IMG/VR virus record: IMGVR_UViG_3300044513_003764
Location: 1 to 64,000 of that record
Strand: one strand, 5' to 3'
Source: a virus
Taxonomy: Duplodnaviria; Caudoviricetes
DNA length: 64,000 nucleotides
A program made the position numbers and the translations under genes. The notes beneath the pieces were generated by a model. The model did no database searches. It was not told where the DNA came from and worked only from the letters and a program-made list of their open reading frames with translations. This document shows, piece after piece, positions 1 through 64,000 of the stretch (its first letter is position 1; each line of letters begins with the position of its first letter).

Positions 1-70
1 AAGCCCGAAACGTTATGCGCTCTGTATTTACAGTGCGTTGTTTTAGTTTTGCGGCAAATTTCTAGAGCTT

Positions 71-117
71 CACCCTGTAGGGGGCAGACTGTGATTAACA
101 GTCACTCCTACGGGGTG
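71..117. other. long imperfect inverted repeat / stem-loop
   Basis: CACCCTGTAGG...GACTGT-GATTA-ACAGTC...CCTACGGGGTG; arms pair with one G-U. Confidence 0.7.
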
Positions 118-233
118 TTGTTTCTAAGTTGCGTGATCATTTATGATCAGCCTGGTAGATTCTCTCCCTGAGCTTATGTAGGCTCACTGAGGGATTCTTC
201 CCTCCAATTCACATCAAATTACAGGTGATTCTC

Positions 234-554
234 ATGACTGTTTTGATCGATCAAGATGCACGTTGCGAGCTTGAACTCTACTCGTGCAATTTCTCTTCTG
301 CTCACTATAACGGTGTGGGCAAAGTTCTCTCCAAGTTTCATAAGAACGGCACTTACGATTACGAACGTGCTGTTAAGTTTATCGAGCGCAATTTGGTACT
401 TCCTGCAGCTAAGGATTACCTAATGTGCCATGGCTCGATGACTCAATCCCTGCGCAACACATTCCCTAAGAATCTGCGCATGATTATCGCTGAAGACATA
501 GCTAACACGTTCCGCGCTGAGTTCGAACTTGGCAACTATTGGGAGGTCAAGTGA
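234..554 (+). CDS. hypothetical early protein
   Basis: ORF track 225..554; ATG at 234 chosen; first of a tightly packed + strand series. Confidence 0.75.
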   Translation: MTVLIDQDARCELELYSCNFSSAHYNGVGKVLSKFHKNGTYDYERAVKFIERNLVLPAAKDYLMCHGSMTQSLRNTFPKNLRMIIAEDIANTFRAEFELGNYWEVK

Positions 555-556
555 TC

Positions 557-832
557 ATGTACTTCCAACATCTTTGCACTCACAACGACCGTAACGGAAA
601 CCCACGCAGACTCTTTGTCCTTTGTGATGACAAACGACGTGTGGCCGTTTGGGATGAGAAGCACTATGGGGTTGATGCAGTCCCTGGTGTCTGGCGCGAT
701 GCTGCTGATAGAGCAGAACGCCTAGAAATTACGCCGGGTTTGTATTACGAACTCAAGCGCAACTTGCCTTCACCTGACTGGGCTCATGAGGTGCCTGGTT
801 ATACCCATCTTCGTCTACTTCAGGAGCTCTGA
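557..832 (+). CDS. hypothetical early protein
   Basis: GGAGG at 542-546, ATG 557. Confidence 0.75.
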   Translation: MYFQHLCTHNDRNGNPRRLFVLCDDKRRVAVWDEKHYGVDAVPGVWRDAADRAERLEITPGLYYELKRNLPSPDWAHEVPGYTHLRLLQEL

Positions 833-836
833 GACT

Positions 837-1040
837 ATGCGACCTGATTATGCAACGCCCGAAGACTTCGCTAAGTGGAGATCCCACGCGGAGAGTTTAG
901 ATACCTATTCTCTGCGCTACATCATCACAGACTGTAGGCAAGCTGCAGCTAACTTGCGCCGGGTTAATCCTGTCCGTGAGGGTTATTACGAAGACCAAGC
1001 TTTCACTTACGCTGACGAACTTCACCGGAGGAAACTATGA
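837..1040 (+). CDS. hypothetical early protein
   Basis: ATG 837 just after upstream stop; ATGA coupling to next ORF. Confidence 0.7.
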   Translation: MRPDYATPEDFAKWRSHAESLDTYSLRYIITDCRQAAANLRRVNPVREGYYEDQAFTYADELHRRKL

Positions 1041-1312
1041 CCAAGACTAAATTGGCTACAGAAAGTGCTGTCTTACCTGCACACTGGGCAAGCTATTTGC
1101 TTAACGGCGATGCATCATCTTTCTCACTGAATGATGACGGAGGTGATACAGAGATTGCCTTGATCGATCAGGTTTTGGATGACTTAGGTTTCGGAAGTCC
1201 GGTGAGTTGTTCTAACGAATCTGACTTCGTTAAGTATCACGATGCTCACTATTACGGTGTGCTCGCTGGTGATTGCCTTACCTATTACTTCTTGGTTCCC
1301 ACAGAGAATTGA
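1037..1312 (+). CDS. hypothetical early protein
   Basis: GAGGA RBS, ATGA overlap. Confidence 0.75.
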   Translation: MTKTKLATESAVLPAHWASYLLNGDASSFSLNDDGGDTEIALIDQVLDDLGFGSPVSCSNESDFVKYHDAHYYGVLAGDCLTYYFLVPTEN

Positions 1313-1314
1313 TC

Positions 1315-1680
1315 ATGTCTTGCACTAAATTCACAGCCAATCTTCTTGCAGTTGAGCCTCACAGTGATCTCAAGTGGCGTTACTTCAAGTTTCTCTACTT
1401 GCTAGATCCTGTGGGTCAAGGTGACGAGAAAGTAGGCAACATTCAGATGAGTTCATCCACGGGCTTGTTTTATGTCGACTGGGAGCATGTTCCTGGTGAC
1501 GATGAGTTTCAGTGGCGCTCGTTTGATACCTACGAGAAAGCCCTTAAGTTTGTACGCTCTAACCTACTTAAATGGTGGCAGCAGTATCACACATTCGAGC
1601 AAGATAATGAGCTCGATGATGATAATGACTGGGGCAAAGAGTGCTACACGGCTGCCGAACGTAACTCATTCATGCGCTGA
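1315..1680 (+). CDS. hypothetical early protein
   Basis: ATG 1315 in frame with ORF 1273..1680. Confidence 0.7.
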   Translation: MSCTKFTANLLAVEPHSDLKWRYFKFLYLLDPVGQGDEKVGNIQMSSSTGLFYVDWEHVPGDDEFQWRSFDTYEKALKFVRSNLLKWWQQYHTFEQDNELDDDNDWGKECYTAAERNSFMR

Positions 1681-1682
1681 TT

Positions 1683-1889
1683 ATGAAGTTCCACGTTACT
1701 GAGATTGAGTTTGACCTCGATTGTGATGCTGCCGATGAAGAACTAACAGAGCAAGAACGAGTCGATCTCTACGAAGAATACGTCGGCACATTCTGGGATG
1801 CAGATGATGCCGATGACCTAATCGACAAGATAACTAACGAATCAGGTTGGTGCATCTTGCACATAGACTACCGTAACGTTCCTGTTTAA
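1683..1889 (+). CDS. small acidic hypothetical protein
   Basis: 68 aa, D/E-rich, packed between neighbours. Confidence 0.75.
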   Translation: MKFHVTEIEFDLDCDAADEELTEQERVDLYEEYVGTFWDADDADDLIDKITNESGWCILHIDYRNVPV

Positions 1890-1891
1890 CC

Positions 1892-2059
1892 ATGGACCAA
1901 GTTATCCTGCGCACCGTAATCACACTGAACGGTACAGACTTCACTGTGAAGGGCTGTGACTACACTCAGACCATCAACGATCTAATCAAAGACGGAATTA
2001 TCGAAGAGAACAACAACGAGATCATCGACTTCATCATTGAAGACTACGAGGAGCCCTAA
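1892..2059 (+). CDS. small acidic hypothetical protein (55 aa, below ORF-track cutoff)
   Basis: Hand translation MDQVILRTVITLNGTDF...IEDYEEP; fills the gap exactly. Confidence 0.65.
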   Translation: MDQVILRTVITLNGTDFTVKGCDYTQTINDLIKDGIIEENNNEIIDFIIEDYEEP

Positions 2060-2061
2060 TC

Positions 2062-2241
2062 GTGAAAGTGTCCCGTGAGTTTATGCGTCGCCTTCTTCGT
2101 GCTTACGAACAGGATTTGATCCAGTTAATTAACACCACGCCGGATCATCCTGGTGGCGATTGGGCTACTAAAGACCTAATGACTGTTGAAGACATTAGGG
2201 AGATGACCTTTGATCCTTTCCTACATCACATCGAGTTCTGA
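2062..2241 (+). CDS. hypothetical protein (59 aa)
   Basis: GTG start with GGAG upstream; MKVSREFMRRLLRAYEQDL...HHIEF; fills the gap. Confidence 0.6.
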   Translation: MKVSREFMRRLLRAYEQDLIQLINTTPDHPGGDWATKDLMTVEDIREMTFDPFLHHIEF

Positions 2242-2243
2242 TC

Positions 2244-2468
2244 ATGACCAAACTAACTCCCGAACAAGTAGATCTTCTGCGTGATTCTTACGCATGGAAG
2301 ATTGTTGATGACATGGATGTCAAGGATCTTATGGAATCCTGTGCGCTTCAGATAGCGAACGAGCTTATGAACGTGAAGCAGCAACAGTTAATCGCAGAGA
2401 TCACTGAGATGTATGACGAAGATACAGCTCAAGATCTAGTCAACAAAGTGATCACTCACACCAAATGA
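2244..2468 (+). CDS. hypothetical protein
   Basis: ORF track; coupled to next gene. Confidence 0.7.
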   Translation: MTKLTPEQVDLLRDSYAWKIVDDMDVKDLMESCALQIANELMNVKQQQLIAEITEMYDEDTAQDLVNKVITHTK

Positions 2469-3178
2469 ATGCCATGACTAACTACAAGGGCTACGTTCTT
2501 CAACGCGGTGTTTCACCCATCGACGGCAAACCTTTCGTCGTCATCATGACTATGAAGACCACCAATCGCAAGACTGGTGACATGGTTCAGGTCTGGGTTC
2601 TTCGGGATGACGTTAATCCTGTGGAAGCTATTGCCACGGGTGATGATTACAGTATCTGCGGCAATTGCAGTCACCGTAAGCAACCTGACGGCACTCGTTC
2701 TTGCTACGTCAACGTAGGTCAGGCTCCCTTAAGTATCTGGAAAGCCTACAAGCGTGGCACTTATGGCAAGCTGTCTGACCTGACGGCTGACATGCTGCAA
2801 GGTCGCAAGATCCGCTGGGGTGCCTACGGGGATCCTGCGCTTGTCTCGCCGATCCTGTTTGCAACGATCAATGAGCATGCGGCAGGTCACACAGGCTACA
2901 CACATCAATGGCGCGAGCCTTGGGCACAGTGGTGCAAGGGATTGTTTCAGGCATCCTGTGATGGTATGGCTGACTACCTTGACGCTAGCGCTCACGGGTG
3001 GCAGACTTTCGCAGTAATCCCTAAGGGATCAAAAGCGTACAGTGGCAAGCTTTGTCCAGCCACGGCTGAGAACTCGCAAGCTCAGTGTGCAACTTGCAGC
3101 CTGTGTGATGGTGCCAAGACTGACATCTTCGTAGAGGCTCACGGGTCTGGCGCTAAGTATGTCACCGCATCCCGCTAA
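2465..3178 (+). CDS. Cys-rich Gp88-like (radical-SAM-like / Fe-S) phage protein
   Basis: CGNCxHR..SCYV, RWGAYGDP, ASCD, CPAT, CATCSLC motifs. Confidence 0.6.
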   Translation: MNAMTNYKGYVLQRGVSPIDGKPFVVIMTMKTTNRKTGDMVQVWVLRDDVNPVEAIATGDDYSICGNCSHRKQPDGTRSCYVNVGQAPLSIWKAYKRGTYGKLSDLTADMLQGRKIRWGAYGDPALVSPILFATINEHAAGHTGYTHQWREPWAQWCKGLFQASCDGMADYLDASAHGWQTFAVIPKGSKAYSGKLCPATAENSQAQCATCSLCDGAKTDIFVEAHGSGAKYVTASR

Positions 3179-3198
3179 CGCGGGGCCAACTCACACAA
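3171..3198 (+). repeat. hairpin + C/A-rich leader element, copy 1
   Basis: CCCGC-TAAC-GCGGG-GCCAACTCACACAA; copy 2 at 4437. Confidence 0.7.
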
Positions 3199-3220
3199 AA
3201 CACTCACACATCACATCATC

Positions 3221-3433
3221 ATGGTTGCTTACAACGTCTACGAACAGTCTGCACACTCGCTTGCTTACCACGCTGCGCGACGCTTCAAGCATCTCCTAGT
3301 GAGCGGGATGCTGCCGGGTGACATCATCGACAAGCTCGAAGAAGAGGTTATCCCTGCACTCGAGTGGATCGAAGGATGGGAGCCTTCTGATGCTGACATC
3401 CAAGCTCACATCGATTCGCGGGGAATGTTCTAA
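3221..3433 (+). CDS. hypothetical protein
   Basis: ORF track; follows leader element. Confidence 0.75.
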   Translation: MVAYNVYEQSAHSLAYHAARRFKHLLVSGMLPGDIIDKLEEEVIPALEWIEGWEPSDADIQAHIDSRGMF

Positions 3434-3612
3434 ACGCCCCTGACAACTCCGCTGATCTGATCTTCTAAACGACGCAGTGTATCTTCGCCTGGGTTAGGTA
3501 TCTCACCCTTACGGATCATCTCATAGATAATCCGAGCCTCTTCTCTATGACGAGCCCTCTCCTCAGGCATCATCGCAACTAGCTCACCTTCAAGAAACTC
3601 AGAAGGACTCAC
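3430..3612 (-). CDS. hypothetical protein (lone antisense gene)
   Basis: 60 aa GTG ORF, charged and helical-looking, fills the gap between two + genes. Confidence 0.5.
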   Translation of the reverse strand: MSPSEFLEGELVAMMPEERARHREEARIIYEMIRKGEIPNPGEDTLRRLEDQISGVVRGV

Positions 3613-3649
3613 GTTGCATAAGTAACTCCATCAAGTCTAACAAGCTACC

Positions 3650-4231
3650 ATGCTCAAAGTAACTAACAGGACTAGAGCTTCAAAGACAGCAGGGAAGTTT
3701 ATCTACTGCCCGCACTGTGGTTCTCAACATCGAGTCTTTCACTTCGCTTGGTCAGCTAGTGAATGCACTGACTGTGGCAACTGGTCAGATAAATGCGAGT
3801 ATCTGCTCGAGAAGCCCACGCTGCCCAAGAAAGATCGGCCAGTAATCGCTCTGATCTTCGATCGCAGCTTCTGGAGCTTCATCGACAAGTTCAATGAGCA
3901 CATTCTCTATGACTACGGCTACGAACTTGTAGAAGTAGACAGCAGCGGGACACGATCAGCATGGCACTATCGACCTATAGGCAACGACGACTACGATTCA
4001 GCGGAGGATCTACCTCTGTGGGTCTGGGATGACCTGCGCGAGTGCCTCTCACTGAGACACAACATGATCCCCGAGGATCTAAGCGTCTGCAGGCGCATGG
4101 TTGACCCTGGTCTTGGCATAATGCTGCCGGAAGACCTAGAAATTCTCAAACGAGGTGGACTCCCCGATGGCTGCATCCGAGCAAATCATGCTCCCACGCC
4201 TGAATTGCAATCACCGGAACATCCTGCGTAG
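3650..4231 (+). CDS. Zn-ribbon domain protein
   Basis: YCPHCG...ECTDCG CxxC pairs. Confidence 0.7.
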   Translation: MLKVTNRTRASKTAGKFIYCPHCGSQHRVFHFAWSASECTDCGNWSDKCEYLLEKPTLPKKDRPVIALIFDRSFWSFIDKFNEHILYDYGYELVEVDSSGTRSAWHYRPIGNDDYDSAEDLPLWVWDDLRECLSLRHNMIPEDLSVCRRMVDPGLGIMLPEDLEILKRGGLPDGCIRANHAPTPELQSPEHPA

Positions 4232-4436
4232 GGCGATCACTCAGGAGAGAGCCTCGGCTGGTTCGTTCTTCACTGTGGGTAAGGGGATCTCCAACCGAAA
4301 CCACGGTTACAGCAACGCGCTCAAGAAACTAAGAGCTCTGGGTTTGATCGAAGTGATCGAGAACGGAGAGGCGATCTTGCATTGGCAGGTTCGACTGCTC
4401 GTCTGCCCGGATGCGCTCAGCAAACTGCTTAGCTAA
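4188..4436 (+). CDS. putative winged-helix DNA-binding protein
   Basis: NALKKLRALGLIEV recognition helix/wing pattern; ATG 4188. Confidence 0.5.
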   Translation: MLPRLNCNHRNILRRAITQERASAGSFFTVGKGISNRNHGYSNALKKLRALGLIEVIENGEAILHWQVRLLVCPDALSKLLS

Positions 4437-4463
4437 CCCGCTTCGCGGGGCCGACTCACACAA
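4437..4463 (+). repeat. hairpin + C/A-rich leader element, copy 2
   Basis: CCCGC-TTC-GCGGG-GCCGACTCACACAA. Confidence 0.7.
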
Positions 4464-4479
4464 TTACAACACTCTCACC

Positions 4480-4632
4480 ATGATCAAGGAAAAGCTTCCT
4501 GTCATCATTTGCCTGCTAAGTTTGGGTTTTGCTTACTATGTCCTTGAACACGCCCCAAAACCCGAACGACTCAGCACCAGTCCGACGCAAACGACTCAAG
4601 AAGAAGTTAATGGAGCTGGGAATCGGTTCTAA
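4480..4632 (+). CDS. small single-pass membrane protein
   Basis: MIKEK then hydrophobic LPVIICLLSLGFAYYVL; ATG 4480 after leader element. Confidence 0.65.
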   Translation: MIKEKLPVIICLLSLGFAYYVLEHAPKPERLSTSPTQTTQEEVNGAGNRF

Positions 4633-4762
4633 AGCTGTCAACGTGCGTCTCAAGACAATACGGGTCAATCACGCCAAAGTAGATGAAGTAAGGCAACTCC
4701 TCATCTATCTAGGGGCTGAGAACGAGTACCGTATCCTTCCCAAACCTGACTACCGCACATGA
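4610..4762 (+). CDS. hypothetical protein (50 aa)
   Basis: ATG 4610 in ORF 4529..4762. Confidence 0.55.
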   Translation: MELGIGSKAVNVRLKTIRVNHAKVDEVRQLLIYLGAENEYRILPKPDYRT

Positions 4763-4887
4763 AGAAACGACTGATCGACTTGCTCCTTGCATCGATTGTT
4801 TTAATTGGTCTCACTTCTATTGCCCACGCTCATCACAATGAGCCCGAACAACACAACTCACCTAGCATTGAGGGACACTGTGAGTGA
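4759..4887 (+). CDS. 42-aa peptide with Sec-type signal sequence and His-rich tail
   Basis: MKKRLIDLLLASIVLIGLTSIAHA-HHNEPEQHNSPSIEGHCE; ATGA overlap with upstream stop. Confidence 0.6.
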   Translation: MKKRLIDLLLASIVLIGLTSIAHAHHNEPEQHNSPSIEGHCE

Positions 4888-5110
4888 GAAGATGGTGCGC
4901 TTCACGAAGCAAGAGATCCTAACGATCCAACGAGCACTTAACGCCTTACGAGTACGGAACGAACTCAGGTGTATCTCTGCTTCTGAAGATCACAAGCGGG
5001 AGCTGATGAAAACCGTCGAAGACATTCACTACCTCGAAACCAAACTGACCCTCATCGAACCAGACTCAAATGTCACTCTCGAATGCCCTCAAGCCATTTG
5101 CGATGTATGA
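4880..5110 (+). CDS. hypothetical coiled-coil protein
   Basis: GTG 4880 or ATG 4892 in ORF 4805..5110. Confidence 0.6.
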   Translation: MSEKMVRFTKQEILTIQRALNALRVRNELRCISASEDHKRELMKTVEDIHYLETKLTLIEPDSNVTLECPQAICDV

Positions 5111-5387
5111 AGGCAGGGAAATCTCAGCTAAAACGCTGGTGATCTTCTTGGCTATCGCAGAAGCTGGGGAGGATGGAATCCTTCAGGCCGATCTCGTACG
5201 GCAGCTAAAGCTTGATAAGAGCAACGTCTCGCGAAACTGCCTCTTACTTGCAGCGCAGACTGAGAAAGGAACTGTGGGGCTCAAGCTGATCGACAAGAAG
5301 CCGTCACCCACGAACGCCTCGATCAACCTGTTGCAGTTGACTCCTGAAGGCAAGCTCTTGTACTCCTCGATACTTGAAAGGCTCTAA
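5103..5387 (+). CDS. MarR-like winged-helix transcriptional regulator
   Basis: IFLAIAEA..ILQADLVRQLKLDKSNVSRN..GLKLI..LLQLTPEGK. Confidence 0.75.
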   Translation: MYEGREISAKTLVIFLAIAEAGEDGILQADLVRQLKLDKSNVSRNCLLLAAQTEKGTVGLKLIDKKPSPTNASINLLQLTPEGKLLYSSILERL

Positions 5388-5410
5388 ACTCGATCAGCTT
5401 CAGTTACTTC

Positions 5411-5929
5411 GTGGGCGTTCTCGCAGACTTTCAGATCGCTGCCTTGTGTGCCTCAGGGATGATCACCCCGTTCGATAGGGAGTTGGTCAACCCAGCAAGC
5501 CTTGATGTAAGACTCGGTGAAACGGTCCTGCTTGAAGCTGAAGCCTGTGGGTTGAGGGAACTGAGCCTCCACGGATTCACTAAGGAGCAGCCCTTCTATT
5601 TGAATCCAGATGAGTTCATCCTGGCTCACACGCTGGAAACCTTCAACATCCCGGATCACTTGGCGGCGCAGTTCGCGCTGAAGTCCTCAGTTGCACGGGC
5701 GGGTCTTGAGCATCTTCTCGCTGGGTTTATCGATCCCGGATTCAGTGATTCGGTGCTTACGCTTGAGTTGAAGAACGCTCGTCGGCTCGAGCGCTTCCCG
5801 TTGTGGCCCGGCATGAGGATTGGTCAGATCATCTTCAGCACGATGGATCAGGTGCCACTCTCTAGCTATAAGGAGACGGGTCGCTACAACGGGGACGCGA
5901 GTGTCGCTGCATGCAAAGGACTCCTTTGA
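5411..5929 (+). CDS. dcd: dCTP deaminase
   Basis: VNPASLDVRLG, KSSVARAGL, AGFIDPGF, LTLEL, GMRIGQI, YNGD motifs. Confidence 0.92.
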   Translation: MGVLADFQIAALCASGMITPFDRELVNPASLDVRLGETVLLEAEACGLRELSLHGFTKEQPFYLNPDEFILAHTLETFNIPDHLAAQFALKSSVARAGLEHLLAGFIDPGFSDSVLTLELKNARRLERFPLWPGMRIGQIIFSTMDQVPLSSYKETGRYNGDASVAACKGLL

Positions 5930-5990
5930 TGCCGCGCGGCGCTCAGTCGCGTAAAAAGGACTACAGAAAGATAAATTCTTTACAATCAGA

Positions 5991-6053
5991 AGCAAATGAC
6001 GGTCAAACTATTCTTGTAGAGTAAAAGTTTTTATTAAGAACTTTTGAGTTTAC
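5991..6053. repeat. bipartite element, copy 1
   Basis: AGCAAATGACGGTCA-N32-GAACTTTTGAGTTTAC; copy 2 at 40778. Confidence 0.75.
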
Positions 6054-6093
6054 TATAAGATCAAGTCAAACCAGATAACTCTACGAGGCAGGC

Positions 6094-6122
6094 TTGACAA
6101 AGGGTGCAACATCCTTTATCTT
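6094..6122 (+). promoter_or_regulatory. sigma70-type promoter with near-palindromic spacer
   Basis: TTGACA-17 nt (AAGGGTGCAACATCCTT)-TATCTT. Confidence 0.7.
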
Positions 6123-6181
6123 GCTCTCAGTGGCGGCACAGAGCCTACAACGCGGTGCACACTACCCCACATCACACCGAC

Positions 6182-6607
6182 ATGACAAAGTCAACCATCA
6201 ACGATCTTGTCGAGCAGGGTCGCCACGCAGCCTCGCTGTACGACGAGTGTGACACCGCGCTTACGCAGCTCAACGATGCTTTCGGGATCCCTTACGAAGC
6301 CTCCCGCTCAAACCTCACCAACGATCTGATTCAGGCAGACGTAAAGGGTCTGGACCTGAGTATCTTCCAAGGCAAGGAGTCCTTGTTCAAGTACCCAGAT
6401 TTCGACACGCACATCGTCGTGCGGATCAACCGGGTTGCTTCAGGTAACAGCAAGCTCACCAAGATAGATCAGAGGATCGCAGTCATGGAGGAGAAGTTGA
6501 AGCTTTTGAAACTCCAGCGCAAGCACTTGGTCACTGAGCTGGCAACGGTCGGCGCGGTCGACTTCATCACCGACAAAATCACCACTGTGTTCTCTCGTCT
6601 GAAGTGA
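6182..6607 (+). CDS. hypothetical coiled-coil protein, first gene of the AAA/VWA cassette
   Basis: ATG 6182 after C/A-rich leader. Confidence 0.75.
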   Translation: MTKSTINDLVEQGRHAASLYDECDTALTQLNDAFGIPYEASRSNLTNDLIQADVKGLDLSIFQGKESLFKYPDFDTHIVVRINRVASGNSKLTKIDQRIAVMEEKLKLLKLQRKHLVTELATVGAVDFITDKITTVFSRLK

Positions 6608-7821
6608 CTACCATGCAAGACAAAGTTTTTATCCTCAAAGTAGAAATAAGCGCCAGTGTGCGACAGAGCACACAGATTAAGTTCGACGACCTTAAGCTCC
6701 CTACGTCTGTCGTAGACGCTCTGAAAAAGCAGCAGTCGGTATCGGTGCGCCCGACCATCTCAGGGAAGCTGCGGGAGTTCTTGGATCGTCTGCGGACTCA
6801 ACAAAGGCACCTTTACGACGACTGCACTATCCATCAGGGTGATACTCACTTCCTGCACGAGGACTACTTCCACGAGGCTATGGAAGTTATCGCGCAGATT
6901 CGTAGAGATGCCGCTAAGTACAACGAACAACTTCAGGAACTCTGGCACGAAGAGTACGGCAGGTGGGCTGTCATGGTTGATGGCTTTCTCGAGCCGTTAT
7001 TCTCAGAAGACGAAGAAGCCTTGCGGTTAGCGAAGGAGGCTTACCTGTCGTTGTTCCCCACTAAGCAGGAATTCCAGAACCCGATCAAGGTCTTTGTACT
7101 GGGACCGAACCCCGTTGTCTTAGAAACGGCTACTTCTGTAGAGGATCACCCTCTGAGCGCGGAAATACGCGAAGCCGCACTGGTAAACACGACGGAGGTT
7201 CTAGAAGCTGCCAAAGTTGGAGCTGCAGACAGAGCATGCCTAAAGGCAGCAGAGCTCCTCGACGACCTGGATGTTCGGATCCCGAGCAAGGTTGGTGCAA
7301 GGCAAACGGGAGGAGACAAGCGAAGAGGGTCTTGGGAAATCGCTGCGCAAGAACTCGAACTAATTGCCACGCACTGCCCTGGCTTTCAGAATCTTTCGCA
7401 GTTGTCTCGCGAGCTGATGGACGTGGGCGTCAAACTCCAAGCCGCTGATGCCAAAGCTAAGCATGCCGCTTATCAGAAGTTCACTGAGCTCAAAGGAGTT
7501 ATCCGCAAGGAACTCGAGAGCATCGTCTCTAAGCGAGATTCCTCAGAGGGAATCGAGAGCCTGAAGCGTTCGCTCGCCTTGTCTGGAACTTACCGTGATC
7601 TACTGGCTCAGATCCAGGAAGCAGAGACGCAGGACCAACTCGATAAGCTTTACGACAACATCCAGACAGAGAAGGATGTCTACGAGCAGCGCGCTCGACA
7701 CTTGCAGCAGCTGTTTGAGCAACGCACGGAACTGATCCGCGCTTCAAACGTAAACCTCGACGACATACTCGAAGAGGTGAAACAAATGAACCCAACCAAC
7801 ACTGACGACTGCGACTTCTGA
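6604..7821 (+). CDS. DUF3150-like helical protein
   Basis: 405 aa, helical; N-terminal pattern and position next to AAA+VWA recall DUF3150. Confidence 0.5.
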   Translation: MTTMQDKVFILKVEISASVRQSTQIKFDDLKLPTSVVDALKKQQSVSVRPTISGKLREFLDRLRTQQRHLYDDCTIHQGDTHFLHEDYFHEAMEVIAQIRRDAAKYNEQLQELWHEEYGRWAVMVDGFLEPLFSEDEEALRLAKEAYLSLFPTKQEFQNPIKVFVLGPNPVVLETATSVEDHPLSAEIREAALVNTTEVLEAAKVGAADRACLKAAELLDDLDVRIPSKVGARQTGGDKRRGSWEIAAQELELIATHCPGFQNLSQLSRELMDVGVKLQAADAKAKHAAYQKFTELKGVIRKELESIVSKRDSSEGIESLKRSLALSGTYRDLLAQIQEAETQDQLDKLYDNIQTEKDVYEQRARHLQQLFEQRTELIRASNVNLDDILEEVKQMNPTNTDDCDF

Positions 7822-7823
7822 CA

Positions 7824-9008
7824 ATGAAGGAACAACTTTTCACCAAGCTCCAAAACTTTCGCTCAGCACTAAACACTAAGTTTCTTGAAAGGGAAGATGT
7901 TATCGATGGTGTACTCGCCTCGGTAATAACTAAACAGAACTGTTTTCTCTTTGGTCTCCCTGGTACTGGTAAATCAGAACTTGTCCGCGAGATCAGCAAC
8001 GGGTTCAAGAACTCGAAGTTCTTCGGCTATCTCCTGTCTCCAACCACGGACCCGTCAGAACTTTTCGGCCCCGTAGCTGTCTCGAAACTGCTGAAGGATG
8101 AGTACGTGCGGGACGTGGAAGGATACCTACCCAGCGCAAACATCGCGTTTCTCGATGAGCTGTTCAGAGGTAGCAGTGCCGTCCTGAACAGTCTGCTCAC
8201 CATCCTCAACGAGCGAACCTTTAACAACGGGAGAGAGGTAATCCAAACCCCGATTCAGTCAATTGTCGCCGCGACTAACAGCTTCCCAACCGAAGAGTCG
8301 TTGCAGGCTTTCTGTGATCGGTTTCTGTTCCGCCCAACGGTAGAACCCCTCAAGAAGTCCACTTCCAAGAGACTGCTCGATCTTTGGGCTTTAGGTCTCG
8401 AGACTCGACCGAAGGTTGTAACCGACCTGACCTACAAAGACCTCACGGAACTTCAGACAGAAGCTCAGAATATCGAGGTTTCGGAAGAGTTTCTCGATAG
8501 GTTCGGGCAGGTCTTTGATTTACTCACGTCCAGAGGGATCACCATCTCGGACAGACGAAGGGTACAAATCCTACGCTTCATGAAAGCTTGGGCTTTAGTG
8601 CAGGGTGACGACTCGGTCTACCCGGAACATCTCCACCGCTCGCTGATCCACATCGTCTATCAGACAACCGAGGACATCCCTGTAATCAAAGAGGTCCTAG
8701 ACCAGGCGATACCTACAGCGGAGAAACTTATCGCCAGTCTCAAACGAGCACACAACGGTCTGCTCACGGAGTACCACGCGATTAATAATGTCAACTCCAA
8801 GAGCTTGGCAGACCTAAATAATCTCGTCTCGAAATTAAGAAAGCAGCACGCTGACTTACTTGTTCTCGAAGAGAAGCTCGACAGCTTGCTCGAGGCCACC
8901 GACTGCCGGATAACCATCAACGCTCGAAGGGACGGAGTCAAGCTCGCGCAGACAATCGAGCAAAGCAAACAGATGATCGCACAATCAATCTCGGATGTTG
9001 CACCATGA
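7824..9008 (+). CDS. MoxR/RavA-like AAA+ ATPase
   Basis: Walker A GLPGTGKS, Walker B IAFLDELF, NSLLTILNER, AATN, DRF; ELFGP motif. Confidence 0.9.
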   Translation: MKEQLFTKLQNFRSALNTKFLEREDVIDGVLASVITKQNCFLFGLPGTGKSELVREISNGFKNSKFFGYLLSPTTDPSELFGPVAVSKLLKDEYVRDVEGYLPSANIAFLDELFRGSSAVLNSLLTILNERTFNNGREVIQTPIQSIVAATNSFPTEESLQAFCDRFLFRPTVEPLKKSTSKRLLDLWALGLETRPKVVTDLTYKDLTELQTEAQNIEVSEEFLDRFGQVFDLLTSRGITISDRRRVQILRFMKAWALVQGDDSVYPEHLHRSLIHIVYQTTEDIPVIKEVLDQAIPTAEKLIASLKRAHNGLLTEYHAINNVNSKSLADLNNLVSKLRKQHADLLVLEEKLDSLLEATDCRITINARRDGVKLAQTIEQSKQMIAQSISDVAP

Positions 9009-10549
9009 ACTTGAAGAAAGAGCGTGACTACCTCAGGCTCACTAATAACGAACCGCTAGTACTAGCGGTCTCCGCACTCAGCGATTTCCTGTGGGAAGAC
9101 TTCGTCAGAGACACTAGTCCGACCGTTACTTATTTAATAGATCAGTACAACGTCAATCAACTGTCGCGGTTCGGTAAGGAGTTGTTCGACTTCTTGTACA
9201 ACTCCGGTGCGGTTACGCCCTTGGTATCTCTCGATGACGTGGAAACTTACTTCCGCGCCAAACAGAACGGAGCGAACCCGGAATTCCCCACTGGCTATAA
9301 ACCCGAGTCAGCCTTCTGGGTTGCGCTATTCGCGGAGATCTGCAACGCACCGGCTTGGCCACGGTTGATGAGCTTGTCCTGTGGAGATCAGTTCAACGCT
9401 GGTAACAACGCCGTAAACATACTCAACGAACTGAGTGAAGTTCTTGAGGCTCAGATCGAGAAACACGAGCTGCCTATCGATCTAATCGCAGAGGGCGGTC
9501 AGAAGCTCGAGGAACTGCGCCAAGCTTTCCTAGAGGCGAAGGCGGCAGGAGATGATACGAAAGCGGCGGAGATTCGAGAGAAAGGCAAAAGCTTAGGTAA
9601 AGCAATCGAGCAAGCGGTTGAGGAGAGCCGTCAGATGGTTCAGCCTGAAATTTCTCGGGCGCTTGACTCGGTTGAAAGGACGGCGAACGAAACGCAGAAC
9701 GCCATTAACAGTTTGGCCGGAACCCAACCAGGCAAAGGAAAACACAGTAACGACCTCGAGGAGAAACGCCAGCTTGCTAAGAAACTCCAGCGAAACCCTT
9801 CTTTAAAACGACTGATAAACAAGCTGGGCGGTCTCAAGCGAGCTTGGAACGATCGCAAAAGGGCGAAGAGAGCACAGAGCACATACAGCGAAATTGTTGG
9901 TGCGAAGTTCTCCGATGAGGTCATCCGCGCCTTCCCAGCTGAGCTCGCTCTGGCGGCCACGGATGAAGGTCGGGCACTCTTTGCGCTGAAGTACGCGCAA
10001 AGAACCATACTGACCAAGGACTACGAAGCGAAAATCAAAGAGGTCAGTCGAGGTCCCGTAGTCATGTACGTGGACGTAAGCGGATCGATGTGTGGCGAAG
10101 CAGAGCTTTGGAGCAAAGCCCTCGCCTACGTAGTCGCGGAGGAATGTGTCGAACAAAACCGAGAGCTAAGGATCCACCTGTTCGATACTCAGATCCAAAA
10201 AAGTATTCACCTCGATCCCGCGAGATCGGATAACGCTGAGCTTCTGAAGTTTGTCCTCAGTTGGACCACGCACGGAGGTACCTCCTTTAGCTCTGTGATC
10301 GACCACGCGCTCAACTCTCTGATTGACCCGAAGGCGGACGTCCTCATGATCACCGACGGTCAAGCTGAGGTTAGCGATCCGTTCATACGCCGACTCAGCG
10401 CAAGGAAGGATGAGCTCGACCTTCAGTGGACCTCCTTCTGTATCGGTGTTCAGGCTCGAGTCCTGAGTCAATTCAGTGATGACGTTCAGCTCGTGGACAT
10501 TCAAAATGATCCTGAGTCAGCTACCCTGTTCCAAAACGCACTGAGGTAA
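9005..10549 (+). CDS. ViaA-like VWA domain protein
   Basis: C-terminal MIDAS: DVSGSM, HGGT, ITDG. Confidence 0.85.
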   Translation: MNLKKERDYLRLTNNEPLVLAVSALSDFLWEDFVRDTSPTVTYLIDQYNVNQLSRFGKELFDFLYNSGAVTPLVSLDDVETYFRAKQNGANPEFPTGYKPESAFWVALFAEICNAPAWPRLMSLSCGDQFNAGNNAVNILNELSEVLEAQIEKHELPIDLIAEGGQKLEELRQAFLEAKAAGDDTKAAEIREKGKSLGKAIEQAVEESRQMVQPEISRALDSVERTANETQNAINSLAGTQPGKGKHSNDLEEKRQLAKKLQRNPSLKRLINKLGGLKRAWNDRKRAKRAQSTYSEIVGAKFSDEVIRAFPAELALAATDEGRALFALKYAQRTILTKDYEAKIKEVSRGPVVMYVDVSGSMCGEAELWSKALAYVVAEECVEQNRELRIHLFDTQIQKSIHLDPARSDNAELLKFVLSWTTHGGTSFSSVIDHALNSLIDPKADVLMITDGQAEVSDPFIRRLSARKDELDLQWTSFCIGVQARVLSQFSDDVQLVDIQNDPESATLFQNALR

Positions 10550-10552
10550 GCC

Positions 10553-10777
10553 ATGAGCCCAGTAAGCCATGAAGATCTACATGAAGTAGATAGAATCATA
10601 TCGTATTATAGCGAGCCTCGTAAGCTCAGAGGTAACTTCTCAAAGATTGGTGACTTCTGGGCTGACGACGAAGGCAACTGGTGGATCTGCAATAAGATCG
10701 TGGGAGGAAAGCCCGTGTATACAAAGTTGACGCCTCATGAGCAGGTTACATCTGGCGAAGTCCATCCGAAGCCTTGA
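10553..10777 (+). CDS. hypothetical protein
   Basis: ORF track; GAGG RBS. Confidence 0.6.
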   Translation: MSPVSHEDLHEVDRIISYYSEPRKLRGNFSKIGDFWADDEGNWWICNKIVGGKPVYTKLTPHEQVTSGEVHPKP

Positions 10778-11219
10778 GGTCAAGTACAGAGGAAATGCCA
10801 CACGTTTTGACCTCGAGGAATGGCTAAGGGATCAGCTTCTCGATACCTACCTGGAGATCAACGACCGAGACTCACTAGACAACACCTTCAAATTCGAGAG
10901 CATCTACGTTGTCTTCCTCGCGAAGCAGCAGCTGATCAACCTGACAAGGCTTGACGACGAGGGAAAGGCTCTCGAGTGCTGCATCTCCCTTCAGAGCTTC
11001 ATGCTCGAGAACTACGGTGTGAGCTGCCTCGACGAAGCAAGGACGAGTATTGAGCTCACCTCAGTGGACTTCGAACTCATAGCCATGCAGATAGCCGACT
11101 CCATCTCAGAGTGGGGACAGTACGCTTTGATACTTACACGACTAGGGTCGTGGCAGAAAGCAAACAGAGAACAACAGGAATCTAAAGATAATCGGAAAAA
11201 CGAAGACATGTCTGCCTAG
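10737..11219 (+). CDS. hypothetical protein
   Basis: ORF track. Confidence 0.65.
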   Translation: MSRLHLAKSIRSLEVKYRGNATRFDLEEWLRDQLLDTYLEINDRDSLDNTFKFESIYVVFLAKQQLINLTRLDDEGKALECCISLQSFMLENYGVSCLDEARTSIELTSVDFELIAMQIADSISEWGQYALILTRLGSWQKANREQQESKDNRKNEDMSA

Positions 11220-11255
11220 GCCCATTACTTTCAGCAAGTCATTCAAATACTCTCG

Positions 11256-12068
11256 ATGCAATTCGAGTTCACCCTCGGGCAGACAAAACTGAACCAGGAA
11301 GAAGCCAAAGCCCTTCTTGCTGCCACAGAGGCCAATCCAAAAATCACGATCGACATCCTCAAGCACATCGACCCCAAGCTCGTCGATTCCAAGAAACTCT
11401 TCTCCTTAAGTGTGGAGAAAAAGAATCCTGAGTTGGCGAGTCTGGCAGCTCGGTTCGCTATCGAGGGTATCGAGGCACCGAAGAAGCGCAAAGCTGGCGC
11501 AGAGGTGAAGCGAATTAGTGACATCGTTCCCTCTAGAGCCATCGCTAAAGCTTCGGATGCAATCGCGGAGCTAAACCAGATGAACGGCCTGAAGAGCCTT
11601 GGTGCCGGAATGATTCTCGCAGCGCTCTCGAAGGGACAGAAGCGCACCCTGCGTCAGGTTGCTGTCTCAACAGTGAATGAGCTGGCTTTCAAAGGTGAAG
11701 TCAGCGCAGACTCTGCTTGCTTCCGAGGCTTTATGAAAGACGGCGACGACAATTACAAGCCGATCGACAAGCGTCCGGGAGTCGACCGCAACGAATGCTT
11801 CCACACCTCTCCGATCTACACCTCCCTTCGCGAGGGTCTCACTCTCCTGATGAACTGGGGAATGGTCAAAACTACGAAGAGCACAGACTTTGGCTCTAAG
11901 GACGGTAGGGATGAGGGGAACCTCAAACTCCTTCGCCGCACTGTGTACAACGTGGAGCTGACCGAGCTCGGTATCAAAGCTGCTGAGCAATGGGCTGACA
12001 TCAACAATTTCATCAGTCATCGCTGGTCGCAGCGCGTTCGCAGCCGCTACACTTATGCTGCTGCCTAA
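11256..12068 (+). CDS. hypothetical protein with probable C-terminal winged helix
   Basis: SLREGLTLLMNWGMVK..VELTELG pattern; ends RYTYAAA. Confidence 0.7.
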   Translation: MQFEFTLGQTKLNQEEAKALLAATEANPKITIDILKHIDPKLVDSKKLFSLSVEKKNPELASLAARFAIEGIEAPKKRKAGAEVKRISDIVPSRAIAKASDAIAELNQMNGLKSLGAGMILAALSKGQKRTLRQVAVSTVNELAFKGEVSADSACFRGFMKDGDDNYKPIDKRPGVDRNECFHTSPIYTSLREGLTLLMNWGMVKTTKSTDFGSKDGRDEGNLKLLRRTVYNVELTELGIKAAEQWADINNFISHRWSQRVRSRYTYAAA

Positions 12069-12087
12069 GGGCGCAACGGAACCCACG

Positions 12088-12111
12088 AGGCGCCCTTGAG
12101 GCGCCTTTTTT
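12088..12111 (+). terminator. intrinsic terminator
   Basis: AGGCGCC-CTTGA-GGCGCCT then T-run. Confidence 0.75.
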
Positions 12112-12114
12112 ATT

Positions 12115-14010
12115 ATGCAAGTCAACTACATCACAACAGAAGAAGCCCTTAGAGCAGCCTTGGTGGAGCTCAAGCAAATCAACAAGCTCTGTATCGACAC
12201 GGAGACAACTGGATTAGACGCGAGGATCGCAGACCTACGCCTCCTTCAGCTCTGCTCGACGGACGAGAAGGATGAGGATCGGACTGTCTATGTCATCGAC
12301 TGCTTCAAGGTAAAACCTTCCCAGGAACTCAAAGAACTTATTGAGAGCCGCGAGATGCTCGTAGCTCACAACATGAACTTTGATTTTCAGTTCCTCTTAA
12401 AGATTGGTATCGACTACAAAGGGAAAATATTCGATACCTTCCTCGCCGAGCGATGTCTCAGAGCTGGCTTCAAAGAGAAGCGGATCAGTCCACAGGCGAA
12501 AAAACCTTACTTCGCCGACGTTTCCTGCTCACTCAAAGCAGTCGTTGAAAGAAGGCTTGAGCTCGAGGTCGACAAAGAGCAGCAGGTTTCGGACTGGTCA
12601 AAAGCAGACCTCGAAGAAGAGCAGATCGTCTACGCAGCGAAGGACGTCGATCTTCTTCCGAGGATTGCAGCGGACCAGCTTAAGGAGATGGCTGAGGAGT
12701 CACTCCTAGATATCTACTCTCTCGAATCAAAGTGCATTCGCCCGGTGGCATCAATGTGTCACAGGGGATTCAACGTAAATGTTAGTAAGCTAGTAGCACT
12801 AAAAGAATCCATTTCCGAGGAACTCGAGAAAAAGACTATAGAATTCTGTACCGAGCTCGACAACGCTCTGCCCCCCGAACTCAAGCTTCCGAGGAACATC
12901 GATGGACAGCTGGCAATCGGAAAAAAACAGCGAAAGGAATTCAACCCAGGGTCTGGGGTTCAGTGCGTCAAACTTTTCCAGGCACTCGATATTGAATTAC
13001 CTTCAGATGCAAGAACAGGCAAACCAACGCTTAATCAAGTCGCCCTGTCCGAATTCGATAGCAGCGACCGAATCCTTAATCTCTACAGACAGAGAGTCAA
13101 GATCGAAACTCGTCTCGAGCACGCAGAGAAACTACTGGCAAATATTAATCCTGTTTCTCTTAGGATTCACAGTCAGTATAATCAGTACGGCGCCAATAGC
13201 GGACGCTTCACTTCATCTGGAGCTAAGAAACAAACAGCTAAACAAGTAAAAAATCAGTTTGCTATTAACGCTCAGCAGATCCCAAGAAACAACGAGTTCC
13301 GGGAGTGCTTCGTTGCCAGCCCCGGACACGACCTAATTATCTGTGACTTCTCTCAGATCGAACTGAGGTTAGGAGCTGAGCTGATCGGAATCCCTCAGAT
13401 GATCGAAGCGTTCCAAAGAGGGCAGGATCTCCATACGGTTACCGCCAGCCTCATCTACAAGATTCCGCTTGAGGAAGTCCAGAAGAGTCAGAGACAAGAA
13501 GGTAAGACACTTAATTTCGCTCTGCTCTACGGGATGGGGTATCGAAAGTACAAAACCTACGCAGCTCAGTCGGGCAAAGTTATCTCCATTGGTGAGGCTA
13601 AGGTCGCCCACGCTGCTTTCCACAATGCCTATCCTCGTTTACGTCAGTGGCACAGAGAGCGAGCAGCTTTAGTCGAAGACGGATGGTGCTACGTGAGAAC
13701 TCCCCTCGGTCGAAGACGACTTCTTTCCTATGACGACGCGACCATGACGGCGTGCGCCAACACCCTAGTTCAAGGTGCAGGGGCAGATATTTTGAAACTC
13801 TCGTTGGCGAAATTAAACGAACATCTGAATGATGAGGCGCATCTGGTTGCCTGTGTACACGATGAAATTGTCCTCGAAGTGCTAGAGAGTAAAACGGATT
13901 ACTACAAAGAAGTACTTGAGAGGTGCATGCGTGAGGCGGCTGAGACTATCCTCAAAGTCGTTCCCTCGAAAGCTGACGCAGGGACAGGCAAAACTTGGGC
14001 TGAAAAATGA
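12115..14010 (+). CDS. polA: family A DNA polymerase with 3'-5' exonuclease
   Basis: Exo I DTETTGL; motif A DFSQIELR; motif B KTLNFALLYG; motif C VHDEI. Confidence 0.96.
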   Translation: MQVNYITTEEALRAALVELKQINKLCIDTETTGLDARIADLRLLQLCSTDEKDEDRTVYVIDCFKVKPSQELKELIESREMLVAHNMNFDFQFLLKIGIDYKGKIFDTFLAERCLRAGFKEKRISPQAKKPYFADVSCSLKAVVERRLELEVDKEQQVSDWSKADLEEEQIVYAAKDVDLLPRIAADQLKEMAEESLLDIYSLESKCIRPVASMCHRGFNVNVSKLVALKESISEELEKKTIEFCTELDNALPPELKLPRNIDGQLAIGKKQRKEFNPGSGVQCVKLFQALDIELPSDARTGKPTLNQVALSEFDSSDRILNLYRQRVKIETRLEHAEKLLANINPVSLRIHSQYNQYGANSGRFTSSGAKKQTAKQVKNQFAINAQQIPRNNEFRECFVASPGHDLIICDFSQIELRLGAELIGIPQMIEAFQRGQDLHTVTASLIYKIPLEEVQKSQRQEGKTLNFALLYGMGYRKYKTYAAQSGKVISIGEAKVAHAAFHNAYPRLRQWHRERAALVEDGWCYVRTPLGRRRLLSYDDATMTACANTLVQGAGADILKLSLAKLNEHLNDEAHLVACVHDEIVLEVLESKTDYYKEVLERCMREAAETILKVVPSKADAGTGKTWAEK

Positions 14011-14312
14011 TGGAACAAGCAGCACGCAAGAGAAAAAAACCGGAACCGAAAATTAAGTTCAAAGTGGGAGATCGCGTCAAGGAGATCAACAAGTTCCAGC
14101 ACTCCTTAGTAAATCCTCTGCGGGGTGAGGAGTACAGACAAAAGTTTGCAGCAATAGCAGCGAGCGAAAGGGAAGGTGAGGTGCTCGATATCCTCATCAT
14201 CAAAAACTCCATCGGCAGTAGAAGGATCTACGTCGACGTTTTGTGGGATGGATCCAAAACTCCCACGCGGCACGAACAGATTCGGCTAACCCTAATCGAC
14301 CCAAACCAATAG
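14007..14312 (+). CDS. hypothetical protein (SH3/KOW-like beta barrel)
   Basis: FKVGDRVKE...GEVLDI..VDVLWD. Confidence 0.6.
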   Translation: MMEQAARKRKKPEPKIKFKVGDRVKEINKFQHSLVNPLRGEEYRQKFAAIAASEREGEVLDILIIKNSIGSRRIYVDVLWDGSKTPTRHEQIRLTLIDPNQ

Positions 14313-14352
14313 AGAAAATAGGGTAGACTCGAACCGTTTTAAAACGTAAGTC

Positions 14353-14862
14353 ATGCAGATTATAAACCTCCCTGCAGACTGTAAAAAAGAAATCTTTACA
14401 GCCAAAGTAGAAGAAGGTTATGTAGGTTGTGTGCGTACAGATGAATATGTATGCTTTACGATCGAGAAGTTCGACTCTGCTCTTAAGGCTGCGAATAGAG
14501 CCAGGAACCTCCAGAGGAACCTGAAAAACAAAAGCGAAAGTAAAATCTCGTCGACAACTGTAAAGACGCCTAGCAAAAAAGTTAAAAAGAAAGTAGCTTA
14601 TACGCCAAAGCTGTATACGCTTGCGGAAACAGAGGCGATGCCCCTCCTTAGATTCCAAGAGGTGTGGGTTATTACCCGTGAAAACCTGTACGTACAGGAC
14701 TGTCTGGACAAAGAGAATAAAAGATTAGTTCGCTATACCCCGGATAAAGACAAAGCAAAGTACTACAAGGACCACGAGGAGGCCAAGATGACCATGCGTG
14801 TGCTGAAGGGAGTCGTTGGTCCTGGATTCGACCTGAAGAGGTTCTTTGTAGAAAACAACTAA
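14353..14862 (+). CDS. basic hypothetical protein
   Basis: ORF track; TAGACT 23 nt upstream. Confidence 0.7.
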   Translation: MQIINLPADCKKEIFTAKVEEGYVGCVRTDEYVCFTIEKFDSALKAANRARNLQRNLKNKSESKISSTTVKTPSKKVKKKVAYTPKLYTLAETEAMPLLRFQEVWVITRENLYVQDCLDKENKRLVRYTPDKDKAKYYKDHEEAKMTMRVLKGVVGPGFDLKRFFVENN

Positions 14863-14895
14863 TTCTTTTAGACTCAGAAGAAAGACCTCAGTAGC

Positions 14896-15114
14896 ATGGC
14901 CACTCGGTACGCAGGTGATTATTTCGGGATTACCCTCGATGGCACCGAAGACGCTGACTCGCGTCTCGTCGAACTGTTCCCCACCTTGTCGTCTGCTGCT
15001 TTTGATAAAGATCCGAAGCAAACAAACAAAGAACCCAGACTACTGGGTGGGTACAAAGCTGCCCCTGTGTTCGGAGGCTTTAAAACATTCGAGATGAGAA
15101 AGAAAGATCAATAA
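14896..15114 (+). CDS. hypothetical protein
   Basis: ORF track; TAGACT at 14869-14874. Confidence 0.65.
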   Translation: MATRYAGDYFGITLDGTEDADSRLVELFPTLSSAAFDKDPKQTNKEPRLLGGYKAAPVFGGFKTFEMRKKDQ

Positions 15115-15152
15115 AATTCGGTAGACTAGACTCAAAAGAAAGTTCTAAACAG

Positions 15153-16034
15153 ATGACTGCCACTCGGTACAAGTTACCTCCTTCGCTTCTGCGGTCGGCA
15201 GGGTCCAGGTTTGGCTTTAATCTGGCTGAACTCTTCGGTGACGAAGCCGAGGGAACTGGAACCATGGAAGGTTTCCTGCCCTCCTTCCAGACGAAGACAC
15301 TCGAAAAAGGTCGCGGTGGTGTCCTGAGCTATAAAGCTCCCAAGATGCCCACGCGGGAAAGCGTTTTCACTCTGACTCCCGCTCCTCAACAGGTGGCTGC
15401 TCCTGCACCGGAACCCACGCCGGAACCGGAACCCACGCCGACGAAACCGCGTTACGACGTTTCGAACGTTAAGTACAGCACGGACTTCTATGGCGACCTG
15501 ACCCAGCAAGAAGCAGCTGGTAAAGCAACGCAATTGCTGCACCGTGCTATCGGCGCGGAAAATATTAAGAGCCAGGAAGACTTCAACAAACTGTTTTCAG
15601 GTTTGTATGAAGACCTTCAAACCGGCAGGGACTACGGTCAAGACGTCAGCCGCTTCTACGGCGCTGCCCGCGCAGCCGGTTACGAACCTTACTCAAAAGG
15701 CGATAAAGGTATCGCTCCGATGAGTCAGGATCTCTCTGCGACCCAGGGTTATCAGAGCTTTGTCGAAGGTCTGTACACCACGCCTGAGCAGATGGGTCAG
15801 TTCTATGACCCCGCAGACTTTGGTCGTCGGATCCTTGAAGGCAAAGCTTACTATCGTCCGGGTGGAGTTCAAACCAACCTCGAACGGATCGGTAACATCG
15901 AGAACCGTATTACCGAATTAGGTGAACCGTTCTACGGAAAGAGCCAGCAGTATAAAGGCGGCTACCGCGCTGGGATCCCCGCAGACGAAAGCGATCCGTT
16001 CCGTCAGTACTACGAAACCTTCCTCAAAAGCTGA
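15153..16034 (+). CDS. hypothetical protein, possibly internal virion protein, with PEPT linker
   Basis: APAPEPTPEPEPTPTKP; G/Y/Q-rich; TAGACT at 15127-15132. Confidence 0.7.
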   Translation: MTATRYKLPPSLLRSAGSRFGFNLAELFGDEAEGTGTMEGFLPSFQTKTLEKGRGGVLSYKAPKMPTRESVFTLTPAPQQVAAPAPEPTPEPEPTPTKPRYDVSNVKYSTDFYGDLTQQEAAGKATQLLHRAIGAENIKSQEDFNKLFSGLYEDLQTGRDYGQDVSRFYGAARAAGYEPYSKGDKGIAPMSQDLSATQGYQSFVEGLYTTPEQMGQFYDPADFGRRILEGKAYYRPGGVQTNLERIGNIENRITELGEPFYGKSQQYKGGYRAGIPADESDPFRQYYETFLKS

Positions 16035-16051
16035 GGATTAAAACTAAAAGC

Positions 16052-16080
16052 AAAGGCTCCGCGAATGCGGGGCTTTTTTT
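16052..16080 (+). terminator. intrinsic terminator
   Basis: AAGGCTCCGC-GAAT-GCGGGGCTT then T-run. Confidence 0.8.
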
Positions 16081-16114
16081 ATGTACACTTCAGCCCAAGG
16101 GACTAAGACAAGAA

Positions 16115-16642
16115 GTGCATACACAGTACTCCATAACACTAGAGAAAAATAAAACTAAGACAGTATTAGCCATAACCGCAAACGATGCTGGCCACGCGCA
16201 AGCTCAATCCAGGGACATAGCCAGAGCCCTACGTGCAGACAGGTTCGAACTCTTATACGAGGAGGCCAAGGAGACAGGTCTCAGCAGACTGTTTAAAAAA
16301 CTTGCATACAACGAGTTTGATCACAAGACGTGCGAGCTTTGGGAAGAGGGCTCCGTCAACGGAGTGCCTGTGACTTACATGCTCAACAACCGCTTCTATG
16401 TAAGACCAGTAGTGTTGGACTACTTAGACATAACAAGAGAAGAAGTCGTGTCTCCCTTGTGCGGAAATAAGATGTGTGTGAATCCATACCACAATAAATA
16501 CAAAGCAACAAGAGCATCGAAATTAAGTGGCGCAGACATGAATTTGGCGCTAGCCTTCAGCAGCCAAGGCGTTCCTGTAAAGGAGATCGCCAAGGTCCTC
16601 AAAGTACACAGATCAACGATCTACCGAATCCTCAACAAATGA
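16115..16642 (+). CDS. degenerate His-Me/HNH zinc finger fused to C-terminal HTH
   Basis: CELW...VSPLCGNKMCVNPYH then VKEIAKVLKVHRSTIYRIL. Confidence 0.7.
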   Translation: MHTQYSITLEKNKTKTVLAITANDAGHAQAQSRDIARALRADRFELLYEEAKETGLSRLFKKLAYNEFDHKTCELWEEGSVNGVPVTYMLNNRFYVRPVVLDYLDITREEVVSPLCGNKMCVNPYHNKYKATRASKLSGADMNLALAFSSQGVPVKEIAKVLKVHRSTIYRILNK

Positions 16643-17283
16643 ACGTCTTTGTTCTTGGGTTGCGAGCTTCCAGCGACGCCCTCCTCGAAGAGGAAACCGT
16701 TTCACTGACAGCTGAGTCGCTCCCAGCTACCGAAAAGAAAGTTGCCACCAAGGTCTGCCTCGTTCAAAAGGCAGATCACTACGTCGGCAAACTTCTCAAA
16801 GAAGTCCAAGAAGGAGAAACCTTCTTTGCCATTGGACCGACGAAGGCGGATCCGGATGGCGTACTGAAGATGCAACCCATGCTGGTTGTCAGGAAGGAAA
16901 ACTGGGATGACCTTCTCGCGGTCAACCTGTTTGTCGCCACGGGTGGTCTTGGTCCTAAGACCGAGGAAACTCAACTGGCTGACAACACTGTCACTAACCG
17001 TTCGCTTGCTTGGCAAGACGAAAAACAAGAAACAAGCTGGATGAAGCTCAGCTGCTGGAATGAACTATCCGGACAATTGGCTGAACTTCCCCCAGGAACA
17101 CCGACAATCGCTGTCGGGCGCGTGAGCACTTCGGAGAAAGAAGAGCGTGTGTTCCTGAATTACGGGGTGGATAAGATCCTGTATCTCCCTCGTTCGACGC
17201 GGTCTGCTCCTAAGAAAGCCGCTGATCCTGAAAAAGGACGTGTTTCAACTGCTGCTCTCGGTTCTCTCGACTTTTCGCTCTGA
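16639..17283 (+). CDS. ssb: single-stranded DNA-binding protein, probably two OB folds
   Basis: Second half GGLG..TE..VTNRSLA..TSWMKLSCWNELSGQLAEL..G..IAVGR matches the SSB OB fold. Confidence 0.7.
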   Translation: MNVFVLGLRASSDALLEEETVSLTAESLPATEKKVATKVCLVQKADHYVGKLLKEVQEGETFFAIGPTKADPDGVLKMQPMLVVRKENWDDLLAVNLFVATGGLGPKTEETQLADNTVTNRSLAWQDEKQETSWMKLSCWNELSGQLAELPPGTPTIAVGRVSTSEKEERVFLNYGVDKILYLPRSTRSAPKKAADPEKGRVSTAALGSLDFSL

Positions 17284-17289
17284 TTAACC

Positions 17290-18117
17290 ATGGTATTTAT
17301 TGCTGGCAAATTTTCGGCTGATGAAATCCTCTGTCAGGTCCCGCCGCACACGCTCCGTATCGATCTTCAAGCGCGTCGCTGGAAATCCGATAATGATCCT
17401 GACGCGGCCATCACTGACTCAAACGACAACGGTATACCCATTGAATTCATCCTTCTTGGGTTTACACCGTATTTCGGTAACCTCGGCATGCGGTCGCATG
17501 AAGAGTTTATTCGTATTAGTTACATTGGCGTTACACCTTCTCATCGTCTTCTTCCGCCACGCTGCGTATGTACAAGCATTATTAGTGGCAAGTCGAGTCA
17601 GAAGAACTTTATCTCGTACTTCCAAACGCTCTACAACAATCGTATTAACGTAGGCGAGATCATCACCTCGACTAAGTTTGCGCAGAAATCCTTTAACGAG
17701 CGGGATCCGGTCACTGGTGCGGATGGTGCAAAGATCAACTACAACGTCCTCGAGTTCAAGGATCGCCCAGCTCAAAACGACGATGAGAAAAAACTCATCG
17801 AGGATATTGGAGCTTGGCTCGAAAGCGATGGAGGAGAGTTGGTATCAAGTGCTCTTCGCAGTAGTATCTCCGGTGCGAATCTGGTCGAGCTACCTCTGGG
17901 AGAGGACCACGCGGCAATCAAAGAAGCTTTTATTGACGCGAATCCCAAGAGACTAGAGGGGCAAGCACCTGCTTCGCTTCAATCTCTCCCTCCCTCAGCA
18001 GGCGAACCTGGAGCTAAGGCGACCAAAGAACCTCCTGCTGCAAAGAAGGAGACTACCAGTAAGGAGTTATCGGAAGAGCAAAAAGCAGCTCTTAAAGCTG
18101 CCGGTCTCGAGATCTGA
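17290..18117 (+). CDS. conserved hypothetical replication/recombination protein
   Basis: 275 aa next to SSB; low-complexity A/K/E tail. Confidence 0.75.
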   Translation: MVFIAGKFSADEILCQVPPHTLRIDLQARRWKSDNDPDAAITDSNDNGIPIEFILLGFTPYFGNLGMRSHEEFIRISYIGVTPSHRLLPPRCVCTSIISGKSSQKNFISYFQTLYNNRINVGEIITSTKFAQKSFNERDPVTGADGAKINYNVLEFKDRPAQNDDEKKLIEDIGAWLESDGGELVSSALRSSISGANLVELPLGEDHAAIKEAFIDANPKRLEGQAPASLQSLPPSAGEPGAKATKEPPAAKKETTSKELSEEQKAALKAAGLEI

Positions 18118-18140
18118 CGCCTAACGTTCAATCCGCTTCG

Positions 18141-18166
18141 AAGGGTTCCGAGAGGAGCCCTTTTTT
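18141..18166 (+). terminator. intrinsic terminator between convergent genes
   Basis: GGGTTCC-GAGA-GGAGCCC-TTTTTT. Confidence 0.8.
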
Positions 18167-18167
18167 A

Positions 18168-18404
18168 TTACATATCAATCAGATCGCCGAAGCTAGGCAG
18201 ATCTATGTCGTTCGTGACGCAATAAGTCACAATATTTTCGAGCAGTTTTCCCCTGATAAGATAGCTTGCGTACATGAGACCTAAGTACTCATCTATCTCT
18301 CGCTCACTAAGTTGCTTGACACTGTCCAAAAACACACGGTGTGCGAAGGACTGCTCAACTGAAAGATGAGACTTCAACTTATCTAGAACGGTATCCGCTT
18401 CCAT
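18168..18404 (-). CDS. hypothetical protein
   Basis: 78 aa helical ORF ending at the terminator. Confidence 0.65.
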   Translation of the reverse strand: MEADTVLDKLKSHLSVEQSFAHRVFLDSVKQLSEREIDEYLGLMYASYLIRGKLLENIVTYCVTNDIDLPSFGDLIDM

Positions 18405-18936
18405 GACGTTTTATCAGGTTCCTAAATTTGTTTTCTCCCCGATCGCCAGAAGCTCTTGGGGTAATGGATCAATTCTACTTCCGTCCGACTTTCAAGGACA
18501 GCTTGCAAAGCAAATAGCCGAAGCAGGGATAACCGAAATCGTCACCAACAGGGAGGAATCCAACCTGCAGGACCCAGAGTGGTGGGAAAAATATAGAGGC
18601 ACAATCGACTGGGTAATAGCTATAACACAAGGAACACCTCAGTACACTCCTTGGATTACAGAGTACGGAATCGACATAGCTAAAGAAGGTCTGATCATCC
18701 TCGACCGACTGACCTTCCTTGAGCCCACGCGGAATCGTGAAGCGTTTTTAAATGAGTCCTCGTTAGTAAACATGAAGATTTTGTCGCCGCGCCCTGCATT
18801 CCGTGCAGATGGTAAGCAACTAAAAGATTCTGTGACATCAGCGTGGTTTGTATTTAAACGACCTGGCGCAGCTCGCTGCAGTACGTTCATCGATTTCGAA
18901 GTAGGCTGGGCGCATCCAAAAAATCTTCGAAAGTGA
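18403..18936 (+). CDS. DNA methyltransferase-fold protein with degenerate motifs
   Basis: FYQVP, DWVIAITQG (instead of DWIITNPPF), LDRLTFLEP, RPAF, DSVTSAWFVF. Confidence 0.6.
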   Translation: MTFYQVPKFVFSPIARSSWGNGSILLPSDFQGQLAKQIAEAGITEIVTNREESNLQDPEWWEKYRGTIDWVIAITQGTPQYTPWITEYGIDIAKEGLIILDRLTFLEPTRNREAFLNESSLVNMKILSPRPAFRADGKQLKDSVTSAWFVFKRPGAARCSTFIDFEVGWAHPKNLRK

Positions 18937-19247
18937 CCAAGCGTCTCGGTGCACTCTTAGAGCAGTTAGTGCAACTCCAGATCGAGCAAAATTCTAAGTT
19001 AGACAAGATTACAGCGTTACTTGTAGGCCAGCAGTTGCTTACAGAGTGCGTGGACTACCAAGGACAAGCACGATCACCAGAGGAGTGCGCAGAAATAACT
19101 ATAGAAGGTTTCTCCGCAGCCTTGTGCTTAATGAGCGAGATCGATCAACGTAACAGAGAGTATCAATATCAGAAACAGGAATTCTTTATTGATCAGGAGG
19201 AAGATGAGGACGACGAAGAAGGAACTGGAATTACAGATTTGTTCTAA
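18933..19247 (+). CDS. hypothetical protein with acidic tail
   Basis: ORF track; GTGA coupling. Confidence 0.7.
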   Translation: MTKRLGALLEQLVQLQIEQNSKLDKITALLVGQQLLTECVDYQGQARSPEECAEITIEGFSAALCLMSEIDQRNREYQYQKQEFFIDQEEDEDDEEGTGITDLF

Positions 19248-19273
19248 GCTAGGCAGGAATTGACACGTATCTT

Positions 19274-20053
19274 GTGTCCGATACCCGCGTTACAGTTAAC
19301 GGCTTAAGGCACTACATTTGCAATGGAGTTCCTGTACCTCTTCCTTCGGTAACTTCAATCCTTAGTGCCACGCAGACAGAAGAAACGCGTAAAAAACTGG
19401 CGCATTGGAATCTGATGAACCCTGGGGTAGCTGATCAGGCTGCCGAAAGAGGAACTTGGATCCACTCGAGTGTTGAAAACTACCTGCTGGGTTTAAAGGT
19501 CGTCCCACCTGAAAGATACAGTCCCTATTGGAACGGTATGCCCGAGCTTCTAGATGAGCTCGTGAGCGGTGGGCGTGTTCTGTGGTCTGAAAAACCCTTC
19601 AACCAACCGCGTTGGTCATCCTATGTAGGAGACGATGGCGTCGGGCGAATCCACTACTACGACGAAAAGACCGGATATGGTTACGCCGGGTGCTGTGACC
19701 TGATCTATATGAATCAAAATGCTGAAATTATTTTGGCTGACTTCAAGACGAGCAACGGTCCTTACTCAGCCAGGTTCCCACGCAAAGACGCAAAAGTCGA
19801 CGAAAAAACGAGGAAGGCTTTAATCTCTGGTGTGTTTAAAACTAAGAAGACAAAACTTCAACTAGCAGCGTATAAAGCAGCGGCGGAAGCTTGTTTAGGA
19901 ATTAAGATTGATAAGACGCAAATTATCGTTACTACAGCTATAGAGGAGTTCAACACACAGATCTTTACTTTTGGACCAGAAGAAGTCGAGAAAGACGAAG
20001 AAAATTGGTTCCAAGTTGTGAGGCAGTACTACGAGGCCAAGGGTTCAAAGTAG
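19274..20053 (+). CDS. PD-(D/E)XK exonuclease (RecB/MGME1-like)
   Basis: LPSVTSIL, RGTWIH, YAGCCDLI, LADFKTS, LQLAAY. Confidence 0.85.
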   Translation: MSDTRVTVNGLRHYICNGVPVPLPSVTSILSATQTEETRKKLAHWNLMNPGVADQAAERGTWIHSSVENYLLGLKVVPPERYSPYWNGMPELLDELVSGGRVLWSEKPFNQPRWSSYVGDDGVGRIHYYDEKTGYGYAGCCDLIYMNQNAEIILADFKTSNGPYSARFPRKDAKVDEKTRKALISGVFKTKKTKLQLAAYKAAAEACLGIKIDKTQIIVTTAIEEFNTQIFTFGPEEVEKDEENWFQVVRQYYEAKGSK

Positions 20054-20156
20054 AATCTGCAGACCTCGAAAACGCAGTCTGAGAGGGGCTTCTTCAGCTT
20101 CTCTTCAGATTGCTTGATGACATTTCAGGCATACTGGAGGCACCCCGCGACACACC

Positions 20157-22946
20157 ATGAAGTTCATCTGCTCTGTAAACGAGGTAGTCGCAAAGCATCT
20201 CCATCCTGAGACAGGCAAGATAGCGTCCGGGGGAAACTTCTCTGCCTTTAACTCGAACTGGATTGCTTCCGAACTTGAGGCTTCGGAAATTGCAGGTCAT
20301 GTTGGAGATAGTCATGGTCTCTGCGCTTGGCATCTCATAAACGGGCAGAGGAACTCCAAAGGCACCGGAGTAATTAAAGCGGGCTTAATTATTGTTGATA
20401 TAGATAATCAAGCAGATCATAAAGATAAGGAAGGCAATAAAGTACAGAAGCAAGAATTAACTGTAGAGGAAGCCTTAGAGCTCGATATCTGTAAAAAATA
20501 TTTAACTGTTGGTTACTACTCTCCTTCAACCACAGAGGCTTGGCCGAGGTTCAGACTCGTCTTTGGTCTCGAGTCTCCGATCGTAGATCCGAAAACCTAC
20601 AAGTTTCTCACTCAACAGATCTATAGCCAGATCCCTGGATCCGATGTGCGGGCTACGACGATCCCAAACCTTTTTTATGGGGCCAAGGACAAGGAGGCAG
20701 TCTTTGCCTGCCCAGGCAAATTCATTCCGATCGACAAAGTTCAAGAGGCTGCAAAGGTCGCTGCGACAATTCCTGACCAGGGCGAAGGTGAAAGTGATGC
20801 CGAGGAAACCTTAAATACTCTCTGTGAGGACGCTGACGGTATAGACCTCGCGAGGCTGGTTTCCAATACTGTCCGTTCTGTCCTCGATGGAGAGGAAGTT
20901 GAGGACCGCAGCTCGACTATGGCAGCGGTCTTCAAGGAACTGCTCGGGTGGGCTAACTGGCTTAGTGAGCGTGAGATCCCTGTGCGCGTGTCACCCTTGA
21001 CAATTGCGCAGGAAGCATTCTATAACATCTATGCGTACCCTCACGACCTCGATGGCAAGTTCGGTCGAATCCTCAATTCCATTCGGGATGCCGGTGACCT
21101 GCAGCCTGCAATTGCCTTAGCGTCCGACCTCGGAGGTCTTGCCGTTTGGAAAAAGGTAAAGGTAGTCAACCAGAAGGCCTTCCAGAAGTTTGCTTCCGAT
21201 TCTGAAAAGGAAGCCCTAGCTGTCGCCAAGAAAGCGCAGCTAAATTCGGTTCTAGACATCAGCGCTTTCAGCCTCGACACAAATAAACCTGTTGTCGCTA
21301 CAGCTGACAAAGCAACATCAACATCAACATCAACAACAAAAGAAGATCAGATGAACACTCCGTCTACGCCCACGCAGCTCGTCAACCTAGTCAGCAACGC
21401 GGGCAACCAAAACCGTCAGTTCTCTGAGAACGACGTCGCAGACATCATCGTCACTAACCAGGGAGACGACTTCATCTACGACAGCTATCTCGATCAGTTC
21501 TACCACTATGACAGCGATGGAGATCTCTGGTACCACCAGGACGAGCAGCACATAAAAAGGAGAATTGTTAAAGCTCTGGACTCTTTCGTTGTAGCCGGTG
21601 TGCTACCCAAGTACACCGCTTCGACGATTCAAAGCGTCTACCAAATCCTTAAGGCCAAGCTACTTCGCTCGGCTGATGGTGGTCGGAAAAGCGTGTGGAG
21701 TAAATCCAGAGGACTAATTCCTTTTTCCAACGGCGTACTCGACAGCAAAACTCTCGAGTTTCACGAAGGAACTCACAAGGATCTTTTTCTCCGCTTCAAG
21801 CTTCAGTACAGCTTCCATAAAAAAGCTGACTGTCCTGAGTTCCTATCATGGATCAAAAACTGCCTTCACCCAGGGCAGGAGCTCCTGATTCGGGCTTTTG
21901 CTCGAGCAATCCTCACCGGATACACCTCAGGAGAAAGGTTCTTACACCTTGTCGGACCAGGCGGGACGGGTAAATCAACGATGCAGCAGCTCTTGGTTGC
22001 GCTCGCTGGTTACCACAGCACTCACACCTCAAGCCTGGAGATGATCGAAAACAATAAATTTGAGACTTACAACCTGATCGGCAAACGGCTGCTCCTCCTA
22101 ACAGACGAAAGCAACTACCAGAAGAGGATGGACGTCCTCAAAAAGCTGACTTCTGCCTCTGACACACTTCGAGCTGAGAGAAAGTATGGCAAAGAGATCA
22201 TCAGCTTTAAGCCCGAGTGCTTGGTGTGTATCGCTAGTAATGAACACATCACATCAAACGATTCCAGCAGCGGTCTTGAACGGAGGCGACTCACTGTAGT
22301 TATGGATCGTGTCGTACCTCCGAGCAGTCGAAAGGAACTGATCTCCGTCTACGACGACTGCATCGAAGGTGCGTTTGCGGAAGAGATGTCCGGAATCGTC
22401 AGCTGGGCGCTCGACATGGGCTATGACCGCATGAAAGACGTTCTTGCTAACCCTACAAAGCACGTACCGTCGCTAAACGCAACGAACATCGAAGCCCTCA
22501 TGTTTAACAACCAGTTTGTTGCTTGGCTCAACGACTGTTGTCTTTATGCACCGAACAGCACGACACCTATCGGCCACGGTGCACGGAAGCCCTCGATCGA
22601 AGAGTCAGAGAAAGGACTGTATATAGCTAACGCTTACGGTGCGCTCTACCCCAGTTACGCCAACTTCTGTAAGTCCTGTGGCTACAAAGCCGCTGCTAAG
22701 CACAGGTTTGTCGAGCGGACTAAAGAAGCCGCTACCAACATCCTCAAACTGCAAGGTGTATCCCTTGTCATGAAAGATGGTATTCCGAGCCTAAAAGGCT
22801 TACGTCTCAAAGCTTTTGATCTAAAATCCGATCGAGCTTCAACAGGTCCTGAGCGTTTACCCTCCCCTGTGGAGTACGCACAAGATCCAACCACCACAAA
22901 GTGGGACACCGCTTTCAGTAAACATGACCCTGCGTCTCAACCCTAA
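20157..22946 (+). CDS. primase-polymerase / D5-like SF3 helicase fusion
   Basis: N-terminal VDID, YYSPS, RFRLVF; Walker A GPGGTGKST; Walker B LLTDE; motif C IASN. Confidence 0.9.
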   Translation: MKFICSVNEVVAKHLHPETGKIASGGNFSAFNSNWIASELEASEIAGHVGDSHGLCAWHLINGQRNSKGTGVIKAGLIIVDIDNQADHKDKEGNKVQKQELTVEEALELDICKKYLTVGYYSPSTTEAWPRFRLVFGLESPIVDPKTYKFLTQQIYSQIPGSDVRATTIPNLFYGAKDKEAVFACPGKFIPIDKVQEAAKVAATIPDQGEGESDAEETLNTLCEDADGIDLARLVSNTVRSVLDGEEVEDRSSTMAAVFKELLGWANWLSEREIPVRVSPLTIAQEAFYNIYAYPHDLDGKFGRILNSIRDAGDLQPAIALASDLGGLAVWKKVKVVNQKAFQKFASDSEKEALAVAKKAQLNSVLDISAFSLDTNKPVVATADKATSTSTSTTKEDQMNTPSTPTQLVNLVSNAGNQNRQFSENDVADIIVTNQGDDFIYDSYLDQFYHYDSDGDLWYHQDEQHIKRRIVKALDSFVVAGVLPKYTASTIQSVYQILKAKLLRSADGGRKSVWSKSRGLIPFSNGVLDSKTLEFHEGTHKDLFLRFKLQYSFHKKADCPEFLSWIKNCLHPGQELLIRAFARAILTGYTSGERFLHLVGPGGTGKSTMQQLLVALAGYHSTHTSSLEMIENNKFETYNLIGKRLLLLTDESNYQKRMDVLKKLTSASDTLRAERKYGKEIISFKPECLVCIASNEHITSNDSSSGLERRRLTVVMDRVVPPSSRKELISVYDDCIEGAFAEEMSGIVSWALDMGYDRMKDVLANPTKHVPSLNATNIEALMFNNQFVAWLNDCCLYAPNSTTPIGHGARKPSIEESEKGLYIANAYGALYPSYANFCKSCGYKAAAKHRFVERTKEAATNILKLQGVSLVMKDGIPSLKGLRLKAFDLKSDRASTGPERLPSPVEYAQDPTTTKWDTAFSKHDPASQP

Positions 22947-23499
22947 TCTGACACTCGCTGTCCTAGGTGCCATTGGCATTGGGACTGCAGTTACTTTCAC
23001 CGCTCCTCAGCAGTTGGGTACTGCCTTTGCTTTCGGAGGAGGGCTTATCGGCGGGGCGGGTATCGCCAGGGACCGACACCGCAAATCTCAGGTAAACAAA
23101 GACAACGCGCAGAGGGTGACTGGCATATTCAGTGCACTGTATGAGAGCAATCGAGGGCTCGTAGACCCACTTCAATTGGCATTAATCGCAGATATCCCTG
23201 CGACTCAGGCTCACGGTTTTCTGACCGGGTTGGCTGAAAATATCGGAGGTCAGAAAATCCCTCATAAAAATGGCAACGGAGTCCTTTTCTCGTTTCCCCA
23301 CACCAGCAACGCGTTAGACGAGCTGACCGCAAACGCTCAGAACTGGGCGCAGGCTCAGGTGCAGCAGATGGCGGCAGAGCTCGAGGGTCAGCGCCGAGCG
23401 CTCCAATTGGCGCAACTCCAAAACGCTGCTAAGGCCGCGACCCCGGCACCTCAGCAAGACCCCTGGACTCAAACCGGTCAGATGCCGGGTCAGCTGTGA
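22924..23499 (+). CDS. membrane-anchored hypothetical protein
   Basis: Two N-terminal hydrophobic stretches, Q-rich tail. Confidence 0.7.
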   Translation: MTLRLNPNLTLAVLGAIGIGTAVTFTAPQQLGTAFAFGGGLIGGAGIARDRHRKSQVNKDNAQRVTGIFSALYESNRGLVDPLQLALIADIPATQAHGFLTGLAENIGGQKIPHKNGNGVLFSFPHTSNALDELTANAQNWAQAQVQQMAAELEGQRRALQLAQLQNAAKAATPAPQQDPWTQTGQMPGQL

Positions 23500-23572
23500 T
23501 CCCTGTTTGCGTCCATAAGAGCGTAAGTAAGAAGGTAGAGGTTCAGTAAAAACACAAGGGATGCGAGGAGAG

Positions 23573-24259
23573 TCAACGAAGGAAGTCCCAACCTTTCAAG
23601 CTACTCTCCTCGGACTCCTTGATAGCGTCAATAACTGTAGGCACTTGGTGCGATAGTTCGTAACCAATCGAGCGGGCGATCATGCGGTGCTCGCGTTGGG
23701 TCTCCTCTTGACCACGGAGGCCGACATAGTGGATGAAGCTGCGGATGGTCCCGCTCATGTGAAGTCGGGTAGGCGTGTAAAGAGGGAGAAGATTACGCGC
23801 ACACTCGCGGGCGACCCCCTTGCTGAGCATGTCGCGATACAAGTCCTTCAGTTGATTATCGATATCCTCGAGGCGATCCCAAAAGTGCTCGCAGATGTAC
23901 AGCGGGAGAACGTTTTGACTGCTCTGACGGTTCTTCTCAGCCTGAGCCCTGATCTCAAACTTCCAGGGAGTTTCAGAGACGTCTAAAGTTTCGATTGGAT
24001 CGCAATATCTCTGCGAAAGCTCCTGATATACGAAACTTCTATGCCTCAGGATCTGTGGCGAGATAGCCCGTGTAGTCGATATCTCGAAAGAAGCACTCGC
24101 CTGCTCGAAGACACTCCAGTGTCCGTGCTTAATGCAGTAACTCAGTAGACGAGCGTACTCAGCGCGGTTGGGGTCTTTAGTAGAAACCCTCGCGTGCCTC
24201 GCAATAGTTTGCTCAGTATCAGGGGTAATCCAATCAAGCTCTGCTGAGTGCAGCTTCAC
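23573..24259 (-). CDS. thyX: FAD-dependent thymidylate synthase
   Basis: GHWSVFEQ, QILRHRSF.YQELSQRY, RECARNLLP, QREHR. Confidence 0.96.
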   Translation of the reverse strand: MKLHSAELDWITPDTEQTIARHARVSTKDPNRAEYARLLSYCIKHGHWSVFEQASASFEISTTRAISPQILRHRSFVYQELSQRYCDPIETLDVSETPWKFEIRAQAEKNRQSSQNVLPLYICEHFWDRLEDIDNQLKDLYRDMLSKGVARECARNLLPLYTPTRLHMSGTIRSFIHYVGLRGQEETQREHRMIARSIGYELSHQVPTVIDAIKESEESSLKGWDFLR

Positions 24260-24400
24260 TTAGCTCTTAGGAAACGTTTGCTGATAACGGAGCCTAGCAG
24301 TAATTTCACGAGGGTTCGAGACAATACGCGAAACGTCTAGCGGTCCTAAACCGAGACGCATCCCCGCCATCCGCATAGTGTCTGCCTGGGAACTCATCAT
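24260..24400 (-). CDS. small hypothetical protein (46 aa)
   Basis: Hand translation MMSSQADTMRMAGMRLGLG...FPKS; overlaps upstream stop and abuts thyX. Confidence 0.5.
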   Translation of the reverse strand: MMSSQADTMRMAGMRLGLGPLDVSRIVSNPREITARLRYQQTFPKS

Positions 24401-24915
24401 TTGCGCTCACCTTTGATCGGAAGCTGAAGAGGCATAGAACCAGGAGTCCTGAAATCATTAGGCAGCAGCGCTGCACCAGGATCAGGGGCGTTAAGGAAGT
24501 TTTGCTGGGGAAGCGAAGTCAGAATTTGCATCTGACCACGCAGGTTCGGATCGAGGCTGTTGTTTGTATCAACCAAGTACTGAGCCTTAGAAAGGTCAGC
24601 TGCACGACCAGGCATTACCAGAGAATCCCGGTGGTTGTAACCCGCTAAGCCGGTAATCTCACTCGAAGGCATGATGTTGCCTTCCTGGTAGTTGGTAGGA
24701 CCCACGGCGGAACGAACGTATTCGCCCCGATCACGCTGGTACTGAGACGTGATGCGGTTGATATTATCGAGAGACTGCGCACGGCGCAGATCGATAGCTT
24801 CAGGAGTATTCGTAAAGCGCGCTGGTTCTTCGGTCGCCATCGAACCGAGCGGTTTTACGCGGGAAGCCATGGGACCAAGTCCGCCGGGCCGCTGTAAGAA
24901 CTGTTGACCTTCCAT
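24397..24915 (-). CDS. hypothetical protein
   Basis: ORF track. Confidence 0.7.
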   Translation of the reverse strand: MEGQQFLQRPGGLGPMASRVKPLGSMATEEPARFTNTPEAIDLRRAQSLDNINRITSQYQRDRGEYVRSAVGPTNYQEGNIMPSSEITGLAGYNHRDSLVMPGRAADLSKAQYLVDTNNSLDPNLRGQMQILTSLPQQNFLNAPDPGAALLPNDFRTPGSMPLQLPIKGERK

Positions 24916-24924
24916 GATTCGATT

Positions 24925-25164
24925 CTAACTGCGTTTTGGCTGTTTTTCGCGGTTAGTCTCCTCACTAACTACGCGGAGATTGCTAGGGGAATTATTTTCT
25001 GGGTTGAAATCTTTATGATCAACCTCTTTTCCATCTCCTTTGCGAACGCGACCATTTCGTTCCATATAACGGCGAGCCTTGTTACGAGCGGCGCGCCGTT
25101 TCTTCTGTTCTTCAGTCTTACCGTGTTCCTTATATTCTTTTTTGTAATCTCTCTGGTAAGCCAC
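24925..25164 (-). CDS. small basic HNH-motif protein
   Basis: RDYKKEY..GDGKEVDHKD.NP.NN..SNLRV....NR. Confidence 0.7.
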   Translation of the reverse strand: MAYQRDYKKEYKEHGKTEEQKKRRAARNKARRYMERNGRVRKGDGKEVDHKDFNPENNSPSNLRVVSEETNREKQPKRS

Positions 25165-25173
25165 GGGAGTTTT

Positions 25174-25407
25174 TTATGATTCTAAAGCAGTCGCAAATAA
25201 GTCAACAACTTTATAACCTCGAGCGGTCACCATATGACGCCCAAACTCTGCCAGATCGTCTTTGTAACGCTGATAGAGCCCTGTGTAGAGGCCGTCATTA
25301 CAGCCATAGAACTCATAAAGAGCATCTAAAAAATCAGCCTTAGCTTGCTCTGAGTCAACGTTCCAATTATCGAGAATCTCTTGATAGTCGAAGTAGACCG
25401 CAGCCAT
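25174..25407 (-). CDS. hypothetical protein
   Basis: ORF track. Confidence 0.7.
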   Translation of the reverse strand: MAAVYFDYQEILDNWNVDSEQAKADFLDALYEFYGCNDGLYTGLYQRYKDDLAEFGRHMVTARGYKVVDLFATALES

Positions 25408-25455
25408 GGGAGGAGAGGACAGAGTTAGTCAGCTTAAAACACTCAGGCAAGTAGC

Positions 25456-26691
25456 TTAAAGAGCTTTAATAAACCAACCAGATTTGTTGCCCTCGACCAT
25501 CCAGCGAGGTCCCAGGTTCGCCTTCGAGTAAAGCTTGTACTCCCCGTCCTGGCTCACGTAAGTCCCAGCAACAAGGTCTAGGTCACCCCAAGGGTCGTGC
25601 ACCCAAAGCTTAGACCTGTCTGCAGTTACACCAACCACACAGATCCAGTGGCCGCCGCCCGATGGTTTACTAACCGAACCCTTATGAAGGATCCCGATCG
25701 GGACGGGAATACCCTTCTCGAGCCGTTCTTCGATTGAACTCCAGTCTCCTGTAGTCAGAAAACTAGATTCGACGCCGAAGTGGGCTAAAGCTTTGACTTG
25801 AACGGAGGAATCCGTAGTGTCGCCAATCTTGAAGACTTCTCGAATGTAATCATCGTCATTCTCGATGGCATCGGGGTCGAGCCCAGATAGGAGCATGGCG
25901 CAACTGCTGGAGAAGCAGGTGCGGTTAGCGTCCCTATAGTTATCGCGTTGCGAGTAATAAGGTACAGAAAGCTTTATCTCATTCTTAGTGCTCGGTTCAG
26001 AGCTTTCGATGTTTACATCATTGATGATCTTCCAATGATCGGGGAAGAACCACCACTCTTTATCGGGCTGGAGCTCAAGAATGACTCTTTGGTGCACCTC
26101 ACCCGCATACATCCGAATCTCAGTCCACTGCCACGCTGCACCCTTAGGTACGAATAATTTTTCCTCAGCAGCCAAGGTGGAAGAATCGACCGGCTTGCGC
26201 TTAAGCCAGGTGTCACGCTTAGCGAGGATCGACTTTCCCAAGAGAGGGTGCTTAATCTTCTCCAAGAATAAGGCTTTTTCGTGCTGGCGTCGGCGGACTA
26301 GGCCAGGGACGGGCTGGTCACTACCAGCCTTCACCCATTTAGCGAATTCAGCCGCGACGATCTTACGGTCTGCGTGACCGTTGAGTAGTCTGAGTAACGT
26401 GCTATTAACAAACGCAGTAGGGCCAACATTAAAAACAAAAGACACTAGAGCATCATATTCATTCTGATTTAACTTCCCATTCACGAAGCTGTTTACGGCT
26501 TGCTGAGCGCTCTCAGTGTCTCGCCACAAGAGTTTTTCAGCCTCTTCCTCAGTAATTCTTAGACCGGGTTTTACATCAGGGCCTGTATGTCCGTAGCCAA
26601 TCGTGTCGACACCTGCGACACACTTATATGCGGTAAGACGCAGACCCTCAAACTTTTTGATCAGGTCTAACCCACGTTGAGAGAGGGTCAT
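25456..26691 (-). CDS. modular endolysin: GH24 lysozyme + SH3-like linker + C39-like peptidase
   Basis: KKFEGLRLTAY..TIGYGHT; GLVRRR..EK.LF; VPYYSQRDN..TCFSSSCAM; GHWICVVG; VHDPWG. Confidence 0.9.
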   Translation of the reverse strand: MTLSQRGLDLIKKFEGLRLTAYKCVAGVDTIGYGHTGPDVKPGLRITEEEAEKLLWRDTESAQQAVNSFVNGKLNQNEYDALVSFVFNVGPTAFVNSTLLRLLNGHADRKIVAAEFAKWVKAGSDQPVPGLVRRRQHEKALFLEKIKHPLLGKSILAKRDTWLKRKPVDSSTLAAEEKLFVPKGAAWQWTEIRMYAGEVHQRVILELQPDKEWWFFPDHWKIINDVNIESSEPSTKNEIKLSVPYYSQRDNYRDANRTCFSSSCAMLLSGLDPDAIENDDDYIREVFKIGDTTDSSVQVKALAHFGVESSFLTTGDWSSIEERLEKGIPVPIGILHKGSVSKPSGGGHWICVVGVTADRSKLWVHDPWGDLDLVAGTYVSQDGEYKLYSKANLGPRWMVEGNKSGWFIKAL

Positions 26692-26756
26692 ATATAAAGC
26701 CCAGCCTCAGATACTTTGACAGAGACTGGGCAGATTTGAGCTAAATTTTTTATAAA

Positions 26757-27155
26757 TTAAGCCACTAACATCGTCACGCGATATTCAGAAGCACTGCGAT
26801 CAGTTCGATGAACATAGACAGTGGCTGTATCGCCAGAAGTGACCGAGAACGCCACGCCGCTGCCTTGACGACGGGTCATCTTAGGAGCTTCCGCCGTCCC
26901 GTCCTCGACCCCGTCGGAACCAACAACTGTGATACCACTTACCCCGAAGGCCGCAGCGTCGAGAAGAAAAGTAGCGACACCAGTGCTTCCGTAAGTAACC
27001 TCATAAACATCAGAGAGAGGATACTTACCGTCACCTGCGAAAGCCCGATAGGAATCGACAGTTACGTTCAGACCATCATTAGTACGGATTTGGCCAAACC
27101 GGCTGATGCCAGCGGGCGCAGCACCTAACTCACGGTTGAAAGTAGTCTCTGCCAT
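26757..27155 (-). CDS. hypothetical beta-rich, probably virion protein
   Basis: ATG 27155 in ORF 26757..27206. Confidence 0.65.
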   Translation of the reverse strand: MAETTFNRELGAAPAGISRFGQIRTNDGLNVTVDSYRAFAGDGKYPLSDVYEVTYGSTGVATFLLDAAAFGVSGITVVGSDGVEDGTAEAPKMTRRQGSGVAFSVTSGDTATVYVHRTDRSASEYRVTMLVA

Positions 27156-27193
27156 GGCTAAGGTAAAGGCACTTATTGACCTAATTCTAAGGT

Positions 27194-27514
27194 ATGGCTG
27201 ATGCAAAAAATTACAACAAACTAAACGCTCTTGTATACGAAACGATTGTGTTCTTATGTAGGTTTTATCCTCTTAAGAGCAAACCCTGGATTCGGAGGAT
27301 CCTCGACTATTGCCTCCCCGACTGGTCGGCTTTTCGCGCTGAAGTCGCAATGTTAGAGGTGGAAGAGCAGATCAAGAATATCCAGAAAGAGTGGGAGAAA
27401 GAGGAAAGAGAAAAACAAGAACCTATTTACACAGAGGAATCCGCCGACGACTCTGAGGCACAGCGTTTACTAGGCGGAGAGATGAGACTCCGAGCGCCTT
27501 TTAGCGATCCTTAG
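27194..27514 (+). CDS. hypothetical protein
   Basis: ORF track. Confidence 0.65.
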   Translation: MADAKNYNKLNALVYETIVFLCRFYPLKSKPWIRRILDYCLPDWSAFRAEVAMLEVEEQIKNIQKEWEKEEREKQEPIYTEESADDSEAQRLLGGEMRLRAPFSDP

Positions 27515-27713
27515 AGCTTTTCCAAGCTCGGGCTTTACGACCAGCTCGTTTGGCAGTCTCAGTATTTGCCACGTGGGTGTTAACTGGCTTACCGCGTGTC
27601 GCTTCTTTCTTTTTTTCGTCCGTTGCTCGTCGTTCTTCGGCGGACATCGACGCCCAGGCAGCTTTAGGTAAGTACCGTTCAGTGCGTCCTTTCTCGCGTG
27701 CTACATCAGCCAT
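27501..27713 (-). CDS. DUF5872-like protein, C-terminal half
   Basis: ERYLPKAAWASMSAEERRATDEKK. Confidence 0.6.
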   Translation of the reverse strand: MADVAREKGRTERYLPKAAWASMSAEERRATDEKKKEATRGKPVNTHVANTETAKRAGRKARAWKSSKDR

Positions 27714-27816
27714 CAGATTCGTCTTCCTCGTATAAAGGGCAAGGTTCTTCGAAAAGGACAGAGATTCTCATCTCCTTGACGCGTTCATTAAGTTCGTCAA
27801 AGTCCTCTTCGCTCAT
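27706..27816 (-). CDS. 36-aa acidic peptide
   Basis: MSEEDFDELNERVKEMRISVLFEEPCPLYEEDESDG; overlaps both neighbours. Confidence 0.55.
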   Translation of the reverse strand: MSEEDFDELNERVKEMRISVLFEEPCPLYEEDESDG

Positions 27817-28037
27817 TTATTTTTCTCGTACTCTTCGCGAGTTTGCCAGTCCTCCTTAGACCACTTGCTTAGACGGTTTTTAGAGGACTTTTTACCTTCG
27901 TAGCGTCCACCAGCCTCCTTGTAGTACTTGGTGGCGAGCTGCATAGCTCGTGCGCTGTGTCCACCAAGCTTTTTGCGAGCTTTTGCTTTAGCTCGAGCCC
28001 ACTTTTCGGGGTCTTTTTTCTTAGCTACCTCAGCCAT
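27813..28037 (-). CDS. DUF5872-like protein, N-terminal half
   Basis: HSARAMQLA..YYKEAGGRY..LSKWSKEDWQT. Confidence 0.6.
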   Translation of the reverse strand: MAEVAKKKDPEKWARAKAKARKKLGGHSARAMQLATKYYKEAGGRYEGKKSSKNRLSKWSKEDWQTREEYEKNK

Positions 28038-28291
28038 TAGTCCCGTCCACTGGTGTTACGTTCAAATTTACGCCCCGCTTTACGCTCTTCTTTGTACTTT
28101 TTAGCGCGAGTTTTTGCGCGGGTTGCGCGGCTCATCTCGCCACGGCGTTTGCCTTTGCTTGTAGCTTCTTGGGTACCCTCTCGGAGGTCACCAGACTCCT
28201 GGAGAGTCTTGGTAGCGATAGCGTAAGCTGAATCCTTCGAGTAGCCTTTCTCTTCTAACCGTTTAACGGCATCATCTAAGATTGCGGGCAT
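28037..28291 (-). CDS. small basic hypothetical protein
   Basis: KGYSKDSAYAIAT..LQ..G pattern; K/R-rich tail. Confidence 0.7.
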   Translation of the reverse strand: MPAILDDAVKRLEEKGYSKDSAYAIATKTLQESGDLREGTQEATSKGKRRGEMSRATRAKTRAKKYKEERKAGRKFERNTSGRD

Positions 28292-28337
28292 GCCTGTAGA
28301 AGCGCTCGTATAATTTTAGTAGATCTAGTACTCAAAC

Positions 28338-28517
28338 ATGATCACCTATCTGCTTAACAATTGGGCTGAGGTTGCCGGTATTGCCGGTGCCCTCCACCTT
28401 CTGGCTCTCGCCATTGTGAATCTCACTCCTACCCCTAAGGATGACGAGATTTACGGCAAGTTCTACAAGGTGATCGAGATGATCGCAGGCATCATCAGTA
28501 AAACCGCTAAAAAGTAA
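28338..28517 (+). CDS. putative holin-like small membrane protein (59 aa)
   Basis: Hand translation; hydrophobic helix followed by NLTPTPKDD. Confidence 0.6.
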   Translation: MITYLLNNWAEVAGIAGALHLLALAIVNLTPTPKDDEIYGKFYKVIEMIAGIISKTAKK

Positions 28518-28883
28518 TTAAGCGGCTATTGCTATAGAGGGAAGTCTGGCAGGCACCAAAGAGAAAAGATCGGGTTCTCGCTGGTTCACCCAACGAAGAA
28601 TCCGATCTTCTCTGTCTTTAGTCCAGAAATCTTGAGCTCGGTACCACTCGAACCAACTCGAGGAGCTCTTCTCAAGGTTACAGGCGCCACAAGCAGCAAT
28701 AAGGTTCTGCTTAATCGTCGCGCCACCACGGGCTTTTGGAACTACGTGGTCAAGGGTTGTTGGTTTGGACCGTCCGCAGTAGGCACAACAACCCCAGTCA
28801 TCTAGGATTTGTCGTCGAAACTGTTTACGGGCGCATCTTTTCTGAAGACAAGTTAAATCAAATAAAAGATCCCGTTCGCTCAC
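28518..28883 (-). CDS. HNH endonuclease
   Basis: CAYCG..TLDHVVPKARGG....NL..AC..CN..K. Confidence 0.9.
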   Translation of the reverse strand: MSERDLLFDLTCLQKRCARKQFRRQILDDWGCCAYCGRSKPTTLDHVVPKARGGATIKQNLIAACGACNLEKSSSSWFEWYRAQDFWTKDREDRILRWVNQREPDLFSLVPARLPSIAIAA

Positions 28884-28943
28884 AAAAGTGAGTGCGGCTG
28901 CATATATTCTAACCGGAGATCTTAGACTTGCTGACCCTTAGAC

Positions 28944-31394
28944 TTAGCGTGCTCGGGCGTACTTGAAGGGGTTCTCGGCAAATGCTGCCCAGACGTAAGT
29001 CCCGCCATTTGTATTCATTTCATTTGATGTGCTTCTAGCCTTAAATCCGTTAGATAGAAAATCAGCTACTGCACTACTGCTTTCTAGAGCAGCGGTATTT
29101 GGATATAACTGACCGTCGACAACATTGTAGGTATCACGCGCACTATCTAGAATCATCCAAAAAGCGGTGCTGTCTGTTCTTTTGGTCATTATCCATCTCG
29201 GTCTAAACCCGGTATAAACAAACGTGCCGTCTGCGCTGCCGTTGCCGGTGTGGCTGCCGAAGGCGCTGTAGCCCTTAACTGGGGCGAAGCAGTAAGCAAC
29301 CATTTTTTTACCGCTGCCATTTGTTGCTCCGTGGGCACCAACACTAAAGACACTTGAAGTGGGCGAGGTGCTGTTCCAGTAAAGGGAAGCCGGTGTAGAC
29401 GAGTTGTCTAAATTAAGAAATAACGTATTAGCATTGCCAGTTGTTTTTGTATAAACACCCCACTCAGTCACTTGATCTCTGTTTTTGACAATGATCAACT
29501 CGGGAACAGCTCCCAAGCCGTGGCCAACTGTTGAGGCAGTCAGAGTTCCCGTCCAGCTAACAATCGAGAATCCCGCCGAGGGGTTGGCGCGGACGGTGCT
29601 GGTGATGCTGCCGTCGGTGTTCGGCGCGCTTGATGTACCCGCGTCCCAGTTCCAGGCGACGTATGTTTCAGGGGAAGCATTATATCTAGGATCTAAGTTT
29701 AGAGTAAAACCTGTACTCAAAAAGGATGTCAGACCATTAGATTCGGTTGCTTCAGCAGCATCAGAGTCTGTCGCAAGTTTTACTGTTGCGCCCCTAACCT
29801 GATCGATAAGCCTATGCCCATAGGTGTTAGATCGGGATTTAATCCACACGAAGTCGGGTTCAAAATTTAGACCGACTACATTCTGAACACCACTGTTACC
29901 TGAATAGGTCAGCACGTCGAAGACCGTACTGCCTTTCGTGATCAGCGACGTGTCGAAGTTGGCGGTGCAGAGTGCCTTGAAGCCGCTGGGGGCGCTGTGT
30001 TCGAAGGTGCGTTGGCCGAAGTTGGCTATAGCACTTACAGTTCCGCCCGATGTCCCGTTGCTGAGAGCAGGTGACCAGACTGAAAAGCTGGAAGGTAAGT
30101 TAATCGCCCCCTGCGAGACACCATCTTTGTAGAAAGTAATCGTTTTAGTGCCAGAATCCAAATCGAGTGCGGCACCAATAACCGCCCCAGTACTAGCAGC
30201 TGCGCCGTAACCGGTACTTGCACCGTCTACATATTTTGAACCGTTACCGAGATAATACCCAACAGCTCCACCGCCGAAAAGAGATATGGTGCTCTGAGCA
30301 ACAGAAGCGTCTATGATCCCAACGCCTAAAGCATTTGAGTTTGAAAAACCGTTATGAGTAACTTCCCAGTACCATTTTCCTGATGATTGTGCAAATGTGC
30401 CAGTAATACTGTTTCCTGATCCCGCAGCTAGTGTTACATCAAGATTGCCATTAGAGACTGTATTAGAACCACGCTGACGTAGCGGATTCCAAGTGCAATA
30501 GTTACCAGATAACTCACCGCCATATCCAGTGTCGGTTGTAGTTCCATCAGTAATATAATCAGCAAGACTATCATTACCTGCGCCAGGAGTTACACTAATG
30601 TTGTTGCTATCGTAGTAATTTCCGTTGCCACTGCTATCCGCACCTATCCCAACGTTTGAGCCACTGGTCGTGCTGCTGTTATCTGAAAAGTCAAGGTAAT
30701 AGCCATTGGTTCCGTATGTCACACCAGTGACAGTGATCGGATTCCACACGCCAGTGGTAACGTCAGTCGCACCGAAACTGCTCGGAGTTAAAACTTGACC
30801 ATCGAGGAAATGCACCTCTGCTAGCAAAAAATCTCCATGAAAACGAGTGCCATAAGGATCATTTAGTTCAGCGCCAATCGCAGCCTTCCCTACATCGTTA
30901 ATACTTAACTCATAGTTAAGGGTTGGCCATCCGGGAGAAGCGGTTACGGTAAGAGTCTGAAGTACACCATTAACCCAGATCTTGACCCGATTGCTATCAG
31001 TTGCTTGCGTTGTGTCAACAGCAAGAACGACGTGATACCACGCCGATGGATCTCTAAAAACAGCTTGTGTCCCAACCGAACCAGCGCTATCAACCTTAAA
31101 AACTAGAGTGTCTGCAGTCCCAAGGGCGTTTGAGGCATTATCAGGAAAACATAAATACGCACCCTGATCTGTTCCAGTGCTACCAGAGAAAAGATTGTAA
31201 GGAAAAGCGCCGAGCTTCCCCCTTTTTAACCAGCAAGAAAACGTGAATTTCCTTGTATCACCTTTTGTTGTGACTGTACGGGTTAAAGAAGCGCTGTCGG
31301 CTGAGTTGAACCGTAGCGAATAATTTTCAGCAACGGAAGGGCCAGCAGCGGCAGAAGTTAGAAGTAGAGAATTGGACCCACCAGGAACCGACAT
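28944..31394 (-). CDS. fibre / receptor-binding protein with LamG (ConA-like) and SPRY-like domains, paralog A
   Basis: SLRFNSADS, FRDPSAWYHVV, GKWYWEV, NFGQR; ends FAENPFKYARAR. Confidence 0.8.
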   Translation of the reverse strand: MSVPGGSNSLLLTSAAAGPSVAENYSLRFNSADSASLTRTVTTKGDTRKFTFSCWLKRGKLGAFPYNLFSGSTGTDQGAYLCFPDNASNALGTADTLVFKVDSAGSVGTQAVFRDPSAWYHVVLAVDTTQATDSNRVKIWVNGVLQTLTVTASPGWPTLNYELSINDVGKAAIGAELNDPYGTRFHGDFLLAEVHFLDGQVLTPSSFGATDVTTGVWNPITVTGVTYGTNGYYLDFSDNSSTTSGSNVGIGADSSGNGNYYDSNNISVTPGAGNDSLADYITDGTTTDTGYGGELSGNYCTWNPLRQRGSNTVSNGNLDVTLAAGSGNSITGTFAQSSGKWYWEVTHNGFSNSNALGVGIIDASVAQSTISLFGGGAVGYYLGNGSKYVDGASTGYGAAASTGAVIGAALDLDSGTKTITFYKDGVSQGAINLPSSFSVWSPALSNGTSGGTVSAIANFGQRTFEHSAPSGFKALCTANFDTSLITKGSTVFDVLTYSGNSGVQNVVGLNFEPDFVWIKSRSNTYGHRLIDQVRGATVKLATDSDAAEATESNGLTSFLSTGFTLNLDPRYNASPETYVAWNWDAGTSSAPNTDGSITSTVRANPSAGFSIVSWTGTLTASTVGHGLGAVPELIIVKNRDQVTEWGVYTKTTGNANTLFLNLDNSSTPASLYWNSTSPTSSVFSVGAHGATNGSGKKMVAYCFAPVKGYSAFGSHTGNGSADGTFVYTGFRPRWIMTKRTDSTAFWMILDSARDTYNVVDGQLYPNTAALESSSAVADFLSNGFKARSTSNEMNTNGGTYVWAAFAENPFKYARAR

Positions 31395-31403
31395 CGCTTA
31401 ACC

Positions 31404-32126
31404 TCAAACTCCAGAAACGGCTGCAATCAGATTGCCAACAATAGTGGAAGTACTGGCTGCGTAATAAGCGAGCAAATCAGTCCCGCTCGGGGTCACTGTA
31501 AGAGTAGGAGCAGCTCCATTGGAGAAGGACCAGCCGCCGCTATAAGAAAGTAAACGAGTGCCAGTGCCGTCTTGACGGATATAAATAGCACCGCTCTGAC
31601 CGCCGCTTGGAGACACGCTGGGTGCAAGGGTCGAGTCACCCTGGAGGGTGATGTCGAAGTTATTATTGGCGGAGAAGTCGAGAAGGATTACGCCAGAGCT
31701 TACGGTCGAAGAAACAACTCCGTAAGACTGAGAGTCGACCACGAGAGTTCCGCTGACAATATCGCCAGCTTTAGAGACCTTCGACGTTAGGTCAGTAAGA
31801 GCCGCACTACCAGATGCAAGAGCGGTGGAAGCATCGACAAGGGCTGCGTTACCGGAAGCGAGGGCAGTAGCAGCAGAGGCAAGAGCAGCATTACCGGAAG
31901 CCTGGGCGGAACCGTCAATCGCCAGGGCATCGTCGGCGAAGATCAGGCCGCTGGCAGCAGGTGCAATCGATGCGTTGATGGTTACCGTGCCGCCGGTAAG
32001 GTCGCCGCCGCCGTCTAAACCACTGCCAGCAGCCAGAGTTCCGGCTGTTGCGCCGACAACGGTATCGCCGACCGGAAGTTCGGAAGTAACTCCACTAACT
32101 ACAACTAACGGTCGACGTGTTGCCAT
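31404..32126 (-). CDS. SG-rich fibre adaptor protein, paralog A
   Basis: Three ASGNAAL-type repeats with 14-aa period; RQDGTG.RLLSYSGGW. Confidence 0.75.
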   Translation of the reverse strand: MATRRPLVVVSGVTSELPVGDTVVGATAGTLAAGSGLDGGGDLTGGTVTINASIAPAASGLIFADDALAIDGSAQASGNAALASAATALASGNAALVDASTALASGSAALTDLTSKVSKAGDIVSGTLVVDSQSYGVVSSTVSSGVILLDFSANNNFDITLQGDSTLAPSVSPSGGQSGAIYIRQDGTGTRLLSYSGGWSFSNGAAPTLTVTPSGTDLLAYYAASTSTIVGNLIAAVSGV

Positions 32127-32155
32127 GGCTTTTCCCTCGTTATTTAAGTATAACC

Positions 32156-32659
32156 TCAGTCGTAGAGGATGACGGGAGGTTCGATCTCGACCTGTAGCTC
32201 AGTATTACTTAAGGCTTGGCCAATATTGACCAAAGCCGCGTAACCACTGGCTGCAGTAACGGTACCGGAAGCAGTACTAAAAGCAGTTAACTGCCCGTCG
32301 TACTGAGACAAGTAGTAGTACTGACCGGGAACGAGCTCGGTAGCAGCAGTGATGTTTGCTGCACCAATAACCGCAGTGTCATCGAGGATGACAGCAACGG
32401 TGGACGAGGTAGAAGCAGCTGCGGCAGTAATACCGATAGCGTTGTACTGAGTGGATGCCACGCCGCTTGCTGCTGAGGCAGGAAGGACGTAGGTTCCACT
32501 GACGTAAACGACCTCACCCTGGATCAGGTTGGCTCCAGCGGTGAAATCTTGAGTGGTCGCAGGCGACGTAGAGACACCGGCACCATTGACGAGCCAGACC
32601 TGCTGACCCGCCGGGGTGAAATCAGTGTACTGTCGGTTGAAAATACCGCGTGTCGTCAT
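32156..32659 (-). CDS. small beta-rich virion protein (DUF2190-like), paralog A
   Basis: FTAGANLIQGEVVYV..A.G; PGQYYYLS. Confidence 0.65.
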   Translation of the reverse strand: MTTRGIFNRQYTDFTPAGQQVWLVNGAGVSTSPATTQDFTAGANLIQGEVVYVSGTYVLPASAASGVASTQYNAIGITAAAASTSSTVAVILDDTAVIGAANITAATELVPGQYYYLSQYDGQLTAFSTASGTVTAASGYAALVNIGQALSNTELQVEIEPPVILYD

Positions 32660-32664
32660 AGCGA

Positions 32665-33174
32665 TCAGACTCCACTAGGGTCAACACCGCTCGGTTCGAC
32701 GTATTGGGGCCAATAGTTGTAGTCAGAGGGAGCACCGCCGGAAGGGGTGATGTAAGTGACGTAATCAGCCAGTCCGGGAGTATCGGTGGTCAGGGACAGC
32801 ATGGTCACCTTGCCTTCGCAGGCGTAACGGATGTCCTGACGCCAAGCCTTAAGGCCGCTGGGTACCACGGTGCCGTTGTCGGCCTCACGAATGACCATCC
32901 AGTCAGTCGGAGCCAGAAAGCCATTTGCCGCTTGACGCGTCGTGTCGGTCCACTGGGTGACCAGCTGACCATGATCCTTAGGGATCAACGTACCGCTAGC
33001 TGTATATCCCCAGTAAAAACGTTGGTCGTAGGAGGGAGGGTCCGGAACCCAAGTAATACCAATGGCTTCACGAGCTGCGGTTGAAGATAACCTCAGCCAA
33101 TTAGCAGGATAAAGGGTACCGTTTGCCTCAAACGGCCTATCGAGGGCTAACGGTTTTCCGTTTAAGACAAACAT
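32665..33174 (-). CDS. tail-fibre assembly/chaperone-like protein
   Basis: YPANWLRLS....REAIGI; FYWG; LAPTDWMVIR; WRQDIR. Confidence 0.65.
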   Translation of the reverse strand: MFVLNGKPLALDRPFEANGTLYPANWLRLSSTAAREAIGITWVPDPPSYDQRFYWGYTASGTLIPKDHGQLVTQWTDTTRQAANGFLAPTDWMVIREADNGTVVPSGLKAWRQDIRYACEGKVTMLSLTTDTPGLADYVTYITPSGGAPSDYNYWPQYVEPSGVDPSGV

Positions 33175-33245
33175 CGCCGCGCGGATTTTTTTAAATTCTA
33201 ACCGTTAAGTCGACGGTAGAGCAAATGCCGACTTTATTAGTTTCT

Positions 33246-36200
33246 CTATCGCGCACGGGTGTACTTGAAGGGGTTTTCGGCGAAAGCTGCCCACACATAA
33301 GTAGTGTTGGCAAAGTTACTAGATTGAAACGCATTACGTATTTTAAATCCGTTTGATACAAAGTCGCCGAACGCGGCGTTCGCATCCTCATCCTGTGTGT
33401 TAGGTCGTAGATAGTCACCTACGACATTGTAAGGATTCCGTTGGGCATCAAGAATGATCCAATCAGTTGTATCAGTAGAGGCTTTGAATAGCAGCCACCG
33501 TGGTCTGAAACCTGTAGACAGGAACGGTCCATCTGAAGACCCGGTCCCAACGTATGAGCCAAAAGCGCTAAAACCATCGACTGGGGCGAAACAAAGGGCC
33601 AAACAATTACCAATGACCTGGCCGTTCGTGCCAACAGTAAACACGTCTGGTGTTGGCTCCGTATTATTCCATCTATCTATACTCTGATTTGCAATATTAT
33701 TTCGTTGCAGAATTAAATACGAAGTAGCAGTTAGGCTCTCATGGTAAACCATCCAGGAAAGCGCACTGTCTCTATTTTTTACAATTATCAGGGCTGGTTT
33801 GGCTCCGAGACCGTGAGCTACAGTCACATTACCTGTTGACCCTCCGTCATAAGTAACGACGGAGCACCCGGCACTGACGTTAGCTCTCACAGTAGATGCA
33901 ACAGTCCCCGCTCCTGGCGTAACACCAGGCGTATAAGTGGTGTTAGACGACCCAACATTCCAAATCCAGCCGACATAGGTGCCGCCGGATTGATTAGTTT
34001 CGAGACCAGAACCTGAAAGATTAAAACCTGTAGAGGTCGTAGATGTAATAACGCTAGTTGTATCCTCTGAAAGTGCTTGGTTCGGATAAAGGGTTTTAGT
34101 TGCCGACGTACCAAACCCACGGAGAGCGTCGTAGAGGACATGATCTGCGAGAGGTAAGTTTCGTCTCTTAATCCAAAGAAGACTCGGATCGAACCCTGTT
34201 CCAGGTAAGGTTATTGTCTGAGCACTTCCTGTTCCCGAATAGGTGACGACATCCATAGCGGTGGATGAGTTTTTAATCAAAGGCTCGACGAGGTTGGCGG
34301 TGCAGAGTGCTTTGAAGCCTTCGGGGGCGGCGTGGGCGAAGGGGCGTTGGCCGAAGTTTAAGTTTGCAGTGCTATATGCACCGCCTCCGAGCTCACCAAC
34401 CTCAGGCGAATAAAGTCCGGCAGACATACCAGAAAATGCTACGCCTTGGCTTGATCCATTCCTGTAAAAGGTTATCGAGAGATTCTGTAAATCAAGAGCA
34501 ACACCAATTACATCGCCGCTGACCCAAGTATCTCCATACGAACTAGTGATGTTGTTATTCATCTTAAGTCCATTATTTCGGTAGATATAACTAGCAGAAC
34601 TTTGGCCAGGGATGCCAACTGTTCGTCCCACACCTAGAGCTCCCCAGTCAGATCCAACTACATTGGAAAAAGTCGCCTCCCAGTACCATTTACCAGAAGA
34701 AACAAAGAAAGTTGAAAGCGCGCCCGATGCTACGCTTGCGCTGCCTACTAAGGTGAGATTGCCGTTGGATATTGTTGTTTGATTGTTGGCCAGCGGGTTG
34801 AGCGTGCAATAGTTCCCGCTGATTTGACCGCCCAACCCGGTGTCACCGCTAGAAGCACCGGATGTGGGGTGATCTGTGAGGGTATCAGTGTTCCCATTAG
34901 AAACATATGTGTTAGGACCAACCACGTACTTGCCTACACCACCGAGCCAGGTATTAGCTACTTCAGTTAGTTTGATCGTATTTGTGGTCGAATCAACCTC
35001 AAACACGTTACCTGTACCAGCCGCCTTGGTTACTTCAGCAGTTTGAGTACTGCTGGTATCCCATGACCCGCCTGTACCGCTCAGTAAGAGCTGATTAGCG
35101 CTAGGTGCGCTTCCAAGAACAGTACCATTAGGAATCAGATCAGCGTCTTTAAGAATCTGACCGTTTACACGGATTGCGTGCCAACGCGGGAAATTACTAC
35201 TGCCACCGTAAAACTCTCGAACCTGAATGCTAGTTAGGTTGCCACTAAATGGAAGGAGAGCTGTTACGTCGTTCCATCCAGCTCCGGTATTGGTAACCCA
35301 ACCTGATCCATTGACAGAAACTTCGCTGCTGGTATTACCTACCTCCAAATACACTTCTAAACGTTGAACGTTTGAAATTGAAGTGTTATGCGTAATAATG
35401 TTTGTAGTATTACTACCGAACAGTGTTGCATAACCACTTGTGCTGCCGTTATACAAGCTGGTAGGGTTAGTAACAGTAGCAGATGAGCCTCCAGAGGTTC
35501 CGGTAAGATTAGAGCTATAGGTAGGACCGGCAGAAGCGTTGTCCTGGTAGATAGTATCTCCTGCAGCAAAACTTGAAAGGTTAGTAGAACCAGTCAGATC
35601 TAGCTTGGTGTCACCCCTTACAGCCTTAACGCCATCAATGTAATAGCCTGACACATATTGATTAGCATTAGCAGCATAAGCATCTACAAGACCTAACAAA
35701 GTAGGAGTAGAAAAGGTGTGCGTTACTAGCCACGCTGAACCTGCCCATCCACTAATTGGCTTTAGGACCGCAGTAGCTGTTGAGCTTACGTTAACTCCGT
35801 TAACATTTAACCTGCTTCCATCAACATTCCAACCGCTGCTATTATTGGACATGGTGGCCCAGACACCAATGCTAGTGACATACAGGCCCAAACTTGTAAA
35901 GTCTGCAGATGCAGTCGAGAGACCTGGACTCCAAGGCGGAACACTGTTGTATTCAGGTCTAAAAGCGTTAGCAATTGTGTTGAGATTGCCAGTGAAAGTG
36001 GCATCGTTCTGATAATCTAGGCGCGTAAAACCAGAGATAGTATCTGAAGATAGTGTCGTACCGCTATCTTGTGAAACAGCGTCAGAAGGGTAAATCTTAC
36101 TAAGATCTTGATCTGAAGCTAACGTAAGGACGGTCTTAGCAGGAAGAATAGTCCAGTCGTTTGCGGCAACGTTTTGACCAGGATTCGCGTAAGCGTAGTA

Positions 36201-37358
36201 TTGATAAGCGGTTGTTGAGGTTATTCTCCTACCTCTGTTTGTCTCGTAAGCAATAAAGTTCCAAGTGGCCCCACCATTATTTGATCCGTATAAAACGGCT
36301 GCCTGAGCACTAATAAGTGATGGGTATCCAATGGTTACTGCACTAGCAGTATCTAACTCAAAATAAAGCCACGCGTCAGATCCCCAGTTAATAACTGAAG
36401 GATCGGAAGGGTTAAACGTTGAACCTACATTAATAACCTGATCGCCCATATTAATGGCCGATGCCCAGCTATTATTTGGCGCACCAGCGTTAGATCCGCC
36501 GCCTCTACGGTTTTTAAAGGTAGAAACCGCCTGGGATTCAATAGTAACTGTGCTAATAGTATCTGTGTTAGCAGCAGTAACACCTAAAGGCGTAAAGTTT
36601 ACCGCATCGAAATTATTACCCTGTCCACTACTATCGTAACCAAGAGACTCAATGGAACCTGTGTTACTGAAGGTAAGACGATAGCCGTTAGTGCCGTAGG
36701 TCAAACCAGAAAGGTCCGAGAGCGGATTCCATACGCCAGTGGTGGGGTCAAACTCACCGAAGTCGGTGGGGGCTAGCGCTTGACCGTCGATGAAGTTGAT
36801 GTCGGCTAGGTAAGCGGATAAATAGACTCCCCGAAAAGTACCGTAAGTGCCAATGCCGTGTTCAACAGTCGTATTGATTAAGCTGTTAAGACTCGGAGAC
36901 GGGTTTGTCCTTGTGCTGAATTGGTCTACTTCTACACCGTTAATGTAAATACGATGCCTAGAATCTGCAGTACCGTTGCTGGAGTCCCAGACAACAACCA
37001 TGTGCGCCCAGGCTGACGGATCTCGAAAACCTTGGTCCGTAATCAAACGAGCTGTATAGGATCCACTTTGAATCTGAGCAAAATCAAGCGTATTGCCACT
37101 TAGATAACGTAAAAACTGACCATTAGTCGCTCCCGCGTCTAAGTAACCAAACAAAATCTCGTTGACATCTAGCTTGGATTTCTTTACCCAAAAGCTAAGT
37201 GTCCACGTATTAAGGTCACCCTCATTTGCCGGGAAACGGCTAAGGTACGCGCTATCAGCTGCGTTAAACCGCAGCGATTTTTTGATTTCGGAGCCACCGC
37301 CGCCAGCAGCAGCTCCAGCAGCGCCAAAAAAGGGAGCCGACGCAGAACCTAATGCCAT
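33246..37358 (-). CDS. large fibre / receptor-binding protein with LamG and SPRY-like domains, paralog B
   Basis: Same N- and C-terminal domains as 28944..31394 plus a ~550-aa central insert; ends FAENPFKYTRAR. Confidence 0.8.
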   Translation of the reverse strand: MALGSASAPFFGAAGAAAGGGGSEIKKSLRFNAADSAYLSRFPANEGDLNTWTLSFWVKKSKLDVNEILFGYLDAGATNGQFLRYLSGNTLDFAQIQSGSYTARLITDQGFRDPSAWAHMVVVWDSSNGTADSRHRIYINGVEVDQFSTRTNPSPSLNSLINTTVEHGIGTYGTFRGVYLSAYLADINFIDGQALAPTDFGEFDPTTGVWNPLSDLSGLTYGTNGYRLTFSNTGSIESLGYDSSGQGNNFDAVNFTPLGVTAANTDTISTVTIESQAVSTFKNRRGGGSNAGAPNNSWASAINMGDQVINVGSTFNPSDPSVINWGSDAWLYFELDTASAVTIGYPSLISAQAAVLYGSNNGGATWNFIAYETNRGRRITSTTAYQYYAYANPGQNVAANDWTILPAKTVLTLASDQDLSKIYPSDAVSQDSGTTLSSDTISGFTRLDYQNDATFTGNLNTIANAFRPEYNSVPPWSPGLSTASADFTSLGLYVTSIGVWATMSNNSSGWNVDGSRLNVNGVNVSSTATAVLKPISGWAGSAWLVTHTFSTPTLLGLVDAYAANANQYVSGYYIDGVKAVRGDTKLDLTGSTNLSSFAAGDTIYQDNASAGPTYSSNLTGTSGGSSATVTNPTSLYNGSTSGYATLFGSNTTNIITHNTSISNVQRLEVYLEVGNTSSEVSVNGSGWVTNTGAGWNDVTALLPFSGNLTSIQVREFYGGSSNFPRWHAIRVNGQILKDADLIPNGTVLGSAPSANQLLLSGTGGSWDTSSTQTAEVTKAAGTGNVFEVDSTTNTIKLTEVANTWLGGVGKYVVGPNTYVSNGNTDTLTDHPTSGASSGDTGLGGQISGNYCTLNPLANNQTTISNGNLTLVGSASVASGALSTFFVSSGKWYWEATFSNVVGSDWGALGVGRTVGIPGQSSASYIYRNNGLKMNNNITSSYGDTWVSGDVIGVALDLQNLSITFYRNGSSQGVAFSGMSAGLYSPEVGELGGGAYSTANLNFGQRPFAHAAPEGFKALCTANLVEPLIKNSSTAMDVVTYSGTGSAQTITLPGTGFDPSLLWIKRRNLPLADHVLYDALRGFGTSATKTLYPNQALSEDTTSVITSTTSTGFNLSGSGLETNQSGGTYVGWIWNVGSSNTTYTPGVTPGAGTVASTVRANVSAGCSVVTYDGGSTGNVTVAHGLGAKPALIIVKNRDSALSWMVYHESLTATSYLILQRNNIANQSIDRWNNTEPTPDVFTVGTNGQVIGNCLALCFAPVDGFSAFGSYVGTGSSDGPFLSTGFRPRWLLFKASTDTTDWIILDAQRNPYNVVGDYLRPNTQDEDANAAFGDFVSNGFKIRNAFQSSNFANTTYVWAAFAENPFKYTRAR

Positions 37359-37361
37359 CTA

Positions 37362-38030
37362 TCAAACTCCCTGGAAGTTTGCGGTAAGAATAGCTAAGAA
37401 GCCTGAAGAGGATGCACAATAATAAGTAAGTGCATCGGTAGATCCAGCAGCGGTCGAAAGGGTAGGCGCCGAACCGCCAGTAAACTGCCAACCACCGCTG
37501 TAACTGAGTAATCGACTGCCTGTACCGTCTTGGCGAACAACGATCTGGCCAGTCTGGCCGCCACTGGCGCTGGTAGGAGCCGCCAGAGTGTTGTTAGCGT
37601 CGTTAAGGGTGATATCGAAGTTATTACCGCTGCCGAAATCGAGGAAGATGACGCCAGAGACAGTCGAGGTCGAGATCGTACCGATCGACTGAGACTGAAC
37701 GGTTACGGGACCCGAGATAGGGCCACCGGTCTTGTCATACTTACCGCTAAGGTCAGTTAAAGCTGCGTTACCAGAAGCTTGAGCGGTAGCAGCATCGACA
37801 AGAGCAGCGTTACCGGAAGCGAGGGCGGCAGAGGCTTCAACTAAAGCTGCGTTACCGGAAGCTAAAGCTTCGTGCGCGAGCTCGCCGCTAGCAGAAGCAG
37901 CATAACGAACATCGAGTACGCCAACGTCAACACGCTTATTTAGTGTCCCGGAGGCTTGAATTACAGGGAAGTAGTCGCCACTGGCCAGCGTTGTAATCGC
38001 TGAAAATTGCGATATTTTTTGGCTGGCCAT
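37362..38030 (-). CDS. SG-rich fibre adaptor protein, paralog B
   Basis: Three ASGNAAL repeats; RQDGTGSRLLSYSGGW. Confidence 0.75.
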   Translation of the reverse strand: MASQKISQFSAITTLASGDYFPVIQASGTLNKRVDVGVLDVRYAASASGELAHEALASGNAALVEASAALASGNAALVDAATAQASGNAALTDLSGKYDKTGGPISGPVTVQSQSIGTISTSTVSGVIFLDFGSGNNFDITLNDANNTLAAPTSASGGQTGQIVVRQDGTGSRLLSYSGGWQFTGGSAPTLSTAAGSTDALTYYCASSSGFLAILTANFQGV

Positions 38031-38032
38031 CG

Positions 38033-38509
38033 TTACGCAGTCTCTAAATCAATTGTAGACCCATCCTCCTGAAGCATAGCATCTAGGATTGCTCCGACGC
38101 TCGACTCCAACAAGAAGACAGACGTTGGGTTAGTAACAAAGAGCGGTCTAGAGGTTTCAACCTCAAGTTTTGTCGAGGTAATCGCTCGACCGACAATAGA
38201 AAGGTAGGCACCCTCGTAAGCAGTAAGGGCCAAGCCCGACGCCCACGCGGAATAATCAACGTTTACCCCAGAAGCTAGTAGGGATAGATATCTATACTCA
38301 CCAGGGTTATATCCACTGCCTCCGCTGTAAATAGCATCAGCATTAACTCGAATTAAAGCGCCTGCAGATCCTGCATCAAGAGCGACGCCGACAACAGACG
38401 CTGTATCAAGCTCGAGAGCGTTCGCTTTAAAAAGTAGACCAGAGGAGTTGAGGGCTACCGCATCCCCAGCTGAGATTGATTCTCCCGCCTTAAAAGAATT
38501 AATAGCCAT
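38033..38509 (-). CDS. small beta-rich virion protein (DUF2190-like), paralog B
   Basis: FKAGESISAGDAVAL..VVGVA; PGEYRYLS. Confidence 0.65.
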   Translation of the reverse strand: MAINSFKAGESISAGDAVALNSSGLLFKANALELDTASVVGVALDAGSAGALIRVNADAIYSGGSGYNPGEYRYLSLLASGVNVDYSAWASGLALTAYEGAYLSIVGRAITSTKLEVETSRPLFVTNPTSVFLLESSVGAILDAMLQEDGSTIDLETA

Positions 38510-38533
38510 CTCGACCTACTAGATCAATTAAGT

Positions 38534-38656
38534 CTAACCTTTTCCTTGGCCACGGGATTTTTTACGTCCGTGACTGGGAAGGCTGTGACGCCCTTGACCC
38601 TGACGGGTCTTCTTGGGCTTGGACTCGATCTGCTGAACGTTCTTGGGTTTCGACAT
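38534..38656 (-). CDS. 40-aa basic peptide
   Basis: MSKPKNVQQIESKPKKTRQGQGRHSLPSHGRKKSRGQGKG; TAATG coupling. Confidence 0.65.
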   Translation of the reverse strand: MSKPKNVQQIESKPKKTRQGQGRHSLPSHGRKKSRGQGKG

Positions 38657-39372
38657 TAGTCGACGTTGTTAACGGTCAGGATGATACTCGGAATGTCGGG
38701 GTGTGCTGGGACTGCGTGCCCGCTCGCAGCAAGAGCGACAACATCTAAGTCCTCAGAGTGCCAATAGAGTTCTGCAAACTCGTTAGTGTCCATAGAAAGC
38801 AAGAAGTTCCACGCGGCAACATTACGGTCCGAGGATCCCTCGACAACGATAGTAGTCGCGCTCCAAGGCACACCTACACCGTTCTTGCTCAACCAAATAT
38901 CTACGTCTTCCTTATTAGCACTACTCTTCTCTAGTTGTGCGGAAAACTGGATGTTGTACACGCCAGAGTTAGCGACCTGGATCATCGATCCCGACACGAC
39001 CGCAACGCCACGGGAATCAACAGTGGTGTTGTACGTGAATGCGTTACCGGAGGCTGCTGAAGGGTTTGTCTGTGTCGTAGTGTCAAAAGCGTTTAAGAAA
39101 TACCGCTGTGTCGCTGGTGTCCCAGCAGCGCCGCTAGGACCAACAGCACCGCTAGGTCCAACAGCACCGCTAGGTCCGATAGCGCCGCTAGGTCCAATAG
39201 CACCACTGGGTCCGGTAGGACCAGGAATGCCGTTGTTGATCAGAACAAGAGTACCGTCGTCCCTAGTCGTATATAAGTAACCAGACGGAGTATCGAGTAC
39301 GAGCTCCCCAACGGCGGGATCACCCGTAACTACGCCAGATGCAGTTCGCTTGAGACGCTGATAGTTAGCCAT
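38656..39372 (-). CDS. collagen-repeat fibre protein
   Basis: N-terminal QRLKR..GEL..DT anchor; 13 Gly-X-Y triplets; C-terminal beta domain. Confidence 0.8.
   Translation of the reverse strand: MANYQRLKRTASGVVTGDPAVGELVLDTPSGYLYTTRDDGTLVLINNGIPGPTGPSGAIGPSGAIGPSGAVGPSGAVGPSGAAGTPATQRYFLNAFDTTTQTNPSAASGNAFTYNTTVDSRGVAVVSGSMIQVANSGVYNIQFSAQLEKSSANKEDVDIWLSKNGVGVPWSATTIVVEGSSDRNVAAWNFLLSMDTNEFAELYWHSEDLDVVALAASGHAVPAHPDIPSIILTVNNVD
39115..39231 (-). repeat. collagen-like Gly-X-Y repeat including five 18-bp GPSGA(I/V/A) units
   Basis: Direct reading of the sequence. Confidence 0.9.
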
Positions 39373-40277
39373 CAGTAAACACCTCCGTCAATGTCGATAT
39401 CCACCCAGGATGAGCCATCCCAGACCTTGAGACGGTTAGTAGAGGTATCGAACCAACCAGCACCCTGAGTACTCGTCGCAGCAGGTGCCGCAGGTCCGTA
39501 AGCAAAGCTTCGAGAAGGTCCGGTCTCGTACCAGCCCGAAGTGGTTGCGTCGTATACGAACAACGAACCCATGAGGGTGTTGAACCAGATCGAACCGTCG
39601 CGAGGAGGTGCATTCTCGCCGGTACCCGAAGGAGCGATCTCCGACTTAAGTGCGATAGCTTCTGCGTTCGTCTGATACCACGCAGGCAACTCAATACCGT
39701 TACCCGAGGCGTACACAAACAGTCGACCTTCGTTGGTGTCAAACCAGAGGTCGCCCGCAGAGTAGTTTGTGCCGGGTGCACCAGAAACGGTTACAGAAGC
39801 ACCGCCGCCACCGCCACCAGCAGAGGTTCCGCTGATGAGCGCGAGAGAACCGCTGTAGTTGACGGAAACAGAGCCCTCACCCTCTGCATACAGGTTGAAC
39901 TTAGTACCGCCGTCAGATAAGTAGATACCGGAACCAGCGGTATAGAGAATCCCGGAAGCGGACGTAACAGTCGCGTTTATGACTGTGTAGCTACCGGAAG
40001 CGCTGAAGTAGATACCACTTCCAGCTGCGATATCTGCACCTCCGCCTCCAGCAGATATCCCGCTAATACTCGTATTTAAATCTTCGAGAGCCCTTACTAC
40101 ACCTTCGAAATTCCAGGGATACCCGTAAGGGCAACGAGAGTAGCTTGTAGTTCCCACGCCGCTTACGGTTGCAATCAGTTCTTCGATAACGGTGACGATA
40201 CCTTCGAAGCTCTCAGAGTGCAGAGCCCGAGGAAACGTGCCGTGAGTTGGACAAGGAGGCGAATTGATTTCAGGCAT
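39372..40277 (-). CDS. SG-rich fibre protein
   Basis: Repeated GDLWFDT/GSIWFNT/GWFDT units; terminal DGGVY. Confidence 0.75.
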   Translation of the reverse strand: MPEINSPPCPTHGTFPRALHSESFEGIVTVIEELIATVSGVGTTSYSRCPYGYPWNFEGVVRALEDLNTSISGISAGGGGADIAAGSGIYFSASGSYTVINATVTSASGILYTAGSGIYLSDGGTKFNLYAEGEGSVSVNYSGSLALISGTSAGGGGGGASVTVSGAPGTNYSAGDLWFDTNEGRLFVYASGNGIELPAWYQTNAEAIALKSEIAPSGTGENAPPRDGSIWFNTLMGSLFVYDATTSGWYETGPSRSFAYGPAAPAATSTQGAGWFDTSTNRLKVWDGSSWVDIDIDGGVY

Positions 40278-40374
40278 TAAAATACAAACCCCTCCGTATC
40301 CCCTACTTTAGCGGATGCTACGCAAGAAATAAATTCTACAGATACAACGAAAGTTGTACCGGGAGAGCTAGGGG

Positions 40375-40533
40375 TTAGTTAACGGAAGTTTCAAGGAAGA
40401 TAAGCTCGCCATCCCGCTCATGGAAAGCGAGTTCTTCAGCAAGTTTCCAAGCAGGTACACCAAGCGTAGAAGCTCTTCGACGCAGGGCTTCCCAAGAGAG
40501 CTCTCGAGGCGGCTTTAGCGCTGTCTCAGACAT
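40375..40533 (-). CDS. small hypothetical protein (52 aa)
   Basis: Hand translation MSETALKPPRELSWEALRRRASTLGVPAWKLAEEL... Confidence 0.55.
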   Translation of the reverse strand: MSETALKPPRELSWEALRRRASTLGVPAWKLAEELAFHERDGELIFLETSVN

Positions 40534-40975
40534 AGACCCTTGAAGAGTTCTTTAAAGTTTACCAAATTATGTGGAGTACAGTAACCCCACGGGGTCGTCT
40601 AAAAAAATTCCTCTTAAAAAAAATCCCCTGAAGTCGGGTTTGACGCTTAATTGACCATCGAATAGAACTATTTAACTTATCTAAATTCGAGTGCTTTAAT
40701 TATATACAAATAGTCTTAGTGGAAATAACCGACCAAATTTCCGACCAAAGGGAACTTTTAAAGGACCTTGACTCGCGAGCAAATGACGGTCAGAGTCCTA
40801 TTAGAAAGAAGATAATTTTTACTGAACTTTTGAGCTTACCCCTCACTGCATGCGCACCATGCTCTCCATGAGCCTCCCTCGCTTAAACGGTCACGTCTCA
40901 GTAAGACTTAGACTGAGTTCAATACACATGGACGTTTCTGGGGCTACTTACTTGCTAGGATCCTCATAGAGACGC
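40534..40975. promoter_or_regulatory. largest non-coding, AT-rich divergent region (promoters, possible origin)
   Basis: No credible ORF; A/T runs; CCGACCAAA x2; GAACTTTT x2; strand switch. Confidence 0.55.
40778..40839. repeat. bipartite element, copy 2
   Basis: AGCAAATGACGGTCA-N31-GAACTTTTGAGCTTAC. Confidence 0.75.
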
Positions 40976-41680
40976 ATGGTTCTCATGGCTTTTGATCCGC
41001 GTGCACTGGCTCTCTTAGGTCTGCTTGACCTGAGCACATCAACGACAGGCTCTATGCCTCCCACGGGGATTCCCGAGGCGGTAGAGCACCGAGACCACTG
41101 GCAGGTCGAACACTTCAAGGACGTAGCGGTCTGGCGTTGCCGCTGCGCTCGCTCGCAGCCGATCGTCGTACCTCAGTCTCTAATGGGACGAGTCAGGCTC
41201 CCTAACGACCTGATCCGTGCTTGTGAGCTCTGCCGCGCCGAGCTCGAGAGCGCTCGAGGCAAGAGCGGCCTTCTACGCGCCTGGCTCGAACGAAACCGTG
41301 CTTGCATCGACAAGGACAGCTGCCTGCTTCTCCCGGACGATCTCGGCTTCTGCAGGGACAAGGACCGCCAGGCCTCGATCAGCACCCGTCGTTTCATTTA
41401 CGAAAGGTTCCATAAGACACAATTAAGATCAGATGACTACGTGAAGACCAGCTGCAACGATGCTGACTGTATAAACCCTCACCATTTATGCCTGACCTCC
41501 GCCCCCGCCCAGAAGATTACGAAACGGATGCGCTTGATCATCCATCAGCTCAGCCGAGCTGGAGTTTCAGTCCAAACCACCCGGCAGCTCTTGCGCGAGA
41601 AATACTCAGTCGAACTTTCCGAGAGATCGATCAGACGCGTACTTACAGAAAACGAGCCGCAGCTAAGCTCGCTCACTTAG
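40976..41680 (+). CDS. Zn-binding protein with degenerate HNH finger and C-terminal HTH
   Basis: CRC..CELC; VKTSCNDADCINPHHL; LREKYSVELSERSIRRVL. Confidence 0.7.
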   Translation: MVLMAFDPRALALLGLLDLSTSTTGSMPPTGIPEAVEHRDHWQVEHFKDVAVWRCRCARSQPIVVPQSLMGRVRLPNDLIRACELCRAELESARGKSGLLRAWLERNRACIDKDSCLLLPDDLGFCRDKDRQASISTRRFIYERFHKTQLRSDDYVKTSCNDADCINPHHLCLTSAPAQKITKRMRLIIHQLSRAGVSVQTTRQLLREKYSVELSERSIRRVLTENEPQLSSLT

Positions 41681-41892
41681 TTTATGAGTTACAGTGCCTT
41701 CAACCTGCTGAGATCAGCGATGTCGCTGAAGCTCTAGGTCAATCACTCAACACCACGCGGTCACAGCTCGATCAGCTACGCCGACTTGATCTTGTCGTCA
41801 GAACTCGGTTCGAGCAGCATGCACTTTATTGTTTAAATGGCCATCACCACTTACTTATCTCCGAGATACTCCGAACGCTCGAGTACGTCTGA
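41488..41892 (+). CDS. ArsR-like winged-helix protein (overlaps upstream gene)
   Basis: ISDVAEALGQSLNTTRSQLDQLRRLDLVVRTR...YCL. Confidence 0.65.
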   Translation: MPDLRPRPEDYETDALDHPSAQPSWSFSPNHPAALAREILSRTFREIDQTRTYRKRAAAKLAHLVYELQCLQPAEISDVAEALGQSLNTTRSQLDQLRRLDLVVRTRFEQHALYCLNGHHHLLISEILRTLEYV

Positions 41893-42304
41893 GTACCACC
41901 CAGAGCCTAAGAAGAGCCTCTGGAAAGCGGAGAATATGATCGACAACCTTCCTCCTTGGATCTACTCGTCCCACGAGGAACCAAAGTCGGTCCAAGAGTG
42001 CCGAGCTCGGATCAGCTCTCTCGAGTTCACTATTCGGGATATCGACCTTCAGTTCGAGATTCGGGAACTTGAACTCCGCACGGGGAACTCACGCCACAAC
42101 TCGGCTTTTGACTTTGAGAAATGGCGTATCGGTGCGCTCCGCGCTAAGCAGACGCACTTCTACGTTCTGAATGCACTGACTTACTGGTTGATCCTGAATA
42201 CCGCTGAGGAAGCTGATCTTAAAAAGAAATTCACAAGACTCACTCAGCTCCTAATCGAAGATCCTAAAGATTTTGTTCAACAAGCTGAAGCACTCCTAGA
42301 CTGA
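41837..42304 (+). CDS. hypothetical coiled-coil protein
   Basis: ORF track. Confidence 0.7.
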   Translation: MAITTYLSPRYSERSSTSEYHPEPKKSLWKAENMIDNLPPWIYSSHEEPKSVQECRARISSLEFTIRDIDLQFEIRELELRTGNSRHNSAFDFEKWRIGALRAKQTHFYVLNALTYWLILNTAEEADLKKKFTRLTQLLIEDPKDFVQQAEALLD

Positions 42305-42436
42305 TTGTGTCAGTTGTGTAAGAACGGCCACGGCTGACTCAGAGGGTTCGGGTAGGCTTTTCGTCGTTTCGCCCCCGAGGTAACTCATCCTGACTGCCAA
42401 GCGCTTGGTGGTCGAGGGAGCCCTCATGCAAATCAA

Positions 42437-42763
42437 ATGGACACCAGCATCAGAGAAACCAAAGAGATCCTCAAGGCTCTCCAGAGCATTGATGTCTCGC
42501 TCCAACTCCTAGCCAGCGCTCAAGGAGAGCGGCGGAGGACCACGGCTTTCGTGTCTAAGAAGGTCATCACGCAGCGTCTAAACATCCCTGCTGTTGCCTT
42601 GGACAAACTCATTCACCAAGGGATTGCCTCTAGAGGCGCATCAGGTCTGGTGGAGGGTAAACACTACTGCAAATTAGATCCATCAGATAACAACAGCGCT
42701 AAATTCCTATACGATGCACAGGCGATCATCGACTCTGCCTGGGAGGGTTTCAAGAATGTCTGA
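42437..42763 (+). CDS. putative excisionase/MerR-like HTH protein
   Basis: FVSKKVITQRLNIP...LVEGKHY...FLYD. Confidence 0.55.
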   Translation: MDTSIRETKEILKALQSIDVSLQLLASAQGERRRTTAFVSKKVITQRLNIPAVALDKLIHQGIASRGASGLVEGKHYCKLDPSDNNSAKFLYDAQAIIDSAWEGFKNV

Positions 42764-43175
42764 TCTGTCCGGTAGAGCTAAGCAGCTCATCAAGACCCTC
42801 TTTGGTGGCAACGAAACCGAGAACATGATCGCGGCGGGTGTCGCCCGGACGATCATCGCTGACATCACACGGCTTTACTTCGAGAACCGAGCTGCTCTCG
42901 GTAAAGGGATTCTGGTCTTCAATCCCACCGATCCGGAGAAGAGCAAATACCTCACCGTCACTGATCTCGAAAGTGACCTCGCTGTTGCTCAGGAGATGTG
43001 TCACGAGGAGGCGAGCGAGATGTTCCAGAAGATTATTAAGTTCATCGAAAAAGAAAGCGAAGCTGATCTGGCACTCGTAGCTCTGATCGATGGAGGCGGT
43101 GTCGCGCTCCACATCCTCGACGCCAAAGAAGCGAACACCCGGATCGATGAGTTCAAAAACGGACTTATCTATTAA
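42756..43175 (+). CDS. hypothetical protein
   Basis: ATG 42756 in ORF 42714..43175. Confidence 0.7.
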   Translation: MSDLSGRAKQLIKTLFGGNETENMIAAGVARTIIADITRLYFENRAALGKGILVFNPTDPEKSKYLTVTDLESDLAVAQEMCHEEASEMFQKIIKFIEKESEADLALVALIDGGGVALHILDAKEANTRIDEFKNGLIY

Positions 43176-43737
43176 GGACTTTGTTTCCCCTCCGGAGATT
43201 ATCGCCACGGCTGCGGCTCTCTTTGAAGGGGAAATAGATCTAGATCCTGCTTCTAGCGAACACGCGAATACAATCGTTCAAGCGAACCGGTACTTCACTC
43301 GCGAAAACAACGGTTTATTCCAGGACTGGCGAGCGAAGAACATTTATCTGTTTCCACCTAGAGAAATCCTTTACAAATCTCAGCAACCTGAAAACAAACT
43401 TCTCTACGAGAAGAAACACCAGTTCAAAAAGTCAGCACAACGAGTGTGGCTTGAGGAGGCACGTCGCAAGTGGTTAAGGCAAGAGTTCGACCAGGGGCTG
43501 ATCTTTATTACATCTACCGAGGTAGCTCTGCTGTCCACGCAACGAATCGGATTTGACTACCCAATGTGCGTACTGAAGGAAAAGCCGAAATTACTCGTCG
43601 ACGAAGCTGGCCTACCAAAAATTAGACACACTAAAGCTCTGGGCTTTCTTTTCTATCTGCCGCCTACTGAGGCCTACCAAACTGGGGTGCAGAACTTCTA
43701 TAACTTGTGTAGTACTCTGGGACGGGTGTATATCTGA
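43147..43737 (+). CDS. phage Dam-like N6-adenine methyltransferase-fold protein with altered catalytic motif
   Basis: DF.SPP, IDLDPAS, A.RYFT.E.NGL.Q.W, then IYLFPPR instead of NPPY. Confidence 0.7.
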   Translation: MSSKTDLSIKDFVSPPEIIATAAALFEGEIDLDPASSEHANTIVQANRYFTRENNGLFQDWRAKNIYLFPPREILYKSQQPENKLLYEKKHQFKKSAQRVWLEEARRKWLRQEFDQGLIFITSTEVALLSTQRIGFDYPMCVLKEKPKLLVDEAGLPKIRHTKALGFLFYLPPTEAYQTGVQNFYNLCSTLGRVYI

Positions 43738-43990
43738 TCGGGTCAGCGGTATCCCAGGATTCATCAGGACCGTAGTTGTCCCTTTCGCCGAAACCAACGC
43801 CAACAGGCTCAGAAGAACTTAGTTTTCTGCGTGCCTCGCGGTCTTGCCTCCGACTACGTTCTCTCTCAGCGGTTTGGAACAGCTCACCGGCAAACCTAAA
43901 TCCACGGGTTGTTTTTTCTAGGTGAGAAAAACGCCGCGCACCAAAACTCTCCGCACGACGTTCTGAACCGGTTGGAGCAATGTTCGCCAT
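43664..43990 (-). CDS. hypothetical R-rich protein
   Basis: ORF track; coupled to upstream - strand gene. Confidence 0.6.
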   Translation of the reverse strand: MANIAPTGSERRAESFGARRFSHLEKTTRGFRFAGELFQTAERERSRRQDREARRKLSSSEPVGVGFGERDNYGPDESWDTADPIRYTPVPEYYTSYRSSAPQFGRPQ

Positions 43991-44745
43991 CAGATGTTGT
44001 AGGACATCAGGCGCTGTACATCAGGGCTGCTGCTGAGAGTAGAGGTGTATGCAGCTAAGGTGTCGCCACCGCCCCTGATCAGTTTTTGAGTCTGAGGGTC
44101 GGCGTAGCTGTACTGCTCCCGATAAGCAGGGCCGAGAGTCATCACACTCTTGATCGCCTCAGGATCAATAGGGGCGACAGCATCGGGTGCTTTAAATGCA
44201 CGCTCATAATCAGGGCTGCGCATCAAGCTGTACTGCTTGGTTATGTCCTGAATTCGTCCGCCGAGACGGTCGTACGGCTCGTCAATACGAGGATCAACAT
44301 TCAGGTCTTCGCGAGCCTGAATGTAGATTTTATCCATCGTGTCGCTGAAGTCTTTGTAGTACTCACCACGCGCTTCCTCAGTAGGTAGACCAGTCAGGTC
44401 CCCGAGACGGTCGTACACCTCACGAATCTGACCGAGAGTCTCTCCCATCCACTCCTTAATAGTATCGATCGACTGTTGCTGGGTTCCGCCTTGAGCAGTG
44501 GTGAACATATCCCCGATGCCACCTGCAACGCGTGACAGCCCCGGAATCGCGTTGGCGATTGTTCCTAAAACTCCGCCGCCTCTAGCACTTGTGAAGGAAG
44601 GACCCGTCCCAAAAGTCCCGGCAGTATCGACACCAAAACCGCCGCCCCAGCTAGAGCCGCCGCCCCAGTTGGTGGTGGGGAGTGATCCACCCGGCAGACT
44701 CGCAGGGGTCACACCTGCATAACTAGGGATTTCGTAGAGAGCCAT
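43990..44745 (-). CDS. putative internal virion protein
   Basis: G-rich N-terminus, helical core, late module. Confidence 0.65.
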   Translation of the reverse strand: MALYEIPSYAGVTPASLPGGSLPTTNWGGGSSWGGGFGVDTAGTFGTGPSFTSARGGGVLGTIANAIPGLSRVAGGIGDMFTTAQGGTQQQSIDTIKEWMGETLGQIREVYDRLGDLTGLPTEEARGEYYKDFSDTMDKIYIQAREDLNVDPRIDEPYDRLGGRIQDITKQYSLMRSPDYERAFKAPDAVAPIDPEAIKSVMTLGPAYREQYSYADPQTQKLIRGGGDTLAAYTSTLSSSPDVQRLMSYNI

Positions 44746-44775
44746 TTACAGGGACCGTCCTTTTCTAATACTAAA

Positions 44776-45639
44776 TCAAACTAAGCTGCTAGGGCTTTTA
44801 AAAGCCTTCATGGCGGATAAGGAAGCCTCCATCATCCCCCGCTTTGTTCTTTCAACGTTGCTAAGGAACTCCTCAACGCCCTTTCTTTTTTGCTGCTCAA
44901 GAGCTTCAGCCCTTTTAGCGGCGTCTCGTTCTGCTAGTAGTTCCTTTAGGTCACTCTTACTCACGTAATCCTTAGGCTCCTCAGCTTTCGGTGCTTCTGC
45001 TTTATCACCTTTACTTTTCCCTAAGACAGCATCAGCTAAGACCTTGCCCAAAGCCTCTCCGAGATATTCGTAAGCCTTGTCCTGCTCTTGAGTCCCAGCA
45101 GTATCCGTCTGCGCGCCGGGAGCCACGGCGACTTCTGCAGTTTCTTCGGGACGACTGATATCGCCATGACCAACTCGGAAGACAACCTGACCGCTCGGGT
45201 CAGTAGCCTCTGAGAAGTATCCGTAACCCTCTCCTGTCGAGCGGCGTACCTTACCTCCCGCCACGCCGGGAATATAAATTGAAGCGCCCTCTACAGCACC
45301 AGGCTCGAAACGGGACTTGCCTTTGAACGGAGCGTAAAAGTCAACCGACTGCCAACCTGGGTGAGAACTGTGGCTATGAGCGGCTGCCGCTTTGTTTAGA
45401 AGGTCGACCTTATCGGAGAGATCTAAGGAAGGGTTCCAGCGTGCGCCTGCTACAGAAGGGTTAGAGAACTCAATCTCTCTACCGATGGACTGATATTGTC
45501 GTGCGAGGCTATCCAGAGCTTGGACTTTCTGCGCAATAGGAAGCGACTCAAGTAACTTGAGGTCAATATGGTAATCAGTCGAACCGCCAATTTTTGCACT
45601 AGGACCCGTGTAGCCGGACCTAATAGGTGTAAATGACAC
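44776..45639 (-). CDS. putative internal virion protein with M23/LytM-like peptidase domain
   Basis: STDYHIDL..SVDF..GYGYF..VFRVGHGD; helical tail. Confidence 0.55.
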   Translation of the reverse strand: MSFTPIRSGYTGPSAKIGGSTDYHIDLKLLESLPIAQKVQALDSLARQYQSIGREIEFSNPSVAGARWNPSLDLSDKVDLLNKAAAAHSHSSHPGWQSVDFYAPFKGKSRFEPGAVEGASIYIPGVAGGKVRRSTGEGYGYFSEATDPSGQVVFRVGHGDISRPEETAEVAVAPGAQTDTAGTQEQDKAYEYLGEALGKVLADAVLGKSKGDKAEAPKAEEPKDYVSKSDLKELLAERDAAKRAEALEQQKRKGVEEFLSNVERTKRGMMEASLSAMKAFKSPSSLV

Positions 45640-45650
45640 GACGACCTTAT

Positions 45651-46445
45651 TTAAACCAGTGGATCAATTCTAAACGTAGACTGCACAGCCTCCATCAAGT
45701 CGGCCATCCGAGATTTAGCCTTATCAGACTCAGAGATAAACTGCAGAACTCTCTGAGCCTCCTGGTCACGAACAGCGTTATTACTCTTATCCTCAGAAAG
45801 AAGACTTAGTAGTTCTTCGCGGGTGATTGGTTCGTCAATCTCCTCGGCTCTAGCTGCAGTCGGAAGTGGAGGGGCCTCGAGCTTAGATCGATCGCCTAGA
45901 CGTTTTAGGAACGAATCCAAGAAACCGCCGATGCGGCGCACTACATCTACATCGGCTTCTTTCGCGGGCGCCTGATAGCGAGGTGCTTGATTCTTGTTGC
46001 TACCGGAAAAAGAAATCAGTTCTTTAGCACTCTTAACGGGCTGACCGTATGCGCTCTTACCCTCCAGGGTGGGGACCGAAGCCCACTCTCCAGATAATCG
46101 AGCAAGTGTAGTTGGGGTAATCGGGTCTCGATCGGGGTCAACACCACGCTGACGTATCAGCTCGAGTGCACCGAGATCCTGCGATAAGGGGCTGAAATCT
46201 GGGAGACCGAGCTTCCGTTGGACACTTTCCCAGGTTTGGGGCATGAACTGATACGCACCCGCAGCTGCACTTGCGTATCCGCCACTCTTAACAACCTGAT
46301 TTGGATGCCGACTCAGGTCGGCGATAGGTTTGTAGCCAAACGTAATAGCGTAACGAGGACCACTTCCGCCCCAGGTACCCTCAGCGAAAGATAAAGTATC
46401 GAGCCAACGACGTGCGTTAGGGCTTATTTTCGCGCCGTCACTCAT
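45651..46445 (-). CDS. virion protein with lambda-type lysozyme/transglycosylase domain
   Basis: AEGT..Y...FG..HP..SAAAGAYQF...TW...DFSP.SQD.GA; ATG 46445. Confidence 0.85.
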   Translation of the reverse strand: MSDGAKISPNARRWLDTLSFAEGTWGGSGPRYAITFGYKPIADLSRHPNQVVKSGGYASAAAGAYQFMPQTWESVQRKLGLPDFSPLSQDLGALELIRQRGVDPDRDPITPTTLARLSGEWASVPTLEGKSAYGQPVKSAKELISFSGSNKNQAPRYQAPAKEADVDVVRRIGGFLDSFLKRLGDRSKLEAPPLPTAARAEEIDEPITREELLSLLSEDKSNNAVRDQEAQRVLQFISESDKAKSRMADLMEAVQSTFRIDPLV

Positions 46446-46671
46446 CCTCGAGTTCTTCGAATATACCAATATTAGTATCTATAACCACGCCGATTTCGCT
46501 CATAACCGATTTGTAGGCGCGCTCTCGGCAGACAAAACGGAAAATTGTTTTCCAAAGAAACTGGTCCCGCTCCTCTCCTTTAAGGGAATGAGCTTCGTTT
46601 TTAAGACGAGTAAGGGTGAAGTCGTCCTCCAGCGTTAGGCCGACTTTGATCTGATCATGATCCTTGGCCAC
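46438..46671 (-). CDS. hypothetical protein
   Basis: ORF track. Confidence 0.7.
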   Translation of the reverse strand: MAKDHDQIKVGLTLEDDFTLTRLKNEAHSLKGEERDQFLWKTIFRFVCRERAYKSVMSEIGVVIDTNIGIFEELEDE

Positions 46672-46724
46672 GATCGAAACCCCTTCTTATACCAGTTTAC
46701 ACGCAAAAATTAAGAATTGTGTGC

Positions 46725-46973
46725 TTACCATGACTTACATGCCCAATAACGAGGCTTCAGCTTGCTTCCGGGGTTATCGCAGTTGTGACGAGCCCGGAAA
46801 CTTTCGCGCCGTTCGGGTATGTGCTTCTTGATCGTCATGTTTGGATCACCGAATCTCACGAGACGCACCTCGTCACCTTCTTTTGCTGCCACAGCGAACT
46901 TTTTACCGCCATCCGAGTCCCGGCGGGGCTGGTTGTATCCTTTAAACACCTCACCAGCGATGCGGATCGACAT
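46725..46973 (-). CDS. conserved small basic phage protein
   Basis: KKFAV..VRFGDPNM..RRESFRARHNC..YWACKSW. Confidence 0.75.
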   Translation of the reverse strand: MSIRIAGEVFKGYNQPRRDSDGGKKFAVAAKEGDEVRLVRFGDPNMTIKKHIPERRESFRARHNCDNPGSKLKPRYWACKSW

Positions 46974-47107
46974 CGTGTTGCATTCGTCTTGCAGTTAGTC
47001 TAGGAGATCTAAAACGAAAGAAATCCTAAAAACGAAATTCACCTAATCACTTCTAAAGAATTCCTGCTACTCTCTAAGCGTCCTCCACATTCACCTCAAG
47101 GTTGCCA

Positions 47108-47368
47108 ATGGAGACTGCACGGCTCCTGACCATCGCTCAGACCGCAGAGCTGCTTAACTGCTCTGCAGGTTTTGTGCGCAAGCGTATTGCTCTGACCGAA
47201 TCCAACCAGCCTGGTGGTTGGCCTAAGGGTATCTTCGTAAATCTTCAGCCCAACGGCGCTAAGTCTCTTTATCGCATCAACCAAGATGCACTTCAGGATT
47301 ATCTGAAAGGTGAAGCTGCAGGCTCCAATGAAGCTAAAGTAGAAGAAGCATCTGCTTGCGCTGTCTGA
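47108..47368 (+). CDS. excisionase-like HTH DNA-binding protein
   Basis: LLTIAQTAELLNCSAGFVRKRI...YRIN..AL..YL. Confidence 0.75.
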   Translation: METARLLTIAQTAELLNCSAGFVRKRIALTESNQPGGWPKGIFVNLQPNGAKSLYRINQDALQDYLKGEAAGSNEAKVEEASACAV

Positions 47369-47377
47369 TAACGGGCC

Positions 47378-47920
47378 ATGGCTTCTTCCTCTCTCGCTGA
47401 TATCTTCCAGAGCGCTGCTCAGGCACCGACTCAAGAAATCGTGACTGAAGAAGTCATTGTTACGAAGGAGGCCACCCCGGACAACCTTGTTTTCCGGATG
47501 GTCTCCTTTGCTTCTTATCTCTACCAACTGAATACCCAAGCGCATTTGCTGCACCTAAATGTCGAGTGCAGCAACTTCCTGGCTATCCACGAGTTCCTTA
47601 AGGCTCAGTACGAGCAGCACATCGCTGACTTCGATGTAGTTGCCGAGCTAGTACGCAGCATGGACTATCTGATGCCCATGTGTCAGTGCGGTCTTATGGA
47701 CGCCTATAAAAAATTCCCTGCCGTCAAGACCTACGACGCGAAAGAAGGGTTGACGCTTTACACCAAGAATCTCGAGGCAGGCGGGATGCTTGCTAAAGAC
47801 CTTGTAGACGCAGCTCGGGAAACCGGTGCGCCCGATGTGGAGAACCACGCTGCTACGATCTGCGGCAACATGTTCAAGTCAGCTTGGATGCTGAAGGCTA
47901 CTCTCCGGACCTCTATGTGA
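47378..47920 (+). CDS. dps: Dps/ferritin-like protein
   Basis: AHLLHLNV..NFLAIHEFL..QY......FDVVAE; C-terminal KSAWML. Confidence 0.85.
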   Translation: MASSSLADIFQSAAQAPTQEIVTEEVIVTKEATPDNLVFRMVSFASYLYQLNTQAHLLHLNVECSNFLAIHEFLKAQYEQHIADFDVVAELVRSMDYLMPMCQCGLMDAYKKFPAVKTYDAKEGLTLYTKNLEAGGMLAKDLVDAARETGAPDVENHAATICGNMFKSAWMLKATLRTSM

Positions 47921-48470
47921 GGATCCAGCCTCCATTAGCTGAGACATAGAGACCACTAGGAGCCACATTCAAGTAGACAAGCCCTCCGCTATACGCCACT
48001 GGGAGGGCGTCTACGATGGCGATACCTGAGGCCACCTCAGCAAAGTAAGCGCCTGACGCAGCCAAGGCTCCTGAAGCAACAATGGCAGAGTTGGCAACCG
48101 TTGCAGTGTCAGCTGAACCTGCAGTAGTGGCTGAGTTCGCCGTGGTGGCCGTATCAGCAAAAGCAGCGCCAACCTTCTGCCACGCGGAACCTGTCCATAC
48201 CCGAAGGTAGTAGTTAGACGTGGATGAGTCTGTCCATAACTCACCGACAGAGTTCCCAGTTGAACCAACGGGAGTCGAGTTGGGAGCTGTCGTAGCGTAG
48301 TGACTTGGACCGATCTTGCGGATAGAACCTGCAGAATCTTTGAAGTACAGACCTGGGTCAGCGCCACCAAAACTCAGAGCAGCCTCACCCGCCTGAACTG
48401 TGGCCGTATTTGGTCTGTCAGAAGAGTTACCTGTTCTTTTTAAGAGCAGAATTACTGGTGTTGACGCCAT
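47913..48470 (-). CDS. fibre protein with Mtd_N-like anchor
   Basis: LLKRTG..RP..GEAAL..PGLYFKDSAGSIRKIGP; GELW.D; ASG-rich tail. Confidence 0.7.
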   Translation of the reverse strand: MASTPVILLLKRTGNSSDRPNTATVQAGEAALSFGGADPGLYFKDSAGSIRKIGPSHYATTAPNSTPVGSTGNSVGELWTDSSTSNYYLRVWTGSAWQKVGAAFADTATTANSATTAGSADTATVANSAIVASGALAASGAYFAEVASGIAIVDALPVAYSGGLVYLNVAPSGLYVSANGGWILT

Positions 48471-48472
48471 CC

Positions 48473-50014
48473 TTAGTACGTACCTCCATTAATCAGTGAA
48501 GGATAAGACGGATAAGGTATCAAGACGCCGTTAGCGTACTGACCTCCGTCATAGATCAGGCTAGCCCCGCTAATAAGAACACCATTAGCGTACGTGCCCC
48601 CATCTAACTTAGGAGTCACGTCGGGATCTGGCGGTGCAAACGGATCATATTGCTCAATCGTAAACATCTCGAATCCACTAGCCGTCATCGGCGTAGTAGT
48701 ACCCGAAGCCAACGTGTCGAAGTTCAGCGTTTTCACCATCGTTGGGTGCATATCCGGGTACATCATGTGCACCGGCACCGTGTTCTGAGAAGGTGAATAC
48801 TTCTCCCACCACCGAAGGTGTTTCTGGCGTTTATCGAATGTTGTCTGCTTAACTAGGTTGATCTCAAACTCTTCCCGGTACCGATCATCCATCGGTTCGT
48901 CGGTTGGCTGAGATAACCAAGCCTGAGGGAACATGTCTGAACCGAATCGATTCTGCATGTCCCAGAAAGAAGCATAAATATGTTTACACCAGCGAGGAGC
49001 AAAATAGATAAGATTAGGATCTGAATAGACTTTATTTCCGTCTGTGTAAGTAGGTAGGTTTAAAAGTTTTTTGACATACAGGAAACCAAAGTCTCTCGTA
49101 AAGCCGGGATAGTCCCTTGAGTCCGACTCACGCGAAGATAAGTAGTCCTCACCCGCGTCATATAAACCGGGTTTCAGGTCTTGAGGCAGAGTGTAAGGAT
49201 ACCGGCGTTTGAGGCTGTATTTATAGAGATTAAAGTCTTCCCTTGCGAGGTAGTCGGGACAGTTGCATCCAAACCGCATCTCCGTGGTGAAATAGTCGCC
49301 CACGGTCGGTAGGGATGCTGGTGCCTGAAGTGTTTCGTTATTGATGACCGACCAACTGTTATCAGTGTCCAGAGAAATGAAGATGCTGTTAAAGATCGGA
49401 GCAAAGGAGGGCTCAATCGGTGTAGTGCCGTTACCTACGCCGATGACGACATAGTTGTTGTAAGTGGTTTTCTCTGTACCATCAGAAGCAAAGCGGTCCG
49501 AGAGAATCTCGCCAGTAAAAAAGGAAATGGGAGGGCCGAAATTACTCGAAAGCTCGATGGCATAGACCGTACCCGAAGTCTGAGTAACTGACTTGATCGA
49601 GTAGCCGAAATCGAGGAAGTTAAAGGAGTCCCGAGGACGAATGGCCACCATTCGCATGGCCATGTCCTGGTTCATCGAGGGGTACATGTAGCAGACGCCT
49701 GGAAGCGCTGCTCCGACGCCCACGGTTCCTGTAGTCCAGTACCTGAAAGAGTAATTAAGACCTACATACGCCTGATTGGCGTACATATAAAGCTCATATC
49801 CCCTTCTCCAACGCGTCCACATAGACGCGTAGTTGTAATCAAAGAGGATACTGAAGTCTTTTAGGTTGAAATCCGGGCGAAACTTACGTTTAAAGGGTAC
49901 AGAGTGAGATAACTGGTGAGCCGAGCTACAACCCTCAAAACTTTTAAAGGCGAACTTAGACTTCTTCGGCTGGTGGCCGCCCCAGCTGAAGTCATCGCCG
50001 CCTCTTTTTGGCAT
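48473..50014 (-). CDS. virion-module protein with split SWIM-like Zn motif and DGGxY tail
   Basis: CNCPDY...(90 aa)...CKHIYA; LDGGTY, YDGGQY, INGGTY. Confidence 0.65.
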   Translation of the reverse strand: MPKRGGDDFSWGGHQPKKSKFAFKSFEGCSSAHQLSHSVPFKRKFRPDFNLKDFSILFDYNYASMWTRWRRGYELYMYANQAYVGLNYSFRYWTTGTVGVGAALPGVCYMYPSMNQDMAMRMVAIRPRDSFNFLDFGYSIKSVTQTSGTVYAIELSSNFGPPISFFTGEILSDRFASDGTEKTTYNNYVVIGVGNGTTPIEPSFAPIFNSIFISLDTDNSWSVINNETLQAPASLPTVGDYFTTEMRFGCNCPDYLAREDFNLYKYSLKRRYPYTLPQDLKPGLYDAGEDYLSSRESDSRDYPGFTRDFGFLYVKKLLNLPTYTDGNKVYSDPNLIYFAPRWCKHIYASFWDMQNRFGSDMFPQAWLSQPTDEPMDDRYREEFEINLVKQTTFDKRQKHLRWWEKYSPSQNTVPVHMMYPDMHPTMVKTLNFDTLASGTTTPMTASGFEMFTIEQYDPFAPPDPDVTPKLDGGTYANGVLISGASLIYDGGQYANGVLIPYPSYPSLINGGTY

Positions 50015-50020
50015 TTGAGC

Positions 50021-50578
50021 TTAGTAGAACCCGCCTTGAGCCCAAATAGTCACGCCAGAAGCACTCAAACCGCCTGAAACAGCGGCAGGACCGTCTCCGA
50101 GATAACCAAGGCAGAGGATATAGCCCTTTTCGAGGTAGAGAGCTTCCGATTTACCGATTTCAATGGGGCGAACAAGGTTCGTATCGCCCGTTTGAGGGGT
50201 CGGGGCCACAGTTGCGGGGAGCTCAACCCGGTGGATCAGGCCTTCGGTATCGCCAGAAAGACCGATTTCAAACTTTCCGACCATCAAGGAGGCGGAAGTT
50301 GAAGGAGCGGACTGGTTAGGAGCGTAGACGTACACCCCAAAGGCTGCGCTGCGGACACCGCCGTCATTGGGATAACCTTCGTTGGGGACAACAAAGATAT
50401 CTTCGACAAGGGCACCGTCCTCAGAGGGGATATCGCCCACACGGACAAGCTGGATCAGGTTTCCAAACTCAGGATTGCTCGAGTCGGAGACCAGAGGAGA
50501 CCCACTATTGACCTTTGCGCCCCTAAGAAAGGGACGGTCAACCATCAGGGGTTGCTTGTTGGTGCTAGTGGAGGCCAT
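50021..50578 (-). CDS. hypothetical virion protein
   Basis: MASTSTNKQPLMVDRP; beta-rich. Confidence 0.7.
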   Translation of the reverse strand: MASTSTNKQPLMVDRPFLRGAKVNSGSPLVSDSSNPEFGNLIQLVRVGDIPSEDGALVEDIFVVPNEGYPNDGGVRSAAFGVYVYAPNQSAPSTSASLMVGKFEIGLSGDTEGLIHRVELPATVAPTPQTGDTNLVRPIEIGKSEALYLEKGYILCLGYLGDGPAAVSGGLSASGVTIWAQGGFY

Positions 50579-50613
50579 CGGTGCAGCTCAGCGAGTAAGG
50601 AGAACAGATCTAA

Positions 50614-51057
50614 CTACTTAGAGGAAGTAGTGCGAAAGTCAGGGATGGCTTCCGTCTGCAGAAACACGTCGGGACTAGTGAAGATCTTGGTCAAGATCTC
50701 TGGAGAAATCTTAAGCAGGAAATCAGAACCCGCGTTGGACGTGGTGTCGACCGGAGTTTCGACCTCTTCGCTCAGTCCACCAGTTACTGCTTTTTCTTCA
50801 CGTTTCTTTTGCTCCTCAAGACGCCTCGCAATCATGGCGTCAATATATCGACCAAAGTTCTGCCCAGCCATGTTCGGGCGATTAAGGGGAGTGTTGTAGC
50901 GAGGAGGCAGCCCTTTTACTTGCCGAAAAATGTCAGCCGAACCTTCGACAATGGTGGCGAGATCATTTAGCCACTGAGGTCCCCCAGAATTCCCCGCAGG
51001 GGTGGTACCCATGCTGATCCCTGGAATACCACCTTGACCGTAGTTCAAACCAGCCAT
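50614..51057 (-). CDS. putative internal virion protein
   Basis: ORF track; late -10 motif upstream. Confidence 0.65.
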   Translation of the reverse strand: MAGLNYGQGGIPGISMGTTPAGNSGGPQWLNDLATIVEGSADIFRQVKGLPPRYNTPLNRPNMAGQNFGRYIDAMIARRLEEQKKREEKAVTGGLSEEVETPVDTTSNAGSDFLLKISPEILTKIFTSPDVFLQTEAIPDFRTTSSK

Positions 51058-51086
51058 TGATTACACTCCGATAGGTTTAGTTTAAA

Positions 51087-52847
51087 TCAATAACGGCTGT
51101 ACATCCCGATGTTTTGAGCAGCCTGACGAACCATATCCTGCGTACGCTGAAGGTAAGGCTTCTCTTGGCGAGCAGTAGCAGCGGCAAGATCAAAATTGCC
51201 CTGGGTAGGAGCAACAGCAGCGCGACCAACAGCTTCAGCATTGCCGATAGCGTTTGCTTGGTTATCTGAACCAAGAGACGTATCAATAGCAGAGGTGGTT
51301 ATCGACTCAGCACTTTGTTGACTAGCTGCGGGATTTGCGAGTGCGCGGCGCTGGAGTTCGTAGGCCAGAGCAGGGTTAGCCTCCGCCCATTTGCCAAGGT
51401 TGGCTTGCATCTGAGCATCACGGCCAGTAGAGGCTGCGTACTGAGCAAGAGCTTCCCGGACCACAGGTTGTTTTGCGTATGCCTCGCGAGCTGCAAAGTA
51501 CTCGGCAGGAGAGGAGTACTTTTCAGGGCTCAGAGGAGCGACCATACGATCCAGCGCAGCAGCAGCTGGGTCAGCCTGAGAGAGTGCAGCAATAGCAGCG
51601 CTACGCTGATCACCCGTGGTTGCGATGGTGTTAGGGGAGGAAGGCACTGCACCAGCGGAAGAACCGATAGCACCTAAAGGAGCTCCGGTCTCATCCCGGA
51701 ACAAAACGCGAGCCTGTTGGGCTGCGGGAGCCTCAGGAGTTACAGGAGGGGTGCCGAGTCCAGGTGCCTCTGCGGTGGTAGGGACATTACCAACAGCTGC
51801 ACTGCCTTCCTCACCACGGTCGCGTAAGGCCAAACCGGCTCCGAGCCCGCCTGCGGCAGTCAGTCCCCCCAATGCCGCCATGACGCGGGGGTCCGTCAGA
51901 CCAGAAAGATCAAAGGTCCGAGCTCCCGAAGCCGCATTACGCAATTCCTGAGCGATAGCAAATGCGCGATCGGCGACGACATCCACAGGGGCAGGACCGG
52001 CATCGGCACCAAAGGCGGCGCGGATACCGCGACTCATTTCGGGGGTCTGCTGACGACCCATGCGAACGAAACGCTCTAAGGTTTCAGGCGGAAGTTGACG
52101 GAGAAGTTCAGGATCAATCCGATACTCACCAGTGAACATATCGGGGAGTCCCTTACCTAAGAAAAGGTTGCGACCCTGTTCACCGACATTGACTGGCGCT
52201 TCAATATCAACTGCTCGTGCGCCACCAGAGGCAATCGTTTCTAAATTGCGCTCGGTAGCAAAGGGTGCTCCACTGTAAGGTTGACCGCCGAGCTTGGTAC
52301 CCGGTTGACGAATAGCGCCTTTAGACGTGGTGTACTCAGTGAGTGCCTCGGCCCCGGCACGCTGACGAATAGGCAGTTTGTCTCCGAGCTCCTCAGCAAC
52401 ACGAGTAGCAGCAGGCGCGGGCATCGAGGGAGTAATCAGATCCTCGGTAAAACGAACAGAGGGGCGTGGCGCCTGAGGCGCCTCCATGCGAGGAGCCAAC
52501 TCTCCGCCACGAGAGCGAGGACCTTGATAAGACTGAGGGAGAAAACCAGTAGGCCTGCTACCAGCCGGAAATTCGGGAGCACCTTCCCAAGCAGGTTTAG
52601 GTGCTTGGCCTGGAATCTTAGTAGGAACGTCGAGAGTACCTAAGAGACCTTGGTTCATACCCCTCTGCGAAACAACAGAGGGAAAAGCGGTAAGTTCGTC
52701 TACAAGACCTGCCTGTTGAGCTGCTCGGCGTCCGGTTTGCTGGATTTGACCGCCCATCATCTCAATCATGGGAGCTAACCCACCCAAGAGACGCTTGGCC
52801 ATCGCGGGATCCTGGACGGCTTTAAGGACTAAATTGAGCGCACCCAT
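51087..52847 (-). CDS. putative internal virion/ejection protein (A/P/G-rich)
   Basis: 586 aa low complexity with hydrophobic LGGLTAAGGLGAGLAL segment. Confidence 0.7.
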   Translation of the reverse strand: MGALNLVLKAVQDPAMAKRLLGGLAPMIEMMGGQIQQTGRRAAQQAGLVDELTAFPSVVSQRGMNQGLLGTLDVPTKIPGQAPKPAWEGAPEFPAGSRPTGFLPQSYQGPRSRGGELAPRMEAPQAPRPSVRFTEDLITPSMPAPAATRVAEELGDKLPIRQRAGAEALTEYTTSKGAIRQPGTKLGGQPYSGAPFATERNLETIASGGARAVDIEAPVNVGEQGRNLFLGKGLPDMFTGEYRIDPELLRQLPPETLERFVRMGRQQTPEMSRGIRAAFGADAGPAPVDVVADRAFAIAQELRNAASGARTFDLSGLTDPRVMAALGGLTAAGGLGAGLALRDRGEEGSAAVGNVPTTAEAPGLGTPPVTPEAPAAQQARVLFRDETGAPLGAIGSSAGAVPSSPNTIATTGDQRSAAIAALSQADPAAAALDRMVAPLSPEKYSSPAEYFAAREAYAKQPVVREALAQYAASTGRDAQMQANLGKWAEANPALAYELQRRALANPAASQQSAESITTSAIDTSLGSDNQANAIGNAEAVGRAAVAPTQGNFDLAAATARQEKPYLQRTQDMVRQAAQNIGMYSRY

Positions 52848-52879
52848 TACCGCTAAAGCTTTAAGTCAATAGTGCTAGT

Positions 52880-53500
52880 TTAACGCCAATTTGCGTAGAA
52901 GTAGAGCCTGTCAGAACGTGAAACATCAGGCGGTCCAGGAATTGCTTGAATAAATTCACCGCCACTTCGCTCAAACCGGTAGCGCGATGCCACGGGATCC
53001 CGGTAGTTGGGGACATAAAGCATCTGAGCAAGACGATCACACTCATAGAGGTAGTTCTCGCGCCAGACTCTCGTAACCTCTCGCTTGTCCTGAATCGAGA
53101 TAGAACGTGAAACGTCACCAAGAATCGTTTCTTGACGACTCGTGGCGCGACCTTGAGCGAGTTCAGTTAAACGCTCAGCCTCTTCGCAGCGTTCAATCTG
53201 TTGAACAATTTTGTCGTAATAAAACTCACTAGGAATACTGTTGCAAGCCTCAAGCAGACGCGCATAATCGCCTGCGGGGACAGTTGCGATGTTATAAGCG
53301 AGGTGATACGCGACGCGGCTGAAGTTAAAGTCGTCTAGCGCGTAACCGAAAACCTGAGCGGGATTACGCGTTAGCTGATTAACAGCGGCGTATATAACCT
53401 CGCGTTTAGCAGCGTCAGTGGTCGTGGGCTGAAAAACTACACCGTTTTGAGCTAGATACGACTGAATCTGCTCAAGTTCGTTAGGAGTTAATTGCGCCAC
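52880..53500 (-). CDS. putative head-tail adaptor / structural protein
   Basis: Helical, downstream of capsid operon. Confidence 0.6.
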   Translation of the reverse strand: MAQLTPNELEQIQSYLAQNGVVFQPTTTDAAKREVIYAAVNQLTRNPAQVFGYALDDFNFSRVAYHLAYNIATVPAGDYARLLEACNSIPSEFYYDKIVQQIERCEEAERLTELAQGRATSRQETILGDVSRSISIQDKREVTRVWRENYLYECDRLAQMLYVPNYRDPVASRYRFERSGGEFIQAIPGPPDVSRSDRLYFYANWR

Positions 53501-53521
53501 GACCTAGTTACTTATGTCTTT

Positions 53522-53980
53522 CTATTCTACGTATACAGAACCCGTAGCAAAAACTTCGTCCCAATCGACTCGTTTGATCGACGAGAGCTGATCGAGCTTG
53601 GTGAAGCGCTCACCGGGAAGAGACTGACGGAGTTCGATGATCTCTTTGGCGGTCTTAAGGCCAACTCCCGGCAGACACTGAGTAAGACCCTCTGCAGTCA
53701 GGTTATTGAGGTTGATCCGATTGTCGATAGGAGGCAGAGGCTTGATGACGACAGGTGTTTCTGGCTCATCCTTCTTAAAATTCCTCCGACCACGGCGGAC
53801 TGACACGGAATTGCTGGTCGCCTTAGGCTCCGTATCTTCCTGGAAGACGTCAACCTGATCCTTATGGGCAAAAAAGACCTTCCCGGTGGTGTTAGACCGC
53901 ACCATCAAGTACTCACCGTCATCGTGGGTGGAAATCACGTCGATTTTGACGCCACTTGGCTTATAGACTTTGGTGGACAT
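53522..53980 (-). CDS. helix-hairpin-helix (ComEA-like) DNA-binding protein
   Basis: INLNNLTAEGL...LPGVGLKTAKEII..R...RFT.LDQL. Confidence 0.8.
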   Translation of the reverse strand: MSTKVYKPSGVKIDVISTHDDGEYLMVRSNTTGKVFFAHKDQVDVFQEDTEPKATSNSVSVRRGRRNFKKDEPETPVVIKPLPPIDNRINLNNLTAEGLTQCLPGVGLKTAKEIIELRQSLPGERFTKLDQLSSIKRVDWDEVFATGSVYVE

Positions 53981-54023
53981 CTGAAAAAGTCAGTATGTGA
54001 GCAGTACTTTAAGCCAAATTAGC

Positions 54024-54287
54024 TTATTCCTCGCGCATACGCTTCAGGTCCCGGTCAAAATTGTTCAAAAACTCCGCTCGTTTCTCCCAAGTGTCGCCTC
54101 CGATCTGACCTTTTTTGGGATTTATGCACTGCGGGTCGTTAGTTCGGTTGCAAACGAGCCCCGCAAGGTCTAATTCGTTTCCTTTAGAGCCGGTTTTCCA
54201 GTGGTGGACTCCGTTTAGCCAAGTTGCGCCGCAACGAGGACACTCTTTACGTTCTAACTTGAGATCCGAAAGCTCCCGTTCGTCCAT
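54024..54287 (-). CDS. small Cys-containing hypothetical protein
   Basis: CPRCGATW..H.W..G..ELDLAGLVCN..CINP. Confidence 0.75.
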   Translation of the reverse strand: MDERELSDLKLERKECPRCGATWLNGVHHWKTGSKGNELDLAGLVCNRTNDPQCINPKKGQIGGDTWEKRAEFLNNFDRDLKRMREE

Positions 54288-54375
54288 AACAGACTAAAAA
54301 TACGGTGTGCCATATATACTTTGGCACTTAAATGCTTCTTATGTGTTAAAAATTTCTGTAAGAACACAAAAACAG

Positions 54376-54439
54376 AAAAAAAGCCCAAGGACCTCTCCTT
54401 GAGCTATCCCCCTCGTTTAATCGGAGCGTCTCCACGCCC
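54376..54439 (-). ncRNA. candidate 64-nt small RNA with two hairpins
   Basis: 5' hairpin GGGCGU-GGAG-ACGCUC; 3' terminator AGCUCAAGGA-GAGG-UCCUUGGGCU-U-run; promoter directly upstream. Confidence 0.55.
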
Positions 54440-54445
54440 AAATAA

Positions 54446-54473
54446 AGGCTAGGACGGGAAACGAGCTTGTCAA
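54446..54473 (-). promoter_or_regulatory. sigma70-like promoter for the sRNA candidate
   Basis: TTGACA-16 nt-TAGCCT; +1 at G 54439. Confidence 0.5.
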
Positions 54474-54478
54474 CCAAG

Positions 54479-54502
54479 AAAAAACCCCTCCCGAAGGAGG
54501 GG
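54479..54502 (-). terminator. intrinsic terminator of the capsid operon
   Basis: CCCCTCC-TTCG-GGAGGGG-TTTTTT. Confidence 0.85.
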
Positions 54503-54528
54503 CACCGTGGTTTCGCGAGGAAACTCTA

Positions 54529-55398
54529 TCAGGCAGGAGAGGTCGAGGTGTAGATCTGAGACTCGATGACACCATCGGGCTGCAGAGCGACGTCCTGACG
54601 CTCGGGGGGCTCGTCGGGAACGATCCAGCAAACTTCGCAGATAGCGAGTGCTTTGTCTTCGCCGGAGAGCTTGCCAGCGGCGGCACGAGGATCGTACACA
54701 CCAGAACCCTGGAAGATACCAGAGGCGGCTTGGCTGCTGGAAGCGAACAGTTTCCACTGAGTCTCGGCACCCAGGGCAGACAGGCTGCTGGAGTCGATGA
54801 TGTTGGTGGAAGCGGTGCTGCCGTTAGCAATGCGGCTGGTGGCGCCGGTAACAGAGGTACCGAACTGACCAGACACAACAGTGCCGTCGACTTTCAGACC
54901 TTGGCCCACAGCGGGGATCAGGGTCAGGGTGGGGGTGGCGGAACCACCGGCAACGCCGGAGCTCACCAGATCACCACCGTCAACACGCAGAGAAGCGCGA
55001 TACACGTAAGCACCGGCAGGAGCCTTGATGCCGTCGGTGATATCGGCCCGGACATCCTTGTGGAAGTCGGGGGAAGGAACGATAACCTCGCCGTTCAGGA
55101 AAGGTTGCTCGGCGCTGTTCTGACCCGAGCCATAAGGACGGGTGTAGTAGGACAGCTGGTTGGTGGAACCCAGAGCTTGGAAGCTCAGGTCCACATAACC
55201 GACGGCCTGCTGGGCAATCCAGCCGGGACGGAAGACCACGCCCACGGGGCCACCAACGGGCTGGTTGGTGTAGCTCGTCTGAACGCCATTGGCGTTCTCG
55301 AACTGCATGGTTTTTTCTTCGTGCCAGTAACGAAGAACGTTGGTGTAGTTGCCAGGATAAATCTTGGCAACGTGCAACTGGTTAGAGTTGATCGCCAT
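54529..55398 (-). CDS. putative capsid decoration / minor capsid protein
   Basis: Directly after the capsid gene with GGAGG RBS and the same strong codon bias. Confidence 0.6.
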   Translation of the reverse strand: MAINSNQLHVAKIYPGNYTNVLRYWHEEKTMQFENANGVQTSYTNQPVGGPVGVVFRPGWIAQQAVGYVDLSFQALGSTNQLSYYTRPYGSGQNSAEQPFLNGEVIVPSPDFHKDVRADITDGIKAPAGAYVYRASLRVDGGDLVSSGVAGGSATPTLTLIPAVGQGLKVDGTVVSGQFGTSVTGATSRIANGSTASTNIIDSSSLSALGAETQWKLFASSSQAASGIFQGSGVYDPRAAAGKLSGEDKALAICEVCWIVPDEPPERQDVALQPDGVIESQIYTSTSPA

Positions 55399-55412
55399 TG
55401 TTAGTTACCTCC

Positions 55413-56528
55413 TCAAGCGTCGAAAGAGTAACCAACGGTGACGAAGTCAGCGTTCAGAAGTTCGAAACCTGCGTACAGGCTCCAAATCATCATGATGAAA
55501 CGGCTGAAGTCGTCGTTGTTGTTCAGGAGAACCTGAGCATTGTTGCCACCGATGCCAACGCCGGTCGACTGAGGACCGAAGAAGATACCAACTGCTGCGT
55601 TGTAGTCAGAGGTGGTGCCACCGATGGTTGCGCTTTGGGTTTGGGTAGGCATGTTGGTGCTTTCGAAGAAGCGCACGCCTTCAAACACGAAGCCGGTGGG
55701 CATAATCGGTTCGCCAGCCACGAAGGTGGCTTGACCGAAGCCCTGACCCATGTACAGCGCAGCGTTGGGCTGCATGCCGGACATGAGGGGATTGATTTGA
55801 CCGTTGCCAGGATAACGAGCAACTTCACGGAAGTCGCTGTTCTGACGCAGGTGCATCAGGAAGGTGGGATCGCAAACGCAGCGATAGAAACCATCCTGGA
55901 AGGTAGGAGTGTTCCGCTTGCGCAGGCTCTTCACCACGCGCAGGAGGTCATCCTTAACGTCGAACTTAGCTTGCTCGGCGTTGGTGTAGGTCAGGGCGCC
56001 GGTTGCCAGATCGCCGGGGAAGTAGTAACCACCCTGGGAATCGGAAGCTTGGCCCTTAGAAACGGCTTTCAGGAGTTCGTTGATGAACACCCGATCACGC
56101 CACCGACGGTAGTCATCCAGCAGAGTCAGGCTGCCGATGGACTGGTGGAAGGTGGTGAGGTTGCCGGTATCCAGCAGGAGACGCTGAGCAGTGATCAGGG
56201 TCTCACGAGCAATCTTGAAGGTGCTCGGCTGGGTGGGATCGGACGGATCAGCAGGACCGGTGTACTCCTTAAGAGTCACCAGGACCTTGTCCTTGACGAT
56301 ATTGCGGCTGTTAGCAGTACCGATGGTCTGCTCAGCAGTACGTTCGCGAGATTCTTTGGAGCCGGGGTTACCGAAGAAGCGGTAACGGTCGAGCTGCACA
56401 GTCTGGCCGGGTTGCTTCGAGAAATCGTGAACAACCACAGGCTCCGCAGCCATCTCAACGATGTATGCGGGGTGCGGACGGTACAGTTCGGCACCAAGAA
56501 TCTTCGGAAAATCATTATCGATGAACAT
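55413..56528 (-). CDS. major capsid protein (N4-gp56-like, HK97 fold)
   Basis: 371 aa; GQTVQLDRY, EYTGP, FEGVRFFES, FG.Q..G.G; strong codon bias; synteny with portal and scaffold. Confidence 0.85.
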   Translation of the reverse strand: MFIDNDFPKILGAELYRPHPAYIVEMAAEPVVVHDFSKQPGQTVQLDRYRFFGNPGSKESRERTAEQTIGTANSRNIVKDKVLVTLKEYTGPADPSDPTQPSTFKIARETLITAQRLLLDTGNLTTFHQSIGSLTLLDDYRRWRDRVFINELLKAVSKGQASDSQGGYYFPGDLATGALTYTNAEQAKFDVKDDLLRVVKSLRKRNTPTFQDGFYRCVCDPTFLMHLRQNSDFREVARYPGNGQINPLMSGMQPNAALYMGQGFGQATFVAGEPIMPTGFVFEGVRFFESTNMPTQTQSATIGGTTSDYNAAVGIFFGPQSTGVGIGGNNAQVLLNNNDDFSRFIMMIWSLYAGFELLNADFVTVGYSFDA

Positions 56529-56612
56529 CGATAAGATCCAGAAGAAACTACAAAGGTAAGTTTAGGGCAGTTAAGTCGCTATAAGAGCAGAATAGTGTCG
56601 CAATCTTAGAGG

Positions 56613-57410
56613 TTAAATTTTAGTGCCGGGGCTAAAAGTTCTCACCATATTGCGTACACCTTCACCAAGCACACCATATGTTGAACCGTAATTTGGAACG
56701 TAACGCGTGGACTTACCTCGATAACTAAAACGCGTTACCGAACTCATCTGCCCAGGCGCGGTGCTTCGAACTGCTTCTGCGTATGTGCGGCAGTAAGCAG
56801 GGTAGTTGTACTCCCACGCTGCTCTGGATCCGCTTGTGTCGTTAGTCGGGTTAGTGAGCATCGGTGTTCTGACCCGCTCAAACGATCCCGGACCCCCTGT
56901 GATGCCTCCTTCTGTACTCGTATTGTTTGAAGGAGTTTGAAACGGTGAGTAGTTCTGATTGTCAGGAACAGAGGCTCCGTACCACGTATAAGCGCCAAAA
57001 TCCCTCAAACCCGGTTGAGGGCCTAGTGCGGTTTGAACGTTGCTGTTAGCAGTGTGGTACAGACCCTGAGCACGGAAGCCCAGGTAACTATCTAACAAGC
57101 CCGACGCGTGTGGATTTACGTTGTTGTAATCAGTCCAGTAGCCAGAAAGTGCTGCCGGAACAGATCTCCACTCCGTATTTAAATATCCACTACTGTTTGG
57201 AGGACCAACTGGGATATTCCCGAAGTCAGCACCTTCAAGATTCACGCCCACCCAAGTTTGCTGTACTCCACTCGGATACACATATCCGCTGGAAACAACT
57301 ACATAGGTGTTACGAATATCTAAGTCGTCACCAGTTCGCTGAGGACCTGACTGAACGGGGTGATACAGGTTTTTATCGTATTTCCAATTAGTTAGAGGCG
57401 TGTAGACCAT
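56613..57410 (-). CDS. hypothetical virion protein (S/G/Y/T-rich)
   Basis: ORF track; late -10 motif upstream. Confidence 0.7.
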   Translation of the reverse strand: MVYTPLTNWKYDKNLYHPVQSGPQRTGDDLDIRNTYVVVSSGYVYPSGVQQTWVGVNLEGADFGNIPVGPPNSSGYLNTEWRSVPAALSGYWTDYNNVNPHASGLLDSYLGFRAQGLYHTANSNVQTALGPQPGLRDFGAYTWYGASVPDNQNYSPFQTPSNNTSTEGGITGGPGSFERVRTPMLTNPTNDTSGSRAAWEYNYPAYCRTYAEAVRSTAPGQMSSVTRFSYRGKSTRYVPNYGSTYGVLGEGVRNMVRTFSPGTKI

Positions 57411-57470
57411 CGTGTCACTCCCGATAAATTTATTTTAATGCCCTAAAATTTTTAGAGATATAAGAGGCCG

Positions 57471-57833
57471 ATGCAGTTACCTTCTGGAGAGGCCTTTTCG
57501 GTGTTCCTAGAGGACCCAGAGATATGTATAGCGTCCTCGTCGGGATCAATAACTGACGTACTTGTGCATCCACAGAGGGTAAAACGTTTTATACCTTATC
57601 TAGTTAAAACGATACTTGCCGGTTACTTGCTGGCCACGTTCGTGAGCCCAGCAGTAGCTGAAAAATTTAAGCTCACAAAAAAAGAGGCATTAGCTGCCTC
57701 CTTTATCTGCGGATATGCAGGAGTAAGAATGCTCAACAGCTTAGAAAAGCTGGCTGAGGAAGAAATAAAGAAAAGAATTTCGTCCAGGGGTCAGTCGATG
57801 ACCACGGACTCGTCAAACGAAGACGTGTCCTGA
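57471..57833 (+). CDS. putative holin-like membrane protein
   Basis: Hydrophobic helices ILAGYLLATFVSP and ALAASFICGYAG; basic tail. Confidence 0.55.
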   Translation: MQLPSGEAFSVFLEDPEICIASSSGSITDVLVHPQRVKRFIPYLVKTILAGYLLATFVSPAVAEKFKLTKKEALAASFICGYAGVRMLNSLEKLAEEEIKKRISSRGQSMTTDSSNEDVS

Positions 57834-57931
57834 GCAGCGGGGGCGGGCTCACTGGTCTGCTGGGGAGCAGGCTCTTGAGCTTTGGGCGCCTCGAGGGGAG
57901 GCTTGCGACGAAGTTCACCTAGAGCGCGCAT
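57791..57931 (-). CDS. 46-aa P/Q-rich peptide
   Basis: MRALGELRRKPPLEAPKAQEPAPQQ...ESVVID; TAGTCT 21 nt upstream. Confidence 0.5.
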   Translation of the reverse strand: MRALGELRRKPPLEAPKAQEPAPQQTSEPAPAAQDTSSFDESVVID

Positions 57932-57963
57932 AATCCTTAAGTTGCTTCTAAAAGACTAGCAAT

Positions 57964-57985
57964 AAAAAACCCTCCCGAAGGAGGG
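57964..57985 (-). terminator. intrinsic terminator after scaffold gene
   Basis: CCCTCC-TTCG-GGAGGG-TTTTTT. Confidence 0.85.
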
Positions 57986-58012
57986 TCGGAGCGATATTCC
58001 GGTGAAAGTCTA

Positions 58013-58939
58013 TCAGGCAGCGTCCATGAACAGGAGCTTGTTGCGCAGGGCCTCAGGACCCATGTTGCTGAGGTAGCGCCAAGCGTTCTCGGGGCTACGG
58101 TTCATGACGTCGCTGAATTGCTCCCACTGGTTCTGGGGATTCACGCTCTGCTGAGAACCACCTGCGTTAGCGGGGGGAGCAGGCATGTCGTAGCTCTGCT
58201 GGTAAGCCTGTTGCTGAGGAGAAGCAGCAGGTCCGTCGATATCCACGGGGACAACCTCGGTGAAGAAGCGATCGGTGTAGTCAGCCAGGGTGTCGGGGTT
58301 GGTCAGGATGGTCTGCATGGCGTTGTGACGGCCAGACAGATCATCCATCGCACCTGCTTGCTGGATCAGCATGTCCTCGAGGGCGCATGCGTACTGATTC
58401 AGAATGCCAGGGGCTTCGACACCGAAGTGCTCAACGACGGCGCGAGTTGCGTCGCTGATTGCCGGAGCGGCGCTCGTCCGGGCCGTAGAAGCCTGAGAGG
58501 AAGCCTGGGTCTGTGAGGCGTTGGTAGACGAGATCTGCGCTTCCTGGGGCGCCTGGTAAGCCCAGGGTTGGGCCTGTAAATTCTGATTGATCTGTTGCGT
58601 ACCCTGCAGACCAGTTGTCTGGGAGGGATACTGTGGTTCCTGGCTGAGGGATTGAGAGTTGACCTGGGACAGCACCCGCTCCAGGGAACCCATTGCTGCT
58701 TCCCAAGGGTTGCTCGGGGAGGAGACGGACGTTGACGGGCTGTACTGGTTGCTGATAGAAGGGTCCGTAGCCGGTGCCACCTGCGACGGCGGTTGGGCTG
58801 TAGGTACCGAAGCTACCGCCGGGGTAGCTGTTTGCGCCACCCATTGCGGGAAGGCGGTCGAGCCCTGGTCCGAGGTTACCGCCGGGGCTGCCGCCGGGGA
58901 GACCGGGCTCGGGGTCGAAGCTTGGATCTGCTGGCTCAT
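58013..58939 (-). CDS. capsid scaffolding protein
   Basis: Q/A/P/S-rich disordered N-terminus, helical core, short C-terminal helix pair; strong codon bias; position between portal and capsid. Confidence 0.7.
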   Translation of the reverse strand: MSQQIQASTPSPVSPAAAPAVTSDQGSTAFPQWVAQTATPAVASVPTAQPPSQVAPATDPSISNQYSPSTSVSSPSNPWEAAMGSLERVLSQVNSQSLSQEPQYPSQTTGLQGTQQINQNLQAQPWAYQAPQEAQISSTNASQTQASSQASTARTSAAPAISDATRAVVEHFGVEAPGILNQYACALEDMLIQQAGAMDDLSGRHNAMQTILTNPDTLADYTDRFFTEVVPVDIDGPAASPQQQAYQQSYDMPAPPANAGGSQQSVNPQNQWEQFSDVMNRSPENAWRYLSNMGPEALRNKLLFMDAA

Positions 58940-60668
58940 AGCTACCCGAGTAGGTTAATTCTTCCGCTAGGTGGTCAAACGTCCTATAAAGGAGCGGAGT
59001 GATATTCAGTCTAGGATCTGCCGCAAGCGGTTGGTTAGGCGCAAGCGGATGCGGAGACTGCAACATCTGGGATAATAATACCAGAAATTGTTGCATCGCA
59101 GATTGAGTTTGTTGGATCATGCGGAAGGGGAAACCCTTCAGCATTTCCGCTATCTCAGAATCAGTTTTGTCGGGGAAAAGGTATTTCATGGCCTCTAGGC
59201 TGTCTACACCTAGTTCCTGCATGTTGCGGACGACCATGGACTTTTGAAGAACGTCATAAGACGTATCTTCATAAACATCACCCTGATACCGATAAGAAAC
59301 TTCGCGGTCACCATCCTCTGGGAGACCGACAACACCACGAGGTACTTTGTTTTCTGCGACGGCTTTCTTGATTGCCTCGTCAAGTTTGGTCTCGAATTTC
59401 AGTACCGAAATCTGGTACTTCTCGAGTGACTCCGGAGTCTCCTCTTTAGGGGGTTTGGGTTCTTTCATGCCGGAAGCCAGCAGGAAAGATTCGCGGAAGA
59501 TCTGCTCCTGGTGGTAGATCATCATCTCCAGGAGACGATTAAATCCGTAGATCAGGAAGCTTTTGTTTTTCCGAAGAGCCGTGGCTTGAGCACGACCCAT
59601 CAGACCCTTGATCTCCGTTGCGGTGGCACCGGCAGAGATCGAAATCTCGTCGACACCACCCAGAGCGGTACGAATCTCCTCCCGAAGGAGAAGCGTGTAC
59701 CGGTTCATATCCCCGTTCACGGGGTCAGGAGTCATGTAACCGACTCGGTCAGAAGGTTCAACGTTCGCGATGATTCGCGGCACGCGGAGACCAGAGCCCA
59801 TACCAGCGCCAAAGGGCTCACTAACTCGCGTCGACGGACTGTCGGCGCCAGCAAAACCGCTTTGACTACTAATAGTTGGCCTAAAGGTGCTCTGACTATC
59901 GTTCGCTTCGACCAGATCACTACGAGGACGGGAACTGATCAGAGTCGGGTTGCCAAAGAACTCAATATTTTTGGCAATGTTACGAGTCAGCTGATCATGA
60001 AGCACGATCTGCTCCATGAACGGGTCAAACTCACCTTCTCCTTCGGTACCGCTAGCGTTCGGTTTGTTTAAAACCTCAACCGCAGGGACAAAACCAAGGG
60101 TATTAGGGCGTTTCTTGGCAGGACTTAAGATCGCGCCGGGCTCGAGATCGAAACTGAGTTCAGTGTCGGTCTCAACTTCAGTGATTTCCTCAGCAGTAAT
60201 AGAAAGGCGGACGTAGCGCTTGTTCTGTCCGTAGCTATTACTAGGTAAACCTAAGTTTGCGTTCTTTACCTTATAGCTATAGATGATAATTACTTCTTCA
60301 ACTTCACCGTTTAGGTCGTGGTAGACGCGATACTGGTTTTTATTGAAGAAATAAATCTGGTACTTGAGTTTCGGGTCAGGGCGAAAGTAAAAAAGCCCAC
60401 AGCCGTCGATCAGGAAGTTGCGGATAATCGAAGGGAATCGAATATCCAGCCGGTTCAGCTTGATTACATCCTCTAGGAAACGCGTACGGCTCCTATAGGT
60501 GTCTTGCTCACAGTAGAAAGTGAGACCCTTCTTCATCATGAGAAGGGTCATCTGCTGTAAGTGGCTCAGCACAACCATCGTTGCCGATTGGTTGCTCCGA
60601 TCCTGAGTGCGCGAAGCTTCCAGAATCTCGTTGAACCTTGTTCTGCTTTCAGTCGAGGCGGAAGGCAT
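58431..60668 (-). CDS. portal protein with long P/G-rich C-terminal extension
   Basis: 745 aa; between terminase and scaffold; portal-like helical pattern, ATATEI motif. Confidence 0.7.
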   Translation of the reverse strand: MPSASTESRTRFNEILEASRTQDRSNQSATMVVLSHLQQMTLLMMKKGLTFYCEQDTYRSRTRFLEDVIKLNRLDIRFPSIIRNFLIDGCGLFYFRPDPKLKYQIYFFNKNQYRVYHDLNGEVEEVIIIYSYKVKNANLGLPSNSYGQNKRYVRLSITAEEITEVETDTELSFDLEPGAILSPAKKRPNTLGFVPAVEVLNKPNASGTEGEGEFDPFMEQIVLHDQLTRNIAKNIEFFGNPTLISSRPRSDLVEANDSQSTFRPTISSQSGFAGADSPSTRVSEPFGAGMGSGLRVPRIIANVEPSDRVGYMTPDPVNGDMNRYTLLLREEIRTALGGVDEISISAGATATEIKGLMGRAQATALRKNKSFLIYGFNRLLEMMIYHQEQIFRESFLLASGMKEPKPPKEETPESLEKYQISVLKFETKLDEAIKKAVAENKVPRGVVGLPEDGDREVSYRYQGDVYEDTSYDVLQKSMVVRNMQELGVDSLEAMKYLFPDKTDSEIAEMLKGFPFRMIQQTQSAMQQFLVLLSQMLQSPHPLAPNQPLAADPRLNITPLLYRTFDHLAEELTYSGSYEPADPSFDPEPGLPGGSPGGNLGPGLDRLPAMGGANSYPGGSFGTYSPTAVAGGTGYGPFYQQPVQPVNVRLLPEQPLGSSNGFPGAGAVPGQLSIPQPGTTVSLPDNWSAGYATDQSEFTGPTLGLPGAPGSADLVYQRLTDPGFLSGFYGPDERRSGNQRRNSRRR

Positions 60669-60700
60669 TCACTGCTGCGGGCTAAAAACCCGAAATAAGA

Positions 60701-60859
60701 TTACTTAGAAGACTTCATCTCTTTGTGCTTACGGGCTTTATCCCGAGCACGGGTGCGCTTTTCAGAGTCGCCGCGAAGTTCCTCACCGCTAGGAGCTTTG
60801 GTTTCTTCCTGCTTTTCTTTAAAACGCGCTAAGACTTCAGCGGGCATTTTATCGGACAT
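60701..60859 (-). CDS. 52-aa charged peptide
   Basis: MSDKMPAEVLARFKEKQEE...KHKEMKSSK. Confidence 0.6.
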   Translation of the reverse strand: MSDKMPAEVLARFKEKQEETKAPSGEELRGDSEKRTRARDKARKHKEMKSSK

Positions 60860-61664
60860 CGGGCAACAGATAATTCCTTACTCTTTCCAGTTTAACCAGT
60901 TCTTTCGGGAGATTTTCAACGGGATACGAAGTCAGCAAATGATCCTCCCGACCAAGCATGTCGGTATTGCCTTCTTCAGGCTCAAACTCATCACACAACT
61001 TCTGTACCTCGGGACGGTCCCAGATGTAATACTCGGCAATCGACCTGAGCTTCAGCTTGCGCTTATCGGAGTCGCCCATCCAAGAGAAGTGCCAGCCCGC
61101 GTCGCGATCACCGAAATAACGGTTTGCTTGTGTGGCGCGCATAGAGGACAAAGTCCCAAAATCTTTTAGTTGTCCCACGGTGCTGACGACTCCACATCGC
61201 CAGTCAAAAAGCTCGCCTTCAGGCGAAACGAGCTGACGATCCGCACGACCATAGTGCATAGACATGCTTAATCGGACAACATTTTCCTTCTCTTCCTCAA
61301 CGACCCTTAGGAGCTCCTGAAACTTATCTGGGTTAGCGATCTCGTCGCAGTCCGAACAGATAAAAACTGTGTCGTCAGGCATCATGTGTAGCCCGACTCC
61401 CAGAGCGTCGCGTTGACCACGCTCACGAATCCAAGGGTCAGGAGCTTCCTCGGCAGAAGGCAGCTCCACATGCAGAACCTGAATCTTCTCTTCGGGGAGA
61501 CCAAGCTCTCTAATGGTCTCTAAGCACGTGAATTCTTTCTCCTCACCTCTATGCGTACGGTTAGCGTCCGTAATCAGAAAACCATCTACAGAGTCCTCAA
61601 GCGTACGAATCCGCAGTTCGAGGATCTCTCGCTCATTGAAGTAGGGGAAGCAATCTATGAGCAC
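60849..61664 (-). CDS. glycosyltransferase family 17-like (GnT-III/MGAT3-like)
   Basis: IDCFPYFNE.EILELRI..L...VD.F.I......H.G..K; ERGQRDAL; SDCDEI; AGWHFSWMG. Confidence 0.85.
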   Translation of the reverse strand: MLIDCFPYFNEREILELRIRTLEDSVDGFLITDANRTHRGEEKEFTCLETIRELGLPEEKIQVLHVELPSAEEAPDPWIRERGQRDALGVGLHMMPDDTVFICSDCDEIANPDKFQELLRVVEEEKENVVRLSMSMHYGRADRQLVSPEGELFDWRCGVVSTVGQLKDFGTLSSMRATQANRYFGDRDAGWHFSWMGDSDKRKLKLRSIAEYYIWDRPEVQKLCDEFEPEEGNTDMLGREDHLLTSYPVENLPKELVKLERVRNYLLPDVR

Positions 61665-61695
61665 GCGAACCAGAAAACTCTGGCAGCATACTAAC

Positions 61696-61989
61696 TCAGT
61701 TTTTAGAGTTTAAGTACTGGCTCACCCGGCGCTTAGCTCGCGCCAAAATATTCCCACTGTTGTCACCCATATCGTCAGGAGTACCGTTGGGTACACCGTC
61801 AGAATACTCAGTAGGAGGAATTGGCGCTTGAGGCGTCGGTTCGCCGATAAGGCTTGCCGCCTCCTCCTCTTGTGTATCCGCAAAAGCCTCATCTGAAAAG
61901 AGGTCTGATCGACGTTGCTGCTCAGATGCAGCAATCTGTTTGCGATACGCCTCCGAGAAATCAGTGGCGGCATTTAAATAAGGGTTCAT
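61696..61989 (-). CDS. hypothetical acidic protein
   Basis: ORF track. Confidence 0.7.
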   Translation of the reverse strand: MNPYLNAATDFSEAYRKQIAASEQQRRSDLFSDEAFADTQEEEAASLIGEPTPQAPIPPTEYSDGVPNGTPDDMGDNSGNILARAKRRVSQYLNSKN

Positions 61990-62261
61990 CAGAAGAGAAC
62001 GTTCGCTGAGGTGATCGTCCCACCACTAATCGCAGTGCAGGCCAGATTAACCAAGGACGGCGCCGTGGCCGTAAACTGCAAATACTGTCCCGGACTATCA
62101 GAAAGCTCTAGATAGACAGTGCTACTAGAGGAAGCATTCAGGTAAAGCCCCCGACAAGTGGGGAACCTAGCCTCGCCATCAGAAGGCTGCCAGGAAAGTC
62201 CGCTTCCGTAAGGGAGCACCGAAGTCTGTCCAAAGACAGAACCAAAAGCGCGAATATCCAT
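61989..62261 (-). CDS. small beta-rich virion protein, possibly head-spike base (Rcc01079-like)
   Basis: FPTCRGLYL....TVYLEL.D...LVNLACTAI.GGT. Confidence 0.45.
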   Translation of the reverse strand: MDIRAFGSVFGQTSVLPYGSGLSWQPSDGEARFPTCRGLYLNASSSSTVYLELSDSPGQYLQFTATAPSLVNLACTAISGGTITSANVLF

Positions 62262-62284
62262 AGTAAAAGAGCTCCAAACTAAGT

Positions 62285-62575
62285 TTAACTCTCCTCCTCA
62301 GAAATTTCGATTAATTTCTGCAGATACCACGCGCATTTCTTTAGGTCTTCGACACCATTTTTAAATTCGGTACGCCAAAGGTATTTCAGGCAGGCTCCCC
62401 GACAGTAAGAACGTAAGCCCTCCTTACCTAAGGCAGACTCAAGCGCATCAATACACTCAATGGAACCCTGCGTGTAGTGTGCAGGATGATCTACAGGATC
62501 ACTAAAGAGCATAGGTTTGCTGGGTGAAAGGTCGTCGATCTCATTAAACAAGAATCTATCTTCCTCGAAGAGCAT
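62285..62575 (-). CDS. DUF3310 / SaV-like (T7 gp1.7 nucleotide-kinase-related) protein
   Basis: DPVDHPAHYTQG.IECIDA..YCRG..LKYLWR...KNG.EDL.K..WY. Confidence 0.9.
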   Translation of the reverse strand: MLFEEDRFLFNEIDDLSPSKPMLFSDPVDHPAHYTQGSIECIDALESALGKEGLRSYCRGACLKYLWRTEFKNGVEDLKKCAWYLQKLIEISEEES

Positions 62576-63474
62576 CAGGTAACAAAAATCTCAGAGATGT
62601 CTAGCAGATTGTCTGTTTTCGTGCTGAGCTCTTCGCTGTACTTCGTATCGAGATGCTCCAGGAGTCCGCAAGGAGCGATCTGCACAGTGCCGTTCGAGCT
62701 TACGAGCGGAACCACCCTGCGATGTTCCTGTCCCGAACGAAGGTTTTCAAAAATTGTCCCCATCGAGCTTCGATCGGCAATTGGCCAGCATCTGTGCTTA
62801 GTTAACTCGTAGCTCTCCAATGGATCAAAACTCTTTGAATTGACGTAGTCTTCTGCCATCTGCTGATCCAGAATCATCAGCCCGGCATAAGGATTACCTA
62901 AAGAGGCAAAACCTATAAATTCCGAAGACGGAGTTAAGTAAGTCTCGACTGTGTAAGGTCGATCACCCCAAACCGAAGGAGTCGGATTATTTAAGTTCCA
63001 CCTACGGTAGTTATCAAACGGGACGTACTTTTCGTTAAACGACTCGAAACGGCAGAAACCTGGCTCGAGGTTTAAAGGTTTTAAGCGATCCTTCCAACTA
63101 AACCAATAGAAGAAATTCTCACTCGTCAGGAGCATGTCGTTCTCGCTATAGAGGTAGAAGTCATACGCCCTCGCTTCCACGGCTAACTTCAAGAGCTCCT
63201 TATGACTCCAAGTGAGCGAGAATCCTTTGTATTCCTCGGGAGCAATAACAACGTCAATAACTAATCTCTTTACGTTACTAAGTATTAAGTTAAGTAAAGT
63301 GTCTTTGTCCTCTCTGTGCTCATAGTCAATAAATATAAACACCTCTTTAGTTCCAGGCAGCTCCTCGTAGCCACGAAGAACCTCGAGCAGGGGGTCAAAC
63401 CGAGCCAGAGGGTTGTGCGCCGTGATGGCGATAAAATACTTGGAGGAGTATAGAGAAGCGTTAGAACAAGTCAT
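62575..63474 (-). CDS. putative GT-A fold glycosyltransferase-like protein
   Basis: N-terminal IAITAH strand; YDFYLYSENDML acidic motif; NPYAG..IL. Confidence 0.5.
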   Translation of the reverse strand: MTCSNASLYSSKYFIAITAHNPLARFDPLLEVLRGYEELPGTKEVFIFIDYEHREDKDTLLNLILSNVKRLVIDVVIAPEEYKGFSLTWSHKELLKLAVEARAYDFYLYSENDMLLTSENFFYWFSWKDRLKPLNLEPGFCRFESFNEKYVPFDNYRRWNLNNPTPSVWGDRPYTVETYLTPSSEFIGFASLGNPYAGLMILDQQMAEDYVNSKSFDPLESYELTKHRCWPIADRSSMGTIFENLRSGQEHRRVVPLVSSNGTVQIAPCGLLEHLDTKYSEELSTKTDNLLDISEIFVT

Positions 63475-63476
63475 TA

Positions 63477-64000
63477 TCAATACTCCATTTCGAAGTTACC
63501 TCGCCGCTGTAGGTAGGTAACCACCCAGGTGTAAGCATCGAGAAGGTCGTCGTGAGAGGTTGCACCAATATTGATCAGTTGATCAAAAAGAGCATCGAAC
63601 TTTCGGAACCGGTTAAAGACCACCTTTTTATTCTCTAACAACCCGAGAGTACCTCTGAATCGAGCGATCTTGTCGCCACGGAAACCTTTCGCCTCGTGGA
63701 TGTGGATGTTGCCAAGACCCCGTTCACTGAGGAGGATACGTCTAAGGTCAGCAGCGAGTGAAGCCTGGTAAGCAACCGACTCAACGACCAAAGTACATGT
63801 GGAGTAAGTGGGGAAGTACTCGCCCTCACTGTTCTCCTGAAGAATGCCCCACTCCACGAGCATCTTGCAGAGAAGATCTATCTTCTCCAAGTTGCCAATC
63901 GAACGAACTTGATGCGCATCAATAACGTAGTACTTGTCCTTTAACCTCCCAGCAAGTACAAACGCTGTGTAGTCTGAGGTTTCGTTTTTACTCGCGGAGA
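63477..64000 (-). CDS. terL: terminase large subunit, C-terminal nuclease domain (5' part lies outside the window)
   Basis: Open frame to the window edge: SASKNETSDYTAFV..YYVID; VVESVAYQ; GDKIARF; HDDLLDA. Confidence 0.9.
   Translation of the reverse strand, partial: SASKNETSDYTAFVLAGRLKDKYYVIDAHQVRSIGNLEKIDLLCKMLVEWGILQENSEGEYFPTYSTCTLVVESVAYQASLAADLRRILLSERGLGNIHIHEAKGFRGDKIARFRGTLGLLENKKVVFNRFRKFDALFDQLINIGATSHDDLLDAYTWVVTYLQRRGNFEMEY

Follow-up and report, generated by a model that had tools for sequence, protein, structure and literature searches.

The tail-fibre region of an S-EIVl-like cyanophage (genome 78.5 kb, of which the window, the stretch analysed here, is a 64 kb part) raises the question of why its small tail-fibre and appendage proteins contain the dipeptide Ser-Gly (SG) at about three times the chance frequency, with serines that are unusually well conserved. 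An earlier note had proposed that SG is a selected acceptor for O-glycosylation, served by a GT17-like and a GT-A-like glycosyltransferase (GT) encoded between the terminase and portal genes. Its hand counts of SG, for fibres and controls alike, were reproduced exactly, including those for the low-SG comparison proteins (four in the DNA polymerase, four in the primase-helicase and one in the 371-aa capsid protein). The features that bear on the question are collected in Table 1.

Table 1 Features of the window and its immediate flank, with SG counts against expectation where available
Feature	Position	Strand	Observations
Giant fibre, 816 aa (SPRY + DUF7483)	28944..31394	-	12 SG vs 11.2 expected; 1.07-fold, not SG-enriched
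Paralogue of 222-aa fibre protein, 240 aa	31404..32126	-	13 SG vs 4.7 expected
Small appendage protein, 167 aa	32156..32659	-	4 SG vs 1.3 expected
Protein, 169 aa	32665..33174	-	5 SG vs 0.9 expected; C-terminus P-S-G-V-D-P-S-G-V
Giant fibre, 1370 aa (SPRY + DUF7483)	33246..37358	-	25 SG, 27 GS, 17.4 expected; 1.43-fold, not SG-enriched
Fibre protein, 222 aa	37362..38030	-	13 SG vs 3.6 expected; PHROG 4757, 9017, 7760 (annotated tail fiber)
Small appendage protein, 158 aa	38033..38509	-	5 SG vs 2.0 expected
Collagen-like fibre protein, 238 aa	38656..39372	-	11 SG vs 2.6 expected; 5 SG from Gly-Pro-Ser triplets
Fibre-like protein, 301 aa	39372..40277	-	12 SG vs 5.9 expected, shuffle p 0.005; weak PHROG tail-fibre matches
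Minor-tail-like protein, 185 aa	47913..48470	-	PHROG 356 (minor tail protein); 5 SG in C-terminal ~53 residues, as short A-S-G-x repeats
Virion-module protein, 185 aa	50021..50578	-	Modest SG excess, 4 vs 2.3; family 2.85-fold SG in S-EIVl subclade
Capsid-gene neighbour, 289 aa	54529..55398	-	6 SG vs 3.3 expected; family 2.44-fold SG in subclade without GT17/GT-A
Major capsid protein	55413..56528	-	69% identity to S-EIVl; 1 SG/371 aa vs 1.9 expected
Head-module protein, 265 aa	56613..57410	-	7 SG vs 2.9 expected, p 0.016 (shuffle)
Portal protein	58431..60668	-	42% identity to S-EIVl 767-aa protein after terminase
GT17-like glycosyltransferase, 271 aa	60849..61664	-	PF04724, E 8.6e-14, 51.8 bits (cut-off 26)
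DUF3310 protein between the two GT genes	62285..62575	-	PF11753, E 8e-17
GT-A-fold protein, 301 aa	62575..63480	-	AlphaFold model + Foldseek; invariant E-N-D after beta-strand 108-113
Large terminase gene, 3' part	63477..64000	-	PF17289; 51% identity to S-EIVl TerL; extends beyond window
GT4 gene (GT-B)	genome position 65049-66221		Just outside window; present in 12/12 complete genomes, both subclades

Composition, repeats, paralogy or constraints at the DNA level could produce an excess of this kind even if the dipeptide itself were unselected. Ser and Gly are indeed abundant in these proteins (10-15% each), and repeats and the paralogous pair supply part of the counts (positions shared by the 222-aa and 240-aa proteins account for 7 of their 26 SG). 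However, the seven small fibre ORFs together contained 63 SG against 21.0 expected from composition-preserving shuffles (z 9.1), SG ranked first of all 400 dipeptides in this pool, and the reverse dipeptide GS stood at expectation (20 versus 21, 0.95-fold), so the excess is directional. Shuffled protein by protein, it reached p ≤ 0.0003 in four ORFs and p < 0.03 in three further ones. Removal of the 240-aa paralogue and collapse of internal repeats left 43 SG against 15.1 expected (2.84-fold; P 4e-9 against composition and P 2e-5 against the 1.39-fold SG background of 133 fibre-like control ORFs from other phage contigs), and SG was coded by 18 different hexamers, which places the excess at the protein level. 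The shuffles, the de-duplication, the hexamer variety and the selective conservation described below refute this explanation, which is left with hardly any credence. The excess is also specific to Ser: TG, NG and DG are turn formers as good as SG, but were not enriched in the window's subclade (0.61-, 1.13- and 1.20-fold, versus 1.1-1.4 in control fibre-like ORFs). Ala and Pro were about 3-fold commoner before SG than composition predicts, and the narrow sequence context described earlier is real for these two residues. The 'flooding' of virion fibres holds for the seven small fibre ORFs but not for the two giant fibres.

Conservation of the serines likewise marks SG as a selected motif of appendage proteins, as the earlier note had held. 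Across ten appendage orthogroups, relative conservation was +0.14 for SG serines versus -0.16 for other serines (p 6e-11), while no such selective conservation was seen in 39 further orthogroups from these genomes (p 0.58) or in 13 control families. In the 222-aa fibre protein, which has more than 1000 homologues, 9 of the 13 SG were near-invariant across 120 homologues with identity down to 56%, and in the 301-aa fibre-like protein conservation was 0.88 for SG serines and 0.37 for other serines (five orthologues); in the 169-aa protein, SG serines were no more conserved than the others (0.48 versus 0.40). Among non-conserved serines SG was still 1.78-fold enriched. Distant homologues of the fibre-tip domain, from Caulobacter phage S2B, cyanophages PSS2 and SS120-1, Synechococcus phage S-CBP2 and Roseobacter phage CRP-811, do not retain the SG serines and carry L-P, K-P, N-T or A-A at these sites.

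The reading favoured here, at a probability of roughly 0.45, is that SG is a fold-linked corner or packing motif of trimeric appendage proteins in the S-EIVl-like lineage, which takes a broader form, [S/T]-G, in the sister subclade. The Gly would occupy a tight corner or close-packing position, one per repeat unit, and the small, uncharged, hydroxyl-bearing residue before it would cap the corner and be kept by purifying selection. We infer this structural role of Ser and Gly; the statistics, the conservation, the repeat context and the lack of both GT genes in the sister subclade were observed directly. SG is found in several repeat architectures. In the 222-aa protein, an N-terminal anchor is combined with a helical repeat (A-x-A-S-G-N, period 14) and a beta-sandwich tip (helix 49-95 and beta domain 119-217 in the AlphaFold model), with three repeat units at 14-residue spacing within the predicted helix, and in one relative the repeat has grown to 15 units, with 21 SG in total; the Ala-rich unit A-x-A-S-G-N-A-A-L is one SG-bearing architecture. 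The collagen-like protein (PF01391 at 24.7 bits, under the cut-off, with many PHROG tail-fibre and collagen-like matches) contains Gly-Pro-Ser-Gly-Ala-x five times, and SG is there just the Y residue plus the next Gly. Other settings are short A-S-G-x-x-x repeats, such as the five A-S-G-A-I-V units in a relative of the minor-tail-like protein, and beta-turns in tip domains; in the modelled tip of the 222-aa protein, loops or hairpin turns hold four of the five SG.

Positional invariance, the fixed register within repeats and the modelled turns of the tip domain speak for such a corner motif, as does a weak match to the triple beta-helix of Mu gp45 in which the glycines align, and the giant SPRY/DUF7483 fibres, which show no excess, have other folds. 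Against it, the needs of the fold account for the Gly but not for the Ser, given the residues at these sites in distant tip domains and the T or K that precedes the aligned Gly in Mu gp45. The Ser-specificity despite equal turn formers, the enrichment maintained among non-conserved serines, and the helical serines, invariant though apparently exposed (heptad positions c or f, in a register deduced from leucine spacing), also count against it, and the occurrence of the signature in at least ten non-homologous orthogroups suggests a common reader.

Within the window's subclade, all five complete relatives carry the GT17-like gene, which also occurs in 405 IMG/VR stretches. The GT-A-fold protein had no match in Pfam, NCBIfam or PHROG, but its AlphaFold model (pLDDT 82-96 over the N-terminal half) gave 55 listed Foldseek matches against the PDB at E ≤ 1e-3, all of them glycosyltransferases or GT-A-like nucleotide-sugar enzymes. 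Both genes lie between terminase and portal, as the earlier note had stated, in the same orientation as these genes and overlapping them (by 4 nt between the GT-A-like and large terminase genes). Neither was found in S-EIVl, five complete sister genomes or 80 portal loci of the sister subclade, where GT2-like and GH130-like genes were likewise not found. Sister-subclade orthologues of window proteins keep a 2.4-2.9-fold SG enrichment, and a 607-aa fibre carries 46 SG against 10.6 expected and 81 [S/T]-G, with S or T before 57 of about 67 aligned glycines at spacings of mostly 5, 3, 8 or 10 residues, which may mark the corners of a long beta-solenoid-like fibre. Sister genomes carry SG or [S/T]-G floods as strong as that of the window, or stronger; of two aligned pairs of G000 and S-EIVl orthologues, one (29% identity) had two SG columns in common and the other had no shared column. 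Because a subclade without them shows the same enrichment, an outcome that the earlier note had named as refuting, the GT17-like and GT-A-like genes are dispensable for the SG pattern, and the proposed link between these genes and SG is not supported. If SG lies at fold corners, the excess would follow folds and repeat expansion rather than these genes. Under the corner-motif reading, the GT17-like, GT-A-like and GT4 enzymes, together with the GT2-like, GH130-like and methyltransferase products, would probably build glycans late in infection, and the SG serines would not be their acceptor signal. The analogy with proteoglycan Ser-Gly sites also fails, as acidic flanks are absent and Ala, Pro or Val, not Gly, precedes the serine; a general sugar coat is disfavoured by this mismatch and by the exclusion of the giant fibres.

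It is improbable, though consistent with some of these data, that SG is read by a host enzyme, by another Ser modification (for example phosphorylation or acylation) or by a chaperone or partner docking on A/P-S-G corners. Many non-homologous appendage proteins have the same signature with a selectively conserved Ser, the presence or absence of GT17 and GT-A makes no difference to the pattern, and Ala or Pro is favoured before SG. However, Pfam scans of the window and the remaining genome gave no candidate kinase, acyltransferase or chaperone, and we know of no precedent for an SG-reading host factor or chaperone.

Phage-encoded virion O-glycosylation is a possible but less likely explanation, with SG or [S/T]-G as the acceptor motif and a putative role for GT4, the only lineage-wide GT, in placing the first sugar on Ser. 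GT4 would act in the cytoplasm on exposed corners or repeat units of appendage proteins, structural corners serving as sites as in the glycosylated beta-helix repeats of bacterial autotransporters. In the window's subclade, further extension and decoration of the sugar would fall to the methyltransferase and to the GT2-like, GT17-like and GT-A-like enzymes (the GT2-like and GH130-like genes have weaker or borderline Pfam matches). Such a role is supported by the Ser-specific, directional excess across several non-homologous appendage families, by serine conservation confined to appendage proteins with an excess that persists in variable columns, and by the lineage-specificity of the Ser, with Gly or other residues at the site in distant homologues. 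In addition, GT4 has as its closest solved relative a chlorovirus glycosyltransferase, B736L (E 1.7e-19; PMC9614988), and the location of GT4 and the sugar-enzyme genes in the head-packaging operon fits virion modification, a point against a purely structural corner. GT4 homologues also lie within the head modules of Synechococcus phage S-CBS4 (beside a methyltransferase and a homologue of the window phage's own GT2-like gene) and Microcystis phage Mae-JY09, and Gordonia phage GMA2 has a terminase gene, a putative portal gene and then a GT17-like gene. Mycobacteriophages provide a precedent, using their own GTs to glycosylate capsid and tail-tube proteins, according to passages of PMC12363180 and PMC11256854 that cite Freeman et al. 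2023. However, the presence of GT4 is a lineage trait, and its co-occurrence with SG is therefore not independent evidence. S-CBS4, Mae-JY09 and Tetrasphaera phage TJE1 have GT4 homologues but SG no higher than the control rate, and the phages examined from other lineages with GT4 or GT17 homologues in their head modules did not exceed that rate, which favours the corner motif. Similarly, the capsid protein shows no enrichment, nor do the largest fibres, which are presumably the most exposed, the pattern persists without the GT17-like and GT-A-like genes, and the sites are mostly invariant, whereas a shield would allow turnover. The GTs may instead target host envelope glycans; for example, the GT17-like gene of cyanomyovirus S-H68 lies within a nucleotide-sugar and polysaccharide cluster.

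The record that holds the window is 78,450 bp long, the window being its first 64 kb. Its major capsid protein shares 69% identity with the capsid protein of Synechococcus phage S-EIVl, the sole match among 50,697 phage records, and S-EIVl matches at 22-54% identity in the portal, terminase, primase, thymidylate synthase and further genes. The virion genes form one minus-strand block ending in a fibre cluster, part of which looks like a tandem duplication of one module: the 222-aa protein is a paralogue of the 240-aa one (112 identical columns), SPRY and DUF7483 are common to the giant 1370-aa and 816-aa fibres, and the 158-aa and 167-aa proteins occupy equivalent places yet are only weakly alike (32 identical columns). 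Metagenomes hold both subclades in abundance: in IMG/VR, 405 stretches carry a relative of the GT17-like gene and at least 597 carry a relative of the S-EIVl-type portal.

Features of the window phage and of related phages. Positions are those of the window unless another genome is named; L numbers denote loci.
Feature	Coordinates	Strand	Observation
Endolysin, probably two-domain	25456-26691	-	411-aa protein, phage lysozyme domain fused with Peptidase_C39-like cysteine protease domain
Virion module	63.5 down to 28.9 kb	-	In order: terminase, GT-A-like, DUF3310, two small ORFs, GT17-like, portal, head genes, capsid, tail genes, fibre cluster (40.3-28.9 kb)
Apparent tandem duplication	28944-38509		Within fibre cluster
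816-aa giant fibre	28944-31394		SPRY, DUF7483
240-aa small fibre ORF	31404-32126		Paralogue of 222-aa protein
1370-aa giant fibre	33246-37358		SPRY, DUF7483
222-aa small fibre ORF	37362-38030		Paralogue of 240-aa protein
238-aa small fibre ORF	38656-39372		Collagen-like
Ferritin/Dps-like gene	47378-47920	+	On opposite strand within tail module; 45% identical to S-EIVl 'DNA-binding ferritin-like protein'
47913 protein	47913-48470		
50021 protein	50021-50578		C-terminus A-Q-G-G-F-Y in all orthologues of both subclades, S-EIVl included (34% overall identity)
Antisense open frame	55398-56534	+	378 aa, over whole capsid gene; taken by greedy longest-ORF caller, almost certainly a shadow ORF
Major capsid protein	55413-56528	-	
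GT17-like gene	60849-61664		Activity predicted from sequence
GT-A-like gene	62575-63480		301-aa ORF, assigned by predicted fold
GT4 gene	65049-66221 (genome)		Just outside window
Region flanking terminase	65049-74272 (genome; L047 1049-10272)		GT4, weak GH130-like beta-propeller, borderline GT2 (23.1 bits versus cut-off 23.3), Methyltransf_24 methyltransferase; weak match to Phycodnaviridae minor capsid protein P4 (E 7e-4)
S-EIVl, deposited annotation	60784-62010 (L002 10784-12010)		Two 'hypothetical protein' CDS, one on opposite strand
S-EIVl, capsid gene by tblastn	60859-61986		Intact, 69% identical to window's, where the two hypothetical CDS are annotated
Mae-JY09, SG-rich small protein	20757-21413 (L206, L207)		Directly after tape-measure or distal tail genes
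S-CBS4, SG-rich small protein	30632-31039 (L200)		Directly after tape-measure or distal tail genes

The seven small fibre ORFs (301, 238, 158, 222, 169, 167 and 240 aa) contain a large excess of the dipeptide Ser-Gly (SG). The hand counts of SG in the earlier note were all reproduced exactly, and the excess survives correction for Ser and Gly content, with per-protein shuffles giving p <= 0.0003 for the 222-, 240-, 238- and 169-aa proteins and p < 0.03 for the 301-, 158- and 167-aa proteins. Pooled, these ORFs hold 63 SG versus 21.0 expected (z 9.1), so that none of the 400 dipeptides deviates more strongly, and GS occurs 20 times versus 21 expected; the shuffles and this GS control together rule out an artefact of composition. 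Duplication contributes to the count, in that 7 SG columns are common to the 222-aa and 240-aa paralogues and several further SG lie in internal repeats; with the 240-aa protein dropped and repeats collapsed, SG still stands at 43 versus 15.1 (2.84-fold, P 4e-9). It is therefore highly improbable that the excess is an artefact. The pairs are encoded by 18 different hexamers, which rules out a DNA-level motif and places the signal at the level of the protein, and Ala and Pro are each ~3-fold over-represented as the residue before SG.

Nor is the excess a habit of all phage fibres. As background, ORFs were called in 50 further phage loci; the 133 that resemble fibres in composition showed SG at 1.39-fold, GS at 1.21, NG at 1.30 and DG at 1.43, P < 0.01 for SG was reached by 13 of 497 control ORFs only, and the de-duplicated excess remained significant against this background (P 2e-5). 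The earlier note had described a flooding of virion fibre proteins with SG, which holds for the small fibre ORFs and fails for both giant SPRY/DUF7483 fibres (816 and 1370 aa), which are unenriched; the remainder of the window, with 93 SG versus 80.5 expected, is also near expectation.

The SG pairs are found in several structural settings. AlphaFold models the 222-aa protein (mean pLDDT 68.5) as an N-terminal coil, a long helix (residues 49-95, pLDDT ~70-84, with Leu every 7 residues in the sequence) and a beta-sandwich (119-217). The helix may form part of a trimeric coiled-coil fibre shaft, in this protein and in its 240-aa paralogue. Three SG fall inside a 14-residue A-x-A-S-G-N-A-A-L repeat of the predicted helix and two more lie at the helix N-cap and end, respectively; in either heptad register the Ser would face outward (c or f) with the Gly in or beside the core; in the tip domain, the model places 4 of 5 SG in loops or a hairpin turn. 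The helical repeat reaches 15 units in one relative (21 SG in 348 aa), and a relative of the 47913 protein carries A-S-G-A-I-V five times. In the collagen-like 238-aa protein, 5 SG are due to the five Gly-Pro-Ser triplets in a run of ~13 Gly-X-Y triplets; this protein scores 24.7 bits against PF01391, just below the cut-off of 27.2, and matches several PHROG collagen-like tail-fibre families. Searches gave no Pfam family for the small fibre proteins and, among solved structures, nothing related in sequence to the 222-aa family, while Foldseek with the 222-aa model returned weak phage spike or tailspike matches only (best E 2.7e-3).

The serines of these pairs are conserved beyond other serines. 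In the 222-aa protein, 9 of 13 SG are near-invariant across 120 homologues, and in this family the conservation of SG serines is 0.78 versus 0.40 for other serines (p 0.004). Across 10 appendage orthogroups from the window genome and five near-complete relatives (G001-G005), conservation relative to the protein mean was +0.14 for SG serines versus -0.16 for other serines (p 6e-11). Thr, Ala, Asn, Asp and Pro before Gly showed no such effect, and neither did SG serines in 39 orthogroups outside the appendages in these genomes (p 0.58). Serines before Gly were no more conserved in 13 control families, which again speaks against a general property of phage fibres. Even among serines in variable alignment columns, SG was 1.78-fold enriched (TG and NG ~0.6). 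Distant homologues of the fibre tip domain, from Caulobacter phage S2B, cyanophages PSS2 and SS120-1, Synechococcus phage S-CBP2 and Roseobacter phage CRP-811, have no Ser at the SG sites, and SG in the fibres of these phages is near expectation. Taken with the conservation tests, these Ser-free homologues show that Ser before Gly is a selected, lineage-specific trait of the appendage proteins. In codon use, AGY codons encode 34 of 63 SG serines (54%) versus 23 of 108 other serines (21%) in the seven small fibre ORFs (28944-40277; p 2e-5), with no difference in the rest of the genome (40% versus 36%), a bias that fits long purifying selection on Ser identity and is otherwise unexplained.

The earlier note had tied SG to the GT17-like and GT-A-like genes, and this link does not hold. 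Both genes occur in 5 of 5 complete relatives of the window's subclade, whereas S-EIVl has neither, none of 80 portal-centred loci of the S-EIVl subclade (61 including terL) carries them, and five complete genomes of that subclade gave no match to profiles of either gene. The S-EIVl subclade nevertheless keeps the enrichment, with SG at 2.44-fold in a protein family adjoining the capsid gene (n = 36) and 2.85-fold in the family of the 50021 protein (n = 19), so the pattern is independent of the GT17-like and GT-A-like genes, an outcome that the earlier note had itself listed as refuting its proposal. The GT4 gene is present in all 12 genomes of both subclades, and the comparison thus covers the loss of the GT17-like and GT-A-like genes only; in the S-EIVl-subclade genomes, GT4 was the only one of the window phage's sugar-enzyme genes found. 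Two orthologue pairs aligned between the window genome and S-EIVl had 2 SG columns in common in one (29% identity) and 0 in the other. A 607-aa fibre of the S-EIVl subclade holds 46 SG versus 10.6 expected (39 versus 9.6 in another genome) and 81 [S/T]-G, spaced mostly by 5, 3, 8 or 10 residues. Ser or Thr precedes 57 of its ~67 aligned glycines, with S/T swaps at 10 of the 57 sites, and in a weak match (E 0.1) to the Mu gp45 triple beta-helix the glycines align, the preceding residues in gp45 being T or K.

These observations may reflect a structural corner or packing motif, to which we assign a probability of roughly 0.45. Gly would be required at repeat corners, in tight helix packing and in collagen triplets, and a small hydroxyl residue before it would be held by purifying selection, the excess going with the folds and their repeat expansions. 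An excess that follows folds would explain why the sites are invariant and keep a fixed register, why the giant fibres are not enriched and why the pattern does not need the GT17-like and GT-A-like genes. Glycines likewise stand regularly at the repeat corners of phage triple-stranded beta-helix spikes (Mu gp45, PDB 3VTN/3VTO), and in collagen-like phage fibres Gly-X-Y triplets automatically yield Y-Gly dipeptides, but these known fibres do not require Ser before Gly. Ser selection could also serve some other reader or modification of SG, which we regard as unlikely.

The glycosyltransferase (GT) genes reported in the earlier note are present, one by profile and one by predicted fold. The putative GT17 gene matches PF04724 at E 8.6e-14 (51.8 bits, cut-off 26; profile positions 77-255 of 348). 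The GT-A-like ORF has no profile match; its model shows a confident Rossmann-like N-terminal half (residues 10-135, pLDDT 82-96), with an invariant E113-N114-D115 after strand 108-113, E-N-D standing in place of the canonical metal-binding D-x-D. All 55 PDB matches listed by Foldseek at E <= 1e-3 are glycosyltransferases or GT-A-like nucleotide-sugar enzymes, with low TM scores (0.2-0.4) and a poorly modelled C-terminal half. The GT4 gene matches PF00534 (36.7 bits). Synechococcus phage S-CBS4 and Microcystis phage Mae-JY09 have GT4 homologues inside their head modules. In S-CBS4 the GT4 homologue has as neighbours a methyltransferase gene and a gene homologous to the GT2-like one of the window phage. 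Gordonia phage GMA2 carries a GT17-like gene after its terminase and putative portal genes, while cyanomyovirus S-H68 has one within a nucleotide-sugar cluster instead. A profile scan of viral contigs for distant GT17-like loci returned close relatives only (78-100% identical), and literature searches found no phage GT17 study. The placement of the GT genes would fit a late, virion-related use.

A second, more tentative reading fits the data about equally well. Here [S/T]-Gly corners or repeat units would be the acceptor code of cyanophage virion O-glycosylation, in which GT4 would start a glycan that the window's subclade elaborates with GT17-like, GT-A-like, GT2-like and methyltransferase enzymes, all encoded in the head-packaging module. 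An acceptor code would better explain why Ser alone is favoured in the window's subclade, why at least 10 unrelated families have the SG trait while distant homologues of the same fold lack the Ser, and why a set of sugar-enzyme genes with a lineage-wide GT4 lies in the head-packaging module.

Mycobacteriophages offer a precedent for such glycosylation, although we know of no dipeptide sequon in theirs. As cited in PMC12363180 and PMC11256854, Freeman et al. 2023 described virion O-glycosylation by phage-encoded glycosyltransferases in Che8, Corndog and Myrna. By these secondary accounts, chemical evidence placed the glycans on subunits of the capsid and tail tube, whereas in the window phage glycosylation is a proposal and the capsid protein is almost without SG. 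Common to both are GT genes of their own and, as proposed targets in the window phage, outward-facing virion proteins; the window phage has its GT genes inside the head-packaging operon. The proven mycobacteriophage enzymes are Che8 gp110 and Corndog gp38, to which the window phage's GTs may correspond in role.

Bacterial adhesins provide further parallels. Aah and TibC are autotransporter heptosyltransferases that act on the beta-helix repeats of AIDA-I and TibA, a cytoplasmic enzyme modifying serines in a short inter-strand loop, so that a structural corner is itself the acceptor, as proposed for [S/T]-Gly. By this analogy corners can be acceptors, and the structural and glycosylation readings are compatible. 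Aah and TibC differ in enzyme family and in having bacterial adhesins rather than phage proteins as substrates, and no heptosyltransferase homologue was found in the window phage. In Ser-rich repeat and Ser-Asp repeat adhesins, soluble GT-B enzymes (GtfA/GtfB, SdgA/SdgB) carry out the O-glycosylation, and further GTs extend the glycan. These adhesins resemble the window phage in their GT-B enzymes and in serines placed in short dipeptide-type repeats, but their repeats are disordered and far denser, whereas SG in the window phage lies in folded repeats and turns. The nearest solved relative of the phage GT4 is not one of these enzymes but chlorovirus NY-2A B736L / PBCV-1 A546L (full-length alignment, E 1.7e-19), B736L being a GT-B, putative mannosyltransferase whose acceptor may not be capsid protein (PMC9614988). 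The two enzymes differ in origin, B736L belonging to a giant virus of eukaryotes with a self-glycosylated capsid and the phage GT4 to a cyanophage lineage.

Proteoglycan xylosylation has the Ser-Gly acceptor in common with the window phage, and human xylosyltransferase 1 (XT1, PDB 6EJ7-6EJE) is among the structural matches of the GT-A-like ORF. This match reflects generic GT-A similarity (rank 6, TM ~0.3, rmsd ~15 A, beside many other GT-A enzymes), and the proteoglycan-type context of acidic flanks and G-S-G is not borne out: at 44 of the 63 sites the residue before Ser is Ala, Pro or Val, at 5 it is Gly, and acidic neighbours are rare.

Literature searches found no published SG-type motif or sequon and no description of virion glycosylation in cyanophages. 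If [S/T]-Gly is an acceptor code, phage self-glycosylation would gain its first defined sequon, and cyanophages their first described case of virion glycosylation. An abundant freshwater and marine cyanophage lineage would then cover its fibres with a glycan of its own making, at a motif that is simple to read and from which sites could be predicted in sequence. This would matter for host recognition, for the stability and stickiness of particles in water, and for the spread of virion glycosylation beyond actinobacteriophages. If the serines are not glycosylated, the findings still define a Ser-Gly corner motif that is strongly conserved in phage fibres, and they warn that a dipeptide excess beside GT genes is, taken alone, no evidence of a sequon. 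As S-EIVl is cultured, the question of glycosylation is directly testable.

Independent lineages were compared as well. SG-rich small tail proteins number a few at most in each of S-CBS4, Mae-JY09 and TJE1 (GT4 homologues) and in GMA2 (GT17-like), a rate not above controls, and T7 has none; this comparison speaks neither for nor against a link to GT4. The small proteins of Mae-JY09 and S-CBS4, both GT4-carrying cyanosiphoviruses, hold 9 versus 2.8 and 8 versus 2.0 SG, respectively, and in that of Mae-JY09 Thr follows 7 of the 9 SG (x-S-G-T).
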